Made by a program: the position numbers and the translations under genes. Source: Spironucleus salmonicida (Eukaryota). From it: a stretch of 64,000 bases of DNA. The notes beneath the pieces were generated by a model. That model saw only the letters and a list, made by a program, of their open reading frames with translations. It did not search any database and had not been told where the DNA came from. Location of the stretch: assembly GCF_000497125.1 (NCBI RefSeq), contig NC_090604.1, forward strand, positions 268,651 to 332,650, in the 5' to 3' direction. This document shows positions 1 to 64,000 of the stretch, piece after piece. Each line of letters begins with the position of its first letter. The stretch's first letter is position 1.

Positions 1-638
1 GCATACCATCCCAGGTCCAGCTTCGTGTCGTAGGTGCACGGGACGCAGCTCTTAGAGCCTACGCGGGTGACTGGCAGATATGACCGACCTAGCATGGTTT
101 TGCAGTGCCTTACAGCTTGCGGGTGGTCTTCTGTTTCGAACTGAGGAACTGTAGCATGATTCTCCTAAAGAGCGCAAATTGGTTTTCATGTTTTTCTATT
201 TTGCTAAGTTGGGACTAGGTTGGGTATCCAGAGCTAAGCTCATGATGCGATTAGTATCCTGCATATTATATAAACTAGATACCAAAATTAAAATTCCGCT
301 CCAATTAATATTAGACACTAACGTATTAGATTGAATATGACACCCTATGACGACAATATGAGTCCACTGACGGCCAGCACTCGCCCTGTGCGGTCGGCTA
401 TCCCAACAGCAGCATGTGCAAAGGATGCAAAGCCAGATACAAGGCAAGGTGTGATCGATATCTAGCGGTGCCAGCCCGCTAGCAGGATATTTATGTCTCT
501 CCGGAGCACAGTTGTACCCAGTACGATAATTTCCACTTTCCCTTATTCCCCACGTCTGCTGCTCAAATCCGTACGACCTCCGCTCCCGGATCGCTAAATA
601 GCACCTGCGGCCATCTAGCCATATTATGCCAAATTCTA

Positions 639-1493
639 TCACTTCCTGGCCTTCTTGATGAAGTAGTATGCCAAGCCGCCACCAACTGCACCAGCAACCA
701 CCAATACCCCTATGATAATGCCGGCAATCGCACCACCACCTATTTTATTCTGCTAGCCTGCGTCCTACTTGGCCCAGCACATTCCAGCTAGAATTTCATA
801 CCCTTCCGCACATTCACTGCACGTACCGTCTTTCGCCTTCACTGTATTGGGCAAACATGTCTCGCAGGCAGTCTTTTTATCATTACAGGAGGCACAGCTT
901 CTAACCGCTCCGCATCTGCAGGCCGAATCAAGCCCTTCCGCGCACAATGTGGGAACTCCATTCTTGCAGTATTATCCATCTTGGAGGCTATTGCAGCTGG
1001 CCGTGCACTTTCCGTCTATCGTAGTAGTATAAGCGCCTGGAGTACAGAAGTTGCACACTGTTTTTGAGGAGCAAAAAAGACAATTTTACTCGCATGGCTC
1101 ACAGCGATTTGCTGACAAGTTGCAGAAGGTCATGCGTTCTTGTTCACAGTCTTATAAAGAATTGCAAACTCTAACGCATATATTCTTTTCCATGGTGTAC
1201 CCCTCAGCGCAAGCGTCGCACTTATCAGAGCTCTTACACTTGCCGCACCCTTTTGAGCATATAGTGCACCCATCCCCATCTAGAAAACTTCCTGGGATGC
1301 ATTTTGAGCACGTATTATTTGTGCACTCTCTACAATGGGTATTAACTGTATTGCTCACACAGTAGCAGCCTTAGCCGAGTTTTATGTCATCGGAGCAAGC
1401 GATGCAGCTCACTTCAGTATCCTCTACAGTCGGGCAGTAATATCCTGCCTTGCATTTGGTGCTCGATCTACTACATGTTCCGGCGTCGGGCAT
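639..1493 (-). CDS. Cysteine-rich membrane protein, CRMP1-type (284 aa, C-terminal TM + KKARK)
   Basis: Code-6 ORF starting MPTPEH-free frame MPDAGTC, with CxxC repeats, ending [36 protein letters not shown]. The stop lies within AGTGA. Same length (855 nt) as three paralogs. Confidence 0.92.
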
Positions 1494-4400
1494 TTTGAAT
1501 GGATGCACGTATTATAGTAGAATAACCGTGGTATAGAATAACTTACCAGTTTCGAATTTATTGAATATTGCTTGATATGGTATAGAAGTTATTATATGCA
1601 TAAACTAAAAATGGAATAACGTATTTATATCTATAAAGTATATATTTGTGAGAACAGTTTTTCCAGTGTTTATTGCTTGTTTATGTAGATATGCTACGTC
1701 TCCGAATGGAGCCCTGGACCGGAACTGCATGAGGCTACCATGCGTACTGGTATCAGCGCGGTGCACCGAGAGGGCCTTGGAGCAGGGAACTGGGATATGC
1801 AGGTACACCGCAAAACACCTCCCGAAAGCTCACTCTGCACGGCAGCACTCCGGCTTTGGGGGCTCTTACCACGCCCAACGATGTTAAGAAATAAGTGCGC
1901 TTCCCAGACAGCCTAGCATGCTCCTAAGAATTTACGCAAGGTATCCCCTCAAGGGCCTCATTGAGCTAGGCAACCTCCTGGAAGTTGGTCTGGGCCGCGC
2001 TGCAGTAGTTTTACTGCCCGTCTTGACTTCAGGCTGGCTCTAACCGCGTTATCAGCTAGGTTCGGTGCTCGGGATAATGAAATAGGTAAGTAACCGAACT
2101 CAGTGCTAAGTATGCTTAGCAAAAATATGAAAAGCCATATTGAAATACGAAACATCATTTCATTAAATTGAGAAAGAATTTATATCATTCAATTACATAT
2201 TTCATAATCATATTTCATATATTTGCTAGTATACCTACTACTCTACAAGCATATCAGTGTTTATATAATTTTTAAAAAAGAAAGCTTCGATACTTAAAAC
2301 AAGTCATTTTTAAAAATAGTTTGTGTCTTCCATATTAAATAATCTTGCTAACCACCCTCAGCGTGAGCAGGTCAAGGGAAATATGATCTCTTTAGAGATT
2401 GTATTTCCATTGGGTCGCCCAAATCGAATATATCAAATTCATAATTATATTTTAATTTTTAATATCGTATTTTTTAAAATACATAACTGGTGTTTTTATA
2501 TTTAGATGTTATTAACAAACCTTTATCAGCCATGACAGAGAAGTAATATTCAAACAAGATAAAATTATAAATTCAAAAAATATAATAATTCAAATAAGAT
2601 CTATTACAGATACTAGAATATGTTTTTGATTTTATAAAAGTAAAGCTTTTAAAATAGTAAATCAAGTATATAAAATAATAAATCAAAACTATAATGCAAT
2701 GATCTAAATATGAATATTAAGTAATACAAAAACGAATATAGTTAGATATCGCTTATATATAATAAATGTAATAAAACAAATACTAAATAATTTATTCTAA
2801 TAAATTAATTAGATTAAACCAATTATAAAAGTTTTAACTAATATACAATACAATTAAATAGTAAAATTTACAATTAAATGAGTTCAAGGATAAATCTCAT
2901 ACCAGAGTCTTGAATAATCTATCAAACGATGTATTATAAAAATATCACATTGAATAAATCCAATTACCAAAAGTAAAAGAATAATGTTAGTATCAATATA
3001 AATATAGACTACAAGGAAAACATGTTTGAAGAAATCAAATAGTAAGCAAGTAGTAAGTCACCATCGAGAAGGTGCACACAGAATATTTGAATTTTGAAAA
3101 TGGACTATTGTTTTATTACTCGCAATGCGAATGATAAAATCTGATATAGTAGATAGTATCCCAGAGAGGGGCCAAGAAAAAATATTTTTCCTATTTAAAA
3201 ATTCAAAACGGTTACTCACCAAGGGCGACCACTAAATTGGTAGACAATGCGACCAATAAATTGGATCAACATATTTAACTTTAAAATTTTCTAAAGCTAC
3301 TAATTCTAATTATGTGGTTCATACAATGGGGATTTGTTAGTCTATGTATTATTCTGACTACAAACTATGAAATTTTGAATTTTAGCATCAAATTAAACTC
3401 ATATTCTGAGTACTGACACCCATCGCCTTCTACTGCTAAGGGCCAGTTAGGGACTTTGCCAACGGCTTTTCAAACTTAAGCTTTGCAAAGTAGCGTTTAA
3501 AAACAGCAAAAAATACCATTTCACCCTCTAGACGATACGTTAAGCAAGATCCCTGCTGTCAAAGTATTACGAATAGGCCATAGTTTCCGCCTGGCTGCAT
3601 GCTCCGTTTTGCAATACAATACCAGCGTAAGGTTGCAAGTATGCATTCCGCACCAGCAGTGCTACCTCGTTGCAGTCAGCCGCTGCTCAAATATTCAACG
3701 GGACGTGCACGCTAGGAATAGGTGCTACACATCGCTGCGTGCCTTCTGATTACGCAAAAACATTTCTTACCCTTTGGTGCATGCCCTGTTCATACCTTGC
3801 GCGCAGATGCTTCGCACGGGAGGTTGCAAATTTGGTTATTTGGAAGTCTTTCAGCGGGAGTGGGGTAGAAAATACGCATTTTCCTAAAGTTTAGTTGTAT
3901 GCTATTTGAAGTCGAAATGAGCATTTTGGCGATAATTCTGGGAGGGCAGTTAGCATCGTGTAAGACACTTTAAGATGATGATTTAAGGAACGGGTTGGAT
4001 GCGGTAGTGCGTGCATAGCGTTCATGGGGATTAGGTGTGTTTGATTTGTGCAGTCTTAGTAGTTAGGGAATGGGAGATGTTGGGCGAGAAGGGGGCTTGA
4101 GTATTTTGGTGTAGATGCATTAACATGATATTTGTCAGGTCATAACGGTTGGGATGGTTTGGTTGTACCTTAGATTTGCTTATGTAGAGATAATTTTATT
4201 GTATAGTAGTTGTAGTAACTATAGTTTGGATGAATTTGAAATATCGATATCTTACCATACGCAGGAATACGCACTTAACCTTTAAGGTAATTTTAAAATT
4301 AGGATACAATAACATGTCATACTGCTACATATGCATATTATGCAATCCGATTCTGAAAATAACTAATGTATGCAAAACTGAAGCTGTAATATTTAATAAT

Positions 4401-5642
4401 ACTATACAATATAGAATCACTCTAAAGATAGTGAATTAAATTTCATGAAATAGGCCAGATTCTAAATTTATAGCTTAAAGTATTACTATCATTGCTGTTA
4501 CGTAACCTCGTGGAAAGCATGGGTTTAGTTAAGTTTTGCAGAACTGCTAAGGCTTTTGAACTAAAATATATTACTAATTGCTCATATGGTGCTATTTTTA
4601 TTACATGTGGTAAATCGATCTATCGATGCCTTGCTTTGACCTCATGCTGATTTTATCTCAGGTTATCTATTACTATCTGAATAGTTCTAACAAATTAAAA
4701 CGTAGTAAGGTGGGTTCAAGTATTCCGTAACGAGCTGCTGTCAGCTAAGTATCGCGAAGAGTAATGCATCGCTAATTAACATTTAAGTTCACTTAGAATT
4801 TTTGGCCATGTATTCCTTCACAACTGGCACCATCACTTCTTCCTTTTCTTGAGGAAGTAAATGCAAGTCCACCCCGACGGCACATAGTGTTAATATCCAT
4901 GTCACACCAACTGTGGATAACCTACCGTTATGTATTTCATCAAAAAGCAGATATTTCCACCTTTCTCAGCACATTCTATGCATTCTCAGCATTGTTAGTA
5001 TTTGGGTAAATACCCCAGGAAGACTATAACTTCCACTAGATTAACGATTTAGGGCTCATGAATGTCTAGAGAGCAGATAGTTCCGATAGTCTATGCAGCT
5101 AGTGCATTTACATTATCGTCATTAGAATATGTGCATAATGGATCAGTACAGGGCCTATCTCTTATTTCTTAAATTGTTTGACAAATAAGGCAATTAGGTG
5201 CTCCTGGACCACACCTGCGTCGTGGTGTCTGGCCAGCGGAGCAGTATTCAATAATAGGATTATTAGCATAGGCATAGCGGACAATGATGCGGCTACCTAA
5301 TAGCTTACTTATTTATACTATGCCATCTATTTGGAATTTTGCATTTGAGGATTCATCCAGCTGCGGCATGCCGCGTAGATGCTGGAAGGCACTCTAGGTA
5401 TTACCAGTGGGCTTTAATTCGCAAAGTTAGGAATATTGATAAAGTGTCTGGGACCACAAGTGCGCGCAATAGCTGCAGAATTTATTCATATACCGTATAC
5501 AGCTTTAAATCGGTTCGCGAAAGCTGTGCATTTTGCGGAACTGCTTCAGGCTATAGAGTTAGCACAACATGCTAACAACTGGCTGATGCACGAACTAGGC
5601 AATAATTTGATTTTGCTACTGCATGCGTCATTACTACCTCTA

Positions 5643-7350
5643 TGCAGGAAATGCTACCAAGGTTAGCTTCAGTGCTATATTGAATACAGCCGTTTACTTT
5701 ATTGTATTAGGATGGCGTTTAATAGTTTTAGTTTTGAATAGTTATATTTAGTTGGTTATTTAGTATTTAGATAATATTTCCTAATACAATTATAAGTAGT
5801 AAAATATTTACTACTCATTCCCAAGTAAATAATGATTAATATAATATATGTTACATGTACAAAAATAAAAATCAATAACTGAAGCTTTAATTATGTTAAT
5901 ATTAATTATAATAGTTATATATTAATTAATTTATCGAGTTTCTGTGTAATAGGGTAATACATAATATTATAGGAAAAGGAAAATGAAAAGGTAAATTGTA
6001 TGTATTATCCAAAACTTATCAGGTTTAATCCTAAAAGTGTTATGATTTTAACATATTATAATATTTATATATAAAAATCTTTTTTTCATTTAATTGAAGT
6101 TTATCCATTCTCAACTAAGTCTATGAAATATTAAAACGTATATTACTTAAATTTTACAAATTTAGTTATTAAGCCTTAGATCATATCATAGATGGTATAA
6201 GGATAGTAGAAAGTGAAAGTTCCTACCCAATAATGTAGTCAGTGAACAAACCTATCTCTCTCACTACAGGTCATAGAAATACTAAAATTTAGTTAATGCT
6301 AGCATTGCTACTTTAGGAAAGCATGTGATAGATAAGCTAATGATAAAGTAAGGTTTAGTAATATTCTGGCATACTGTGCTGCAAGGTGAATGCATGTATA
6401 GACTCAAGGCTGATTAATGGGGTACATGGGATCTGAATAGAAGTGGTGTCAACACCTATTACTACATCTTAACTGAACCGTAAGTAGAAACTTACATATT
6501 AGTAGTAGGAAACTAGAATTTAGGATGCTATCAGTGAAAACATACCAACAGAAGAATATCGTACCGGATAAACTTCTGATACCTCGGGAGTATCGAGCAT
6601 GGATACTAGCACGGGCTCTGGTACGGTCCGGAGTGGCTGGTATGGTCAGCCTATTTAGGTATCAGGCTAGCCGAGAAGAAGTAATTGAGATCATATTAGC
6701 CATTTTCACCAATCTTTCAATTTAGCATATTAGAATGACATAAATATTTTTGAATTTTGCAGCTATGTTAGTCTAAATAGTATCCGAATAAATTATTCGC
6801 TACTATTTTAAAATATGAATTATTTTATTATACTCGAATAATATTGTTAGCTTCGGTCAGCATAAAGTTGGTTTGAGTAGTACTTATGTTTAAATACCCA
6901 TAAGTCCAACTATTACCAGCAATCGGGTATTTAGTAAACTTACTGCTATTTCTGCAATCACAGGGGTATTATATAATATATGGATTTTTTCACTTTTAGT
7001 TTTTGCAGTATTATATTAGTATGCACAACTATTATAAACTCAATTTAAAGATTTGCGTGTTTTAAAGATTATAAGTTACTACGCACTTTGCATAAACTAT
7101 TATAACACCATTCATGCCTATAATAACAATAACATCACCATTTCTTTTGTTAAATCTACTGCGATTTCTCTACAACTACTTTAAGTAAATTTTACTAAAT
7201 TATACTTATTTGGACAATATCAATTCCTCATTTAATAGTAAACGCTATCCATAAAATATTTCACTTCCACTTCAATAGTGAAAAACACGAAACTGCAATC
7301 CTCGGTAATATTCACAGTTATACTGTAGTTATCTTTTCACTTCTATGAAA
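5643..7350 (+). repeat. ~1.7-kb upstream repeat 'U' shared by all four large CRMP genes (copies 16964-18658 -, 34310-36007 +, 45578-48608 - expanded)
   Basis: Starts at tgcaggaaatgctacca and runs to the ATG of each large CRMP. Different sequences join at its distal end in different copies. Confidence 0.85.
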
Positions 7351-9516
7351 ATGTCAAACTAGTGTTCTTCTAGCGATAAAAATTCCTGCAATGAAGGTTA
7401 CTTCTGCCCATCAAACGTAGGAACTACTTCTACAGCATGCCTTACATGCAAAAAAGAGTGCGCCACCTGCACAGCAGAGAACACGTGTCAAACCTGCACT
7501 AATGGGAACGTTTTAGGCGGAACCACCTGCACCGCCTGCGTTTCAGGGTAGACCATGAAATGTACCTGCGGGTCTGCTGAGAACTGCTCTATTTGCGATG
7601 TTACTGATCCGACTAAATGCGACGTCTGCGCGAATGGACATTTCATGTCTGGGACTACCTGCACGGCTTGTGTAGCTAATCAAATGGCTCCGTGTACATG
7701 CAGTACCGCTGTTAACTGCGGAACCTGCGCTACTGATACAAGTAAATGCAAAACTTGCATCAACGGATACGATCCAAGCGGAGCAACCCCTTGCCAAACA
7801 TGTAAGGCTAAGTTCTTTGAGGATACTACTACAATTCCTAAAAAATGCACGGCTTGCTCTACGAACTGCACAACCTGCTCTTCTAGCTCTGTTTGCAGCG
7901 CCTGTGAAGATGGATTTTCTATCAAAGATAATAAGTGCATAGCCTGCACTACAAGCTAAACAACTGCCTGTACGTGCAAGGTTGCCAAAAATTGCTAAAC
8001 ATGTGATACTACCAATACGGGCAAATGTTCAACGTGTATAGGAAACTTTGACAAATCTGGAAGCACTGCTTGCGAGAATTGTTTGACAGGATTTTTCAAA
8101 GGGGGCGTTTCTGGGAGTGAAATTTGCACAAAATGCCCAGAGACCTGTGCAACGTGCACAGCAGAAAACACCTGCCAAACGTGTAAAGATGGAAACGTTT
8201 TAAGTTAAAATTTGTGTGTGGCCTGCACTGCAAACCAAATGACTGCCTGCACGTGTACGTCTGCCAAAAACTGCTCAACATGTAAACCTAGTGAGATGGG
8301 CAAATGCGAAACATGCATCAACAATTTTGACCCATCTGGAGACACTCCTTGCGAGAAATGCTTGTCAGGATTTTTCAAGGAAACAAAATCTGCTATCGAG
8401 ACTTGCACAGCCTGCTCTGAGAACTGTACAACCTGCTCTTCTAGTTCCGCTTGCACAGCTTGCAAGGATGGATTTTCGATCGAAAGCAACTAGTGCGTAG
8501 CCTGTGGAGACGAAAACTGCAAAACCTGCCCAACTAACAAAGACGCCTGTACGGCGTGCAAAACTGACTTTTCGCTGTAAAGCGGTAAATGCGAGAAAAC
8601 ATGCACAGCAGGTGACGGCAGCTGCGCCTCGAACCAAATCTGCGACACGATCTGCAAAGACTGCACCAGCAACTGTACCACGTGCAAAGATGCTGTTGAC
8701 AAATGTGTGACTTGCAAGCCCGGCTTTATGTTAGACAGTGAAAAATGCACAGCGTGCCCCAACGGCTGCGCGAACTGCGATGATGATAAAGCCATCTGCA
8801 AGCTTTGCATGGACGACTTTTTCGCCACGGATAAAACCTGTACGGCTTGCACGTCAAACAGTACGGAACAGTGCACGTGCGGTACAGCAACGAACTGCGC
8901 GACCTGCGATACTCCTGATAAAGGAAAGTGCGCCACCTGCATCACCGGCTACAAAAAGGCCACAAATGAAACCTGCTCCGCCTGTGCCGACGGCTACCTG
9001 ATGGTAGATATGGCCTGCAAGTAATGCGAGGCCAAGTGCGCCACGTGCTCCGAAAGCCTCGAAACGTGCGATACCTGCGCCATTTAGCACACCATGAGCA
9101 TCAATTAAACATGCGAGAAGGATTGCACGGGTACACTGGCAGAGGGCAAGGCGTGCACTGCCGAAGCGATTGTGGACTGCGGGAGCAGCAGCCAGGTAAC
9201 TGCGTGCAAATGCGATACTGCTGCAAACTGCCTCTAATGCAATAGTTCGGATAGTAAAAAGTGCGCATCCTGCATGCCAGGCTACAAATTAGAAAATGAA
9301 AAGTGCACCACCTGCGCAGACGGGGCCACCGCCGTGGGCTCATTCTGCTTCCTACAAGGCGAGACGCTCAGCACCAACCTCTCCAGCGGCGCCGTTGCGG
9401 GCATCGTCATCGCTGTCCTGGTCGTTGCGGGGGGAGTCGCCGGTGCCGCTTTCTGGTACATGAAGAAGTCGAAGGCCAACTAGGAGGTGGAGAAGCAGAA
9501 CTTCAACATGCAGTGA
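7351..9516 (+). CDS. Large cysteine-rich membrane protein, CRMP2-type (721 aa), copy B1
   Basis: Code-6 ORF MSNQCSSSDKNSC..., dense CxxC repeats, TM GAVAGIVIAVLVVAGGVAGAAFWY, tail MKKSKANQEVEKQNFNMQ-TGA (in CAGTGA). An in-frame ATG at 7345 is an alternative start. Confidence 0.93.
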
Positions 9517-10313
9517 GAATTTACGTGGAATTAAGTTTGGAACTATGCATATGGCACCCCGTTGAATGGTGATACTTTAGGAGAGCAAACTTGAGAATCT
9601 GTGATTAACAAATCTGGAAAGTTGGTTTCTTATTCATTACCAATCCTTGCTTGCTATTATTCGGATATTTTCAGCATTATTGGGCTAGCAAGTAACGGCG
9701 TATTTAAATGCTGCAAATTTATCAAGTCCTGGGGCTCTGCTAAACTGTTATTCCGCAGCATTTTGCTAGCTTAAATGTTATACTGTGCATCGAATTGCTA
9801 AAACATGCAATGGCCCTTGGAACGGGATGCAACGGATCGTAGACGTTAAATAGAAGTTCCAAGATGAAATTAGCAGGTAATTGGGTACGCGAATGGTAAG
9901 GAGAGAATTTGCAGTTCTAAGCTAATTTTGAATGTTAATGGAAATTTGTAGCTAGACTAAATTTTATGGTAGTTATTCTAGTTTATAGTGTTATGCTACC
10001 ATTCTGTGAGCTACTGTAGACTGACTAAATACAACTATGAGGAGCCATCTGGAAAAGCGAAGATAGAGTATAACTTGGATAAGAAGTTAAGAATTCGAAT
10101 CGAAATAGTTTATAGAATTGTATAATAGAACCGTTGGTTATTTGAAAACGATTATTCGAAGAGGGGAGAATTCAAAAATAATTTTTTATGTATAATTATT
10201 TAACCAGACCCAATGATCTTTATAAACTTCGATAAATAGGTTAAGTGATTATCATATCAAATTATAATTTTTGATAATTTTAAATTATATGGGTCAGTTT
10301 TTAAGTATAATAG

Positions 10314-11250
10314 ATGGAGAACTTCACAAATGCAAAAGTCTTAATTAAAGATAATAATTGTAAAGAATCGGTGTACATTGAAGTAGTCGTAAATAAAATG
10401 ATACTAGAGGTATAAATAAATTTAGTAAAGGCGAACGAATAAGATTACTGAATAACTTAAAAAAGAAGATAAAAGTATTCCCTTAGGGAAATGAAAACAA
10501 ATACTTCTAACACAAATCGGATGCACTTAAAAGCAATCAAGAATATTACAAGTATCTAATAACTAACAAGGAACTAACGTATAAAAATAAAACATACTAT
10601 TAACAAACATAATATCTATTAAAGGATTATGAAGTAGAATCTGCTAAAAAGATTTAACCAATTGCTAGAGATTTGTATTTCTGGTTAATTGCAAAATAAC
10701 TATTTTTAAAATAAATAAAACAGATTGATAAGCAGTAGTTAAGGATCAAGAAGCAAAACCAACTTACAAAGAAGCGATATAGGTTCTGTAAAAATAATAT
10801 ACCTTAGAGGACTACTCAAGGAGGTTATCAAAAATATTGATTAAACTAAAGTAAACTTCAGCCAAGCTAATTATAATAATATGCAATCGTCTTTATTAAA
10901 GTTTGAAGAGGATAGTAAATGTTAAATTTAGATATTATAGTAAAATATTAATGACGAGATATATTTCGTTAAAATTAACAGACAGGCTATTGTATGACAT
11001 GGTCGAATAAGTTGCAGCGTTATCAGAGTACTGTTTTAAGGGTAAGAAATAAGGTGACGTTAGACTGTACAACACGATAGCTATTTTAGACACGATTCTG
11101 TAAGAAAACTAATCAACTTCATCTAAGGTATGTAAGATTTACTTATAAGAATTACTTAATAGAATTTTGAAAAACAATAAACAAAAAGATCTCATTAAGT
11201 TAGTTGAGAATCTATTTTAAATAGTAACAAAACGTTAACATGGTGTATGA
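10314..11250 (+). pseudogene. Decayed copy of ~312-codon hypothetical ORF
   Basis: Collinear with 38950-39888. Has the shared in-frame TGA plus two 1-nt homopolymer deletions (A6 vs A7, T5 vs T6) and a CGA>TGA change. Confidence 0.5.
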
Positions 11251-12350
11251 TGTGAATCTATTTTAAAATTAGTAATAAATTTTATTTTTTACTTCTATAA
11301 TATTTTTTTTATTTTTTAAACTCAATAATAAATGAGAGATACTATTTTTTCTGTTAATGGAAGAATGATTTTATATGCTCTTCGCTGCTGTGGCTTACCC
11401 CATTGATCTATTCCTATCAGAAATCATGGTCTTTGACTTCGAGTAAGTTAAATTGTTATCTGAGATGGTTTTCTAAAAAGTTAGATATTTTGTGCTCATA
11501 TTTTGAATCATAAAATTGTGGTCCTCTTTATGGATGGCCGTTTTGAATTTTTAATATGCTGGAACCACTAATTGTTGACCTTGTTCGGGGTTCCTTCTAC
11601 TAGTAGATAGGTTCAATTAAGTTACAAATGAAATTCAGTTTAGTGGGTTTAGAAAACCTTCAGCATTTTATGGTTCGCGATACAAATTTAAAATATTTGA
11701 TATTTAAAAAAATCTTTAAATAACCTTCATGTGGTACTTAATGATGGATACTACTGAATTAATATAAAAATTGCTAGCTGAAATTAAAATTATTTAACCT
11801 TTGATCTATAAAAATTCACACTATAGATTTGTCTTAATAAAGTTAATATTTATAATTTTACTTTTTTAATAATACTAAAAATATGCAGTCCGTGTTATTA
11901 CTTTTTATTTAAAACTTATTTGCTGAAGCTAATCAATCAATTTAAGTGTTAAAATTTATATTTGACGGAAACTGAGTATTTAATAATGTAAGTTTACTCG
12001 AGAGGATATTTTATAAAATTAGATATTTTTACTATTATATTTAAAAACTTCAAAACTATAAATTTATGGAATGGTAAAAATGCATAAGATGCTTTAAAAT
12101 TAATTCTAATTAACTACTTCTTTCATTGCGCTTTGTTTTTAGTCATATTTATTAATCTTTAAAATAATTTTAAATCATATCCACCGAAATGTGCTAATAT
12201 TTTGAAATTCTTTATCAAACTCAGATTTAATGAAGTAACTTTATATACTATTAAAGATAAATAGCTTGGAAATGAAGTAAATTGAACAAAAAGTATAAGA
12301 TTAAATTGTAAACTATTCCTACTATTATATTTCTAACTGGAAAATGGCTA

Positions 12351-13226
12351 TCACTTCTTGGCCTTCTTGACAAAATAATAAGCTAAACCGCCACCAACTG
12401 CTCCCACCACAATCAATACTGCTACTACAATTCCAGCTACAGCCCCTCCTGAAAAATTAGAACCTTCGCCAGAGGATGATAATGGTAAACAGATTCCAGC
12501 AACTGGTTCATATCCATATGCACAGTCAGTACAATTACCTTGATCATTAATAGTATATCCCGCTAAACATGTTGCACATTAGGTTTTATCATCATTACAT
12601 GTAGCGCATCTAAACATATTTGCACATTTGCACTAGGAAGTAGATGAAGCACTGCAAGAAGTTGAAGTTCCATCCTAGCAGAATTATCCATCAGCAATAT
12701 CATTACAACCTTCAATACATCTTCCGTCAATAGTGGTAACAGGTTTTGCTTTGTGTCCTTCGCATTCTAAGCAAAAGGTAGCAGATGTACAGTAAGCACA
12801 GTCTTCTTAGCAAGGCTTGCAATGTTTAACAGAGAAATCACAATATCCAAGATGCTAAGCATTACAGTCTTTATGATTAGAACATGATTTTACACAGGTT
12901 TTAGATGTTGTCTCTAAAATAAATCCGGCTTTGCACGTAGTACATTAGTTTTCCTATTCTTCACAAGATTTACAGTTACTGTTGCATAACCCGCATGTTT
13001 TTGCACTGGTTAAAAAATAGTTAGCTATGCAAACGGAACATTTTCCATCTTTACACAATTGACAACGTTAAGTCGATACATTGTCTTCACAATTACAACC
13101 ATACCTAAAATTAATTAAATTATCAGCACAAGACTTACAATCAACGATATCATCATCGCTAGTAGGACAATACGTATCTATTTTGCACTTATTCTCACTG
13201 CCTGTACACTGACCACTCGCTGCCAT
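12351..13226 (-). CDS. Cysteine-rich membrane protein, CRMP1-type (291 aa, KKAKK)
   Basis: Code-6 ORF MAASGQCTGSENKCKIDTYCP...[35 protein letters not shown]. Absent from the ORF track because of TAA/TAG codons. Confidence 0.92.
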
Positions 13227-13628
13227 TTTATGTTTGAGATATTTTTACAGATGTATAATATTGTATATATTGAGTTTTATACTATTGATTTACAAATATT
13301 GATTTAATTATAAACAAATGTATATTACTGTATTTTAAAAAGTGCGATCATTTATTATTTTATCAATTTATATGTATATCTAACATATATTTCAAAAAAT
13401 TATTGAATGCATTTAAATATTAATTAAATTGTAAAATCGGAATAATATATATTATTATGAGTAATATGCTAAAATGATAAAAGCTTAATACATTAATTCA
13501 ATTTCTATTCATATTCAATATACTTTGTCCACACATTTCCAAATCTGAAAATAAATAAGTAATTGATAGTATTTTATATTACTCCATGTTAATTTCTTAG
13601 GAAAATCAGAATTTATAATAAACTATAG

Positions 13629-13779
13629 TAGTAAGTAACCAAGACTAAAAGCAACTTTCTGTTGACTCTAGTTTAAAAATGGCGAGGCAAGTTATGATCG
13701 CATCGCTATCCTGAAAATGGATTGGCGGTTTTGAAACTAAAGCCAACGGAAACTTCCTTTTAGTCTTGGTTACTTACTA
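13629..13779. repeat. 151-bp hairpin with ~51-bp imperfect terminal inverted repeats (MITE-like)
   Basis: tagtaagtaaccaagactaaaag... at the left is the reverse complement of ...cttttagtcttggttacttacta at the right. About 6 mismatches over 51 bp; TA on both outer ends. Confidence 0.75.
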
Positions 13780-14824
13780 GTCTTGCAATAATTAACATTT
13801 CTTAAATGATGACTAGAAAACGTGCTAGAAGGAAGAAGATTAAAATATTTATTTAAAAACATAAAAAAGTATGTGCGTGAAATATGGAGATGCCATTTCA
13901 GTGCTGTTTTACATTTTATACTATCACCTTTTTATACCATCACACATTCAACGGTTCTTATAATTTCTCTAAATATTTTTAAGATAATTTTCCATCGGAA
14001 AATATGACTTGTAAAAGCAAGCATAACACCTTAAGACCGAATTTAACTTATTTTGAAATAATTGCCTTTTTACATCTCTAAAAGATGTCTGATTTGGCTA
14101 GGGCGCCAAATTAAATTACAATCTCTAAAGACATAATATTCGAATCTGAATGCTACCTCAACGCGCCTTGACAAGATATTTTTAAATCTGCAAGAAATAC
14201 AGAATGAAAGGTAAATCAAATATATTTTTTCGTTAAAGGGAGACAATTGCTTTCTCAAAATTCTAAAGCTGTAATGTTTTAGACTAACAATCACTATTCA
14301 GACCTGTGTAAAGTTAATTTAATGGTTTTAAAAATATTAGTTATTTTATATTTCGCAACGCGAAGTATAAAGGGCTGATCTTTTAAAATAATCACTCAAA
14401 TTTGGCTGGGCTGAATGGTGACTTGCTGCTGACTGATTTCTGCTAATAATATATCTAGAGATCTATTTCAGTGTAGGAACTATCGAAACTGCTTCCAAAC
14501 ATATCAAAACTCGGCCTAGCGTTACTAATTAAGCCAAAAATATAATTTCACTTTTTATTTTTGTGCTGCTAAATATTAGTGCAAAACATACAGCTGATTG
14601 AATTTAGAGAATTAATTATCTTGGCTACTCCTAAGTTCGCTTACTTAAAAATATCATGTGGGTGCAGATAGTACTTCATCAACCATAGAAATAAATTTTC
14701 CGTAGTTTTAAAGAAAATCTAAGTCGGTTCAGAAATATAGTACTAATTTGTAATGTGTCTATCTGAAATAGTTTCCACTCGCAGTCCACCTTGCCATCCA
14801 TATACTCCAATTCAATGTAAATTC

Positions 14825-16963
14825 TCACTGCATGTTGAAGTTCTGCTTCTCCACCTTCTAGTTGGCCTTGGACTTCTTCATGTACCAGAAAGCGGCACCG
14901 GCGACTCCCCCCGCAACGACCAGGACAGCGATGACGATGCCCGCAACGGCGCCGCTGGAGAGGTTGGTGCTGAGCGTCTCGCCTTGTAGGAAGCAGAACG
15001 AGCCCACGGCGGTGGCCCCGTCTGCGCAGGTGGTGCACTTTTCATTTTCTAATTTGTAGCCTGGCATGCAGGACGCGCACTTTTTACTATCCGAACTATT
15101 GCATTAGAGGCAGTTTGCAGCAGTATCGCATTTGCACGCAGTTACCTGGCTGCTGCTCCCGCAGTCCACAATCGCTTCGGCAGTGCACGCCTTGCCCTCT
15201 GCCAGTGTACCCGTGCAATCCTTCTCGCATGTTTAATTGATGCTCATGGTGTGCTAAATGGCGCAGGTATCGCACGTTTCGAGGCTTTCGGAGCACATGG
15301 CGCACTTGGCCTCGCATTTCTAGCAGGCCATATCTACCATCAGGTAGCCGTCGTCACAGATGGAGCAGGTGCTGTCTGACGCCTTTTTGTAGCCGGTAAT
15401 GCAGGTGCCGCACTTTCCTTTATTAGAAGAATCGCAGGTAGCACAGTTAGTTGCTGCACCGCACTTGCACTGCTTTATCTTGTTTTACGTACAAGCCGTA
15501 CAGGTTTTATCCGTGGCGAAAAAGTCGTCCTTGCAAACCTTGCAGGTGTCTTTATTGTCGTCGCAGTTCGCGCAGTTGTCGGGACATGCTGTGCATTTTT
15601 CACTGTTCAACATAAAGCCGGCCTCGCAGGTCACGCACGTGCTTACTGCGCCCTTACACGTGGCGCAGTTGCCGGCGCAGTCTTTGCAGATCGTGTCGCA
15701 GATTTGGTTCGGGGCGCAGGTGCCGTCACCTGCTGTACATTTTTTCTCACATTTACTATTTTTCACAGAAAATCCATCTTTGCAAGCCGTGCAGGTGTCT
15801 TTGTTAGTTGGGCAGGTCGTGCAGTTTTCGTCTGTGCAGGCTACGCACTTGCTGGAGTCGATCGAAAATCCATCCTTGCATACGGTACAAGCTGAACTAG
15901 AAGAGCAGGTTGTGCAGTTTTCAGAGCAGGCCGTGCAAGTATCATTCCCATCTTTGGCATCCTTGAAAAATCCTGCTACGCATTTATCACAAGGAGTGTC
16001 TCCAGATGGGTCAAAATTGTTGATGCACGTTTTGCATTTACTTGTATCAGTCTCGCATGTTGAGCAGTTTTTAGCATTCTGACACTTGCAGGCAGTCATT
16101 TGGTTTGTACTGCATGGGACGCAGGTACTGTTGGTTAAAACGTTTCCGTCTTTACATGTCTAGCAGGTGTTTAATGCAGTACAGGTTGCGCATTTACCAT
16201 CGCATGCTGTGCAAGTATCAGTACCAGAATCACCCCCTTTGAAAAATCCTACCAAGCAGTTTTAACACGGAGTGCCATCGTTAACATCAAAGTTTCCTAT
16301 GCACGTTTTGCATTTGCCCATCTCACTAGAATTACATGTTTAGCAGTTTTTGGCAGCCTTGCACGTGCAGGCAGTTGCTTAGCTTTCAGTGCAGGCTACA
16401 CATTTGTTGTTTATGAGAGAAAATCCGTCATCGCAAGTTGTACAAACGGAACTGGACGTACAGGCCGTGCAGTTATTAGAGCAGGATGTACATTTACTAG
16501 GAGTTGCAGAAGTATCCTCGAAGAATTTCTCCTTGCATTTCTCGCAAGGGGTTTCTCCGTTTGGATCGTAGTCGTTGATACAGGTCGCGCATTTGCTCAT
16601 ATCATTAGCGCAAGTCGAGCAGTTCTCAGCAGAGTCGCATGTGCAGTTTGTGGTTTACCCTGAAACACAGGTGGCGCAGGTGGATCCACTTTGAACGTTT
16701 CCGTTAGTGCAGCTTTGGCAGGCGGTATCTTCACTTCCTGTGCAGGTAGTGCATTTCGAATCGCAGTCTGCGCAGGCTTCCCCACTAAGATACTTTCCAT
16801 CGGCGCAGGTTAAACATGTTGCATCTTCTGCGGATGTTCCTGTGCAGGTGGCGCACTCGTCTTTGCATTTGATGCATGGTGTGGACGTAGAGGCTACATT
16901 TGATGGACAGAAAGTACCTTCACTGCAGGTAGTTTTATCGCTAGAAGAACACTCATTAGTCAT
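14825..16963 (-). CDS. Large cysteine-rich membrane protein, CRMP2-type (712 aa), copy B2
   Basis: Code-6 ORF MTNECSSSDKTTC... with the same TM and tail as B1. Convergent with B1. Confidence 0.93.
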
Positions 16964-19900
16964 TTTGATAAAAGTGAAAATATAACTACAGTATAAATGT
17001 CAATATTACCGAGTATAGCAGTTTCGTGTTTTTCACTATTGAAGTGGAAGTGAAATATTTTATGGATAGCGTTTGCTATTAAATGAGGAATTGATATTGT
17101 GCAAATAAGTATAATTTAGTAAATTTTACTTAAAGTAGTTGTAGAGAAATCGCAGTAGATTCAACAAAAGAAATGGTGATGCCTTTATTATAGGCATGAG
17201 TGGTGTTATAATAGTTTATGCAAAGTGCGTAGTAACTTATAATCTTTAAAACACGTAAATCTTTAAATTGAGTTTATAATAGTTGTGCATACTAATATAA
17301 TACTGCAAAAACTAAAAGTGAAAAAATCCATATATTATATAATACTCCTGTTATTGCAGAAATAGCAGTAAGTTTACTAAATACCCAATTGCTGGTAATA
17401 GTTGGACTTATGGGTATTTAAACATAACTACTGCTCAAACCAACTTTATGCTGACCGAAGCTAACAATATTATTCGAGTATAATAAAATAATTCATATTT
17501 TAAAATAGTAGCGAATAATTTATTCGGATACTATTTAGACTAACATAGCTGCAAAATTCAAAAATATTTATGTCATTCTAATATGCTAAATTGAAAGATT
17601 GGTGAAAATGGCTAATATGATCTCAATTACTTCTTCTCGGCTAGCCTGATACCTAAATAGGCTGACCATACCAGCCACTCCGGACCGTACCAGAGCCCGT
17701 GCTACTATCCATGCTCGATACCCCCGAGGTATCAGAAGTTTGGCTGGTACCGTATTCTTCTGTTGGTATGTTTTCACTGATAGCATCCTAAATTCTAGTT
17801 TCCTACTAGTAATACAGGTTTCCCTTACTTTTCAGTTAAGATGTAGTAATAGGTGTTGACACCACTTCTATTCAGATCCCAGCTGTCCCATTAGTCAGCC
17901 TTGAGTCTATACATGCATTCCCCTTGCAGCACAGTATGCCAGAATATTAATAAACCTAGGTTTAAATTTAGCTTATCTATTACATGCTTTCCTAAAGTAG
18001 CAATGCTAGCATAGAATATATTTTAGTATTTCTATAACCTGTAGTGAGAGAGATAGGGTTGTTCACTGACTACATTATTGGGTAAGAACTTCACTTTCTA
18101 CTATCCTTATACCATCTATGCTATGATCTAAGGCTTACTAGCTAAATTAGTAAAATTTAAGTAATATACGTTTTAATCTGTCATAGCCTTAGCTGATAGT
18201 GATTAACTTCAATTAAATAAAAAAATATTTTTATTTTAATATTATATTCATTAGTTATCATAACACTTTTTAAGATTAAACCTGATAAGTTTTTGATAAT
18301 ACATATAATTTACCTTTACATTTTTCATCATATTATGTATTAACCTATTATGCAGAAACTTGGTAAATTAATCAATTTATAACTATTATAGTTTCAGTTT
18401 AATATAAGCAAACCTTCAGTTATTGATTTTTATTTTTATAGCAGATGCATATATTATATTAATTAGTATTTACTTGGGAATGAGTAGTAAATATTTTACT
18501 ACTTATAATTGTATTAGGAAATATTATCTAAATACTAAATAGCTAGCTAAATACAACTATTAAAACCTAAAAACTATTCAAACCACATCCTAATGCAATA
18601 AACTAAACGACTGCATTCAATATAGCACATACGCTAATCCTGGTAGCATTTCCTGCACAACCCCGCTAACATCTCATGCCCTTCCGCCCACTTCCCATCA
18701 TCCCCAACAGAACATTCGGCAAACCTCCCTTGCCGCCGTCCTGACCATAGCTGCAGGAAGTGCCTTTTCTGCGGCATCGCACTCACATGCGGGGGAAATA
18801 CCTTCCAGATAAGTAGTTAGAATACCCTCCTAAAAATAGTTGCAGTTCGCGGTTCCGTTACCGCGTATGGTAGTACTGTAGCCGTTGTCATCGCGGGAAT
18901 TGCAAAATGCAGCAGAAGCGTAAACATAACATTTTGACTCGCACAGGCGCAGCACTTCGTTGGAGCTGCACAATATGCCTTTGCACTATTTGCTCAGCAC
19001 TCTCGATACGTCGAACAATCGAATATACTATTTTGGGCTCCCCTTCATTCCACCAGAATGTATATTATGTAAGGTTGTGCGCATGCGGTGTACGGGATTC
19101 TGTCTAGAAAGGCCCAGGAGGGCCCTCAGCCCAGGCAGCGAATCAGTATTTCTTGCCGTCTACTATCTCCCTGTCGTCGGCATACCATCCCAGGTCCAGC
19201 TTCGTGCGGTATGTGCACGGGACACACTTCTCGGATCCTACGCGGGTGACTGGCAGATATGACCGACCTAGCATGGTTTTGCAGTGCCTTACAGCTTGTG
19301 GGTGGTCTTCTGTTTCGAACTGAGGAACTGTAGCATGATTCTCCTAAAGAGCGCAAATTGGTTTTCATGTTTTTCTATTTTGCTAAGTTGGGACTAGGTT
19401 GGGTATCCAGAGCTAAGCTCATGATGCGATTAGTATCCTGCATATTATATAAACTAGATACCAAAATTAAAATTCCGCTCCAATTAATATTAGACACTAA
19501 CGTATTAGATTGAATATGACACCCTATGACGACAATATGAGTCCACTGGCGGCCAGCACTCGCCCTGCACGGCCAGCTATCCCAATACTAGCATGCACAG
19601 AGTATGCAAAGCCACAGACAAGACAGTGGGTGATTGATACTTTGAGTTATCAGCCTGCATCTTCCCGCCAGCAGGAATAATCGCGCCTCTCAGAGCACAG
19701 TTCGAACCACTACGATAATTTCCACTTTCTCTTATTCCCGCGCCTGCTGCTCAAATCCGTACGGCCTCTGCTCCAGCACGACTAGATGATACCGGGGCCA
19801 TCCACCCATATTATGCCAAACTCTATCACTTCCTGGCCTTCTTGATGAAGTAGTATGCCAAGCCGCCACCAATTGCACCAGCAACCACCAAAACCCCTAT

Positions 19901-21759
19901 GATAATGCCGGCAATCGCACCACCACCTATTTTATTCTGCTAGCCTGCGTCCTACTTGGGCCAGCACAATCTTCCTCTAACTTCATACCCGTCCGTACAT
20001 TCTGTGCACGCCCCGCCTTTCGCCTTCACTATATTAGGTAAACATGTCTCACATGCAGCATTAGCGTCATTGCAGGAGGCACAGTTTACAGCATCTCCGC
20101 ATTTGCAGGCCGAATCAAGCCCTTCCGCGCACGATGTTGGAGCGCCATTCTTGCAGTATTATCCATCTTGGAGGTTATTGCAGATGGTCGTGCACGTTCC
20201 GTCTATAGTAGTAGTATGTGAGCTTGAATTACAGAAGTTGCACACTGTTTTTGAGGAGCAAATAGTACAATTTGATTCGCATTTCACGCAGCGATTTACG
20301 GTCAAGTCGCAGAAAGTCGAAAATTCATTTTAGCAGCCTTTTAAAGAATTGCAAACTCTAACGCATGTATCATTTTCCATGGTGTAGCCCTCAGCGCAAG
20401 CCTCGCATGAATCAGGCCTCGTACACTTACCGCACCCCTTTGAACACAAGGTGCACTTATCTTTCTCTAGAAAACTTCCGGGGATGCATTAGGAGCATTT
20501 TTACTCTGCGCATGCTCTACAATTGGTAATAGCTGTATTGTCCACACAGTAGCAGCCTTGACCGAGTTTTATATCATCGGAGCAAGGGAGGCATGTAACT
20601 TCAGTGCTGCCGGTGGCCGGGCAGTAAAATCCTGCCTGACAGCGGGCATTTACGCTGTCACATGTTCCGGCGAAGATCATTTTTGGAAGGGTGGATGCAA
20701 GTATTATAGCAGAATAACCGTTATATAAAATAACTTACCAGTTTCGAATTTATTGAATATTGCTTGATATGGTGTATAAATTATTATATCCAAAAACTAA
20801 AGACTGAATAACGTATTTATATCTATAAAGTATATATTTGTGAGAACAGTTTTCCCAGTGTTTTCTAGCTTGTAGATGTATATAAGGTAAGTCTCCGAAT
20901 TGGGTCTTGTAGCGGAACTGCATGAGCCTACCACGCGCACTGGTATCAGCGCGGTACACCGAGAGGGCCTTGGAGCAGTGAACTGGGATATGCAGGTACG
21001 CGGTAATAACACCTCCAGAAAGCGCACTCTGCAACGCAGCAAGCAGGCTTTGGGGGCTCTTACCACGCCCAACGATGCTAATAAATAAGTGCGCTTCCCA
21101 GACAGCCTAGCATGCTCCTAAGAATTTACGCAAGGTATCCCCTCAAGGGCCTCATTGAGCTAGGCAACCTCCTGGAAGTTGGTCTGGGCCGCGCTGCAGT
21201 GGTTCTGCTGCCCACCTATACCACAGGCTGGCTCTAACCGCGTTATCAGCTGGGTCTCGCTCTCGGGATAGCGAAATACGGAAAGAAGCTGCCCCTAATT
21301 ATGTGGCTGCATGCGGCACCTTCCCATTCCCTGGTATTGCTTCTCCAATTTTTATTTCTTGTCCGAAGCGCACTTAGCAGGCTTTCCTGCACGTTCGCAT
21401 TCCCCAATTACCATTTATCGCACCGCCTCGCAATACAGACCGACTGCAGCCTCCGAGCTCTGCCCCTGGGCTCCTGTATCAGCTATATTGAATATGGGTA
21501 TATGCAGAAACTGGGGAATTCCGTTTTTGCTATATACGTTGTATAGTATATAGTTATAATAATGATCTTAATAAACTAAAAATGTAAACCACGCTTCCTG
21601 CACCTAGCACCGCCCTGCACTTTGGCGAGAAAGTTCTCAGCATTTCCAAACACCGCAAATTCTGGTTTTGAAGCGTCATAATCGGTGCACCATATATATT
21701 CTGACGTTCAGGACGCGCCAGCCCATATCGTTATGTCACCAATCTGCTTTTTGTGACGG
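16964..21759. repeat. Inner arm (left) of inverted duplication; partner 31208-36007
   Basis: Near-identical reverse complement. Coordinate sum is 52967 for the arm boundary and both CRMP ends. Identity stops at ...gtgacgg (21759). Confidence 0.92.
19826..20680 (-). CDS. Cysteine-rich membrane protein, CRMP1-type (284 aa, KKARK)
   Basis: Code-6 [24 protein letters not shown]...[14 protein letters not shown]. Confidence 0.92.
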
Positions 21760-22452
21760 CAATGGCAGCAAGCGAACCCTGGTGCCGGATTTTACCCTTA
21801 TTGCTTTAGCTATTTACATTGTGGAATTCCGTGCTGGATCGAGCGTGAGAAACGCGGAGGCCGCCTCTACCGACAGGCGGCACGTTTTAGCAAGTATCCG
21901 TCTCTAGCTTCAAAAGGAAATATAATAATATAACTATTAATTTTCCACTCTACTTTATTAATAATTAAATTATATATAATAATATATAATTAGCACTCCA
22001 ATAAATATAAAACTGCATTATTATATGGTATATTTCATAATATTACCAAATCCTTGCACCTAAACCATTTTCAAATTAACTTGATACATCACTTTTGCAA
22101 GAAAAATGGCCTCATTGCTGCAAAAATTAGCCCTCTTGGGTGCTTTCCTCAGATATTTCAGCACAAATCCAAAATTGCGATTTCTGAATAAGCATTTGCC
22201 AGCCCTAAGCTTACTATCAGCATTTTATTTATCTTCTACATTTTAAACCCCTAAGCATCAAAATAGCTCACGTTCCATACATGCACAATTCTACTAATCA
22301 TGAACTCCCTATTATCATATAATACATATTTCCATCAAAATATTTTATAAATACTAAATTCTCCGCTCCACATTTACCAAAACGCAATTATCAATATTAT
22401 ATCTATATAATTACATACACTCCCCTCCATCTACATCCAAAAAGTTCACTCC

Positions 22453-25400
22453 TCAAATATGCCCCAGCAGCCGCTGGATCATCAGCTTCTCGTCCCCGCT
22501 CAGCAGGCTGCGCTCGTTCTTGCTCTGGTAGCTGCGGATCGTCTCGTCGAAGTGCGTCGCCATCTGCGGCGTCTGGCTGTTCAGCGACGAGACCTGCACG
22601 TTTACGGGGTTGATGCGCCCCTGCGGCTCCGGGCGCCGGAAGGCGTTAGTTTCACTATGGCCATTATGGGAGTTATATCCGTTATCGACATTAAGGCCTT
22701 TATAATCATAAGATTCATTATCGACGTTCTTAACCCTCTACGGCTAATATTACGAGATAATATTCAAAATATCCTTCCCAGTCGAATCAGACGGCGAATA
22801 GCGCTGCGTAGCGCCCTACACATTCGCAATTGGCGTCTCCGCCCCGTCCTTCGCGCGATTCGCCAAACTGCGCTGAGGCGCCTTAGAGCCCGAATTTGAC
22901 GCTTTGGGAGCATTCGAATTCTTTATATCACATGATTTGATGTTCTTATCGTATTTTCCGCTTCTAAAATCTGCTAATTCTTCACCAGCCGCATTTCTGG
23001 CGCGCGCAATTTCGCTAATTTCGCTCAGCTGATCGTCGATAACGGACCTTTTCCCTTCCTTTTTACTCATTTTTCCGCTCCTAATTTCGAACGAATCGTC
23101 CAAATTTTGTTCCAAATTTTCGTATTTTCGGGCGTTTTTCGAGGCGGCGCCGCCGTACAAATCGATCGTGTCCTTCATCGCGCTGCACTGCTTCTTCAGC
23201 TGCGAATTTTCCTTCTTTACGCTCGCAATTTGAGCCTCAAAATTCGATTTTTCGCTCCTAATTGCTTAAAACTGATTATTTAGTTAAGCATATTTTTCAA
23301 TTTGAATTTGATTTTCCACTCCTTTTTCGAGTAAACCACAAATGCCGCGCATGAATTCTTCAGTCGGGCAGGCGATTTTGACGATTTCTGCGCTGGAAAC
23401 GTCGAATTCGTCAGCGATGTCGACGCCGTACTCGAATTGGCCGGCTGTGCACTTCGAAATTCGCACGAAAGACATCGCAAATTGCTGGACTTTCTGTTTC
23501 AGTTTGTTCGAATTTAATAGCAACTTTTTCGATTTTTGCGCCAATTTATCTTAAATTTGTGTTATTTATTATATATTATCGATATAATTTTTGTTTTCAA
23601 ATTCTACGGTTTTCAGTTTTTTCTGTACCTTTCCTAATTCCTATTATAATTATTATATATCATTATACAATTATTAATCTTGCGTTTTAAACTGCGGATT
23701 TAGCGAATTATTTGTCGTCAAAACGGCCATCTGGCTCGTCAAATCGTTCACCAGACGCTGTTTTTGCTCAATTTCACTTTGAATTTGATTTTTCATTTCT
23801 TTTTCGGTGATTTTCAATTTTTCGTTTTCGCGCTTTAAAAGTTCATTTTCGGCGTTAAAAACGGCGTATTTTTGGCTTTGCTGCTGGTGGTTTTGGCTGG
23901 TCTGATTGAGCTGCGTCTGCGTCTCCTCAAACTGCTGTTTGCTGTACTAAAATTGCGTCTGCTGCTCTGCGAGGAGCTTCTCGACTTCGAAAAGTTCTTT
24001 TTTCAGCGTCTCGTTCTGGGCCGTCAGAGCGACTAAACGGCGCTCCAAATCGACGTTCATCGCGCTCACGTGGTCCAAATTCTCGCCTAAAATTGCGGTT
24101 TTTTCTTTCTCTGAATTGTATAGTTTTGATAATTCCTCACATTCGCTATTAACATTATTATATTGTTAAAGTGATTTGTGGTTCATGGTTTCGAATTTTT
24201 CGTTATCTTGTTTCAAGTACTTGAGTTGGTTTTCTTGTTTTTCGGTGAGCAGTTTGAGATCGGCGATTTCTTCGCGCAAATGGCGCATTTGCTGACGGTT
24301 TTCGGCGGTTTCGATTTCTCCGGCAGAAATCAGTTTCTGTAGATTTGAATTTTTTTCGATTATGTTCTTATTATCATATAATAATTGATTTAAATTTGTT
24401 TTTTCAGTTTCCAAATTCGTATTTTGTGTTTCCAATTCGCGGGCTAAGGCGACGAGTTCTCTGTTTTTCGTTAAGGCTTCCTTTCGTGCGTTGCCGAGCT
24501 GGTTCAGCTCGATTTCCAGCTCTTAAACTCTAGCTTTGATAATGTCGAACTTCTATTTTAATAATTAATATTATTCAGTTTTTTCTGTCAATTGTTATTA
24601 TTATATAGTAATACTCTATTACTATGAACTTTCCTTTCCTTATAAACTTGATAGGTCAAATTTTAACTATTCTATTTATATATTATAATTATCTATCATT
24701 TTTTCCATTCCACTAATTCGTTAATTTTCAATTTAGAGCTGTATAATGTTGTTTTTCATGTCGTTCAAATGTGTTTATTATTGCTCGTTATTGCGCTCTA
24801 ATTCAATCAGTTTTTAGGTCTTTTCAGCTGAGAAATTCTGTTCGTTTTGAATGATAACTTTTAGATCGACAATTTGCTTTTTCTAAACGTCATTTTCTTC
24901 GATTTAGAACTTAATTTTATCTTCCAATTGTATACTAAGCTAAGCTAATTCTAAAACTAGTTTTGGCACAATTACACAATTATTTACATTATTATTTAAT
25001 ATATCGGATAATTATTCAAAAGTTTCTTCCACTCCACTTTCTACGGTTTTTGATAATTCATTTAATTGCAATATAATATCAATATCTGAAAAATTTGGGA
25101 AACTTGAAGCTTAAATAATTTTATTAAGTTCATTATTATTTAATAATCCTAACGATTACCTCAAAGATTTATCTGGAACGGACATTGCAAAAAGCGATTT
25201 TATAGAACGTTAGAATGCCGATTTTACCGTTTGAAGAGACGTGAAATGCACGAATTGATTTTTGCTCTCTAAACTGCTCTCGACTTTTTGCTTTTTTTCA
25301 CTTTCAATTTGACTTTCCACTTCATAACGAATTTTCACACTTTTCTTAACAATTTGCTCAATTTCGTTCAATATTTCAATTTCCAATTAACTCAATTGCG

Positions 25401-26685
25401 AATTCAATTGGTTTTTCCACTCCACATTGTTTTCATGATTTTCTATTATTATATTATTACTATTAAGTATTTAAATTGTTTCCTATAGAATTAATGTAAG
25501 CGGTTTATTTTAAACTTCTGACTGCGCGAAAGTATTTGAAGTGAACGTTTTGTTCAGCGTAGGAGTAGGGATTGCGTGCAGCAGCTTTTGGAGACTGTGA
25601 AGGAACGGAGAAATTTGATGATATTGCTATTACGGCACGAACTGCTATTCCTGCACCTGCTGGTAATAGGCTGAGTCTATTAGTTGCGGTTGCTGGTACT
25701 GTGGTATTAGTGTTTGCTAGGGGACTTCTGCGTAGACGTATTGGGGTTGTTGAGGAATGGTTTAATATTATGGATTGAATTGTTAATTTGGAATGAATTA
25801 CTATTAATTCGGAACGAACTATTGTTATTATGGAATCATTTGTTATAATTATGGTTAATTCGGAACTATTTGTTACTGATTTGGAATCATTTATTGCTAT
25901 TATAGCAGCTACTAGTTTGGAATCATTTATTACTCCTAATTAGTGTAAATAAACTACTCTGATTGCCCTTAAATCGGCTGCTGGTATTACACTTGCGACT
26001 GCCCCTAAAACGTATCCTACAATGACTAATTCTAGGCACCTAGATCTCTCAGCTCCCTGTTCAGTTGGTTTATTTGCTCTGCGTAGTCTGAAATTTCTGA
26101 GTTTTTGCTTTTTTCGGAGTCCTGCAGCTGCTTGGTCAGATGCTTCAGCTCCTCAAGCTCCTGGTCTTTACTTTGGAGCATTTGAACGCTGCGGTTTAGC
26201 GCATTTATGATGTCCGTTTTTAGCGCGGCGATGTCGTTTTTAAAGTTTCCAGAGAATACCTCGGTCACGTTCGGATTCAGGTGCTGGTCGCACATATTGC
26301 GGTAGTCCGTAATTTGCTGCTGAAAATTGAACTGTGAGGGTTTAATGAAGCTATCGTTGAGAATTTTCGTTATATCAGTGGAAATTGGCTCCGGGCAGGC
26401 GCGCTGCAAGGATTTGAGGCAGTTCTCCCTAGTGATACAGGTAAAGCACGATTTTGGCTTCTCCAGAATGGCTTTGTAGCGGTTGAAGAGGTAGCGCGAG
26501 AGGTCCATATGCGGTGCGACGAGGTTCGGGTCATCTATAATGGCATCGATGATGCTACCTAACTGTTTTGTAGGAGGTACTTTCAAAAACGACAGCTTGC
26601 TCAATAGCGATAAATCGATGCTGGTCTGGTCGTTGTCTAATGAAATTTCAGGTGGGATATTCTGGGTTGAATTTGGGGAGCTCAT
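22453..26685 (-). CDS. Large coiled-coil hypothetical protein (1410 aa) with Gln/Pro-rich repeat region
   Basis: One frame with no TGA from ATG 26685 to TGA 22453. It joins track ORFs 26032, 24166, 23284 and 22816, which are all in the same frame. E/K/Q/L-rich heptad-like composition; AGTGA follows the stop. Confidence 0.88.
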
Positions 26686-26990
26686 TAAAATTTGGAGTGG
26701 AATTTATAATTCTCTCTCATATGATATAATACTATAAAAATTAATAAGGAAAATGCGTTTCCCAAAATTTGCTAATTTTTTTTAAATTGATTACAATTGG
26801 TTCAAATTTGCTCATCAAAGCCCGTAGCCCACATATAGGTTTAGCTGAGCCTTATGTACAGCAATTTCGGGGCCAAAACGGCACCAAATCCAGAAATTAA
26901 TTTATAGAAACTGAAATTTTTACAATACAACTTCTATACAATTTTTTATTGTTTTGAATTTCCAGAGCTCTACAATTAGGTTAGATATTC

Positions 26991-27131
26991 ATGCCTTCCG
27001 ATTATTATAAAATGAAATCGACGGTTTCCTATGAGCCAAATCTTGAGCTCAGCGACCTGGACAAGTTCAGAGTAAGATTTGCCCCTAACATTGCGAAAAG
27101 TAACCCGTACCTAGAAGAATACAGTGACTGA
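26991..27131 (+). CDS. Possible small hypothetical protein (46 aa)
   Basis: MPSDYYKMKSTVSYEPNLELSDLDKFRVRFAPNIAKSNPYLEEYSD-TGA with AGTGA just before the stop. Very short. Confidence 0.3.
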   Translation: MPSDYYKMKSTVSYEPNLELSDLDKFRVRFAPNIAKSNPYLEEYSD

Positions 27132-27316
27132 ATGCGCTATTCTGCCACACCTCAACTCAGATTTGTCCCGCCCCAAGCAACCCTATAAATCTAACCAAAT
27201 TTCCATTAATTATAGCATAATAACATATAATAGCTCCGTTCCAAAATTTTGTATACCAACTATATAAAATTAGTTTAAATAGTTTATTATATATTATCTC
27301 ATCCTCATTCGTTAAA

Positions 27317-27970
27317 ATGTTCAACAACGAAAATTCGCAAATCTTCCTAGATATCTCGTTCACAGATATCTTCAACTCCGTGCAACCCCAGCTGGATCTG
27401 CTACCGCTCCCCTCGCTCTACTCGACCAACTCCTCATTCTCGAACTCGTTAACGCCGACACTACCCCCACACACCACTTCATACGAACACATATCCCTTC
27501 CACTCTGCTAATTACCAAAACAATTAGATCCGATATAATAATACAATATAACTCCCCTTCCACTTTCTTTTCCTTAAAAAAAGATTGTTTTTGACGTAAA
27601 ATCGCACAAATTTTTGACCGAAAACGAGACAATTTACACTTTTTGCCCGGACCAGAACGACATTTTGACGCTTTTGGTGGCTTCTTACACCCGTCCAAAC
27701 TGGCCGGAAATAGCCCAAATTCTGTAGAAATAATGCCCCTTTGGGAGCAAATGGACAGCCCAGCAGTGCTATTAGCACTATAATCGCGTCAGCAGACCCG
27801 ATTTGGTGAAAGGGCGCTGGAGCGGAGAGGAGGACCGGAAGCTTTATATCATATTGACGAAATTTGGCAGTGGAAAATTTGGAGAAGTCTGTAAGAACAT
27901 GGAAGGAAGGAGCGATAATCAGATTCGTTATCGAATTCGGAAGTTGTGGCCATAGTGGTGGGATTTGTGA
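27317..27970 (+). CDS. Myb-like DNA-binding domain protein (two Myb/SANT repeats, 217 aa to first TGA)
   Basis: Code-6 translation contains NWPEIAQIL...WTAQQCYQHYNRVSRPDLVKGRWSGEEDRKL...GKFGEVCKNMEGRSDNQIRYR, typical of R2R3-type Myb repeats. Confidence 0.88.
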
Positions 27971-28181
27971 AGGTAGATTTGGAAGAAGTGGAAAGTTGAA
28001 TTAGAATTAGCATATTTAGATTTTGAGATAGTGAAGCCAGTTCATAAGATCATAAGAGAAATGCTGAGTGATGAGGAAGTGAAGTTTTGGTGATAAAATC
28101 ATAGTTGCATCAGATTTTGAAGGGAAGCAGGCAATATATCAATTATATAGAAAAATGAGGAAATTGATAGTTAAAAATATT

Positions 28182-28253
28182 GGGGAAATCCGGGAATGGA
28201 ACCCGGGACCTCCTGTACCCAAAACAGGAATCATACCACTAGACCAATTTCCC
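28182..28253 (-). tRNA. tRNA-Pro(TGG)
   Basis: Reverse complement GGGAAATTGGTCTAGTGGTATGATTCCTGTTTTGGGTACAGGAGGTCCCGGGTTCCATTCCCGGATTTCCCC folds as a cloverleaf. Anticodon arm CCTGT-TT-TGG-GT-ACAGG. Confidence 0.92.
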
Positions 28254-29993
28254 ACAACAAGTATTTAGAGCAGTTACAATGAGGGTTAAATAAGAAAAAA
28301 GATAGGAGAATCAGTAATGCAGTGATTAAAGAATAAATTATGGCAAGATAGTAGCAAGTTGCGTGTGGTAACGCTTGCATAATTCAAGCGAGTTGCATAC
28401 GCTAAAGAAATACTTGGAAAATAGCTATAATCACCGATAAGACAGAAATACGTTTAGCACGATATTTATTGCTGCTAGTATTTATAAAATAATTGAAAAA
28501 GTCATCTTGGTAGTTTTATCCACTGGAAATGCATGCCCGAGAGCGCACAAGTTGTGTTCAGAATAAAAAGTTGAAATCATTATTATAAAGGAATGGAAAC
28601 TGTTATTGAAAATTAATTTTAATTTAGTAGCATATTGTATAATAATTATTTGGGAAAGCTGTGCAATACAAAAATGAATTGCAAATAACTCATTAAAAAT
28701 AGTAAGGATGATAAATCATAAAATTGACTAATTCTATTACTTAAGGTTCCTCATAATATTTCAAAAAACACAAAACTAACATCTCGCGTGGCGGGTACAT
28801 CTACGCTCTCAGTACTCTCATTCACCACTTGTCTTCCTTCGAAACTATCTACGCTCCCTAACTAATTAATTTTGAAAGGCGACTTACGCGTTATTTAATG
28901 ATACTGGTTTTTGACGTGAATAACAGTTTTACCAGGATAATACTGTACTATTTTCTTCCAGTTTTTACCTTATGCCTCAACAAGTTCAAGGAGATACGTT
29001 TTCTCCTATTGTGTCCATTTATGGTTCTTGCGAAGGTCCTAGGTCATAGTCTTATTTTTACGCATATGATTATAAAGCTTATTTTGCAGCTCTTGCTTGT
29101 CAAGCATGGGGAAGTATGGTGTAATAGAATCCCATGCTATGGTACCTGATTATGTCTTATGTTCACGGGCTAAGTTAATTAACAGTTTTATGTTCATTTA
29201 TAGATTGAAGACGTGAGTCACTAACTAAATTATTAAGTATATTCAAAGTGTTGTACTGTAGATGAAAAAATTAAGATCTAATTATATAGTATAATATAGA
29301 AAATCAAATGATCTCAAATCTTTGATAATATCTAGATAATCCTAAACTTGATATATTCCTTTATATATTTAATATTAATGCCTTTACTGTAAAAAGAATA
29401 CCACACCAATTTTGGAAAAATTAATTATGCAAATAATTATTAATATTATTATTAAGATGCCAGATTTTCTCTAATTCTAAATATGAAATTATTAATATAA
29501 TAGAAAATAGTTAGTAAAATATTTCTACAACTAAACATAACCCCTACTTACTGGTGATTATATAATAAATTAATAAATATTATATATTTTTATGTTATAT
29601 ATTTCATAAACTAAAATTTAGTAATCACCGCGAGCAGTACTGGTTGAATCAGATATTTATTACCTTACTTATGCAATTATATTTAATACATATAATAAGG
29701 TTGCAAAATATTCACTATATGTTCCATTAAATTTACGTATTAACCTAGTTCATTTTCACCTTACTCAAAAAATGGTAATAATATTGTATTATAATAAAAT
29801 ATATTATTAACATACCTACAATTGGGATATATTACTAGCTGTAATATGTATATCAAAATTATTGACAATAACAATGATTATAGTTAGATGAATAAAAATT
29901 CAGCCTCTGCGCATAATTTTTACTTATTGTTTATCATTCTCTATTTATAGTATAATATTAAATATTGTAGTAAAATCACCCGTTCCCTTATAA

Positions 29994-30377
29994 ATGGACG
30001 AAAAAATCCTAAACATTATTACTGCAGTAATTGCAATTGGTATTGCCGCTTTGGTTTTTGTGTCAGTACTTCTCACTAATATCACAAATTGGATTCGTGG
30101 TGCCTTTTTCATTCTTTCACAGTTACTTATTGCACTAGCGCCTTACAAGCAGTAGGCTTCTTTCGGCTTTCTTGTTAACCCTATCTCCCGTCCTTTATTT
30201 TTGATTTTAGTATCTGGATTTTATTTCCCCGATTTCAATGGGTTTTGTTCAGGTGGTTCATGGCTTAGCTGTCTCCTCGGAATAGCAAGCCTTGTTGGCG
30301 TTATTTACGGTTTCATCTTAATGATTTTTTATGTTGTCTTGATGGCAACTAAGAAGATTGACTACAAACAGTGCTGA
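29994..30377 (+). CDS. Small multi-pass membrane protein (127 aa), possibly COPI-associated/Tvp15-like
   Basis: MDEKILNIITAVIAIGIAALVFVSVLL...FGFLVNPISRPLFLILVSG...KKIDYKQC-TGA, with about 4 hydrophobic segments and TGAGTGA at the end. The family call rests on motif resemblance only. Confidence 0.8.
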
Positions 30378-31207
30378 GTGATTCAAGCCTAAATAATAAT
30401 GTATATGTAAAGTATCTCAATCACTATATTCCTCTATATATGGATTTGTATTTCCAGAAAAACTGATAGTTCGTACTCTGAAATTGTCTAGATCACTTGG
30501 TTCGATATCTATCTCATAAGAATTATTCGTATCCATTTTATAAAAACGAAAATATAGTAATATAATACAATAATTGATTTAGCATTAAACCACATTTTTT
30601 TAACTTTAAGATATGTTAATAATATGTTTTTAAGTAATAAAATTATTTATTCTATAATTTTCTTTTAAAATAATATAATTTTTTAATCTAAATAAATTAT
30701 TTAAAACTATTTAAAAATATAAGATATCGTAGAATTTACATTGACATAACATTAAGTCAAATTTTATAAAATAAAATAGGTGTAGGATTTATAATTTAAA
30801 ACATAATTATAGAAATAAAGTCATTTAATGAATGGTATGATCGCTTTAGATCATTGTGTACGGACTGATTAAACTTTGATAAATATGTTATTCTACATAC
30901 CCCAGTCTATGATACATAGTTATGAACACTCAGATTTCAGTCATTCATTGCAGCAGGAAACCCATAAACTACTACCAGAACTGGTTAGTTTCGGGATTTA
31001 AAAAGCTTTACCTGGAGTATAGTAATATTTACTATTATTAGTTTCATTTTGATACGTTCGTTTCCACACAGATTATATCAACTAATGAGATATCTTATTG
31101 ACAATGATCTACATATTAAATTAGAGAGTTCTTGATGTTATTTCTAACTTAAATTTGGGATTGGGGACTGTATTATCTCATATGGTAGGAAGTACTTGTT
31201 TTTGCTA

Positions 31208-34200
31208 CCGTCACGAAAAGCAGATTGGTGACATAACGATATGGGCTTGCGCGTCCTGAACGTCAGAATATATATGGTGCACCGATTATGACGCTTCAAA
31301 ACCAGAATTTGCGGTGTTTGGAAATGCTGAGAACTTTCTCGCCAAAGTGCAGGGCGGTGCTAGGTGCAGGAAGCGCGGTTTACATTTTTAGTTTATTAAG
31401 ATCATTATTATAACTATATACTATACAACGTATATAGCAAAAACGGAATTCCCCAGTTTCTGCATATACCCATATTCAATATAGCTGATACAGGAGCCCA
31501 GGGGCAGAGCTCGGAGGCTGCAGTCGGTCTGTATTGCGAGGCGGTGCGATAAATGGGAATTGGGGAATGCGAACGTGCAGGAAAGCCTGCTAAGTGCGCT
31601 TCGGACAAGAAATAAAAATTGGAGAAGCAATACCAGGGAATGGGAAGGTGCCGCATGCAGCCACATAATTAGGGGCAGCTTCTTTCCGTATTTCGCTATC
31701 CCGAGAGCGAGACCCAGCTGATAATGCGGTTAGAGCCAGCCTGTGGTATAGGTGGGCAGCAGAACCACTGCAGCGCGGCCCAGACCAACTTCCAGGAGGT
31801 TGCCTAGCTCAATGAGGCCCTTGAGGGGATACCTTGCGTAAATTCTTAGGAGCATGCTAGGCTGTCTGGGAAGCGCACTTATTTATTAGCATCGTTGGGC
31901 GTGGTAAGAGCCCCCAAAGCCTGCTTGCTGCGTTGCAGAGTGCGCTTTCTGGAGGTGTTATTACCGCGTACCTGCATATCCCAGTTCACTGCTCCAAGGC
32001 CCTCTCGGTGTACCGCGCTGATACCAGTGCGCGTGGTAGGCTCATGCAGTTCCGCTACAAGACCCAATTCGGAGACTTACCTTATATACATCTACAAGCT
32101 AGAAAACACTGGGAAAACTGTTCTCACAAATATATACTTTATAGATATAAATACGTTATTCAGTCTTTAGTTTTTGGATATAATAATTTATACACCATAT
32201 CAAGCAATATTCAATAAATTCGAAACTGGTAAGTTATTTTATATAACGGTTATTCTGCTATAATACTTGCATCCACCCTTCCAAAAATGATCTTCGCCGG
32301 AACATGTGACAGCGTAAATGCCCGCTGTCAGGCAGGATTTTACTGCCCGGCCACCGGCAGCACTGAAGTTACATGCCTCCCTTGCTCCGATGATATAAAA
32401 CTCGGTCAAGGCTGCTACTGTGTGGACAATACAGCTATTACCAATTGTAGAGCATGCGCAGAGTAAAAATGCTCCTAATGCATCCCCAGAAGTTTTCTAG
32501 ATGGAGATAAGTGCACCTTGTGTTCAAAGGGGTGCGGTAAGTGTACGAGCCCTGATTCATGCGAGGCTTGCGCTGAGGGCTACACCATGGAAAATAATAT
32601 ATGCGTTAGAGTTTGCAATTCTTTAAAAGGCTGCTAAAATGAATTTTCGACTTTCTGCGACTTGACCGTAAATCGCTGCGTGAAATGCGAATCAAATTGT
32701 ACTATTTGCTCCTCAAAAACAGTGTGCAACTTCTGTAATTCAAGCTCACATACTACTACTATAGACGGAACGTGCACGACCATCTGCAATAACCTCCAAG
32801 ATGGATAATACTGCAAGAATGGCGCTCCAACATCGTGCGCGGAAGGGCTTGATTCGGCCTGCAAATGCGGAGATGCTGTAAACTGTGCCTCCTGCGATCA
32901 CACTAATGCTGCATGTGAGACATGTTTACCTAATATAGTGAAGGCGAAAGGCGGGGCGTGCACAGAATGTACGGACGGGTATGAAGTTAGAGGAAGATTG
33001 TGCTGGCCCAAGTAGGACGCAGGCTAGCAGAATAAAATAGGTGGTGGTGCGATTGCCGGCATTATCATAGGGGTTTTGGTGGTTGCTGGTGCAATTGGTG
33101 GCGGCTTGGCATACTACTTCATCAAGAAGGCCAGGAAGTGATAGAGTTTGGCATAATATGGGTGGATGGCCCCGGTATCATCTAGTCGTGCTGGAGCAGA
33201 GGCCGTACGGATTTGAGCAGCAGGCGCGGGAATAAGAGAAAGTGGAAATTATCGTAGTGGTTCGAACTGTGCTCTGAGAGGCGCGATTATTCCTGCTGGC
33301 GGGAAGATGCAGGCTGATAACTCAAAGTATCAATCACCCACTGTCTTGTCTGTGGCTTTGCATACTCTGTGCATGCTAGTATTGGGATAGCTGGCCGTGC
33401 AGGGCGAGTGCTGGCCGCCAGTGGACTCATATTGTCGTCATAGGGTGTCATATTCAATCTAATACGTTAGTGTCTAATATTAATTGGAGCGGAATTTTAA
33501 TTTTGGTATCTAGTTTATATAATATGCAGGATACTAATCGCATCATGAGCTTAGCTCTGGATACCCAACCTAGTCCCAACTTAGCAAAATAGAAAAACAT
33601 GAAAACCAATTTGCGCTCTTTAGGAGAATCATGCTACAGTTCCTCAGTTCGAAACAGAAGACCACCCGCACGCTGTAAGGCACTGCAAAACCATGCTAGG
33701 TCGGTCATATCTGCCAGTCACCCGCGTAGGATCCGAGAAGTGTGTCCCGTGCACATACCGCACGAAGCTGGACCTGGGATGGTATGCCGACGACAGGGAG
33801 ATAGTAGACGGCAAGAAATACGGATTCGCTGCCTGGGCTGAGGGCCCTCCTGGGCCTTTCTAGACAGAATCCCGTACACCGCATACGCACAACCCTGCAC
33901 AAATTGCCTTCGGGCGTAATGAAGGGGAGCCCAAAATAGTATATTCGATTGTTCGACGTATCGAGAGTGCTGAGCAAATGGTGCAAAGGCATGCTATGCC
34001 GCTCCAACGAAGCGCTGCGCCTGTGCGAGTCAAAATGTTATGTTTACGCTTCTGCTGCATTTTGCAATTCCCGCGATGACAACGGCTACAGTACTACCAT
34101 ACGCGGTAACGGAACCGCGAACTGCAACTATTTTTAGGAGGGTATTCTAACTACTTATCTGGAAGGTATTTCCCCCGCATGTGAGTGCGATGCCGCAGAA

Positions 34201-36007
34201 AAGGCACTTCCTGCAGCTATGGTCAGGACGGCGGCAAGGGAGGTTTGCCGAATGTTCTGTTGGGGATGAGGAGAAGTGGGCGGAGGAGCATGAGATGTTA
34301 GCGGGGTTGTGCAGGAAATGCTACCAGGATTAGCGTATGTACTATATTGAATGCAGTCGTTTAGTTTATTGCATTAGAATGTGGTTTGAATAGTTTTAGT
34401 TTTGAATAGTTGTATTTAGCTAGCTATTTAGTATTTAGATAATATTTCCTAATACAATTATAAGTAGTAAAATATTTACTACTCATTCCCAAGTAAATAA
34501 TGCTTAATATAATATATGTTACATGTACAAAAATAAAAATCAATAACTGAAGCTTGACTTATGTTAAACTGAAACTATATTACTTATAAATTGATTAATT
34601 TATCGAGCTTCTGTAAAATAGGGTAATACATAATATTATAGGAAAAGGAAAATGAAAAGGTAAATTGTATGTATTATCCAAAACTTATCAGGTTTAATCC
34701 TAAAAGTGTTATGATAACTAATGAATATAATATTAACATAAAAATATTTTCCCATCTAATTGAACTTAGTCATTCTCAGCTAAGGATATGACAGATTAGA
34801 ATGTCTATTACTTAAATTTTACAAATTTAGTTATTAAGCCTTAGATCATATCATAGATGGTATAAGGATAGTGGAAAGTGAAAGTTCTTACCCAATAATG
34901 TAGTCAGTGAACAAACCTATCTCTCATACCACATGCTATAGAAATAATAAAATATATTCTATGCTAGCATTGCTACTTTAGGAAAGCATGTAAGATAAGC
35001 TAAAGTTAAACCTAGGTTTATTAATATTCTGGCATACTGTGCTGCAAGGGGAATGCATGTATAGACTCAAGGCTGATTAGTGGGACAGCTGGGATCTGAA
35101 TAGAAGTGGTGTCAACACCTATTACTACATCTTAACTGAAAAGTAAGGGAAACCTGTATTACTAGTAGGAAACTAGAATTTAGGATGCTATCAGTGAAAA
35201 CATACCAACAGAAGAATACGGTACCAGCCAAACTTCTGATACCTCGGGGGTATCGAGCATGGATAGTAGCACGGGTTCTGGTACGGTCCGGAGTGGCTGG
35301 TATGATCCTGTGTATTTAGGTGTCAGGCTAGCCGAGAAGACATTATTGAAACCATATTAGCCATTCTCAGCATTCTTTCAGTTTACCATATAAGAATGAC
35401 ATAAATATTTTTGAGTTTTGCAGCCATGTTAGTCTAAATACTATCCGAATAAACTATTCACTACTATTTTAAAATATGAATTATTTTATTATACTAGAAT
35501 AATATTGTTAGCTTCGGTCAGCATAAAGTTGGTTTGAGCAGTAGTTATGTTTAAATACCCATAAGTCCAACTATCACCAGCAATCGGGTATTTAGTAAAC
35601 TTACTGCTATTTCTGCAATAACAGGAGTATTATATAATATATGAATTTTTCACTTTTAGTTTTTGCAGTATTATATTAGTATGCACAACTATTATAAACT
35701 CAATTTAAAGATTTACGTGTTTTAAAGATTATAAGTTACTACGCACTTTGCATAAACTATTATAACACCACTCATGCCTATAATAAAGGCATCACCATTT
35801 CTTTTGTTAAATCTACTGCGATTTCTCTACAACTACTTTAAGTAAAATTTACTAAATTATACTTATTTGCACAATATCAATTCCTCATTTAATAGCAAAC
35901 GCTATCCATAAAATATTTCACTTCCACTTCAATAGTGAAAAACACGAAACTGCAATCCTCGGTATTATTCACAGTTACACTGTAGTCATGTTTCCACTTC
36001 TATCAAA
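31208..36007. repeat. Inner arm (right) of inverted duplication; partner 16964-21759
   Basis: Reverse complement of the left inner arm; track ORFs at 31414-32217 mirror those at 20750-21553. Confidence 0.92.
32287..33141 (+). CDS. Cysteine-rich membrane protein, CRMP1-type (284 aa, KKARK)
   Basis: Code-6 [17 protein letters not shown]...FIKKARK-TGA; mirror of 19826-20680. Confidence 0.92.
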
Positions 36008-38152
36008 ATGTCAAACTAGTGTTCTTCTAGCGATAAAAATTCCTGCAGTTAAGGGACTTTCTGCCCATCAAACGCAGGAACTACTTCTGTAGAATGCCTT
36101 ACATGCAAAAAAGAGTGCGCCACCTGTTCAGGAGACACAACAGAAACTGTAACATGTTTAACCTGCGCCGATGGAAAGTATCTTAGCGGGGCAGCCTGCA
36201 CAGACTGCGATTCGAAATGTGCAACCTGCTCAGGAAGTGGAGCCAGCGCCTGCCAAACCTGCAAAAATGGGAACGCTCTAAGCGGAACAACTTGCTCTAC
36301 CTGCGTTTCCGGAGACACCAAAAAGTGCACCTGCGGTTCGGCTGAGAACTGCTCTACTTGTTCGACTGATATGACAAAATGCGCTACCTGCATTGGTGAA
36401 TATGACATGGCTGCGAATCCTCCTTGCTCAAAATGCAAGGAAGGCTACTTTGAGAATACTGATACCCCAAAAACCTGCACAAAATGCGATGAGAAATGTG
36501 CAACCTGCGCAGGGAGTGGAGCCAGTGCATGTATAACCTGCGCAAATGGGAACACTCTAAGCGAAAGTTCGTGCTCCACCTGCACGACAAGCTAAACTAC
36601 TGCCTGCACGTGCAAAATGGCGAAAAACTGTTAAACATGTGATACTACCGATACGGGCAAATGCTCAACGTGCATCAACGACTACGATCCAACCGCAACT
36701 ACCCCATGCTAAGCATGCAAGGACAAATTCTTCGAGGATACTTCTGCAACTCCTAGTAAATGTACATCCTGCTCTAATAACTGCACGGCATGTACGTCCA
36801 GTTCCGCTTGCACGGTTTGCGAAGATGGATTTTCTCTCATAAACAACAAATGTGTAGCCTGCACTGAAAGCTAAACAACTGCCTGCACGTGCAAAATCGC
36901 GAAAAACTGTTAAACATGTGATACTTCCGATTAGACAAAATGCAAAACATGCATTAATAACTACGATCCTGCCGGAACCACTGCTTGCGCGAATTGTTTG
37001 ACAGGATTTTTCAAGGAGACCAAAAATGGGAATGATACTTGCACGGCCTGCTCTGAAAATTGTACAACCTGCTCTTCTAGTTCAGCTTGTACCGTATGCA
37101 AGGATGGATTTTCGATCGACTCCAGCAAGTGCGTAGCCTGCACAGATGAAAACTGCACGACCTGCACAGCTAGCAAAGACACCTGTACGGTTTGCAAAGC
37201 TGACTTTTCGCTGTAAAGCGGTAAATGCGAGAAAAACTGCAAAACAGGTGACGGCAGCTGCGCCCCGAACCAAATCTGCTCAACGATCTGCAAAGACTGC
37301 ACCGGTAACTGTGCCACGTGCAAGGATGCAGTAAGCACGTGCGTGACCTGCGAGGCCGGCTTTATGTTGAACAGTGAAAAATGCACAGCATGTCCCGACA
37401 ACTGCGCGAACTGCGACGACAATAAAGACACCTGCAAGCTTTGCAAGGACGACTTTTTCGCCACGGATAAAACCTGTACGGCTTGTACGTCAAACACCAC
37501 AGAGCAGTGCACGTGCGGTGCAGCAACTAACTGCGCTACCTGCGATTCTTCTAATAAAGGAAAGTGCGGCACCTGCATTACCGGCTACAAAAAGGCGTCA
37601 GACAGCACCTGCTCCATCTGTGACGACGGCTACCTGATGGTAGATATGGCCTGCTAGAAATGCGAGGCCAAGTGCGCCATGTGCTCCGAAAGCCTCGAAA
37701 CGTGCGATACCTGCGCCATTTAGCACACCATGAGCATCAATTAAACATGCGAGAAGGATTGCACGGGTACACTGGCAGAGGGCAAGGCGTGCACTGCCGA
37801 AGCGATTGTGGACTGCGGGAGCAGCAGCCAGGTAACTGCGTGCAAATGCGATACTGCTGCAAACTGCCTCTAATGCAATAGTTCGGATAGTAAAAAGTGC
37901 GCATCCTGCATGCCAGGCTACAAATTAGAAAATGAAAAGTGCACCACCTGCGCAGACGGGGCCACCGCCGTGGGCTCATTCTGCTTCCTACAAGGCGAGA
38001 CGCCCAGCACCAACCTCTCCAGCGGCGCCGTTGCAGGCATCGTCATAGCTGTCCTGGTCGTTGCGGGGGGAGTCGCCGGTGCCGCTTTCTGGTACATGAA
38101 GAAGTCCAAGGCCAACTAGGAGGTGGAGAAGCAGAACTTCAACATGCAGTGA
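36008..38152 (+). CDS. Large cysteine-rich membrane protein, CRMP2-type (714 aa), copy B3
   Basis: Code-6 ORF MSNQCSSSDKNSCSQGTFCP...KKSKANQEVEKQNFNMQ-TGA. Confidence 0.93.
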
Positions 38153-38949
38153 GAATTTACGTGGAATTAAGTTTGGAACTATGCATATGGCGCCCCGTTG
38201 AATGGTGATACTTTAGGAGAGCAAACTTGAGAATCTGTGATTAATAAATCTGGAAAGTTGATTTCTTATTCATTATCAATCCTTGCTTGCTATTATTCGG
38301 ATATTTTCAGCATTATTGGGCTAGCAAGTAACGGCGTATTTAAATTCTGCAAATTTATCAAGTCCTGGTGCTCTGCTAAACTGTTATTCCGCAGCATTTT
38401 GCTAGCTTAAATATTATGCTGCGCGTCGAATTGCTAAAACATGCAATGACCCTTGGAACGGGATGCAACGGATCGTAGACGTTAAATAGAAGTTCCAAGA
38501 TGAAATTAGCAGGTAATTGGGTACGCGAATGGTAAGGAGAGAATTTGCAGTTCTAAGCTAATTTTGAATGTTAATGGAAATTTGCAGCTAGAGTAAATTT
38601 TATGGTAGTTATTCTAGTTTATAGTGTTATGCTACCATTCTGTGAGCTACTGTAGACTGACTAAATACAACTATGAGGAGCCATCTGGAAAAGCGAAGAT
38701 AGAGTATAACATGGATAAGAAGTTAAGAATTCGAATCGAAATAGTTTATAGAATTGTATAATAGAACCGTTGGTTATTTGAAAACGATTATTCGAAGAGG
38801 GGAGAATTCAAAAATAATTTTTTATGTATAATTATTTAACCAGACCCAAGGATATTCATAAATTTTGATAAATAGGTTAAGTGAGTATCATATCAAATTA
38901 TAATTTTTGATAATTTTAAATTATATGGGTCAGTTTTTAAGTATAATAG

Positions 38950-39888
38950 ATGGAGAACTTCACAAATGCAAAAGTCTTAATTAAAGATAATAATTGTAAA
39001 GAATCGGTGTACATCGAAGTAGTCGTAAATAAAATGATACTAGAGGTATAAATAAATTAAGTAAAGGTGAACGAATAAGATTACTGAATAACTTAAAAAA
39101 AGAAGATAAAAGTATTCCCTTAGGGTAATGAAAACAAATACTTCTAACTCAAACCGGATGCACTTAAAAGCAATCAAGAATATTACAAGTATCTAATAAC
39201 TAACAAGGAACTAACGTATAAAAATAAAACATAGTATTAAGAAACATAATATCTATTAAAGGATTATGAAGTAGAATCTGCTAAAAAGATTTAACCAATT
39301 GCTAGAGATTTGTATTTCTGGTTAATTGCAAAATAACTATTTTTTAAAATAAATAAAACAGATCGATAAGCAGTAGTTAAGGATCAAGAATCAAAACCAA
39401 CTTACAAAGAAGCGATCTAGGTTCTGTAGAAGTAAGATACCTTAGAGGACTACTCAAGGAGGTTATCAAAAATATTGATTAAACTAAAGTAAACTTCAGC
39501 CAAGCTAATTATAATAATATGCAATCGTCTTTATTAAAGTTTGAAGAGGATAGTAAATGTTAAATTTAGATATTATAGTAAAATATTAATGACGAGATAT
39601 ATTTCGTTAAAATTAACAGACAGGCTATTGTATGACATGGTCGAATAAGTTGCAGCGTTATCAGAGTACTGTTTTAAGGGTAAGAAATAAGGTGACGTTA
39701 GACTGTACAACACGATAGCTATTTTAGACACGATTCTGTAAGAAAACTAATCAACTTTATCTAAGGTATGTAAGATTTACTTATAAGAATTACTTAATAG
39801 AATTTTGAAAAACAATAAACAAAAAGATCTCATTAAGTTAGTTGAGAATCTATTTTAAATAGTAACAAAACGTTAACATGGTGTATGA
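38950..39888 (+). pseudogene. ~312-codon hypothetical ORF with one internal TGA (39085-39087)
   Basis: MENFTNAKVLIKDNNCKESVYIEVVV...QDY*ITQKKKIKVFP...LVENLFQIVTKRQHGV-TGA in one code-6 frame. No domain recognised. Confidence 0.55.
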
Positions 39889-40973
39889 TGTGAATCTATT
39901 TTAAAATTAGTAATAAATTTTATTTTTTACTTCTATAATATTTTTTTTATTTTTTAAACTCAATAATAAATGAGAGATACTATTTTTTCTGTTAATGGAA
40001 GAATGATTTTATATGCTCTTCGCTGCTGTGGCTTACCCCATTGATCTATTCCTATCAGAAATCATGGTCTTTGACTTCGAGTAAGTTAAATTGTTGGCTG
40101 AAATGGTTTTCTAAAAAGTTAGATATTTTGTGTTCATAAAATTATGATCCCCTTTCTGGATAGCCGGTTTTCATTTTTAATATACTGGAATAACCAATTG
40201 TTTACCTTGTTAGGGGTTCATTCTACTAGTAGATAGGCACCATTAAGTTCCAAATAAAATTATGTTTAGTGGGTTTAGAAAAACTTCAGTATTTTATAGT
40301 CGTGATACGAATTTAAAATATTTGATATTTTAAAAAATCTTTAAATAACCTTCATGTGGTACTTAATGATGGATACTACTGAACTATTATATCATTGCTA
40401 GCTGAAATTAAAATTATTTTACCTTTGATCTATAAAAGTTCACACTATAAGTTTGTCTTAATACAGTTAATATTTATAATTTTACCTTTTTAATAATACT
40501 AAAAATATACCGTATTTGATATATTTTTATTTAAAACTTATTTACTGAAATTTATCAATCAACTTAAGTGCTAAAAGTCATATTTGAAGGAAACTGAGCA
40601 TTTAATAATGTAAATTTACTCGAGAGGATATTTTATAAAATTAGGTTATTTTTACTATTATAGTTAAAAACTTCAAAACAATAAATTTATGGAATGGTAA
40701 AAATGCATAAGATGCTTTAAAATTAATTCTAATTAACTACTTCTTTCATTGTGCTTTGTTTTTAGTCATATTTATTAATCTTCAAAATAATTTTTAATCA
40801 TATCCCACGAAATGTGCTAATATTTTGTAATTCTTTATCAACCTCAGATTTAACGAAATAACTTAATACACTATTAAAGATAAATAGCTTGGAAATGAAG
40901 TAAATTGAACAAAAAGGATATGATTAAATTTTAAAATATTCCTACTATTATATTTCTAACTGGAAAATGGCTA

Positions 40974-41849
40974 TCACTTCTTGGCCTTCTTGACAAAATA
41001 ATAAGCTAAACCGCCACCAACTGCTCCCACCACAATCAATACTGTTACTACAATTCCAGCTACAGCCCCTCCTGAAAAATTAGAACCTTCGCCAGAGGAT
41101 GATAATGGTAAACAGATTGCTGCAACTGGTTCATAGCCATATGCACAGTCAGTACAATTACCCTCAGTATTAATAGCATATCCTGCTAAACATGTTGCAC
41201 ATTAGGTTTTATTATCATTACATGTAGCGCATCTAAACATATTTGCACATTTGCACTAAGAACTAGATGAAGCACTGCAAGAAGTTGAAGTGCCATCCTA
41301 GCAGAATTGCCCATCAGCAATACCAGCACACTCTGCAATACATTTTCCATCGATAGTGGTCACAGGTTTTGCTTTGTGTCCTTCGCATTCTAAGCAAAAG
41401 GTAGCAGATGTGCAGAAAGCACAGTCTTCTTAGCAAGGCTTGCAATGTTTAACAGAGAAATCACAATATCCAAGATGCTTACTATTGCAGTCTTTATGAT
41501 TAGAACATGATTTTACACAGGTTTTAGATGTTGGTTCTACAATAAATCCAGCTTTGCACGTAGTACATTTGTTTTCCTATCCTTCACAAGATTCACAGTT
41601 ACTGTTGCATATGGTGCATTTTTCTGTAGTATCTAAGAAATAATTAGCTATACAAACGGAGCATGTTCCATCTTTACACTATTAACAATTTTTAGTCGAT
41701 ACATTTTCTTTACAATTACAACCGTATCCAGTAATAATTGCATTATCAGCACAAGGCTTACAAGCAACGAGATCGTTATCGTTCGTAGGACAATACGTAT
41801 CTATTTTGCACTTATTATCACCGTCTTTACACTGACCACTCACTGCCAT
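40974..41849 (-). CDS. Cysteine-rich membrane protein, CRMP1-type (291 aa, KKAKK)
   Basis: Code-6 ORF MAVSGQCKDGDNKCKIDTYCP...LAYYFVKKAKK-TGA; paralog of 12351-13226 with the same length. Confidence 0.92.
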
Positions 41850-42250
41850 TTTATGTTTGAGATATTTTTAAAGATGTATAATATTGTATATATTGAGTTT
41901 AATACTATTGATTTACAAATATTGATTTAATTATAAACAAATGTATATTACTGTATTAAAAAAAGTGCGATCATTTATTATTTTATCAATTTATATGTAT
42001 ATCTAACATATATTTCAAAAAATTATTGAATGCATTTAAATATTAATTAAATTGTAAACTCGGAATATTATACAGTATCATAGGTAGTATGCTAAAATTA
42101 TAAAAGCTTAATACATTACTTGAGTTTCTATTCATATTCAATATGCTTTGTTCACATATTTCCAAATAGTGAAATAAATAAGTAATTGATATTATTTTCA
42201 TTACTACATGTTAATTTCTCAGGAAAATCAGTATTTATAATAAACTCTAG

Positions 42251-42402
42251 TAGTAAGTAACCAAGACTAAAAGCAACTTTCTGTTGGCTCTAGTTTAAAA
42301 ATCAATGAGACAAGTTATGATTGCATCGCTATCGTAAAAATGGATTGGCGGTACTGAAACTAAAGCCAACGGAAATTTGTTTTTAGTACGTATTACTTAC
42401 TA
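42251..42402. repeat. Second, more degenerate copy of MITE-like hairpin
   Basis: tagtaagtaaccaagactaaaag...ttttagtacgtattacttacta; the right arm is partly decayed. Confidence 0.65.
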
Positions 42403-43441
42403 CTCTTGCAATAATGAACATTTCTTAAATGATGGCTAGAAAACGTGCTAGAAGGAAGAAGCTCAAAATAGTTACTTAAAAAAATATGTGCGTGAACTAT
42501 GGAGATGCTATTTAAGTACTGTTTTACATTTTATACTATGACCTTTTTACACCGTCACACATTCGGCGTTTCTTATATCTATCTCTAAATATTTTTAAGA
42601 TGGTTATCTATCGGAAAATATGACACCTAAAAGCAAATATAACGACTTAAGACCGAATTTGAGTGATTTTGAAATAATTGTTTTCTGCATCTCTAAGAGA
42701 TGTCTGATTTGCCTAGATCACCCAATTAAAATACAATCTCTAAAGAAATCATGTTCGAATCGGAATGCTGCCGCAACACGCCTTGACAATGTATTTTTTT
42801 TAAACTGTAACAAATACAGAATGAAAGGTAAATTAAATATATTTTTTTTGTTAATGAGAAAAATCGTTTTCACAAAATTTTAAATTGGTAATGTTTTATC
42901 CTAGCAAACACTATTCAGACCTGTGTATAAATCGGTTTAGTGGTTTTCAAAATATTAGTTATTTTATGCTCTGCAACGCCAATAATAATGGTTGGTCTTT
43001 TTAAAATAATTACGCAAATTTGGCTGGGCTGAATGGTGATTTGTTGCTGGCCGACTTCTGCTAATAATATATCTAGAGATCTATTCCAGTGTAGGAACTA
43101 TCGAAACTGCTTCCAAACATATCAAAACCAGGCCTAGCATTACTAATTAAGCCAAAAATAGAATTTGCTATCTATTTATGTGCTGCTAAATATTAGTGCA
43201 AAATATACATCTTATTGAAATTTACAGAATTAGTTATATTGGCTACTCCTAAAGTCTCTTACTTAAAAATATCAGCTTGGTGCAGATAGTGTTCATCAGC
43301 CATAGAAATAAATTTTATGCCGTTTTTTAAAAAATCTAACTGGGTTAAGAAAGATAGTACTAATTTGTAATTTGTCCATATGAAATAGTTTCCACTCGCA
43401 GTCCACCTTACCATCCATATACTCCAATTCAATGTAAATTC

Positions 43442-45577
43442 TCACTGCATGTTGAAGTTCTGCTTCTCCACCTCCTAGTTGGCCTTGGACTTCTTCATGT
43501 ACCAGAAAGCGGCACCGGCGACTCCCCCCGCAACGACCAGGACAGCTATGACGATGCCTGCAACGGCGCCGCTGGAGAGGTTGGTGCTGGGCGTCTCGCC
43601 TTGTAGGAAGCAGAATGAGCCCACGGCGGTGGCCCCGTCTGCGCAGGTGGTGCACTTTTCATTTTCTAATTTGTAGCCTGGCATGCAGGACGCGCACTTT
43701 TTACTATCCGAACTATTGCATTAGAGGCAGTTTGCAGCAGTATCGCATTTGCACGCAGTTACCTGGCTGCTGCTCCCGCAGTCCACAATCGCTTCGGCAG
43801 TGCACGCCTTGCCCTCTGCCAGTGTACCCGTGCAATCCTTCTCGCATGTTTAATTGATGCTCATGGTGTGCTAAATGGCGCAGGTATCGCACGTTTCGAG
43901 GCTTTCGGAGCACATGGCGCACTTGGCCTCGCATTTCTAGCAGGCCATATCTACCATCAGGTAGCCGTCGTCACAGATGGAGCAGGTGCTGTCTGACGCC
44001 TTTTTGTAGCCGGTAATGCAGGTGCCGCACTTTCCTTTATTAGAAGAATCGCAGGTAGCGCAGTTAGTTGCTGCACCGCACGTGCACTGCTCTGTGGTGT
44101 TTGACGTACAAGCCGTACAGGTTTTATCCGTGGCGAAAAAGTCGTCCTTGCAAAGCTTGCAGGTGTCTTTATTGTCGTCGCAGTTCGCGCAGTTGTCGGG
44201 ACATGCTGTGCATTTTTCACTGTTCAACATAAAGCCGGCCTCGCAGGTCACGCACGTGCTTACTGCATCCTTGCACGTGGCGCAGTTATCTGTGCAGTCT
44301 TTGCAGATCGTTGAGCAGATTTGGTTCGGGGCGCAGCTGCCGTCACCTGTTTTGCAGTTTTTCTCGCATTTACCGCTTTACAGCGAAAAGTCAGCTTTGC
44401 AAGCCGTACAGGTGTCTTTGCTAGCTGTGCAGGTCGTGCAGTTTGGGTCTGTGCAGGCTACGCACTAGTTATTTTAGATCGAAAACCCATCCTTGCAAGC
44501 TGTGCAAGCTGAACTAGAAGAGCAGGCTGTGCAGTTCTCAGAGCAGGCTGTGCAAGTATCATTCCCATCTTTGGCCTCCTTGAAAAATCCTGACAAGCAT
44601 TTCTCGCAAGGGGTGGTTCCAGAGGGGTCAAAATTGTTGATGCACGTTTCGCATTTGCCCATTTCACCAGGTTTACATGTTGAGCAGTTTTTGGCAGACG
44701 TACACGTGCAGGCAGTCATTTAGGTTGTGCTGCAGGCTATGCAATTGTCGTCTTGGATAGAAAATCCATTTTCACATGCGGTGCAAACGGAGCTAGAAGA
44801 GCAGACCGTACAATTCTCATGGCAAGCTGTACATTTACTAGGACTAGCAGAACTATCCTAGAAGAATTTGTCCTTGCATGTTTAGCATGGGGTAGTTCCG
44901 GTTGGATCGTAGTCATTGATGCAGGTGGTGCATTTACTCATATCAGAACTACAGGTCGCGCAATTTTTGAGAGACATACACGTGCAGGCAGTCGCTTAAG
45001 TACTTGCACAGGCAGTGCACGAATTTCCGCTTAGAACGTTTCCATCTTTACAGGTTTGGCAGGTGTTTTCTGCTGTGCACGTTGCACATGTTTCTGGGCA
45101 TTTTGTGCAAGTTTTTGTGGTATCAGTATTCTCAAAGTACCCTGCCTTGCATTTTGAGCAAGGAGGAGTCGCAGAAAAATCATATTCGCCGTTGCAGGTT
45201 GCGCATGTTGCCATATCAGTAGCGCAAGTTTCGCAGTTAACTGCGGATCCGCAAGTGCAGTTCATGGTTTACCCTGAAACACAGGCTGCGCAGGTGGTTC
45301 CGCTTAAAGCATTCCCGTTTGCGCAGGTTAGGCAGGCACTGGCTCCACTTCCTGAGCAGGTTGCACATTTCGAATCGCAGTCTGCGCAGGCTTCCCCACT
45401 AAGATACTTTCCATCGGCGCAGGTTAAACACATTACAGCTTCTGCGGATGTTCCTGTGCAGGTGGCGCACTCTACTTTGCATTTGATGCATGTTGTCGCA
45501 GTAGAGTCTACATTTGATGGACAGAAGTAACCTGCCTCGCAGGTAGTTTTATCGGTAGAAGAACACTCATTAGTCAT
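43442..45577 (-). CDS. Large cysteine-rich membrane protein, CRMP2-type (711 aa), copy B4
   Basis: Code-6 ORF MTNECSSTDKTTCEAGYFCP... with the same TM and tail. Convergent with B3. Confidence 0.93.
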
Positions 45578-46173
45578 TTAGATAGAAGTGAAAAGATGAC
45601 TACAGTGTAACTGTGAATAATACCGAGGATTGCAGTTTCGTGTTTTTACTTATTGAAATGGAAGTGAAATATTTTATGGATAGCGTTTGCTATTAAATGA
45701 GGAATTGATATTGTGCAAATAAGTATAATTTAGTAAATTTTACTTAAAGTAGTTGTAGAGAAATCGCAGTAGATTTAACAAAAGAAATGGTGATGCCTTT
45801 ATTATAGGCATGAGTGGTGTTATAATAGTTTATGCAAAGTGCGTAGTAACTTATAATCTTTAAAACACGTAAATCTTTAAATTGAGTTTATAATAGTTGT
45901 GCATACTAATATAATACTGCAAAAACTAAAAGTGAAAAAATCCATATATTATATAATACATCTATTATTTCAGAAACAGTGTGAAGTTTACTAAATACCC
46001 GATTGCTGGTGATAGTTGGACTTATGGGTATTTAAACATAACTACTGCTCAAACCAACTTTATGCTAACCGAAGCTAGTAATATTATTATAATATAATAA
46101 AATAATTCATATTTTAAAATAGTAGTGAATAGTTTATTCGGATAGTATTTAGACTAACATGGCTGCAAAACTC

Positions 46174-48175
46174 AAAAATATTTATGTCATTCTAATATGG
46201 TAAACTGAAAGAATGCTGAGAATGGCTAATATGGTTTCAATAATGTCTTCTCGGCTAGCCTGACACCTAAATACACAGGATCATACCAGCCACTCCGGAC
46301 CGTACCAGAGCCCGTGCTACTATCCCTGCTCGATACTCCCGAGGTATCAGAAGTTTGGCTGGTATCGTATTCTTCTGTTGGTATGTTTTCACTGATAGCA
46401 TCCTAAATTCTACTTTCCTACTACTAATATGTAAGTTTCTACTTACGGTTCAGGTAACATACCGTAATAGGTGTTGACACCACTTCTATTCAGATCCCAG
46501 CTGTCCCACTAATCAGCCTTGAGTCTATAAATGCATTCACCTTGCAGCACAGTATGCCAGAATATTAATAGACCTTACTTTATCATTACCTGATCCTTCA
46601 CATGCTTTCCTAAAGTAGCAGTGCTAGCATAGAATATATTTTAGTATTTCTATGACCTGTAGTGAGAGAGATAGGTTTTGTTCATTGACTACATTATTGG
46701 GTAAGAACTTTACTTTCCACTATCCTTATACCATCTATGATATGATCTAAGGCTTAATAACTAAATTAGTAAAATTTAAGTAATAGACATTTTAATCTGT
46801 CATAGCCTTAGCTGATAATGGATAAACTTCAATTAAATGGAAAAATATTTACGTCATTCTAATATGGTAAACTGAAAGATTGGTGAAAATGGCTAATATG
46901 GTTTCAATAATGTCTTCTCGGCTAGCCTGATACCTAAATAGGCTGACCATACCAGCCACTCCGGACCGTACCAGAGCCCGTGCTACTATCCATGCTCGAT
47001 ACCCCCGAGGTATCAGAAGTTTGGCTGGTACCGTATTCTTCTGTTGGTATGTTTTCACTGATAGCATCCTAAATTCTAGTTTCCTACTAGTAATACAGGT
47101 TTCCCTTACTTTTCAGTTAAGATGTAGTAATAGGTGTTGACACCACTTCTATTCAGATCCCAGCTGTCCCATTAGTCAGCCTTGAGTCTATACATGCATT
47201 CCCCTTGCAGCACAGTATGCCAGAATATTAATAAACCTAGGTTTAACTTTAGCTTATCTTACATGCTTTCCTAAAGTAGCAATGCTAGCATAGAATATAT
47301 TTTATTATTTCTATAGCATGTGGTATGAGAGATAGGTTTGTTCACTGACTACATTATTGGGTAAGAACTTTCACTTTCCACTATCCTTATACCATCTATG
47401 CTCTGATCTAAGGCTTAATACCTAAATTTGTAAAATTTAAGTAATAGACATTCTAATCTGTCATATCCTTAGCTGATAATGGATAAACTTCAATTAAATG
47501 GAAAAATATTTACGTCATTCTAATATGGTAAACTGAAAGATTGGTGAAAATGGCTAATATGGTTTCAATAATGTCTTCTCGGCTAGCCTGACACCTAAAT
47601 ACACAGGATCATACCAGCCACTCCGGACCGTACCAGAACCCGTGCTACTATCCATGCTCGATACCCCCGAGGTATCAGAAGTTTGGCTGGTACCGTATTC
47701 TTCTGTTGGTATGTTTTCACTGATAGCATCCTAAATTCTAGTTTCCTACTACTAATATGTAAGTTTCTACTTACGGTTCAGGTAACATACCGTAATAGGT
47801 GTTGACACCACTTCTATTCAGATCCCAGCTGTCCCATTAGTCAGCCTTGAGTCTATACATGCATTCCCCTTGCAGCACAGTATGCCAGAATATTAATAAA
47901 CCTAGGTTTAACTTTAGCTTATCTTACATGCTTTCCTAAAGTAGCAATGCTAGCATAGAATATATTTTATTATTTCTATAGCATGTGGTATGAGAGATAG
48001 GTTTGTTCACTGACTACATTATTGGGTAAGAACTTTCACTTTCCACTATCCTTATACCATCTATGATATGATCTAAGGCTTAATAACTAAATTTGTAAAA
48101 TTTAAGTAATAGACATTCTAATCTGTCATATCCTTAGCTGAGAATGACTAAGTTCAATTAGATGGGAAAATATTT
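46174..48175. repeat. Tandem triplication of ~665-bp part of repeat U
   Basis: Units start at ttta(t/c)gtcattctaatatggtaaactgaaag at 46181, 46848 and 47509. AAAATATTT occurs at every junction. Confidence 0.9.
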
Positions 48176-51100
48176 TTATGTTAATATTATATTCATTAGT
48201 TATCATAACACTTTTAGGATTAAACCTGATAAGTTTTGGATAATACATACAATTTACCTTTTCATTTTCCTTTTCCTATAATATTATGTATTACCCTATT
48301 TTACAGAAGCTCGATAAATTAATCAATTTATAAGTAATATAGTTTCAGTTTAACATAAGTCAAGCTTCAGTTATTGATTTTTATTTTTGTACATGTAACA
48401 TATATTATATTAAGCATTATTTACTTGGGAATGAGTAGTAAATATTTTACTACTTATAATTGTATTAGGAACTATTTTCTAAATACCAAATAGCTAGCTA
48501 AATACAAATATTAAAACCTAAAACTATTCAAACCACATTCTAATGCAATAAACTAAACGACTGCATTCAATATAGCACATACGCTAATCCTGGTAGCATT
48601 TCCTGCACAGAGGTAGTAATGACGCATGCAGTAGCAAAATCAAATTATTGCCTAGTTCGTGCATCAGCCAGTTGTTAGCATGTTGTGCTAACTCTATAGC
48701 CTGAAGCAGTTCCGCAAAATGCACAGCTTTCGCGAACCGATTTAAAGCTGTATACGGTATATGAATAAATTCTGCAGCTATTGCGCGCACTTGTGGTCCC
48801 AGACATTTTATCAATACTCCTAACTTTGCGAATTAAAGCCCACTGGTAATACCTAGAGTGCCTTCCAGCATCTACGCGGCATGCCGCAGCTGGATGAATC
48901 CTCAAATGCAAAATTCCAAATAGATGGCACAGTATAAATAAGTAAGCTATTAGGTAGCCGCATCATTGTCCGCTATGCCTATGCTAATAATCCTATTATT
49001 GACTACTGCTCCGCTGGCCAGACACCACGACGCAGGTGTGGTCCAGGAGCACCTAATTGCCTTATTTGTCAAACAATTTAAGAAATAAGAGAGAGTCCCT
49101 GTACTGATCCATTATGCATATATTCTGATGAAGATAATGGGAATGCACGGGCTGCATAGACTCTAGGAACTATCTGCTCTCTAGACATTCATGAGCCCTA
49201 AATCGTTAATCTAGACAAATCTATAGTCTTCCTGGGGTATTTACCCAAATGCTAATAATTCTGAGCATACGTCAAAGGTCCTGAGAAAGGTGAAAATTTC
49301 TGCTTTTTGATGAAATGCATAACAGTAGGTTATCCAGAGTTGGTGTGACATGGATATTAACACTATGTGCCGTCGGGGTGGACTTGCATTTACTTCCTCA
49401 AGAAAAGGAAGAAGTGATGGTACCAGTTGTGAAAGAATACATGGACAAAAGTTCTAAGTGGACTTAAATGTTATTTTAGCGATGTATTACTCGTCACGAT
49501 ATTTCACTGGTAGCAGCTATTTACGGAATACTTGAACCCACCTTAATACGTTTTAATTTGCTAGAACTAATACGATAATACTCGATAATCTGAGATAAAA
49601 TCAGCATGATGTCAAAGCAAGGCATCGATAGATCGATTTACCACATGTAATAAAAATAGAACCATATGAGCAATTAGTAATATATTTTAGTTAAAAAGCC
49701 TTAGCAATTCTGCAAAACTTAACTAAACGCATGCTTTCCACGAGGTTATGTAACAGCAATGATCGTCATGCTTTAAGCTATAAATTTAGAATCTGGCATA
49801 TTTTATGAAATTTAATTCACTATCTTTAGAGTGATTCTATGTCATATAGTATTATTAAATATTTCAGCTTCAGTTTTGCATACATTAGTTATTTTGAGAA
49901 TCGGACTGCATAATATGCAGATGTAACAGTATAACATGTTATTGTACCATAACTTTAAAATCACATTAAAAGTTTAATTTCGTATTCCTGCGCATGGTAA
50001 GATACTAATAGTTCAAATTCATCCAAACTATAGCTTCTACAACTACTATACAATAAAATTATCTCTAAATAACCAAATTCAATCCACAACCACACCATTC
50101 CAAACGTTCTAATCTGATAAATAGCAGTTTATTGCATCTACACCAATATGCTCAACTCCCATTCTCGCGCAACATCTCCCATTCCCTAACGATTAAAACT
50201 GCACAAACCAAACACCCCTAATCACCATGACCCCAATGCCCTCACTACCGCATCCAACCCATTCCTTAAATTATCACCTTAACATCTCTTATACGACGCT
50301 AACTGCCATCTCAGAATTATCACTAAAATGCTCATTTCAACCTCAAATTGCACAAAACGAGATTTGGTGAAAATGGTTATTTTCTGCCCCACGAGCGCGG
50401 AAATGCTTTTCCACAGTCAAATTTGCAACTTCCCGTGCGAAGCATCTGCGTGCAAGGTATGAACAGGGAATAGATCAAATGGTAAGAAATGTTTTTGCGC
50501 CCTCAGAAAGCACACAGCGATGTGTAGCGCCTATTCCGAGCGTGCACGCCCCGTTGAATAGTTGAGCAGTAGCTAGTCGCAAAGAGGCAGAATTGCTGGT
50601 GTAGAAAGTACGCTTGCAACGTTCCACTGGTGTTGTATTGCAAAATTGGGCATGCGGCAGGGCGGAAACTACGGCTAATTCGTAATAATTTGACTGTAGC
50701 TATCTTGCTTAACGTATCGTCTAGAGGGTGAAAATGGTATTTTTTGCTGTTTTTAAACGCTACTGTGCAAAGCTTAAGTTTGAAAAGCCGTTGGCAAAGT
50801 CCCTAACTGGCCCTTATCAGTAGAAGGCGAGGAATGTTAGTACTCAGAATATGAGTTTAATTTGATGCTAAAATTCAAAATTTCATAGTTTGTAGTCAGA
50901 ATAATACAGAGAGTAGTAAATCCGTATTGTATGAACCACATAATTAGAATTAGTATCTTTAAAAAATTTTAAAGATAAATATTTTGATCCAATTTATTGG
51001 CCGCGTTGTCTACCAATTTAGTGGTCGCCCTTGGTGAGTAACCGTTTTGAATTTTTAAATAGGAAAAATATTTTTTCTTGACCTCTCTCTGGGTTACTAT

Positions 51101-52734
51101 CTACTATATCAGATTTGATAATTCACATTGCGAGTAATAAAACAATAGTCCATTTTCAAAATTCAAATATTCTGTGTGCATCTTCTTGATGATGTCTTAC
51201 TACTTGCTTACTATTTGTTTTCTTCAAACATATTTTAATGCTAGTCTATGTTTAACCTAATACTAACATTAATTCTTTTACTTTTGGTAAGTGCATGTAT
51301 TGAATCTAATATTTTATAGTAAATCGCTTGATAGATTATTGAAGACTCTGGTATGAGATTTATCCTTGAACTCATTTAAGTGTGAATTTTACTATTTAAT
51401 TGTATTGTATCTTAGTTAAAACTTTTATAATTGGTTTAATCTAATTAATTTATTAGAATAAATTATTTAGTATTTGTTTTATTAGAGTTATTTATATATA
51501 AGGGATATCTAACTATATTCGTTTTTGTATTACTTAATATTCATATTCAGATCATTGCATTATTGTTTAGATTTCGTATTTTAAAAGCTTTGTTTTTATA
51601 GCATCAAGACTATCTTCTAGTATTGGTAATAGATCTTATTTGAACTATTATATTTTTTGAATTTATAATTTTATCTTGTTTGAATATTACTTCTCTGTCA
51701 TGGCTGATAAAGGTTTGTTAATAACATCTAAATATAAAAACACCAGTTATGTATTTTAAAAAATACGATATTGAAAATTAAAATATAATTATGAATTTGA
51801 TATATTCGATTTGGGCGACCCAATGGAAATACAATCTCTAAAGAGATCATATTTCCCTTGACCTGCTCACGCTGAGGGTGGTTAGCAAGATTATTTAATA
51901 TGGAAGACACAAACTATTTTAAAAAATGACTTGTTTTAAGTATCGAAGCTTTCTTTTTTGAAAATTATATAAACACTGATATGCTTGTAGAGTAGTAGGT
52001 ATACTAGCAAATGTATGAAATATGATTATGAAATATGTAATTGAATGATATAAATTCTTTCTCAATTTAATAAAATGATGTTTCGTATTTCAATATGGAT
52101 TTTCATATTTTTGCTTGGAATACTTATTACTGAACTCGGTTATTTCCGTATTTCGCTACCCCGAGCACCGAACCTAGCTGATAACGCGGTTAGAGCCAGC
52201 CTGAAGTCAAGGTTGGCAGTAAAAGTACTGCAGCGCGGCCCAGACCAACTTCTTGGTGGTTGCCTGGCCCGATGACGCCATTAACGGGGATAACTTATAT
52301 GTGCTTATAAGAGTATACTAGGCTGGCTGGGAAGCGCACTTATTTCTTAACATCGTTGGGCGTGGTAAGAGCCCCCAAAGCCGGATTGCTGCCGTGCAGA
52401 GTGCGCGTTCGGGAGGTGTTATTGCGGTGTACCTGCATATTCAAGTTCCCTGCTCCAAGGCCCTCTCGGTACACCGCGCTGATACCAGTGCGCGTGGAAC
52501 CCTCATGCAGTTCCGGTCCAGGGGTCCATTCGGAGACGTAGCATATCTACATAAACAAGTTAGATAAAAACTGTTCTCACAAATATATACTTTATAGATA
52601 TAAATACATTATTCCATTTTTAGTTTATGCATATAATAACTTATATACTATACTAAGTAATATTCAATAAATTCGAAACTGATAATTTATTCTATACCGC
52701 GGTTATTCTGCTATAATACGTGGATCCATTCAAA

Positions 52735-53589
52735 ATGCCCGACGCCGGAACATGTAGTAGATCGAGTACCGGCTGCAAGGCAGGATATTACTGCCCGACT
52801 GTAGAGGATAATGAAGTGAGCTGCATCGCTTGCTCCGATGATATAAAACTCGGCCAAGGCTGCTACTGTGTGAGCAATACAGTTAATACCCATTGTAGAG
52901 AGTGCACAAATAATACGTGCTCCAAATGCATCCCCGGAAGTTTTCTAGATGGGGATGGGTGCACTATATGCTCAAAAGGGTGCGGCAAGTGTAAGAGCTC
53001 TGATAAGTGCGAGGCTTGCGCTGAGGGGTACACCATGGAAAAGAATATATGCGTTAGAGTTTGCAATTCTTTATAAGACTGTGAACAAGAACGCATGACC
53101 TTCTGCAACTTGTCAGCAAATCGCTGTGAGCCATGCGAATCAAATTGTGTTTTTTGCTCCTCAAAAACAGTGTGCAACTTCTGTAATCCGAACTTACATA
53201 CTACTACAATAGACGGAAAGTGTACAACCAGCTGCACTACCCTCCAAAATGGTGAGTACTGCAAGGATGGTGTTGCCACATCGTGCGCGGAAGGGCTTGA
53301 TTCGGCCTGCAGATGCGGAGCGGTTAGAAGCTGTGCCTCCTGTAATGATAAAAAGACTGCCTGCGAGACATGTTTGCCCAATACAGTGAAGGCGAAAGAC
53401 GGTACGTGCAGTGAATGTGCGGAAGGGTATGAAATTCTAGCTGGAATGTGCTGGGCCAAGTAGGGCGGAGTCTAGCAGAATAAAATAGGTGGTGGTGCGA
53501 TTGCCGGAATTATCATAGGGGTATTGGTGGTTGCTGGTGCAGTAGGTGGCGGCTTGGCATACTACTTCATCAAGAAGGCCAGGAAGTGA
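52735..53589 (+). CDS. Cysteine-rich membrane protein, CRMP1-type (284 aa, KKARK)
   Basis: Code-6 [24 protein letters not shown]...FIKKARK-TGA; mirror of 639-1493. Confidence 0.92.
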
Positions 53590-54730
53590 TAGAATTTCGG
53601 ATAATATGGGTAGATGGCCGCCGGTGCTATTTAGCGATCCGGGAGCGGAGGTCTTGCGGATTTGAGTAGCAGATGCGGGGATAAGGGAAAGTGGAAATTT
53701 TAATATTGGCTAGAACTGTGCTCCGGAGAGGCGCAATAATTACTGCTGGCGGGAAGATGCCGCTAGATATCAATATTTCACTGTCTTGTCTGTGGCTTTG
53801 CATACTCTGTGCATGCTAGTATTGGGATAGCTGGCCGTGCAGGGCGAGTGCTGGCCGTCAGTGGACTCATATTGTCGTCATAGGGTTTCATAATTATTAT
53901 AATACGTTAGTGTCTAATATTAATTGGAGCGGAATTTTAATTTTGGTATCTAGTTTATATAATATGCAGGATACTAATCGCATCATGAGCTTAGCTCTGG
54001 ATACCCAACCTAGTCCCAACTTAGCAAAATAGAAAAACATGAAAACCAATTTGCGCTCTTTAGGAGAATCATGCTACAGTTCCTCAGTTCGAAACAGAAG
54101 ACCACCCGCAAGCTGTAAGGCACTGCAAAACCATGCTAGGTCGGTCATATCTGCCAGTCACCCGCGTAGGATCCGAGAAGTGTGTCCCGTGCACCTACGG
54201 CACGAAGGTGGGCTAGGGATGGTATGCCGACGACAGGGAGACAGTAGACGGCAAGAAATACGGATTCGCTGCCTGGGCTGAGGGCCCTCCTGGGCCTTTC
54301 TAGACAGAATCCCGTACACCGCATGCGCACAACCCTGCACAAATTGCATTCGGGTGGAATGAAGGGAAGCGTGAGATAGTCTATTCGATTGTTCGACGTA
54401 TCGAGAGTGCTGAGCAAATGGTGCAAAGGCATGCTATGCCGCTCCAACGAAGCGCTGCGCCTGTGCGAGTCAAAATGTTATGTTTACGCTTCTGTTGCAT
54501 TTTGCAATTCCCGTGATGACAACGGCTACATTACCACCATACACGGTAACGGAACCGCGAACTGCAACTCTTTTTAGGAGGGAGGACCAACTACTTATCT
54601 GGAAGGTATTTCCCCCGCATGTGAGTGCGATGCCGCAGAAAAGGCACTTCCTGCAGCGACGGTCAGGACGGCGGCAAGGGAGGTTTGCTGAATGTCCTTA
54701 TGGAGATGAGGAGAAATGTGCAGAGGACGA
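53590..54730 (+). repeat. ~1.1-kb GC-richer repeat 'S' downstream of 284-aa CRMP1 genes (also 1-638 -, ~18680-19825 -, 33142-~34290 +)
   Basis: The recurring MKTNLRSLGESC... track ORF and shared nucleotide blocks follow all four small CRMP genes. Confidence 0.85.
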
Positions 54731-56156
54731 TAAAATAATAGAGGGCCTGTGCTGGAAGATTTAGAGGGATACTTAGGTGAATCTAATAGGTCGTGGGCGA
54801 TTTCTGGCCGTGTGGTTCGCGTGTTGGGAGTAATTGGATTTGTTGGGTAAGGTTAGCGTACTACTATATTAACAGCTATGCAACTAATCCCTCGGTAATT
54901 GTTAGAAATTTCACGATTTACGAACAACTTTGCTAGCAGTATGTGAGTGTATTTAGCGTCTAGGCGTAGCACGTAAAATGCAGGTACCTGGACTGTGGTA
55001 TATATTGCACTAGATGAATTAAGTAGCAGTGAAATGTGCTTACTTTAATATTCTAGCAGAAAGCTCTCCTTGTCTTAGGTTAACATAGTAACCATCTCAG
55101 GGAGCTAGTTTTCTAGCTACTGTACCGAATGCATACAGGGTGAAACAAGATTCTAGACTAAGTGGATATGCGCCAGGTGGGCATTACCATACAGTAATAC
55201 GATAGTAATTGTATGCCAGTAGGCTCTTCAGGTGGATAAATTTGATTCGCTCGTGATTCTACCAAGCATTATCAATAAGCTGGTGCCATCAAATAACTTT
55301 AGTAGATTCTCTCGGTAAGAGAATCGTTGTTCAAGCCCAACCAATGTCAGGCACTCGCCCAGGCAAGTAATACGCAATTTTCATTTTTCTGGTTATTATA
55401 TTCATATACCTATATGGATATTTAGTTTGTTATAAAATGTTACATAAGTAACCTGCCTGCCATCATGCACTTCGTATCCTGCTTACCATTGCATGCAACG
55501 CATTACGCTTCCGTGTGCTTCAAGATTAAAATAAGGGTGGCCGATCGTCAAACAAGCGAATAGTGCCTATCCCATCATGTAATATTTGGGTTCTTTGGCT
55601 GCTAATTAGTATGCGTGATGGAGAAGAGAATACGAAATTAGACCTGTGTTCTATTGAACTTTAGAGTTTGCAAGCGCTAACCAGCAGCACATAAAATCAA
55701 AAATTCGTATGAAGGAATACGCGCTTATAGCATGGATATAGAATAATGAAGAAATGTTTTCCTATCCTTATTTGCTGTAAGTTGCGTAATAATTCTGCAG
55801 GGCTTTCTCATAGGGTCCAGACTCTGCCATACTAGCTAAATAAGTAGTTTGGAGCGAACTGTAGGTCTCTCTGGAGGCACCTAACAAGTTAAGTTTTAAT
55901 GCTAGATCTGGACATTATTAAATATTAATCGTTTACATCTGCAGCTGCCTAGCGCACGATTGCTATAAACCTTGTTTAATTTAGGAAATCTAGGAATGTA
56001 ATTTATATATAATAATATTTTTTTGTATTTTTACTTAAATTTTTTTTGCGACTTCAGCAAGGTGAATTTAATAGTAAAACTAACCAAGAAAAAAATAAAG
56101 CATAAACCAGTCATAACCATATAATTAACAATATCAGCTCATTGAAGTTATTGAGA

Positions 56157-56387
56157 ATGACGTTCCACGCTGCTGGAATGTACCTACACCGCGAGATGAA
56201 CCTGTAGCACCACAGTTCATGCATAAACTTAAGTCATGACGCTAGGCACACCACGAGGCGTGTGATCCCGTTTTCCATCGCCAAACCGTTCTTCGAGGCC
56301 CACTCTAGGATGAAGGTGGAGCTATACAGGCTGGGCGAGCGGTTAGAGTGGCTGGACGGCCAGCTGGCGCTAGGGTAAGATGTATGA
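56157..56387 (+). CDS. Small hypothetical protein (76 aa)
   Basis: A GC-rich island in AT-rich flanks coincides with code-6 ORF MTFHAAGMYLHREMNLQ...LEWLDGQLALGQDV-TGA. Confidence 0.5.
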
Positions 56388-57410
56388 CTTCATGTGATTG
56401 GCGTTTTTGGATATTGCCCTTTTATTCTTGTATATTAATATACTAATACATTAAGGACGTAACTTTTCACGTTAGGAACATCTAAAAATAATTTTATATA
56501 TCAATGCATACTATTATAAATGGATATACCTGAACTGCAAGTAGAGACTCAAATCACAAATTTAGCGAAACAATCAGCGCATTCTTCCAAAGCTGCCATC
56601 AGTCTACGCACAACATACCAAGCTACTCCTACTGCACATAATCCTAAAATATTTTTAGCTTTAACCTTTTTCTTATAAACCCAACCCTTCAATCATTTCA
56701 CTTAACGAAAACCCTTCCACATCCACAATTCCAAAATACTATTATATAATTATTATACATCAATAATCATAATTTTCTGCGAATGCCCAAAACCACAAAA
56801 CTTCCTTACTGATACGTCACGTATTTTAACGACAAATTACCGCTCTTAATACCACAACAACACTATAATTTACTACAAAACGATCCTTTATATCAGAAAC
56901 AGAACACCGCCAAAATTTAATCCTAAATTACCGCAAATGCTCCCAGCGCAATATTAGCAAAAACACACCAAAATTTTGTCACCGCACCACCTTAAAACTA
57001 GCAGCAATTTTACGACCCATTTTGCAAATTCCTAAGAATGCGAATTGGCTTTTCCAGTTAATTTGAAGGTGCGAAAAGCCCAGAATTTGAGCAATTAATG
57101 TCTTTAGCGGCGTTAACTTTTCACGTCGAGCTGCTTGGAAATAGATTTTTAAAGGTATAGTTTGGGTCTAGGAGGAGTTAATTTGGCATCACTTTCAGGT
57201 TTAATATCGTTATAATGTATAATAAATCAGAAACGCACTGACTCATGTGTTGGAGTGGCGAAAGTATCCTGGGGTTCTACTATATTGTGCTTGCCAAGCA
57301 TAATGCGGCGTAATCAGGTAATGGGAGTCAGGCGCACAGCTTCCGTGCCAAATTTTCATTTTGGTAAGCTGGGAAAATTATACATTGCCCTACAACTGCT
57401 CGTATTCTAT

Positions 57411-57492
57411 GACACTTTGGCCGAGTGGTTAAGGCGAAAGACTAGAAATCTTTTGCACGTTGTGCGCATGGGTTCAAATCCCATAGGTGTCG
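57411..57492 (+). tRNA. tRNA-Ser(AGA)
   Basis: GACACTT...AGGTGTC-G acceptor stem, TGGCCGAGTGG D-arm, AAAGA-CT-AGA-AA-TCTTT anticodon arm, long variable arm, GGTTCAAATCC, followed by a T5 run. Confidence 0.95.
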
Positions 57493-57599
57493 AATTTTTC
57501 GGAGCCAGGCAAAAAGATTGTCATATTGGATGTATTATGAAAAAACATGTAATCATACAGTATTACTTATTTACGTTATTACCACACTCCGCGAATACA

Positions 57600-57866
57600 A
57601 TGGCGGAGGTGGAGTACGAGAAGAGGCAGCTGGACTACACCAGGGTCTACTTCAAGAAGTTCTACCGGCCGTTATACTCCACACTAGCAAGGTAGAGCAC
57701 GTCCTTCGAGGCGGTGTCTACGCAGAAGCCGATCTCTGAGATGTACCCCCTGCCGGACCTGCCGGTACGTAAGGTCACAAGGTCTCCACAAAGAAGCATC
57801 GCGCGGTCGGAGCAGATGCTGAAGCTGGGGCTCGTCAGGCCCAGCATGCAGTTCGTGTTGAAGTGA
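57600..57866 (+). CDS. Small hypothetical protein (88 aa)
   Basis: Strong GC3 bias; MAEVEYEKRQLDYTRVYFKKFYRPLYS...RPSMQFVLK-TGA with the stop in AAGTGA and one TAG read as Gln. Confidence 0.78.
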
Positions 57867-58081
57867 ACGCAAATAGAATTTCAATTTTGTGGTGTGTTGA
57901 CAAATATTGTATATTAACTTTATAAATATATTGAAATATAAATAAACATATAACTTTTATCTAATTCAATCTTAAAATTATCATTCAATTAAATATATTA
58001 GTAATTCTATTTAAATCTTTCTAATAAAGTACACTTTACTTCTAATAGTATAACTTATATATCTGAGAAACTGCATCAAAA

Positions 58082-58384
58082 ATGTCAGCTTCTATACCAG
58101 CACCTCTAAGCACGACTGAGAAAGCACTAATCTTCGTAATAGCAATGTTATCTATTGTACTTCTCGTTGAGATTGTTTATTTCTGTTATGCACTAACAAA
58201 GATTTGTAAAGACAAGAAGTTGAGAAATGCTATCTCTAAAGGCGAACCCAAAGATCTAGGTAAATTGAAAAAAAATAAAAATGTGAGGAGCTAAAACTAA
58301 TCAGTAATAGTTGAAAAGAAAATCTGGGAGTCGAGTTCCGGTGTCTCAGATAATACAATGCAGCCATTAGTTGCTGTGCTGTGA
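58082..58384 (+). CDS. Single-pass membrane hypothetical protein (100 aa)
   Basis: N-terminal hydrophobic helix ALIFVIAMLSIVLLVEIVYFCYAL followed by a basic segment. Reads through TAA to TGA at 58382. Confidence 0.75.
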
Positions 58385-58986
58385 CTGGAAATAAGTCTTA
58401 TATTATATAGTATATATAATAATTTCTATAATCTTGAATATAGGCTTTCTAGATAAATTATTTTTTAACTTATATGTTTTTCGTGATATATCCTTATATT
58501 AGGAAGCAATAATATTGCTGAAACTTATTATGCATAATTCAGGCGAATTAGCACCGATAATTATCAGATTCATGTATTTACAGCCATATCCATATGTATT
58601 ATTTATAGTTTTTGCTTCATAGCAACTAAATTAATATGTGCAATAGTATTTTAGTAAGTTTCTGTCCAACACACCTAAAGTTGCACGTTTTATTTCAAAA
58701 CAGAGTATTCATTGATTTGCCTTGAATAGTTTACTAAATTTCACTAAACTCTGAATTTTCCTAGGTTAGAATAAAACAAGCAGCTTATTGCAATAATTGC
58801 AAGGCACCAAAGCATACTTTTACAAATATAGATGAAGCTTTATTATTAGAGTGGTATATTATTTATTAACTATTCCGATATAATATAATATATTATATTT
58901 ATTTCACTTAAGTATATAAATATATAAATATTGTAATCTATTTAGAGGCCAAATACCACTTTAGGCCATGAACCACCTCCGAGATA

Positions 58987-59325
58987 ATGAACATTTTGCC
59001 TTCACTATTAAAAGCTTAGAAAGCTATCTTAATCGGTTAGAAGCAAAAATAACTACAGCATGCCCCTTCTATAAAATCAAACAATAGCAGGAATGCATAC
59101 TAGGAAATCAATGATGATAACTGTAAATCCCCAATGAACAGAAAGCATACATTTTCACCTGTAACATTAATACAAGTAAAAGTCAAAATAAAGTTCAGCC
59201 TATTAAAGCAGCATGGCAAAGGCTCTGTGTTAGAATGTGATTATTTGATGTCACACAGTGGACTTGCTATGACTAACCTTACAGTAGAGGATAGTTTTTA
59301 TGGATACGAAGGAACACATGTATGA
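58987..59325 (+). CDS. Hypothetical protein (112 aa)
   Basis: Code-6 ORF MNILPSLLKAQKAILIGQ...SFYGYEGTHV-TGA extending the 59134 track ORF upstream. Confidence 0.45.
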
Positions 59326-60290
59326 GATATGGAATATTAAAAGTTAGGTAAATTAATGTCTACAATTTATCGTGTAGAATCAGCCTCATTTTGTAATTAG
59401 CGTTAGTTGAATAGAGGTTCCAGGTACTCGTGCTGTTTCTATAAATTATACGCAAACCCTCTAATTTAGGCGTAGGTTGCAATCATTGCTCTTTGAGCAC
59501 AGCTTAGTTTACGCTACGAATAGTGCTTAACCGCTAAATCAGCTGCAAACCGCATGAAAATATTTATTGCGAATAGCTAATTATTAAAAATTGTAGTATT
59601 TTATGGCATAAGATCAAAAATATCCAGTGGAGCTATCTCCTAATTCCAACTATAACCTTATACTTTTTAATTGATGTTAACAAGAACTGGTAGGTTGGAG
59701 TTAGCATAATAAGTTAATTTAGGCATTGCTAGCATTAAGTTGTGTAAACTAGGCATAACTATAAGTCTTAACTTGCATTTCGGAGTTTCCGAGTAAAGTT
59801 GCACGAATATTAAGGTTTAGTGTAAGATAATTGATTATTTATGTCAATTAATTAAGAATACATAACGGCTGTATATAATCGACTGATACTTCCTTAAACC
59901 CGTTTTATTTAGATATTGGTTTTTAAGATAATGTTAGATAGCAGTAATAATAAATACAAAGTAGTATATATAATTTATTTAAAATTTGATACATATTAAG
60001 TATGTTGTTGATTATTATTATAAACTAAAATATTATATCTATATTATTCCTTTAATGAGCTATATAAATTTTATACTAGAAGTAAGTAAAAACGGTTTCG
60101 GTATAATCCACTATAATATTAATTAATTATAACAATCATAAATGAATACATGTTTCTGTGATAAAATGAATATTTGTGTTTTTATTAAAGTATAGATTTT
60201 TATAACTAATGGATATGGAATTTACTTGAATTCCAAAAATATATAATATCTTAACAAATACCAAGTAACCCAAAAATAACCGAGTTTAAA

Positions 60291-61250
60291 ATGACAGCTT
60301 CAGGAACATGTTCTACAACCTCCTAGCAGTGCAAGTAAAATCATTATTGTCCCGCCACAGATGCTAAGTAAGTTTAGTGTTTACCCTGCTCAGATGATAT
60401 ACAACAAGGCCAAGGGTGCTTCTGCTAAGATTATCAGGTAACTGAAAATTGCCTTGAATGTGCTAATGGGAAATGTTCTAAATTCTTGATGTAGAAAACA
60501 AAATAAGATAATAGTTGTGCGTTAAACTGTGCAGAATGTCCCCCTGGGAAAGGATGTACTAAGTGCAACGATGGGTACACACTTGATACATAAGCTTATA
60601 GCTGTAGGCCTTCATGTACTGACAACTCTTAATGCTCTCCTAAATATAAGAAATATTGTAATATAAATAAATAAATTTGTAACGATTGTACCGGAAGATG
60701 CTCTCATTGTTCGTCAGAAACGTTTTGTCTTGGATGCAATGGACAAGATTACGTTTTAACGATTGATGGCCAGTGTATTGATAAATGCAGGAGTTTATAA
60801 ACAGGTTAGTATTGTAATAATGGAACCCCTGCGACTTGTACTGAAGATAGCACTTCAGAGTGCACATGTGGTAGTGCTGAAAACTGTGCCACATGTTCTG
60901 AAGACCGCAATAGCTGTTAAACATGTTTGCTTGGTATGGAGAAAGATGAGAGTGGAGCATGTACCAAATGTATTGAAGGATATACTATGCTCAATGGAAA
61001 ATGTTGGCTTAATGATAAAATCCCGACTAGACCAGTGGAGCCAGTTGAGCCAGTGGAACCAGTGGTACCGGTTGACCCATCTAACCCTACTTCAAATAAA
61101 AGTAACCTCAGTGGCGGTGCGATATCTGGTATTATAATTGGCGCATTGGCGGTTGTAGGTGCGATTAGTGGTACTGTGATAGTGATAATGAGGAAAAGTA
61201 GGAAGAATTAAGTTAGCACTGATACTGGAGCTGTTAATATTCTTGAATGA
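60291..61250 (+). CDS. Cysteine-rich membrane protein (319 aa) with PVE-repeat stalk, single copy in window
   Basis: MTASGTCSTTSQQCKQNHYCP..., CxxC repeats, RPVEPVEPVEPVVPVDP, TM GGAISGIIIGALAVVGAISGTVIVIM, tail RKSRKNQVSTDTGAVNILE, ending TGAGTGA. Confidence 0.9.
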
Positions 61251-62813
61251 GTGATTGATAATTAATGTATACTCTATCCGATAATTTTCGCTCAGTCTGA
61301 TTTTATCATTACTAAATGAAAATTACCAATTATAATTACTATAATATAATATCAATCTAAAATATTAATGATATGAATAATAGAAACAGTTTTCTATAAA
61401 CGCATCTCATACTTATTGTTAATAATATAAACTAACTTACATCTCCTATATAGTTTCACCACTTAATACTTTTACATTAAATTTACAGGTTAGAATTCTA
61501 CGCGCATAATACCGCAGATTAATCTATTATAAATACCAGAACATACGATTTACTATTAATTTATGTGCTAACTAATAAGTATTGCACTCTACTATCTCAT
61601 CTAGTACGATTTATCTCAATAAATGTTTATCATATAATAAAGCTAGCGATTCTACTTAGTCCTTATTTAATTTAAACCTAATTACTCTATATCAATTGCC
61701 TTATTCTAATTCCTTAAACGATTTCATCAAATACTTTTTTCGTTCCCTTACCAGATAAATAGTTCTTTAACACCTCAATTTACAATCGCCTTTTAAACCT
61801 CACTCCATTCCAAATACCCCACTCCTAAAATACGTAACTTCCGCCGACTCAGCACCTGGAAAACTCACCAGAGGCCCAGCTTGCGCACCACCTCCCTGCA
61901 AACTATCCAGAAATGCACGAACGCGGAAACCCTGCACCAAATACGCGTCAAATACTCTTGCCGCCCCTTGATGCCAGTACCGAGTGTAAAACCGGAACTT
62001 TGCCAGCCGCGCGCCCGAAATACCGAACCAAAAACCGCACTGCAATACACACTTCGGAAGGAACTGCTGCGACAACGGCAGCTGCTCCTTTTCCGTTGAT
62101 TTCGCGCGCATACCGCTCTGGGATAACTAAACCTCCAAATCTGACCGGCCGCAAAATGCCTTCCTGAAGCTACATAGCTGCAGACTTCCAGCTCAGTACT
62201 GCCTGGCCCCACTCCTTAGCAGTACAGATGTCTTCATTTAAAATCTTAATCTGGCACAGCTGTGGGGGGCGGAAATTATAAATTTGTCTTGAGCGAGGGT
62301 TCAAGGCTTGAAAGTGCAAATTTGCTATTTTTACGATTTCCCTCATTGCCGGAACACGCGGAATCGAGGCTGCGCAAAACCTGCAAATCGCTGCAAGTTC
62401 CAGCCTCGAACTAAGCAGATTCTCGGTCTGTCTGGATGGAAGGGTACTGCGCGTAAGGGAATGAAAACTTTCCTGCAGCGGATAAATATTTGCGCGCCGG
62501 CTTCTAAGAACGCGCATTTGGCCGTTTGCGCCTGCTTAATTGAAAGCAAAACGAGCAGGGTGAAACAATTGTTGGGCGATAAATTCAGGTTAGCATAGGG
62601 TCAGACTGTGGATAGCAGGTGTAGCGTTTCGAATTAGCGCTGTGGGCGGGTATTATTGCTGGATTTTAAGTTACATGAATATTAATATTATATGGATATA
62701 ATTATATAATATTTTAAGAAACCTAATATAATTCCAATCCTCATCAATAATATTATTATATAATATTAAGATGTTATACAAAACTCTCCCACTTCGAACT
62801 TCCGCTCCCTCAC

Positions 62814-63041
62814 ATGGAAATCAAGGTCGTGATGTGTTAGTCCTGAGGCTCCATGCCCCGCTTCAAGGGTCTCCAGGCGTTCCTGAAAGGAAAGCTTGGC
62901 GTAGAGGCTGCCTTCGAGTATGGTGCTCTGGGCGACTTCGAGGTCTTCGCCAACGGAACCCTCGTCTTCTCCAAAGCCAAGGAGGGCGCCTATCCCAGTC
63001 CCCCCGCGGTGCTGGCGGCGATCGAGGCGCTCGGGGCATGA
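62814..63041 (+). CDS. Selenoprotein W / Rdx-family selenoprotein (75 aa, CxxU)
   Basis: MEIKVVMC-Q(TAG)-S-U(TGA)-GSMPRFKGLQAFLKGKLGVEAAFEYGALGDFEVFANGTLVFSKAKEGAYPSPPAVLAAIEALGA. Has the CxxU motif and the GxFEVxxNGxLVFSK signature of the SelT/SelW/SelH (Rdx) family, with high GC3. Confidence 0.93.
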
Positions 63042-63048
63042 AAATGTA

Positions 63049-63118
63049 AACTGAAGCTGTGACGTGGGCAGGATAAGCGCGAGCCCCTGCTAACTGAGTT
63101 TTGTTAATTTCTTCAGTT
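63049..63118 (+). promoter_or_regulatory. SECIS element (type II-like, GUGAC core)
   Basis: Lower helix AACTGAAG/CTTCAGTT. Core GTGAC (63059-63)/TGAG (63095-98). Upper helix GTGGGCAGG/CCTGCTAAC, unpaired AA, and mini-stem GC-GCGA-GC. Confidence 0.85.
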
Positions 63119-64000
63119 ATCTGCTATATTTCCTTTATTTGGCATTTCTATACTTCTTTTATATTGCTCGTGGTATCAACAATTTTGTAGTTAATAGTAC
63201 TTTATAGTTTCAGAATTACGCCTTACACCTAAGAATCAAATTCCTTTATTGAAACTAAGTTAATTAGCTAGGTTGCTTTTACTTATATACACAAAATTAT
63301 ACATTGGTATTGACAATTTGTTATAAACAGCAGGTTAATTCATTTATCTTGTTATCATATAGTAGATACGTTAAATATGTATTGTTATATCTAATTAGCA
63401 AACACGATCTCGGTTATTTATAAAACTTCTATTACGGTCCATAAGTATGATTATAAGTATATTTTATATTGTATTTTATAGTTTAATATTAATATTAAAT
63501 AATATCCATATGGATAAATTATATAATAATCAATAAAATTAAAGACTGTTTTAATAAAAGTTATCGCGATTCTGATGCTAAATTTCCAGAAATTTCAATT
63601 GCAGAGTTTAAAGATTTGGTAAAACAACTTTATAACTAAATACAAAACTGTTGTCTTAGATCTTTACATTATCTAAGAAGTATCATCCTAATATAGGTTC
63701 TCAAAGTATTTAAAGTGTCTTTGAATCATTTTTTACATATAGCTTCATTATTGCCTATTAAATCTCCGCTATATTGTTAAGTATTCATCGATATTTTCGA
63801 AAATAATATTTATATGTTATATTCAAGTTACAGATATAAATTTGGTAACTAGGATATATACTAATTACGCACCATTAGAGTTATCGATTTCAATTTTTTA
63901 GCAATGTGAATTGTTTTTTATATGTTAACTTAAATTATTACGTCTCTATATACCCAAACCCATTTTGACTAGAATTTTGTGTTTAAAAATGCAATGAAAC

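What the first reader, a model, noticed from the sequence alone, without database searches (positions are those of the whole stretch)
5643..48608. Nested inverted repeats with a flipped middle: candidate invertible surface-antigen cassette
Seen: the outer flanks (1-7350 vs 45578-54227) and inner flanks (16964-21759 vs 31208-36007) are inverted copies. The 5.3-kb segment M between the convergent large CRMP genes is in direct orientation (9517-14824 vs 38153-43441). A simple palindromic duplication would have inverted M too. M is bounded by ~3.8-kb inverted arms (repeat U plus a large CRMP gene). The gene 5' ends follow M rather than the flanks (B1/B3 start MSNQC, B2/B4 start MTNEC). The two arms of cassette 2 look homogenised (distal U and gene 3' ends near-identical). 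Inference: recombination between the arms inverted the cassette interior in one copy, probably with a crossover in U. This would swap distal upstream contexts and could create chimeric CRMPs. That is a flip-flop route to antigen variation I do not know to be described in diplomonads. No recombinase is visible, so homologous recombination is the simplest mechanism.
Basis: partly seen in the sequence, partly recalled or inferred. Interest (0 to 1): 0.85.

Follow-up and report, generated by a model that had tools for sequence, protein, structure and literature searches.

The report
Flipped spacer in surface-gene palindrome
In the salmon parasite Spironucleus salmonicida, a large mirror-image duplication of surface-protein genes carries a 5.3-kb middle piece that points the same way in both copies, which is best explained by ordinary recombination between inverted repeats and is not shown to be a working antigen switch.

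Summary
The window is Spironucleus salmonicida nuclear DNA (code 6). It contains a palindrome of at least 54 kb. Outer flanks are inverted at 91.7% and inner flanks at 98.7%. Two cassettes each have U, then CRMP2 forward, then M, then CRMP2 reverse, then U'. The 5.3-kb M carries a 291-aa CRMP1 gene and lies in direct orientation (92.7%; only a 155-nt hit on the opposite strand).

An odd number of exchanges between the 3.8-kb inverted arms of one cassette is the simplest cause.

A single crossover in U does not fit. Informative sites read palindromic in the flanks (77 P, 0 D). They read direct in the first 120 coding nt (14 D, 4 P), palindromic again mid-gene (16 P, 3 D), and direct in M (70 D, 0 P). 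U and the gene 3' ends are homogenised, especially in cassette 2.

The genes are gene-conversion mosaics, including a module shared with a paralog on another chromosome.

No recombinase was found. All four genes share the same proximal upstream sequence and 3' ends, so a flip changes little. Short-read contigs could not test orientation.

Inverted VSP pairs and VSP-enriched inversions are already reported in Giardia. Interest is modest.

The parts
1..2090 (+). G1: outer copy of the G element, cut by the window start. It holds an intact 284-aa CRMP1-type gene at 639-1493 on the minus strand (tail ...YYFIKKARK).
   Evidence: 86% to G2 in direct orientation; about 94% to G4 inverted
2091..5642 (.). 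S: outer spacer, found only in the outer flanks. It is an inverted copy of 48610-52139.
   Evidence: outer flanks 91.7% over 5610 aligned columns
5643..7350 (+). U1: upstream repeat of B1, the distal part of arm A1.
7351..9516 (+). B1: intact 721-aa CRMP2-type gene (46 CXXC motifs, C-terminal hydrophobic stretch, tail KKSKANQEVEKQNFNMQ). It starts MSNQC.
   Evidence: (Pfam VSP, 46.1 bits against a cut-off of 31.4)
9533..14808 (+). M1: 5276-bp AT-rich spacer between the convergent genes. It holds an intact 291-aa CRMP1 gene at 12351-13226 on the minus strand (tail VKKAKK).
14825..16963 (-). B2: intact 712-aa CRMP2-type gene, starts MTNEC. It is the only one of B1-B4 present in the public protein collection.
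16964..18657 (-). U2: upstream repeat of B2, the distal part of arm A2.
18658..21759 (+). Inner flank, left side, including G2 (18698-21287; CRMP1-type gene 19826-20680 on the minus strand).
   Evidence: (98.7% to 34309-31208, no gaps)
21760..31207 (.). Unique core (spacer) of the palindrome. It holds a 1410-aa coiled-coil-like ORF (22453-26685, minus), a Myb-domain ORF (27317-27967, plus) and tRNA-Pro (28182-28253, minus).
31208..34309 (-). Inner flank, right side, including G3 (31680-34287; CRMP1-type gene 32287-33141 on the plus strand).
34310..36007 (+). U3: upstream repeat of B3. It is 98.5-100% identical to U4 over most of its length.
36008..38152 (+). B3: intact 714-aa CRMP2-type gene, starts MSNQC. 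Its last ~950 nt are 97-100% identical to B4.
38169..43425 (+). M2: 5257-bp spacer in the same orientation as M1. It holds an intact 291-aa CRMP1 gene at 40974-41849 on the minus strand.
43442..45577 (-). B4: intact 711-aa CRMP2-type gene, starts MTNEC.
45578..48609 (-). U4: upstream repeat of B4. A ~667-bp unit stands three times in tandem here (46174-48175); it is single in U1-U3.
   Evidence: 46174-47511 vs 46841-48175, 93.3%; 46174-46850 vs 47502-48175, 93.5%
48610..54727 (-). Outer flank, right side: S' (48610-52139) and G4 (52140-54727; CRMP1-type gene 52735-53589 on the plus strand).

Best explanation
This is a diverged palindrome of at least 54 kb inside a cysteine-rich membrane protein (CRMP) gene array of Spironucleus salmonicida.

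Each palindrome arm carries one cassette. A cassette is two convergent CRMP2-type genes with their 1.7-kb upstream repeats, which form 3.8-kb inverted arms. These enclose a 5.3-kb spacer M that holds a small CRMP1 gene.

M points the same way in both cassettes, although everything outside the cassettes is mirrored. The most likely cause is general homologous recombination between the inverted arms of one cassette, with an odd number of crossovers. The same exchange could have occurred as a template switch while the palindrome formed.

The arms have since been reshaped by repeated gene conversion. This acted within a cassette, between the cassettes and with paralogs elsewhere, and it has erased the breakpoints.

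Shown: the layout, the intact genes, the mosaic pattern and the homogenised arms. Inferred: that the flip arose by crossover, that it happened in cassette 2, and its age.

I read it as an evolutionary by-product of inverted paralogs in a recombining gene family. It is fixed or rarely changing in the sequenced line. It is not a programmed switch.
For: Layout:
- Flanks are inverted and M is direct.
- With this layout, exchanges A1xA4 or A2xA3 leave M's relative orientation unchanged. Only A1xA2 or A3xA4 flips it (inference).

Site pattern, P/D/C counts:
- flank 77/0/0
- U 12/3/47
- coding nt 1-120: 4/14/0
- mid-gene 8247-8496: 16/3/2
- gene 3' part: 0/2/13
- M ends: 0/70/0

Arm homogenisation:
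- Cassette 2 arms are 98.5-100% alike in most 200-nt windows of U and 97-100% in the last ~950 coding nt. The two cassettes differ by 8-12% elsewhere.

Uneven divergence points to conversion tracts:
- M left part (9533-11500) is 97-100% alike; the right part is 82-95%.
- Inner flanks are 98.7% alike; outer flanks 91.7%.

Other points:
- B2 residues ~197-320 are nearly identical to a CRMP2 on another chromosome-sized contig.
- No recombinase, transposase or RT family was found in 71 of 106 ORFs of at least 150 aa.
- All ten Cys-rich genes are intact. dN/dS for the M CRMP1 pair is 0.54.
- The S. salmonicida genome paper states that CRMP regions are duplicated and GC-rich and suggests gene conversion (PMC9509377 passages).
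Against: - No read-level evidence for either orientation was obtainable. The orientation rests on one published long-read assembly.
- The P and D patches inside the genes mean one inversion alone is insufficient. The order and number of events cannot be reconstructed.
- No outgroup cassette DNA was available, so which cassette flipped is unknown.
- The M CRMP1 proteins are closer to copies elsewhere (88.3% and 91.1%) than to each other (83.8%). This is also compatible with replacement of one M from a third cassette rather than inversion in place.
- Near-identity of cassette 2's arms equally fits a locus that is still flipping. 'Rare or fixed' is therefore a prior, not a result.
Confidence: 0.6

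Rival explanations
1. Active flip-flop. The cassettes, cassette 2 above all, still invert at appreciable frequency in growing cultures by homologous recombination between the arms. Both isomers would then coexist. CRMP2 5' and 3' halves and their distal contexts would be reshuffled, possibly contributing to surface variation.
For: - Cassette 2 arms are 98.5-100% identical over about 1.3 kb of U and 97-100% over ~950 nt of coding sequence. These are good substrates and a sign of recent exchange.
- Alternating D, P and D patches are what staggered successive inversions would leave.
- S. salmonicida is reported to lack Dicer, Argonaute and RdRP, so CRMP control is 'by some other unknown means' (PMC3916229 passage).
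- Nanopore work in Giardia predicted many intra-isolate inversions, with structural-variant regions enriched for VSPs (PMC7048089 passages).
Against: - No isomer was observed.
- The patches can equally come from conversions, including donors on other chromosomes.
- All four genes share nearly the same ~90 nt upstream of the ATG and the same 3' ends. A flip would therefore change expression context and protein sequence little.
- No promoter-in or promoter-out logic is visible.
Confidence: 0.15
2. Ectopic replacement rather than inversion in place. One M, with adjoining arm sequence, was copied in from another cassette of the same family by gene conversion or double crossover. The incoming arms paired in the 'direct' register, which is possible because all arms are homologous.
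For: - The M-type CRMP1 cluster has 5 members. Two are in the window, one is elsewhere on the same 623-kb contig and two are on other contigs.
- M2's protein is closest to the other copy on the same contig (91.1%). M1's is closest to a copy on another contig (88.3%). They are 83.8% alike to each other.
- A 97-100% tract runs in direct register from the B1/B3 3' ends to about 11500. This shows that inter-cassette conversion across the arm/M border does occur.
Against: - M right part (82-95%) and the outer flanks (91.7%) have similar divergence. M1 and M2 can therefore be as old as the palindrome.
- The closer relatives may simply be later duplicates.
- No B-like CRMP2 above 52% identity (best BLASTP alignment) other than B2 is in the protein collection. 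However, B1, B3 and B4 are missing from it too, so absence proves little.
Confidence: 0.15
3. Assembly artefact. The assembler placed M, or the whole gene-M-gene unit, in the wrong orientation in one cassette because the arms are near-identical.
For: - Cassette 2 has identical stretches of about 0.95 kb next to M and about 1.3-3 kb in U.
- The genome paper notes limits set by read length for repeats (PMC9509377 passage).
Against: - The identical stretches are much shorter than typical PacBio reads.
- Diverged gene middles (69-92% between B3 and B4) sit between them and anchor reads.
- M1 and M2 differ by about 7%, so they cannot be confused with each other.
- The authors report checking long-read pile-ups, but only at their two largest repeats, not at this locus.
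- Both M CRMP1 proteins and B2 also occur in the collection under sources that include the earlier annotation.
Confidence: 0.07

Closest known systems
Giardia VSP 'inverted pairs' (G. intestinalis WB: PMC2996952, abstract and passages; G. muris: PMC7641422, passages)
   Same: - Two closely related cysteine-rich, C-terminally anchored surface-protein genes lie tail to tail around a spacer of a few kb.
- Similarity extends beyond the coding regions.
- In G. muris the spacers carry other coding sequences or pseudogenes.
- The authors of both papers invoke recombination or segmental gene conversion in the family.
   Different: - The Giardia pairs are mostly identical ORFs with 2.2-3.8 kb spacers.
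- Here the pair members are 85-88% alike over the gene, identical only in the 3' part.
- The spacer here is 5.3 kb and holds an intact CRMP1 gene.
- The whole cassette is duplicated in a larger palindrome, which is what reveals the spacer's orientation.
- In the passages I read, neither paper reports a spacer inversion.
Flip-flop isomerisation between inverted repeats without a dedicated recombinase. Examples: the dual flip-flop mitochondrial genomes of Babesia microti and B. rodhaini (PMC3546061, abstract); plastid IR isomers (recalled, no call).
   Same: A unique segment is bounded by kb-scale inverted repeats. Inversion by general homologous recombination is inferred. Nested or multiple IR pairs are present.
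   Different: - In those systems both or all isomers were shown to coexist, in equimolar amounts in Babesia.
- Here only one arrangement is seen, the arms are diverged by 0-15%, and the locus is nuclear and low copy.
Large nuclear palindromes with arm-to-arm gene conversion and spacer inversions, as on primate sex chromosomes, and the human FLNA-EMD inversion between inverted repeats (recalled, no call).
   Same: Long inverted arms lie around a unique spacer. Arm identity is uneven and locally very high, as expected from conversion. Inversion polymorphism of the enclosed segment arises by non-allelic homologous recombination.
   Different: The organism and gene content differ. Polymorphism is not shown here.
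Intra-isolate structural variants in Giardia from nanopore reads (PMC7048089, passages)
   Same: It is a diplomonad. Inversions were the most numerous predicted variant class (162, 746 and 234 in three isolates). Several dozen variant regions per isolate were enriched for VSP genes.
   Different: These are predictions from read mapping, with average lengths of 13-29 kb. In the passages I read they are not tied to inverted gene pairs. No cassette anatomy is given.
Site-specific invertible elements (bacterial invertons and shufflons, yeast 2-micron FLP/FRT) (recalled, no call)
   Same: An invertible segment lies between inverted repeats next to surface-protein genes.
   Different: No recombinase gene is present. 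The repeats are kb-long paralogous genes rather than short sites. No promoter or gene-half logic is visible.

Membership tests
Recombinase-independent inverted-repeat flip-flop (homologous-recombination isomerisation) | A unique segment is bounded by a pair of long inverted repeats. | tested here: met
   Arms of 3.8 kb stand at 85-100% identity around M in both cassettes. M has no inverted self-match beyond 155 nt.
Recombinase-independent inverted-repeat flip-flop (homologous-recombination isomerisation) | Both orientation isomers coexist in one population. | tested here: inconclusive
   Four of 4 runs were laid on 29001-49000. They are short contigs, at most 667 nt inside the cassette, with no joints listed. 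They cannot bridge the identical arm stretches.
Recombinase-independent inverted-repeat flip-flop (homologous-recombination isomerisation) | The two arms are kept alike by exchange (concerted evolution). | tested here: met
   Cassette-specific sites (C) outnumber P and D in U (47 vs 12 and 3) and in the gene 3' part (13 vs 0 and 2). A3 and A4 are 98.5-100% alike in most windows.
Site-specific invertible element (inverton, shufflon, FLP-type) | A dedicated recombinase gene lies in or beside the element. | tested here: not met
   Pfam scans covered 71 of 106 ORFs of at least 150 aa. The only families found were VSP, a weak Furin-like repeat, Myb, and weak DUF and Podoplanin hits. The 35 unscanned ORFs are B2 and ORFs in the right arm, which duplicates the left.
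Site-specific invertible element (inverton, shufflon, FLP-type) | A promoter or exchangeable gene part is placed so that inversion changes what is expressed. | tested here: not met
   All four genes keep their own start and nearly the same ~90 nt upstream. Their 3' ~500 nt are at least 97% alike. Promoters themselves were not mapped.
Diplomonad inverted pair of Cys-rich surface genes (Giardia VSP inverted pairs) | Two paralogous Cys-rich TM-anchored genes lie in tail-to-tail orientation around a spacer of a few kb. | tested here: met
   B1(+)/B2(-) and B3(+)/B4(-) are convergent, with spacers of 5276 and 5257 bp.
Diplomonad inverted pair of Cys-rich surface genes (Giardia VSP inverted pairs) | The two ORFs of a pair are identical (14 of 19 Giardia WB inverted pairs). 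| tested here: not met
   B1/B2 are 84.8% alike over 1812 nt. B3/B4 are 87.7% alike over 2140 nt. Only the 3' ~950 nt of B3/B4 are 97-100% alike.
S. salmonicida CRMP-2 (B1-B4) | At least 3 CXXC/CXC motifs, a C-terminal TM domain, and no terminal [KR][KR]X[KR][KR] motif (definition from PMC3916229 passages). | tested here: met
   Each has 46 CXXC and 5-6 CXC motifs. A hydrophobic 19-mer (mean KD 2.48) lies ~40 residues from the end. The tail is KKSKANQ..., not KKXKK. The nearest database relatives are named CRMP 2. TM was judged from hydropathy only.
S. salmonicida CRMP-1 (M and G genes) | CXXC/CXC motifs, a C-terminal TM domain, and the terminal KKXKK-type motif. | tested here: met
   Each has 12 CXXC motifs. 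The tails are ...YYFVKKAKK and ...YYFIKKARK. Cluster mates are named Cysteine-rich membrane protein 1.

The most novel reading that the evidence does not exclude
Both cassettes are live flip-flops. Recombination between the inverted CRMP2 arms keeps inverting M and swapping gene segments at staggered crossover points. This would generate chimeric CRMP2 surface proteins and re-position genes relative to the array. In a diplomonad reported to lack the RNAi machinery that Giardia uses for VSP control, this would be a DNA-level route to surface variation.
Probability: 0.1. Interest if true: 0.7.

Novelty: new member of a known kind. Interest (0 to 1): 0.3.

Why it matters
If the reading is right, the locus is a clean natural record of non-allelic recombination in a diplomonad surface-protein array. 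It shows inversion between inverted paralogs, arm homogenisation, and conversion tracts within a cassette, between cassettes and between chromosomes.

It extends the Giardia-type inverted pair arrangement to Spironucleus. It also gives a concrete locus where long reads could measure mitotic recombination and test whether DNA rearrangement contributes to CRMP variation. How CRMP expression is controlled in this fish pathogen is unknown.

By itself, a fixed inversion in a repeat-rich array is ordinary genome evolution.

Tried and rejected
1. Whole-genome context: no genome is held for this window. The other M-like loci could therefore not be used as outgroups.

2. Public reads:
- One search found 4 runs of one study, all held as Logan contigs.
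- They were laid on 29001-49000 at 98% likeness. Between 264 and 279 contigs per run were laid.
- The longest listed piece was 1678 nt, in the core. Inside the cassette the longest was 667 nt.
- No joints were listed. Contigs stop at the arm/M borders (for example 43099-43435 and 43434-43785).
- This gives no support and no evidence against either orientation.

3. Locating the crossover from informative sites failed. U has almost no P or D sites, and the gene middles align poorly because of internal repeats.

4. Reading the D-P-D alternation as proof of three staggered inversions was rejected as proof. B2 shares a near-identical module with a paralog on another chromosome, so patches may come from outside donors.

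5. M as a mobile element was rejected. M has no terminal repeats of its own. M1 ORFs of at least 150 aa have no Pfam family. M1 matches the rest of the window only over a 90-nt CRMP1 tail at 74-77%.

6. TRF found no tandem arrays at score 100 or above. The 667-bp triplication in U4 exceeds its longest period of 500 and was seen by BLAST.

7. Literature searches listed no paper describing inversion of the spacer between inverted Cys-rich gene pairs in a diplomonad. I judged this from listings plus the passages read in seven papers. Supplementary tables, such as the Giardia structural-variant lists, were not seen and might contain such cases.
Full report
**Identity of the window**

No ORF of at least 250 aa exists under the standard code. 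Forty-one exist under table 6. Exact look-up of window proteins finds them on a 623,396-bp contig. Their cluster mates are named Cysteine-rich membrane protein 1 of Spironucleus salmonicida. Mean G+C is 37.7%, with GC-rich genes in AT-rich spacers. This matches what the genome paper says of duplicated CRMP regions (PMC9509377, passages).

**Observation**

Self-BLAST shows the following order.
- G1 (1-2090)
- S (2091-5642)
- Cassette 1: U1 (5643-7350), B1 (7351-9516, +), M1 (9533-14808), B2 (14825-16963, -), U2 (16964-18657)
- Inner flank with G2 (18658-21759)
- A unique 9.4-kb core
- The mirror image: inner flank with G3 (31208-34309)
- Cassette 2: U3 (34310-36007), B3 (36008-38152, +), M2 (38169-43425), B4 (43442-45577, -), U4 (45578-48609)
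- S' and G4 (to 54727)

Outer flanks are inverted copies at 91.7% over 5610 columns. Inner flanks are inverted copies at 98.7% over 3102 columns with no gaps.

M1 and M2 align end to end on the same strand at 92.1-92.7%. On the opposite strand there is a single 155-nt hit at 72%.

The left arm runs off the window, so the palindrome may be larger.

**Genes**

B1-B4 are intact ORFs of 711-721 aa. Each has 16% Cys, 46 CXXC motifs and a C-terminal hydrophobic stretch. The tail is KKSKANQ..., which lacks the CRMP-1 motif. B1 matches Pfam VSP above its cut-off, at 46.1 against 31.4 bits. The nearest database relatives are named CRMP 2.

Each M holds an intact 291-aa CRMP1 gene on the minus strand, with tail VKKAKK. 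It is co-directional with B2/B4 and convergent with B1/B3. Each G element holds an intact 284-aa CRMP1-type gene.

For the two M CRMP1 genes, dS is 0.158 and dN is 0.086, giving a ratio of 0.54. That ratio is below 1, the value expected for unconstrained sequence, so they behave as coding genes.

**Fine structure of the arms**

I aligned the four arms in gene orientation and classified each variable column.
- P: A1=A4 and A2=A3, the palindromic relation.
- D: A1=A3 and A2=A4, the direct relation.
- C: A1=A2 and A3=A4, cassette-specific.

| Region | P | D | C | Singletons |
|---|---|---|---|---|
| Flank beyond U | 77 | 0 | 0 | |
| U | 12 | 3 | 47 | 153 |
| Coding nt 1-120 | 4 | 14 | 0 | |
| Next ~780 nt (poorly alignable internal repeats) | 16 | 19 | 91 | |
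| Mid-gene, 8247-8496 | 16 | 3 | 2 | |
| Last ~1 kb of coding sequence | 0 | 2 | 13 | 92 |
| Ends of M | 0 | 70 | 0 | |

The printed alignment confirms both the D patch at the start codons and the P patch mid-gene.

Cassette 2's arms are 98.5-100% alike in most 200-nt windows of U and 97-100% over the last ~950 coding nt. Cassette 1's arms are 84-100% alike in U.

**What this implies**

- With this layout, only an exchange between the two arms of one cassette changes M's orientation relative to both flanks. Exchanges A1xA4 or A2xA3 reproduce the same arrangement. This is an inference from the layout.
- The breakpoints cannot be placed. U and the gene 3' ends have been homogenised, so they carry almost no P or D sites.
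A single crossover in the gene 3' end would leave the gene start P. The D patch contradicts that. At least two or three exchanges are needed, whether staggered inversions or conversions.
- I do not take the alternation as proof of repeated flipping. The genes are family-wide mosaics. B2 residues ~197-320 are almost identical to a CRMP2 (P0014) on a 1.88-Mb contig, although the proteins are only 52% alike in the best BLASTP alignment.

**Uneven divergence**

M's left 2 kb (9533-11500) is 97-100% identical between the cassettes. The right 3.3 kb is 82-95% identical. The high-identity tract continues into the B1/B3 3' ends. This is a conversion tract in direct register across the arm/M border.

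Inner flanks (98.7%) are much more alike than outer flanks (91.7%).

**More than two copies of M**

The M CRMP1 proteins are 83.8% alike to each other. M1's is 88.3% alike to a copy on another contig. M2's is 91.1% alike to a third copy on the same contig. The M family therefore has at least five members. Replacement of one M from another cassette is a live alternative to inversion in place.

**Mechanism and function**

No recombinase, transposase or reverse-transcriptase family was found in 71 of the 106 ORFs of at least 150 aa. The 35 unscanned ORFs are B2 and ORFs of the right arm, which duplicates the left. The only other families found are a Myb domain in the core and weak hits.

As a switch the design is unconvincing. 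All four genes keep their own start codon. They share nearly the same ~90 nt upstream and nearly the same last ~500 nt. A flip would mainly change distal context. Chimeras formed in the identical 3' part would encode the same protein.

**Test of orientation**

No genome is held. The only public runs found are four from one study, stored as short contigs. Laid on 29001-49000, they give pieces of at most 667 nt inside the cassette and no joints. They say nothing about orientation.

A misassembly seems unlikely. The identical stretches (about 0.95 kb and 1.3-3 kb) are short for PacBio reads and are separated by diverged gene middles. I could not check this directly. The authors' stated pile-up inspection concerned their two largest repeats, not this locus.

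**Comparison with what is known**

- Giardia intestinalis WB has 14 identical inverted VSP pairs, head to head or tail to tail, with 2-4 kb spacers. Flanking identity runs to an abrupt divergence point (PMC2996952, abstract and passages).
- G. muris has seven identical pairs whose spacers carry coding sequences or pseudogenes. [quoted passage not shown]
- Nanopore mapping in Giardia predicted 162-746 intra-isolate inversions per isolate, with several dozen variant regions enriched for VSPs (PMC7048089, passages).
- Flip-flop between inverted repeats without a dedicated recombinase is established elsewhere, for example in the dual system of Babesia mitochondrial genomes (PMC3546061, abstract).
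- My six searches listed no paper that describes inversion of the spacer of such a pair in a diplomonad. Supplements were not available.
- The S. salmonicida papers I read in passages mention CRMP arrays, duplicated regions and possible gene conversion. The words 'inverted' and 'palindrom' do not occur in them.

**Verdict**

The core inference, that recombination between the arms turned the cassette interior, is the best explanation at about 0.6. Ongoing flip-flop (0.15), ectopic replacement (0.15) and misassembly (0.07) remain open.

The proposed single crossover in U and the antigen-switch role are not supported.

This is a new example of a known kind of event in a known kind of gene arrangement. 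It is of moderate interest, mainly as a well-defined locus for a long-read test.

Noticed in passing
46174-48175: A ~667-bp piece of the U repeat stands three times in tandem in U4 (93-94% between copies). It is single in U1 (6081-6757), U2 (17554-18230) and U3 (34742-35412). TRF missed it because the period exceeds 500.
   Followed up: partly
9533-11500 vs 38169-40140; 11500-14808 vs 40140-43425: M is not uniformly diverged. The left ~2 kb is 97-100% identical between cassettes and the right ~3.3 kb is 82-95%. The high-identity tract continues into the B1/B3 3' ends, which suggests a recent inter-cassette conversion in direct register.
   Followed up: partly
18658-21759 vs 34309-31208; 1-5642 vs 54227-48610: Inner palindrome flanks are 98.7% identical with no gaps, but outer flanks are only 91.7%. 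Either conversion is stronger near the palindrome centre or the parts have different ages.
   Followed up: no
B1 7351-9516, B3 36008-38152, B4 43442-45577: These three ORFs are intact under code 6. They are absent from the public protein collection both by exact look-up and by homology search with B2, where the nearest non-self hit is 52%. They may be unannotated or marked as pseudogenes in the deposited annotation.
   Followed up: partly
B2 14825-16963 (residues ~197-320): This module is almost identical to part of a 1110-aa CRMP2 (P0014) on a 1.88-Mb contig, while the rest of the two proteins is far less alike. That is evidence of module exchange between chromosomes.
   Followed up: partly
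12351-13226 and 40974-41849: The two M-borne CRMP1 proteins are 83.8% alike to each other. They are closer to copies elsewhere: 88.3% to P0008 on another contig and 91.1% to P0010 on the same contig. dN/dS between the two is 0.54.
   Followed up: partly
21760-31207: The unique core of the palindrome holds a 1410-aa Q-rich coiled-coil-like ORF (22453-26685, minus), a Myb-domain ORF (27317-27967, plus; Pfam 42.9 bits) and tRNA-Pro(TGG) at 28182-28253 (minus).
   Followed up: no
57410-57493; 60291-61250: Right of the palindrome lie tRNA-Ser(AGA) and another intact 319-aa CRMP1-type gene. That gene has an 89%-identical paralog elsewhere on the same contig.
   Followed up: no
1-2090, 18698-21287, 31680-34287, 52140-54727: The G element occurs four times. 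G1 and G2 flank cassette 1 as direct repeats at 86%. G3 and G4 do the same around cassette 2. Each cassette therefore sits between direct repeats as well as carrying inverted arms.
   Followed up: no

Follow-up and report, generated by a model that had tools for sequence, protein, structure and literature searches.

Recombinant mosaics among four large CRMP genes in a palindromic locus of Spironucleus salmonicida

In a 64-kb stretch of Spironucleus salmonicida DNA (the window, to whose coordinates all positions refer) four large CRMP genes, B1 to B4, resemble each other in a patchwork manner. The locus raises the question of whether a single tree can describe these genes and, if not, by which exchanges their patches were distributed.

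The four genes and the palindrome

ORFs were read under translation table 6 (TAA/TAG = Gln). The four genes contain 11–14 in-frame TAA/TAG codons each, and their products have a Cys content of about 16% and 46 CXXC motifs in each case. The ORF of B4 remains open further upstream, to 46039, the homologous ATG being that listed in Table 1. Start contexts were aaaATG in B1 and taaATG in B4, with the AAAatg type in three of the four genes. All four proteins scored above the cutoff (31.4 bits) of the Pfam VSP family (PF03302), with 44.5, 50.9, 48.4, and 50.9 bits for B1, B2, B3, and B4, respectively. Their closest named relatives were 15 S. salmonicida CRMP/CRP proteins, mostly CRMP2, at 30–52% identity, and the B2 protein is identical to the database protein P0001. 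B1 has a single hydrophobic segment, at the C-terminus (aa 673–705), and a CRMP2-type tail, KKSKANQEVEKQNFNMQ; no such segment was found when the B1 N-terminus was searched. B1–B4 are four paralogous VSP-like, CRMP2-type genes for type-I membrane proteins of a diplomonad, and homology to VSPs and CRMPs makes a surface location of their products putative. Pairwise dN/dS was 0.28–0.54 in the variable and middle parts of the genes and, therefore, nothing in these parts points to diversifying selection.

The genes are arranged as two convergent (tail-to-tail) pairs, one per arm of a quasi-palindrome that measures at least 54 kb. As the outer arm begins at the first base of the window, it may extend further. 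Identity between the inner arms reaches 99% in the part 18570–21759/31208–34397. In addition, 8215–16114 matches 36851–44734 in direct orientation (91.9% identity), and in one of the arms the 5.3-kb spacer lies flipped with respect to what the palindrome would predict. A 2.1-kb repeat with four copies in the palindrome (a1 to a4) served as control and supported the tree a1a4|a2a3 at all of its 202 informative sites. Since this repeat is purely tree-like, the mosaic described below is local to the large-CRMP unit.

Table 1. Positions of the genes, repeats, and spacers in the window
Feature	Position	Strand	Description
Outer arm	1–6757; inverted copy 47496–54227		90.9% identity
Inner arm	16581–21759; inverted copy 31208–36390		95.7% identity
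Unique centre	21760–31207		9.4 kb; holds intact 1410-aa coiled-coil gene
Spacer S1	9533–14808		between convergent B1 and B2; 5.3 kb, 29% GC
Spacer S2	38169–43425		copy of S1, in direct orientation although surrounding arms are inverted
Small CRMP1-type gene in S1	12351–13226	-	291 aa, ends KKAKK
Small CRMP1-type gene in S2	40974–41849	-	291 aa, ends KKAKK
B1	7351–9516	+	721 aa, intact ORF; outer gene, left convergent pair
B2	14825–16963	-	712 aa, intact ORF; inner gene, left pair, convergent with B1
B3	36008–38152	+	714 aa, intact ORF; inner gene, right pair
B4	43442–45577	-	711 aa, intact ORF; outer gene, right pair
Upstream DNA of B1	5643–7350	+	about 1.7 kb, common to all four genes
Upstream DNA of B2	16964–18657	-	copy of B1 upstream DNA
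Upstream DNA of B3	34310–36007	+	copy of B1 upstream DNA
Upstream DNA of B4	45578–46850	-	copy of B1 upstream DNA
Repeat array of B1	7693–8526	+	three 93-aa (279-nt) units, alpha-beta-delta
Repeat array of B2	15812–16645	-	alpha-beta-delta
Repeat array of B3	36326–37162	+	gamma-alpha-delta
Repeat array of B4	44432–45259	-	gamma/beta hybrid-alpha-delta
Homogenised 3′ block, B1	8988–9532	+	last 529 nt of CDS plus 16 nt past stop
Homogenised 3′ block, B2	14809–15353	-	same block as in B1
Homogenised 3′ block, B3	37624–38168	+	same block as in B1
Homogenised 3′ block, B4	43426–43970	-	same block as in B1

Mosaic blocks and homogenised ends

Genes B1–B4 together with 1.3–1.7 kb of upstream DNA are recombinant mosaics, in which all three partner relations occur in discrete blocks. 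A change of closest partner along the genes had been claimed by a sequence-only reading of this DNA, and it was borne out: three quartet topologies were found in six blocks, and one tree for the whole gene was rejected by permutation, PHI, GENECONV-like, and AU tests. The 180 quartet-informative sites of the genes were split 107/37/36 over the three topologies, and neighbouring informative sites were of the same type in 136 cases vs. 77.4 ± 5.6 after shuffling, a value reached in none of 10,000 shuffles. For the CDS as well as the upstream region, PHI fell under all 1000 permutations; in the in-register 3′ part it fell under 999 of 1000, and there the longest runs of shared sites in the GENECONV-like test also beat all 2000 permutations for the six pairs. 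When the repeat units were taken into account, 150 informative sites formed six blocks, with all three topologies present; the segmentation cost was 43, whereas 500 shuffles gave 82.4 on average and never less than 73. Finally, AU tests rejected both alternative trees (p ≤ 0.005) in five of seven blocks, with three different winning trees; these blocks were picked from the same data and the p-values are thus optimistic, a flaw of which the permutation tests are free. Sliding windows displayed the same shift of nearest partner, and found for B1 nt 211–360 no close partner in the window (best identity 51–68%).

The nine motifs by which the earlier reading had linked the genes were all present in exactly the genes named. 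Its N-terminal grouping of B1 with B3 and of B2 with B4 corresponds to a block with 20 informative sites for and 5 against. Two of the shared segments are out of register, namely FFEDTSATPSKC.../FSLINNKCVACTES, at aa 147/181 in B2 and aa 241/275 in B3, and KCPETCATCTAENTCQTCKDGNVLS, at aa 261 in B1 and aa 159 in B4. Near-identical tracts join B1 and B4 (97 nt, 96.9%), B2 and B3 (82 and 68 nt, 98.5–98.8%, offset +282, and a further 140 nt, 97.9%), B2 and B4 (65 nt, 100%), and B3 and B4 (840 nt, 99.9%). Patterns of 3:1 type, as expected of conversion, occur at CDS 1180–1637, where B1 alone differs at 52 sites and B2 alone at 23, and B3 and B4 are 99.1% identical. The members of one convergent pair are mosaics with 73–77% identity. 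Mirror partners are 79–90% (B1 and B4) or 83–93% (B2 and B3) identical in the variable CDS vs. 91–99% in the flanks and, therefore, extra divergence or further donors are needed. The 93-aa units, which were defined by anchor motifs, unit alignment, and the nearest neighbours of each third of a unit, follow an arm-specific order, alpha-beta-delta in B1/B2 and gamma-alpha-delta in B3/B4, in agreement with the shuffling of modules proposed earlier.

The non-coding upstream DNA is mosaic too, over 1.27 kb, so that the phenomenon is specific neither to CxxC modules nor to coding DNA. Its block from -1249 to -762 favours B1=B4/B2=B3, and that from -706 to -21 favours B1=B2/B3=B4, which 25 sites support and none contradicts. 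A promoter-proximal block, at about -370 to -70, is 92–97% identical in all four genes.

The layout of a variable distal and a constant proximal part was confirmed, as the N-terminal two-thirds vary and the membrane-proximal end is constant. A near-identical end in all four genes had likewise been noticed, at a length (about 490 nt) slightly short of the 529 nt of CDS measured here. The 3′ block encodes the last 176 aa, from the Cys-rich membrane-proximal domain through the TM segment to the tail, and its identity is 98.5–99.8% over all pairs (98.5–98.7% between B1 and the others). The corresponding 177 aa of other CRMP2s reach just 44–69% identity. Homology between inverted partners ends 16 nt beyond the stop codon. 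In the last 531 nt dS was 0.009–0.036, vs. 0.25–0.89 in the N-terminal part and 0.26–0.48 in the middle, and GC3 was 0.72–0.74 vs. 0.50–0.51 in the remainder of the gene, with GC12 unchanged. Because dS collapses and GC3 is raised, the 3′ end is homogenised and not merely conserved; the raised GC3 suggests recurrent conversion.

The read-level check was made on the B1-B2 half by means of de Bruijn contigs. Contigs from another study (runs X5 and X6, presumably RNA) cover 7362–10058 at B1, parts of 15351–16952 at B2, and 12361–13191 at the small CRMP1-type gene of S1. An X5 contig of 819 nt corresponds to 7362–8180, and one of X6 (1479 nt) equals 7362–8840, or B1 nt 12–1490, with 0 differences. 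This exact match by independent contigs of that half bears on the earlier concern that the mosaics could be consensus artefacts, and it speaks for their being real. At the places listed, contigs of DNA runs agree with the other arm in its paralogue-specific letters in 10 of 10 and 5 of 6 cases, and one of the de Bruijn contigs mixes the arms, with 10 B3-type and 4 B1-type letters at 14 differing places. Two loose ends of DNA contigs, adjoining B1/B2 near nt 1255–1282, enter sequence absent from the window. Tracts of these genes thus far described recur in one or more further paralogues or alleles.

Origin of the mosaic

Exchange within the convergent pairs, on a mirror-duplicated background, is very likely the explanation of most of the mosaic pattern. 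First of all, a mirror duplication would have made B4 a copy of B1 and B3 a copy of B2, and homologous recombination between the two inverted genes of one pair would have followed. Non-reciprocal events (gene conversion) would produce the B1=B2 and B3=B4 blocks, the blocks in which three genes agree, as well as the promoter-proximal block and a 3′ end that is nearly identical and rich in GC3. Reciprocal crossovers would invert the spacer and exchange all sequence distal to the point of crossover. Along the unit, the order would be mirror, direct, mirror, direct (spacer), for which three or more crossovers, or patch exchanges of equal effect, would be needed, reciprocal and non-reciprocal events being indistinguishable with four sequences only. 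Register-shifted exchange among the 279-nt units, within or between genes, may have reordered the modules. The outcome would be a variable ectodomain cassette between two homogenised blocks usable as recombination anchors. Simple within-pair exchange leaves unexplained why both genes of one arm share their unit order. For some of the partner switching, reciprocal crossover (inversion) is a better explanation than the gene conversion proposed by the sequence-only reading, given the flipped orientation of the unique 5.3-kb spacer in one arm.

That reading also involved exchange across the outer 28.6-kb repeat. Its segmental exchange and module shuffling stood, and the need for such inter-arm exchange fell away, the control repeat following the mirror-duplication tree. 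That the patches came mainly from inter-arm conversion and from donor CRMPs at other loci of the genome is unlikely, though it is the strongest alternative. It would account for the partnerless B1 nt 211–360, the loose contig ends, the arm-specific unit order, and the gamma unit, which has no source in the other arm, and the N-terminal B1=B3/B2=B4 block could be an inter-arm conversion. However, all 2:2 and 3:1 patterns would be derivable from exchange within one convergent pair on the mirror tree of the control repeat, the N-terminal block would need two conversions with identical boundaries, and conversion cannot flip a unique spacer at all. In addition, in a set of 27 related proteins, one being the window's own, none of the 26 others had a local match of ≥70% over ≥25 aa to B1–B4.

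A programmed diversification of high frequency, in which the cassette would be flipped or exchanged somatically to give clonal antigenic variation, is improbable. Its anchors would be the promoter-proximal block and the 3′ ends, which flank the spacer as an inverted repeat of 545 nt. This architecture of a variable cassette flanked by two homogenised blocks, at least one inversion of the spacer, and the GC3 enrichment are in its favour, and Dicer, Argonaute, and RdRP are reportedly absent from S. salmonicida (PMC3916229), so that control of CRMPs must differ from that of Giardia. However, mirror partners differ by 7–25% in the variable blocks and, therefore, most events are old; the dN/dS values also argue against it. 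No joints or alternative junctions were present among the contigs compared with the B1-B2 half, which drop rare variants. Moreover, there is no sign of a single expression site fed by silent donors, since the four genes are intact, the promoter-proximal block is common to them, and X5/X6 contigs lie on both B1 and B2.

That the constant end results from nothing more than purifying selection on the protein, with no homogenisation, is very improbable: the domain is indeed the best kept across CRMP2s (44–69% identity vs. 30–52% over the full length) and the one matched by the Pfam VSP profile (positions 269–397), but the synonymous divergence, the identity past the stop codon, and the rise of GC3 and not GC12 contradict it. 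Finally, the region is highly repetitive and one short-read contig carries letters of both arms, but a collapsed or mis-joined consensus or a false palindrome is scarcely credible given the exact B1 contig, the DNA-run variants specific to both arms, arms 86–99% and not 100% identical around a unique centre with an intact gene, a perfectly tree-like control repeat in the same assembly, and four intact ORFs.

Comparison with known systems

A recombinant process of this kind is already known from Giardia vsp genes. In Giardia intestinalis inverted vsp pairs lie 2–4 kb apart, tail-to-tail or head-to-head, recombination among family members was shown by GENECONV/Sawyer's test, and a conserved 3′ end and internal tandem repeats are described (Adam et al., 2010, PMC2996952). 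B1–B4 share with them the Pfam family, the CXXC-rich ectodomain with one C-terminal TM segment and a short tail, the tail-to-tail pairs a few kb apart, and flanks identical until an abrupt divergence, with a conserved 3′ end (PMC2996952). In contrast, 14 of 19 inverted pairs there are identical ORFs (PMC2996952), whereas the members of our pairs are the divergent mosaics described above. The spacer of B1–B4, at 5.3 kb, contains another Cys-rich gene, their tail is KKSKA plus 14 aa instead of CRGKA, and they lack an N-terminal hydrophobic signal-like segment. Their pairs also lie inside a larger palindrome, which makes the polarity of events readable.

Giardia muris has seven identical VSP pairs, head-to-head or tail-to-tail, for which recombination or segmental gene conversion was inferred by phylogeny, and silent pseudogene arrays near telomeres were proposed as donors (Xu et al., 2020, PMC7641422). 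B1–B4, on the contrary, are all intact, and no pseudogene donors were seen within the 64-kb window. The CRMP1 and CRMP2 proteins of S. salmonicida itself are the closest named sequences and use the same genetic code; the AAAatg start context was reported for CRMP-1, and GC-rich duplicated regions lie near CRMPs, for which gene conversion "might be involved" (PMC3916229, PMC9509377). The portions of these two papers considered here contain no block-by-block mosaic, palindrome, or spacer-flip analysis; individual CRMPs are listed in supplementary tables. Such an analysis in Spironucleus was not found in the literature as judged by titles and the beginnings of abstracts.

Conversion homogenises inverted repeats that flank a unique spacer, a crossover between them inverts the spacer, and GC-biased conversion raises GC. 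The human Y ampliconic palindromes, plastid inverted repeats, and the yeast 2-micron circle share this arrangement with our locus, but their arms are near identical throughout, whereas in the repeat unit of our locus homogenisation is confined to both ends and leaves the middle variable. Trypanosome VSG, Borrelia vlsE, and Neisseria pilE are mosaic antigen genes formed by segmental conversion, with one expression site and silent donors, and their switching is seen in real time. B1–B4 resemble them in having a variable cassette amid conserved flanks that give homology for exchange; unlike those systems, they show no sign of a single expression site fed by silent donors. Beyond what the sequence-only reading had noticed, the locus has mosaic upstream DNA, a palindrome with a flipped spacer, a tree-like control repeat, an arm-specific unit order, and an exact contig match for B1.

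The four large genes and their surroundings

The four large Cys-rich membrane protein genes B1 to B4 form a left (B1/B2) and a right (B3/B4) convergent pair, and their coordinates are listed in the table together with those of the other features. Each gene contains 11-14 in-frame TAA/TAG codons, about 16% Cys, 46 CXXC and 5-6 CXC-anchor motifs, a single TM-like hydrophobic segment near the C-terminus (aa 664-705) and the tail FWYMKKSKANQ(E/K)VEKQNFNMQ; three of the four have the start context AAAatg. All of them matched the Pfam profile VSP PF03302 (Giardia variant-specific surface protein, gathering cutoff 31.4 bits) with 44.5, 50.9, 48.4 and 50.9 bits, respectively, the best stretch being profile positions 269-397, its C-terminal third. 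The pentapeptide CRGKA found straight after the TM segment in Giardia VSPs sensu stricto was absent from the four tails and, by hydropathy alone, no hydrophobic stretch was seen in the first 40 aa (best Kyte-Doolittle 19-aa mean 0.15-0.27). The same lack is reported for S. salmonicida CRMPs in passages of PMC3916229, where CRMP-2 proteins are defined by at least three CXXC/CXC, a C-terminal TM domain and no [KR][KR]X[KR][KR], the motif which follows the TM domain in CRMP-1. By these definitions B1-B4 are of the CRMP-2 type; their post-TM motif, KKSKA, has A at position 5, which rules out CRMP-1. Genetic code, gene family and the AAAatg context suggest a diplomonad similar to Spironucleus. The window contains 11 Cys-rich TM genes in total, and seven small Cys-rich genes carry the CRMP-1-type motifs KKARK, KKAKK or RKSRK.

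A full-length search gave 27 proteins at E<=1e-10, one of them the B2 product of the window itself. Fifteen are named S. salmonicida proteins (CRMP2, CRMP1 or CRP) with 30-52% identity, and 10 of these 15, including the six best, bear CRMP2 names. None of the 26 other proteins matched B1-B4 locally with >=70% identity over >=25 aa. Under code 6, long ORFs (409-957 aa) run antisense across the CRMP genes; they look low-complexity, gave no Pfam match in the cases tested and most probably arise as a side effect of a code whose sole stop codon is TGA.

The order of elements is outer arm, B1, spacer, B2, inner arm, a 9.4-kb unique centre, inner arm', B3, spacer, B4 and outer arm'. The centre encodes a Gln-rich protein with a coiled-coil look, as judged from its sequence, whose Pfam matches to DUF4200 and DUF6285 were sub-threshold only. 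A unit of about 663-670 nt lies in three tandem copies upstream of B4 and once upstream of B2, among other places. A mirror duplication would make B4 a copy of B1 and B3 a copy of B2, with the spacer inverted. The segment from mid-B1 via the spacer to mid-B2 matches its counterpart in direct orientation. The spacer is unique DNA with 29% GC, which conversion cannot turn, and this points to at least one crossover between convergent genes as the probable cause of its inversion. The flip reverses a small CRMP-1-type gene with respect to its surroundings.

Coordinates of genes, repeats, near-identical tracts and topology blocks
Feature	Position	Strand or orientation	Identity or informative sites	Remark
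B1	7351-9516	+		721 aa, intact ORF under table 6
B2	14825-16963	-		712 aa, intact ORF under table 6
B3	36008-38152	+		714 aa, intact ORF under table 6
B4	43442-45577	-		711 aa, intact ORF under table 6
Small spacer gene, one per spacer	12351-13226, 40974-41849	-, -		291 aa, Cys-rich, TM, CRMP-1 type, ends KKAKK
Centre gene	22453-26685	-		1410 aa
Antisense ORFs	7680-9806, 35986-38859, 42891-45599, 14150-15379	-, -, +, +
Outer arms (self-comparison)	1-6757 with 54227-47496	inverted	90.9%
Inner arms	16581-21759 with 36390-31208	inverted	95.7%	inner 3.2 kb 99%
Mid-B1 to mid-B2	8215-16114 with 36851-44734	direct	91.9%	7.9 kb
663-670-nt unit	46174-48175			three tandem copies
663-670-nt unit	17554-18230, 6081-6757, 34742-35412			first one upstream of B2
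Control repeat, 2.1 kb, four copies	1-2090, 19180-21285, 31682-33787, 52140-54227			holds small CRMP1-type gene ending KKARK
Tract B1-B4	nt 887-983		96.9%
Tracts B2-B3	nt 436-517, 538-605		98.8%, 98.5%	offset +282
Tract B2-B3	nt 1013-1152		97.9%
Tract B2-B4	nt 148-212		100%
Tract B3-B4	last 840 nt		99.9%
Tract B2 with B3 and B4	last 640 nt		about 99%
Tract, all four	last 529 nt		98.5-98.7%	B1 vs others
Block	upstream -1249..-762		18 for / 6 against	B1=B4, B2=B3
Block	upstream -706..-21		25 for / 0 against	B1=B2, B3=B4
Block	CDS 4-181		20 for / 5 against	B1=B3, B2=B4
Block	CDS 237-441		14 for / 10 against	B1=B2, B3=B4 (weak)
Block	CDS 502-1141		32 for / 5 against	B1=B4, B2=B3
Block	CDS 1180-2061		13 for / 2 against	B1=B2, B3=B4

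Change of partner along the genes

The mosaic of B1-B4 is statistically solid and very probably real. The sequence-only reading had described the four genes as a patchwork in which the closest partner changes, and this was confirmed: its nine motifs were present in exactly the genes named for them (9/9), and in sliding 60-nt windows the best partner switched repeatedly. A single consistent topology along the whole gene, which would have contradicted that reading, was not found. In addition to the near-identical coding tracts, the upstream non-coding blocks are 98-100% identical where shared; since the tracts are identical at synonymous and non-coding sites, convergence is excluded.

The global codon alignment contained 180 quartet-informative sites, which were split 107/37/36 over the three topologies, with 136 same-type neighbours versus 77.4 +/- 5.6 after shuffling, a value reached in 0 of 10000 shuffles. 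PHI was below 1000 of 1000 permutations for the CDS and likewise for the upstream DNA, and below 999 of 1000 for the strictly in-register 3' part. With a GENECONV-like run test, akin to one of the checks that had been proposed, all 6 pairs lay beyond all 2000 permutations in the in-register 3' part; in the upstream DNA the observed run was reached in 0 of 2000 permutations for two of the six pairs, and in 4, 15, 73 and 95 for the other four. As the global alignment pairs non-homologous units (columns ~300-900), the series was rebuilt with unit-aware homology, and this gave 150 informative sites in six blocks at a segmentation cost of 43 (500 shuffles: mean 82.4, minimum 73). Likelihood AU tests on seven blocks rejected both alternative trees at p<=0.005 in five, with three different winners, p-values that are optimistic because the blocks were picked from the same data; no tree was favoured for the last 529 nt.

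An internal control is provided by the 2.1-kb repeat, whose four copies followed the mirror tree (B1 side with B4 side, B2 side with B3 side) at 202 of 202 informative sites, with no conflicting topology (a2-a3 99.4% and a1-a4 92.2% identical). As this repeat is strictly tree-like, the mosaic is specific to the large-CRMP unit and cannot be put down to the region at large, the aligner or the assembly, and the mirror tree is the proper baseline.

Eight runs from two studies contain the stretch, and the de Bruijn contigs of four of them (DNA runs X1 and X4, and X5 and X6; both studies) were compared with 7001-17000, the B1-B2 half, at >=98%. A 1479-nt contig of X6 equals 7362-8840 (B1 nt 12-1490) with 0 differences, and an 819-nt contig of X5 equals 7362-8180. 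The DNA-run contigs were short (200-350 nt), with 30 of 30 bins covered in X1. Where they had other letters, these were the letters of the other arm at 10/10 places downstream of B1 and at 5/6 in the B2 3' end; therefore, both arms exist in independent data. One X1 contig at 9495-10113 mixes the arms, with B3-type letters at 10 of 14 differing places and B1-type at 4; it stems either from a de Bruijn path that switched between paralogues or from a genuine recombinant. The contigs over 7001-17000 showed no joints, which is silent on inversion isomers, as rare variants drop from contigs.

X5 and X6 lack cover on 10341-12344 and 13347-15350, where the DNA runs have it, and thus behave like RNA; this is not proof, the assignment of X5-X8 to RNA being a guess, and contig depth cannot rank genes. 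The B2 3' end (14683-15350) had no X5/X6 cover, which carries no reading because the near-identical B1 end was covered. Contigs of X5 and X6 end in adapter-like letters 11 nt inside the CDS of B1 (7362) and B2 (16952), which may be due to 5' UTRs that are very short or missing, with the 5' extremity lost in library making, or, alternatively, may raise a question on the start site. They also cover 12361-13191 in the spacer gene, with an adapter-like loose end at 12361.

Repeat units and the constant end

Each gene has three internal 93-aa (279-nt) units, in the order alpha-beta-delta in B1 as in B2, gamma-alpha-delta in B3 and, in B4, a gamma/beta hybrid followed by alpha and delta. Two shared motif blocks are shifted by roughly one unit (94 aa between B2 and B3, 102 aa between B1 and B4), and the first thirds of adjacent units in B3 are 82% alike. 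The differing order and this likeness indicate a putative register-shifted exchange between 279-nt units.

The membrane-proximal end is near-identical in all four genes, as had been noticed from the sequence: over the last 529 nt B1 differs from the others at only 7-8 positions, and GETLS (B1, B2) versus GETPS (B3, B4) proved to be one of three B1=B2/B3=B4 sites within it. Pairwise dS was 0.009-0.036 in the last 531 nt versus 0.25-0.89 in the N-terminal and 0.26-0.48 in the middle part. The identity of inverted partners continues 16 nt beyond the stop codon and then ends. GC3 was 0.72-0.74 in the 3' end versus 0.50-0.51 elsewhere, with GC at codon positions 1-2 unchanged, a pattern that would be expected from repeated GC-biased conversion. 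A search with the same 177 aa gave 12 matches at E<=1e-8 (11 named, one the window's own), and in other CRMP2s the identity was only 44-69% versus the near-identity in B1-B4; consequently, constraint on the C-terminal domain is family-wide, and within this cluster the domain is homogenised as well. On the other side, a block of about 300 nt between -370 and -70 shows 92-97% identity across the four genes, and together with the 3' end it brackets a variable cassette. For the variable and middle blocks pairwise dN/dS lay at 0.28-0.54, for the constant end at 0.13-0.45, so that this pairwise comparison of four recombining sequences gave no excess of non-synonymous change as a sign of positive or diversifying selection.

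Probable exchange between the genes of a pair

The sequence-only reading had attributed the mosaic to conversion and shuffling across both the nested and the outer inverted repeats. Segmental exchange and reordering of units stood; exchange across the outer repeats is not needed, since on the mirror baseline exchange confined to the two genes of a pair would yield every partner pattern. No event would leave B1=B4 and B2=B3; a reciprocal swap in one arm would give B1=B3 and B2=B4; conversion in both arms, B1=B2 and B3=B4 or all four alike; and conversion in one arm, three alike and one different. CDS 1180-1637, where only B1 differs at 52 sites and only B2 at 23, and B3-B4 are 99.1% identical, may be an example of one-arm conversion. 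At nt 91-330 a simple reciprocal exchange was ruled out, as B2, B3 and B4 are alike and B1 is unique. Along the unit, the succession mirror, direct, mirror, direct (spacer) would take three or more crossovers, each at another point, or patch exchanges to the same effect, and the flipped spacer fits an odd number of crossovers.

Some points fit exchange within pairs poorly. In the variable blocks mirror partners share only 79-93% identity versus 91-99% in the flanks, B1 nt 211-360 has no partner within the window, the variable and middle blocks bear no sign of diversifying selection, and the unit order is specific to each arm, which within-pair exchange leaves unexplained. DNA contigs of X1 and X4 match B1/B2 up to homologous positions at nt ~1255-1282 (8632, 15709; 15579), from which loose ends run up to 255 letters beyond the match. 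These are absent from the window at <=3 mismatches, which suggests that a further paralogue or allele shares a tract with B1/B2 and takes part in the exchange.

We consider it rather unlikely that convergent CRMP pairs are homologous-recombination 'flip-flop' cassettes, possibly active within clonal populations. Anchored in the homogenised 3' ends (545 nt) and in the promoter-proximal block, the inverted genes would cross over repeatedly, now at one point and now at another; this would turn the spacer with its small CRMP1 gene, and each event would create two new chimeric ectodomains. If true, this would be a DNA-level route of surface-antigen diversification for a parasite reportedly without RNAi. 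One expression site with silent donors (VSG, vlsE or pilE type) does not correspond to four intact genes with a common promoter-proximal block, and X5/X6 contigs, whose RNA nature is guessed, cover both B1 and B2, which counts against a single site.

VSP-like Cys-rich proteins are candidate variable surface antigens of diplomonad parasites and, to our knowledge, the way in which their repertoires diversify beyond Giardia has hardly been studied. As a natural experiment this locus is unusually easy to read: the expected tree follows from the palindrome, the neighbouring repeat is an internal control and the flipped unique spacer probably records at least one crossover between convergent genes. 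It also shows homogenised parts (the membrane-proximal end and the promoter-proximal block) versus parts kept diverse, and leads to the prediction that long-read data may contain both spacer orientations and new chimeras. For G. intestinalis, passages of PMC2996952 describe vsp genes as inverted pairs, tail-to-tail or head-to-head and 2-4 kb apart, whose flanks diverge abruptly; the genes have internal tandem repeats and a conserved 3' end, and recombination was shown with GENECONV and DualBrothers. For G. muris, an excerpt of PMC7641422 reports seven identical inverted pairs and infers segmental conversion. The chromosome-scale paper on S. salmonicida (PMC9509377) remarks, in the part of its text considered here, that gene conversion 'might be involved', and among titles and abstract openings no block-level mosaic analysis for Spironucleus was found. 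Recombination among VSP-like genes in inverted pairs is thus already known from Giardia, so that a specialist would find the mosaic of B1-B4 expected rather than surprising, and its main value lies in being a clear case that brings its own control and an inversion model open to testing.
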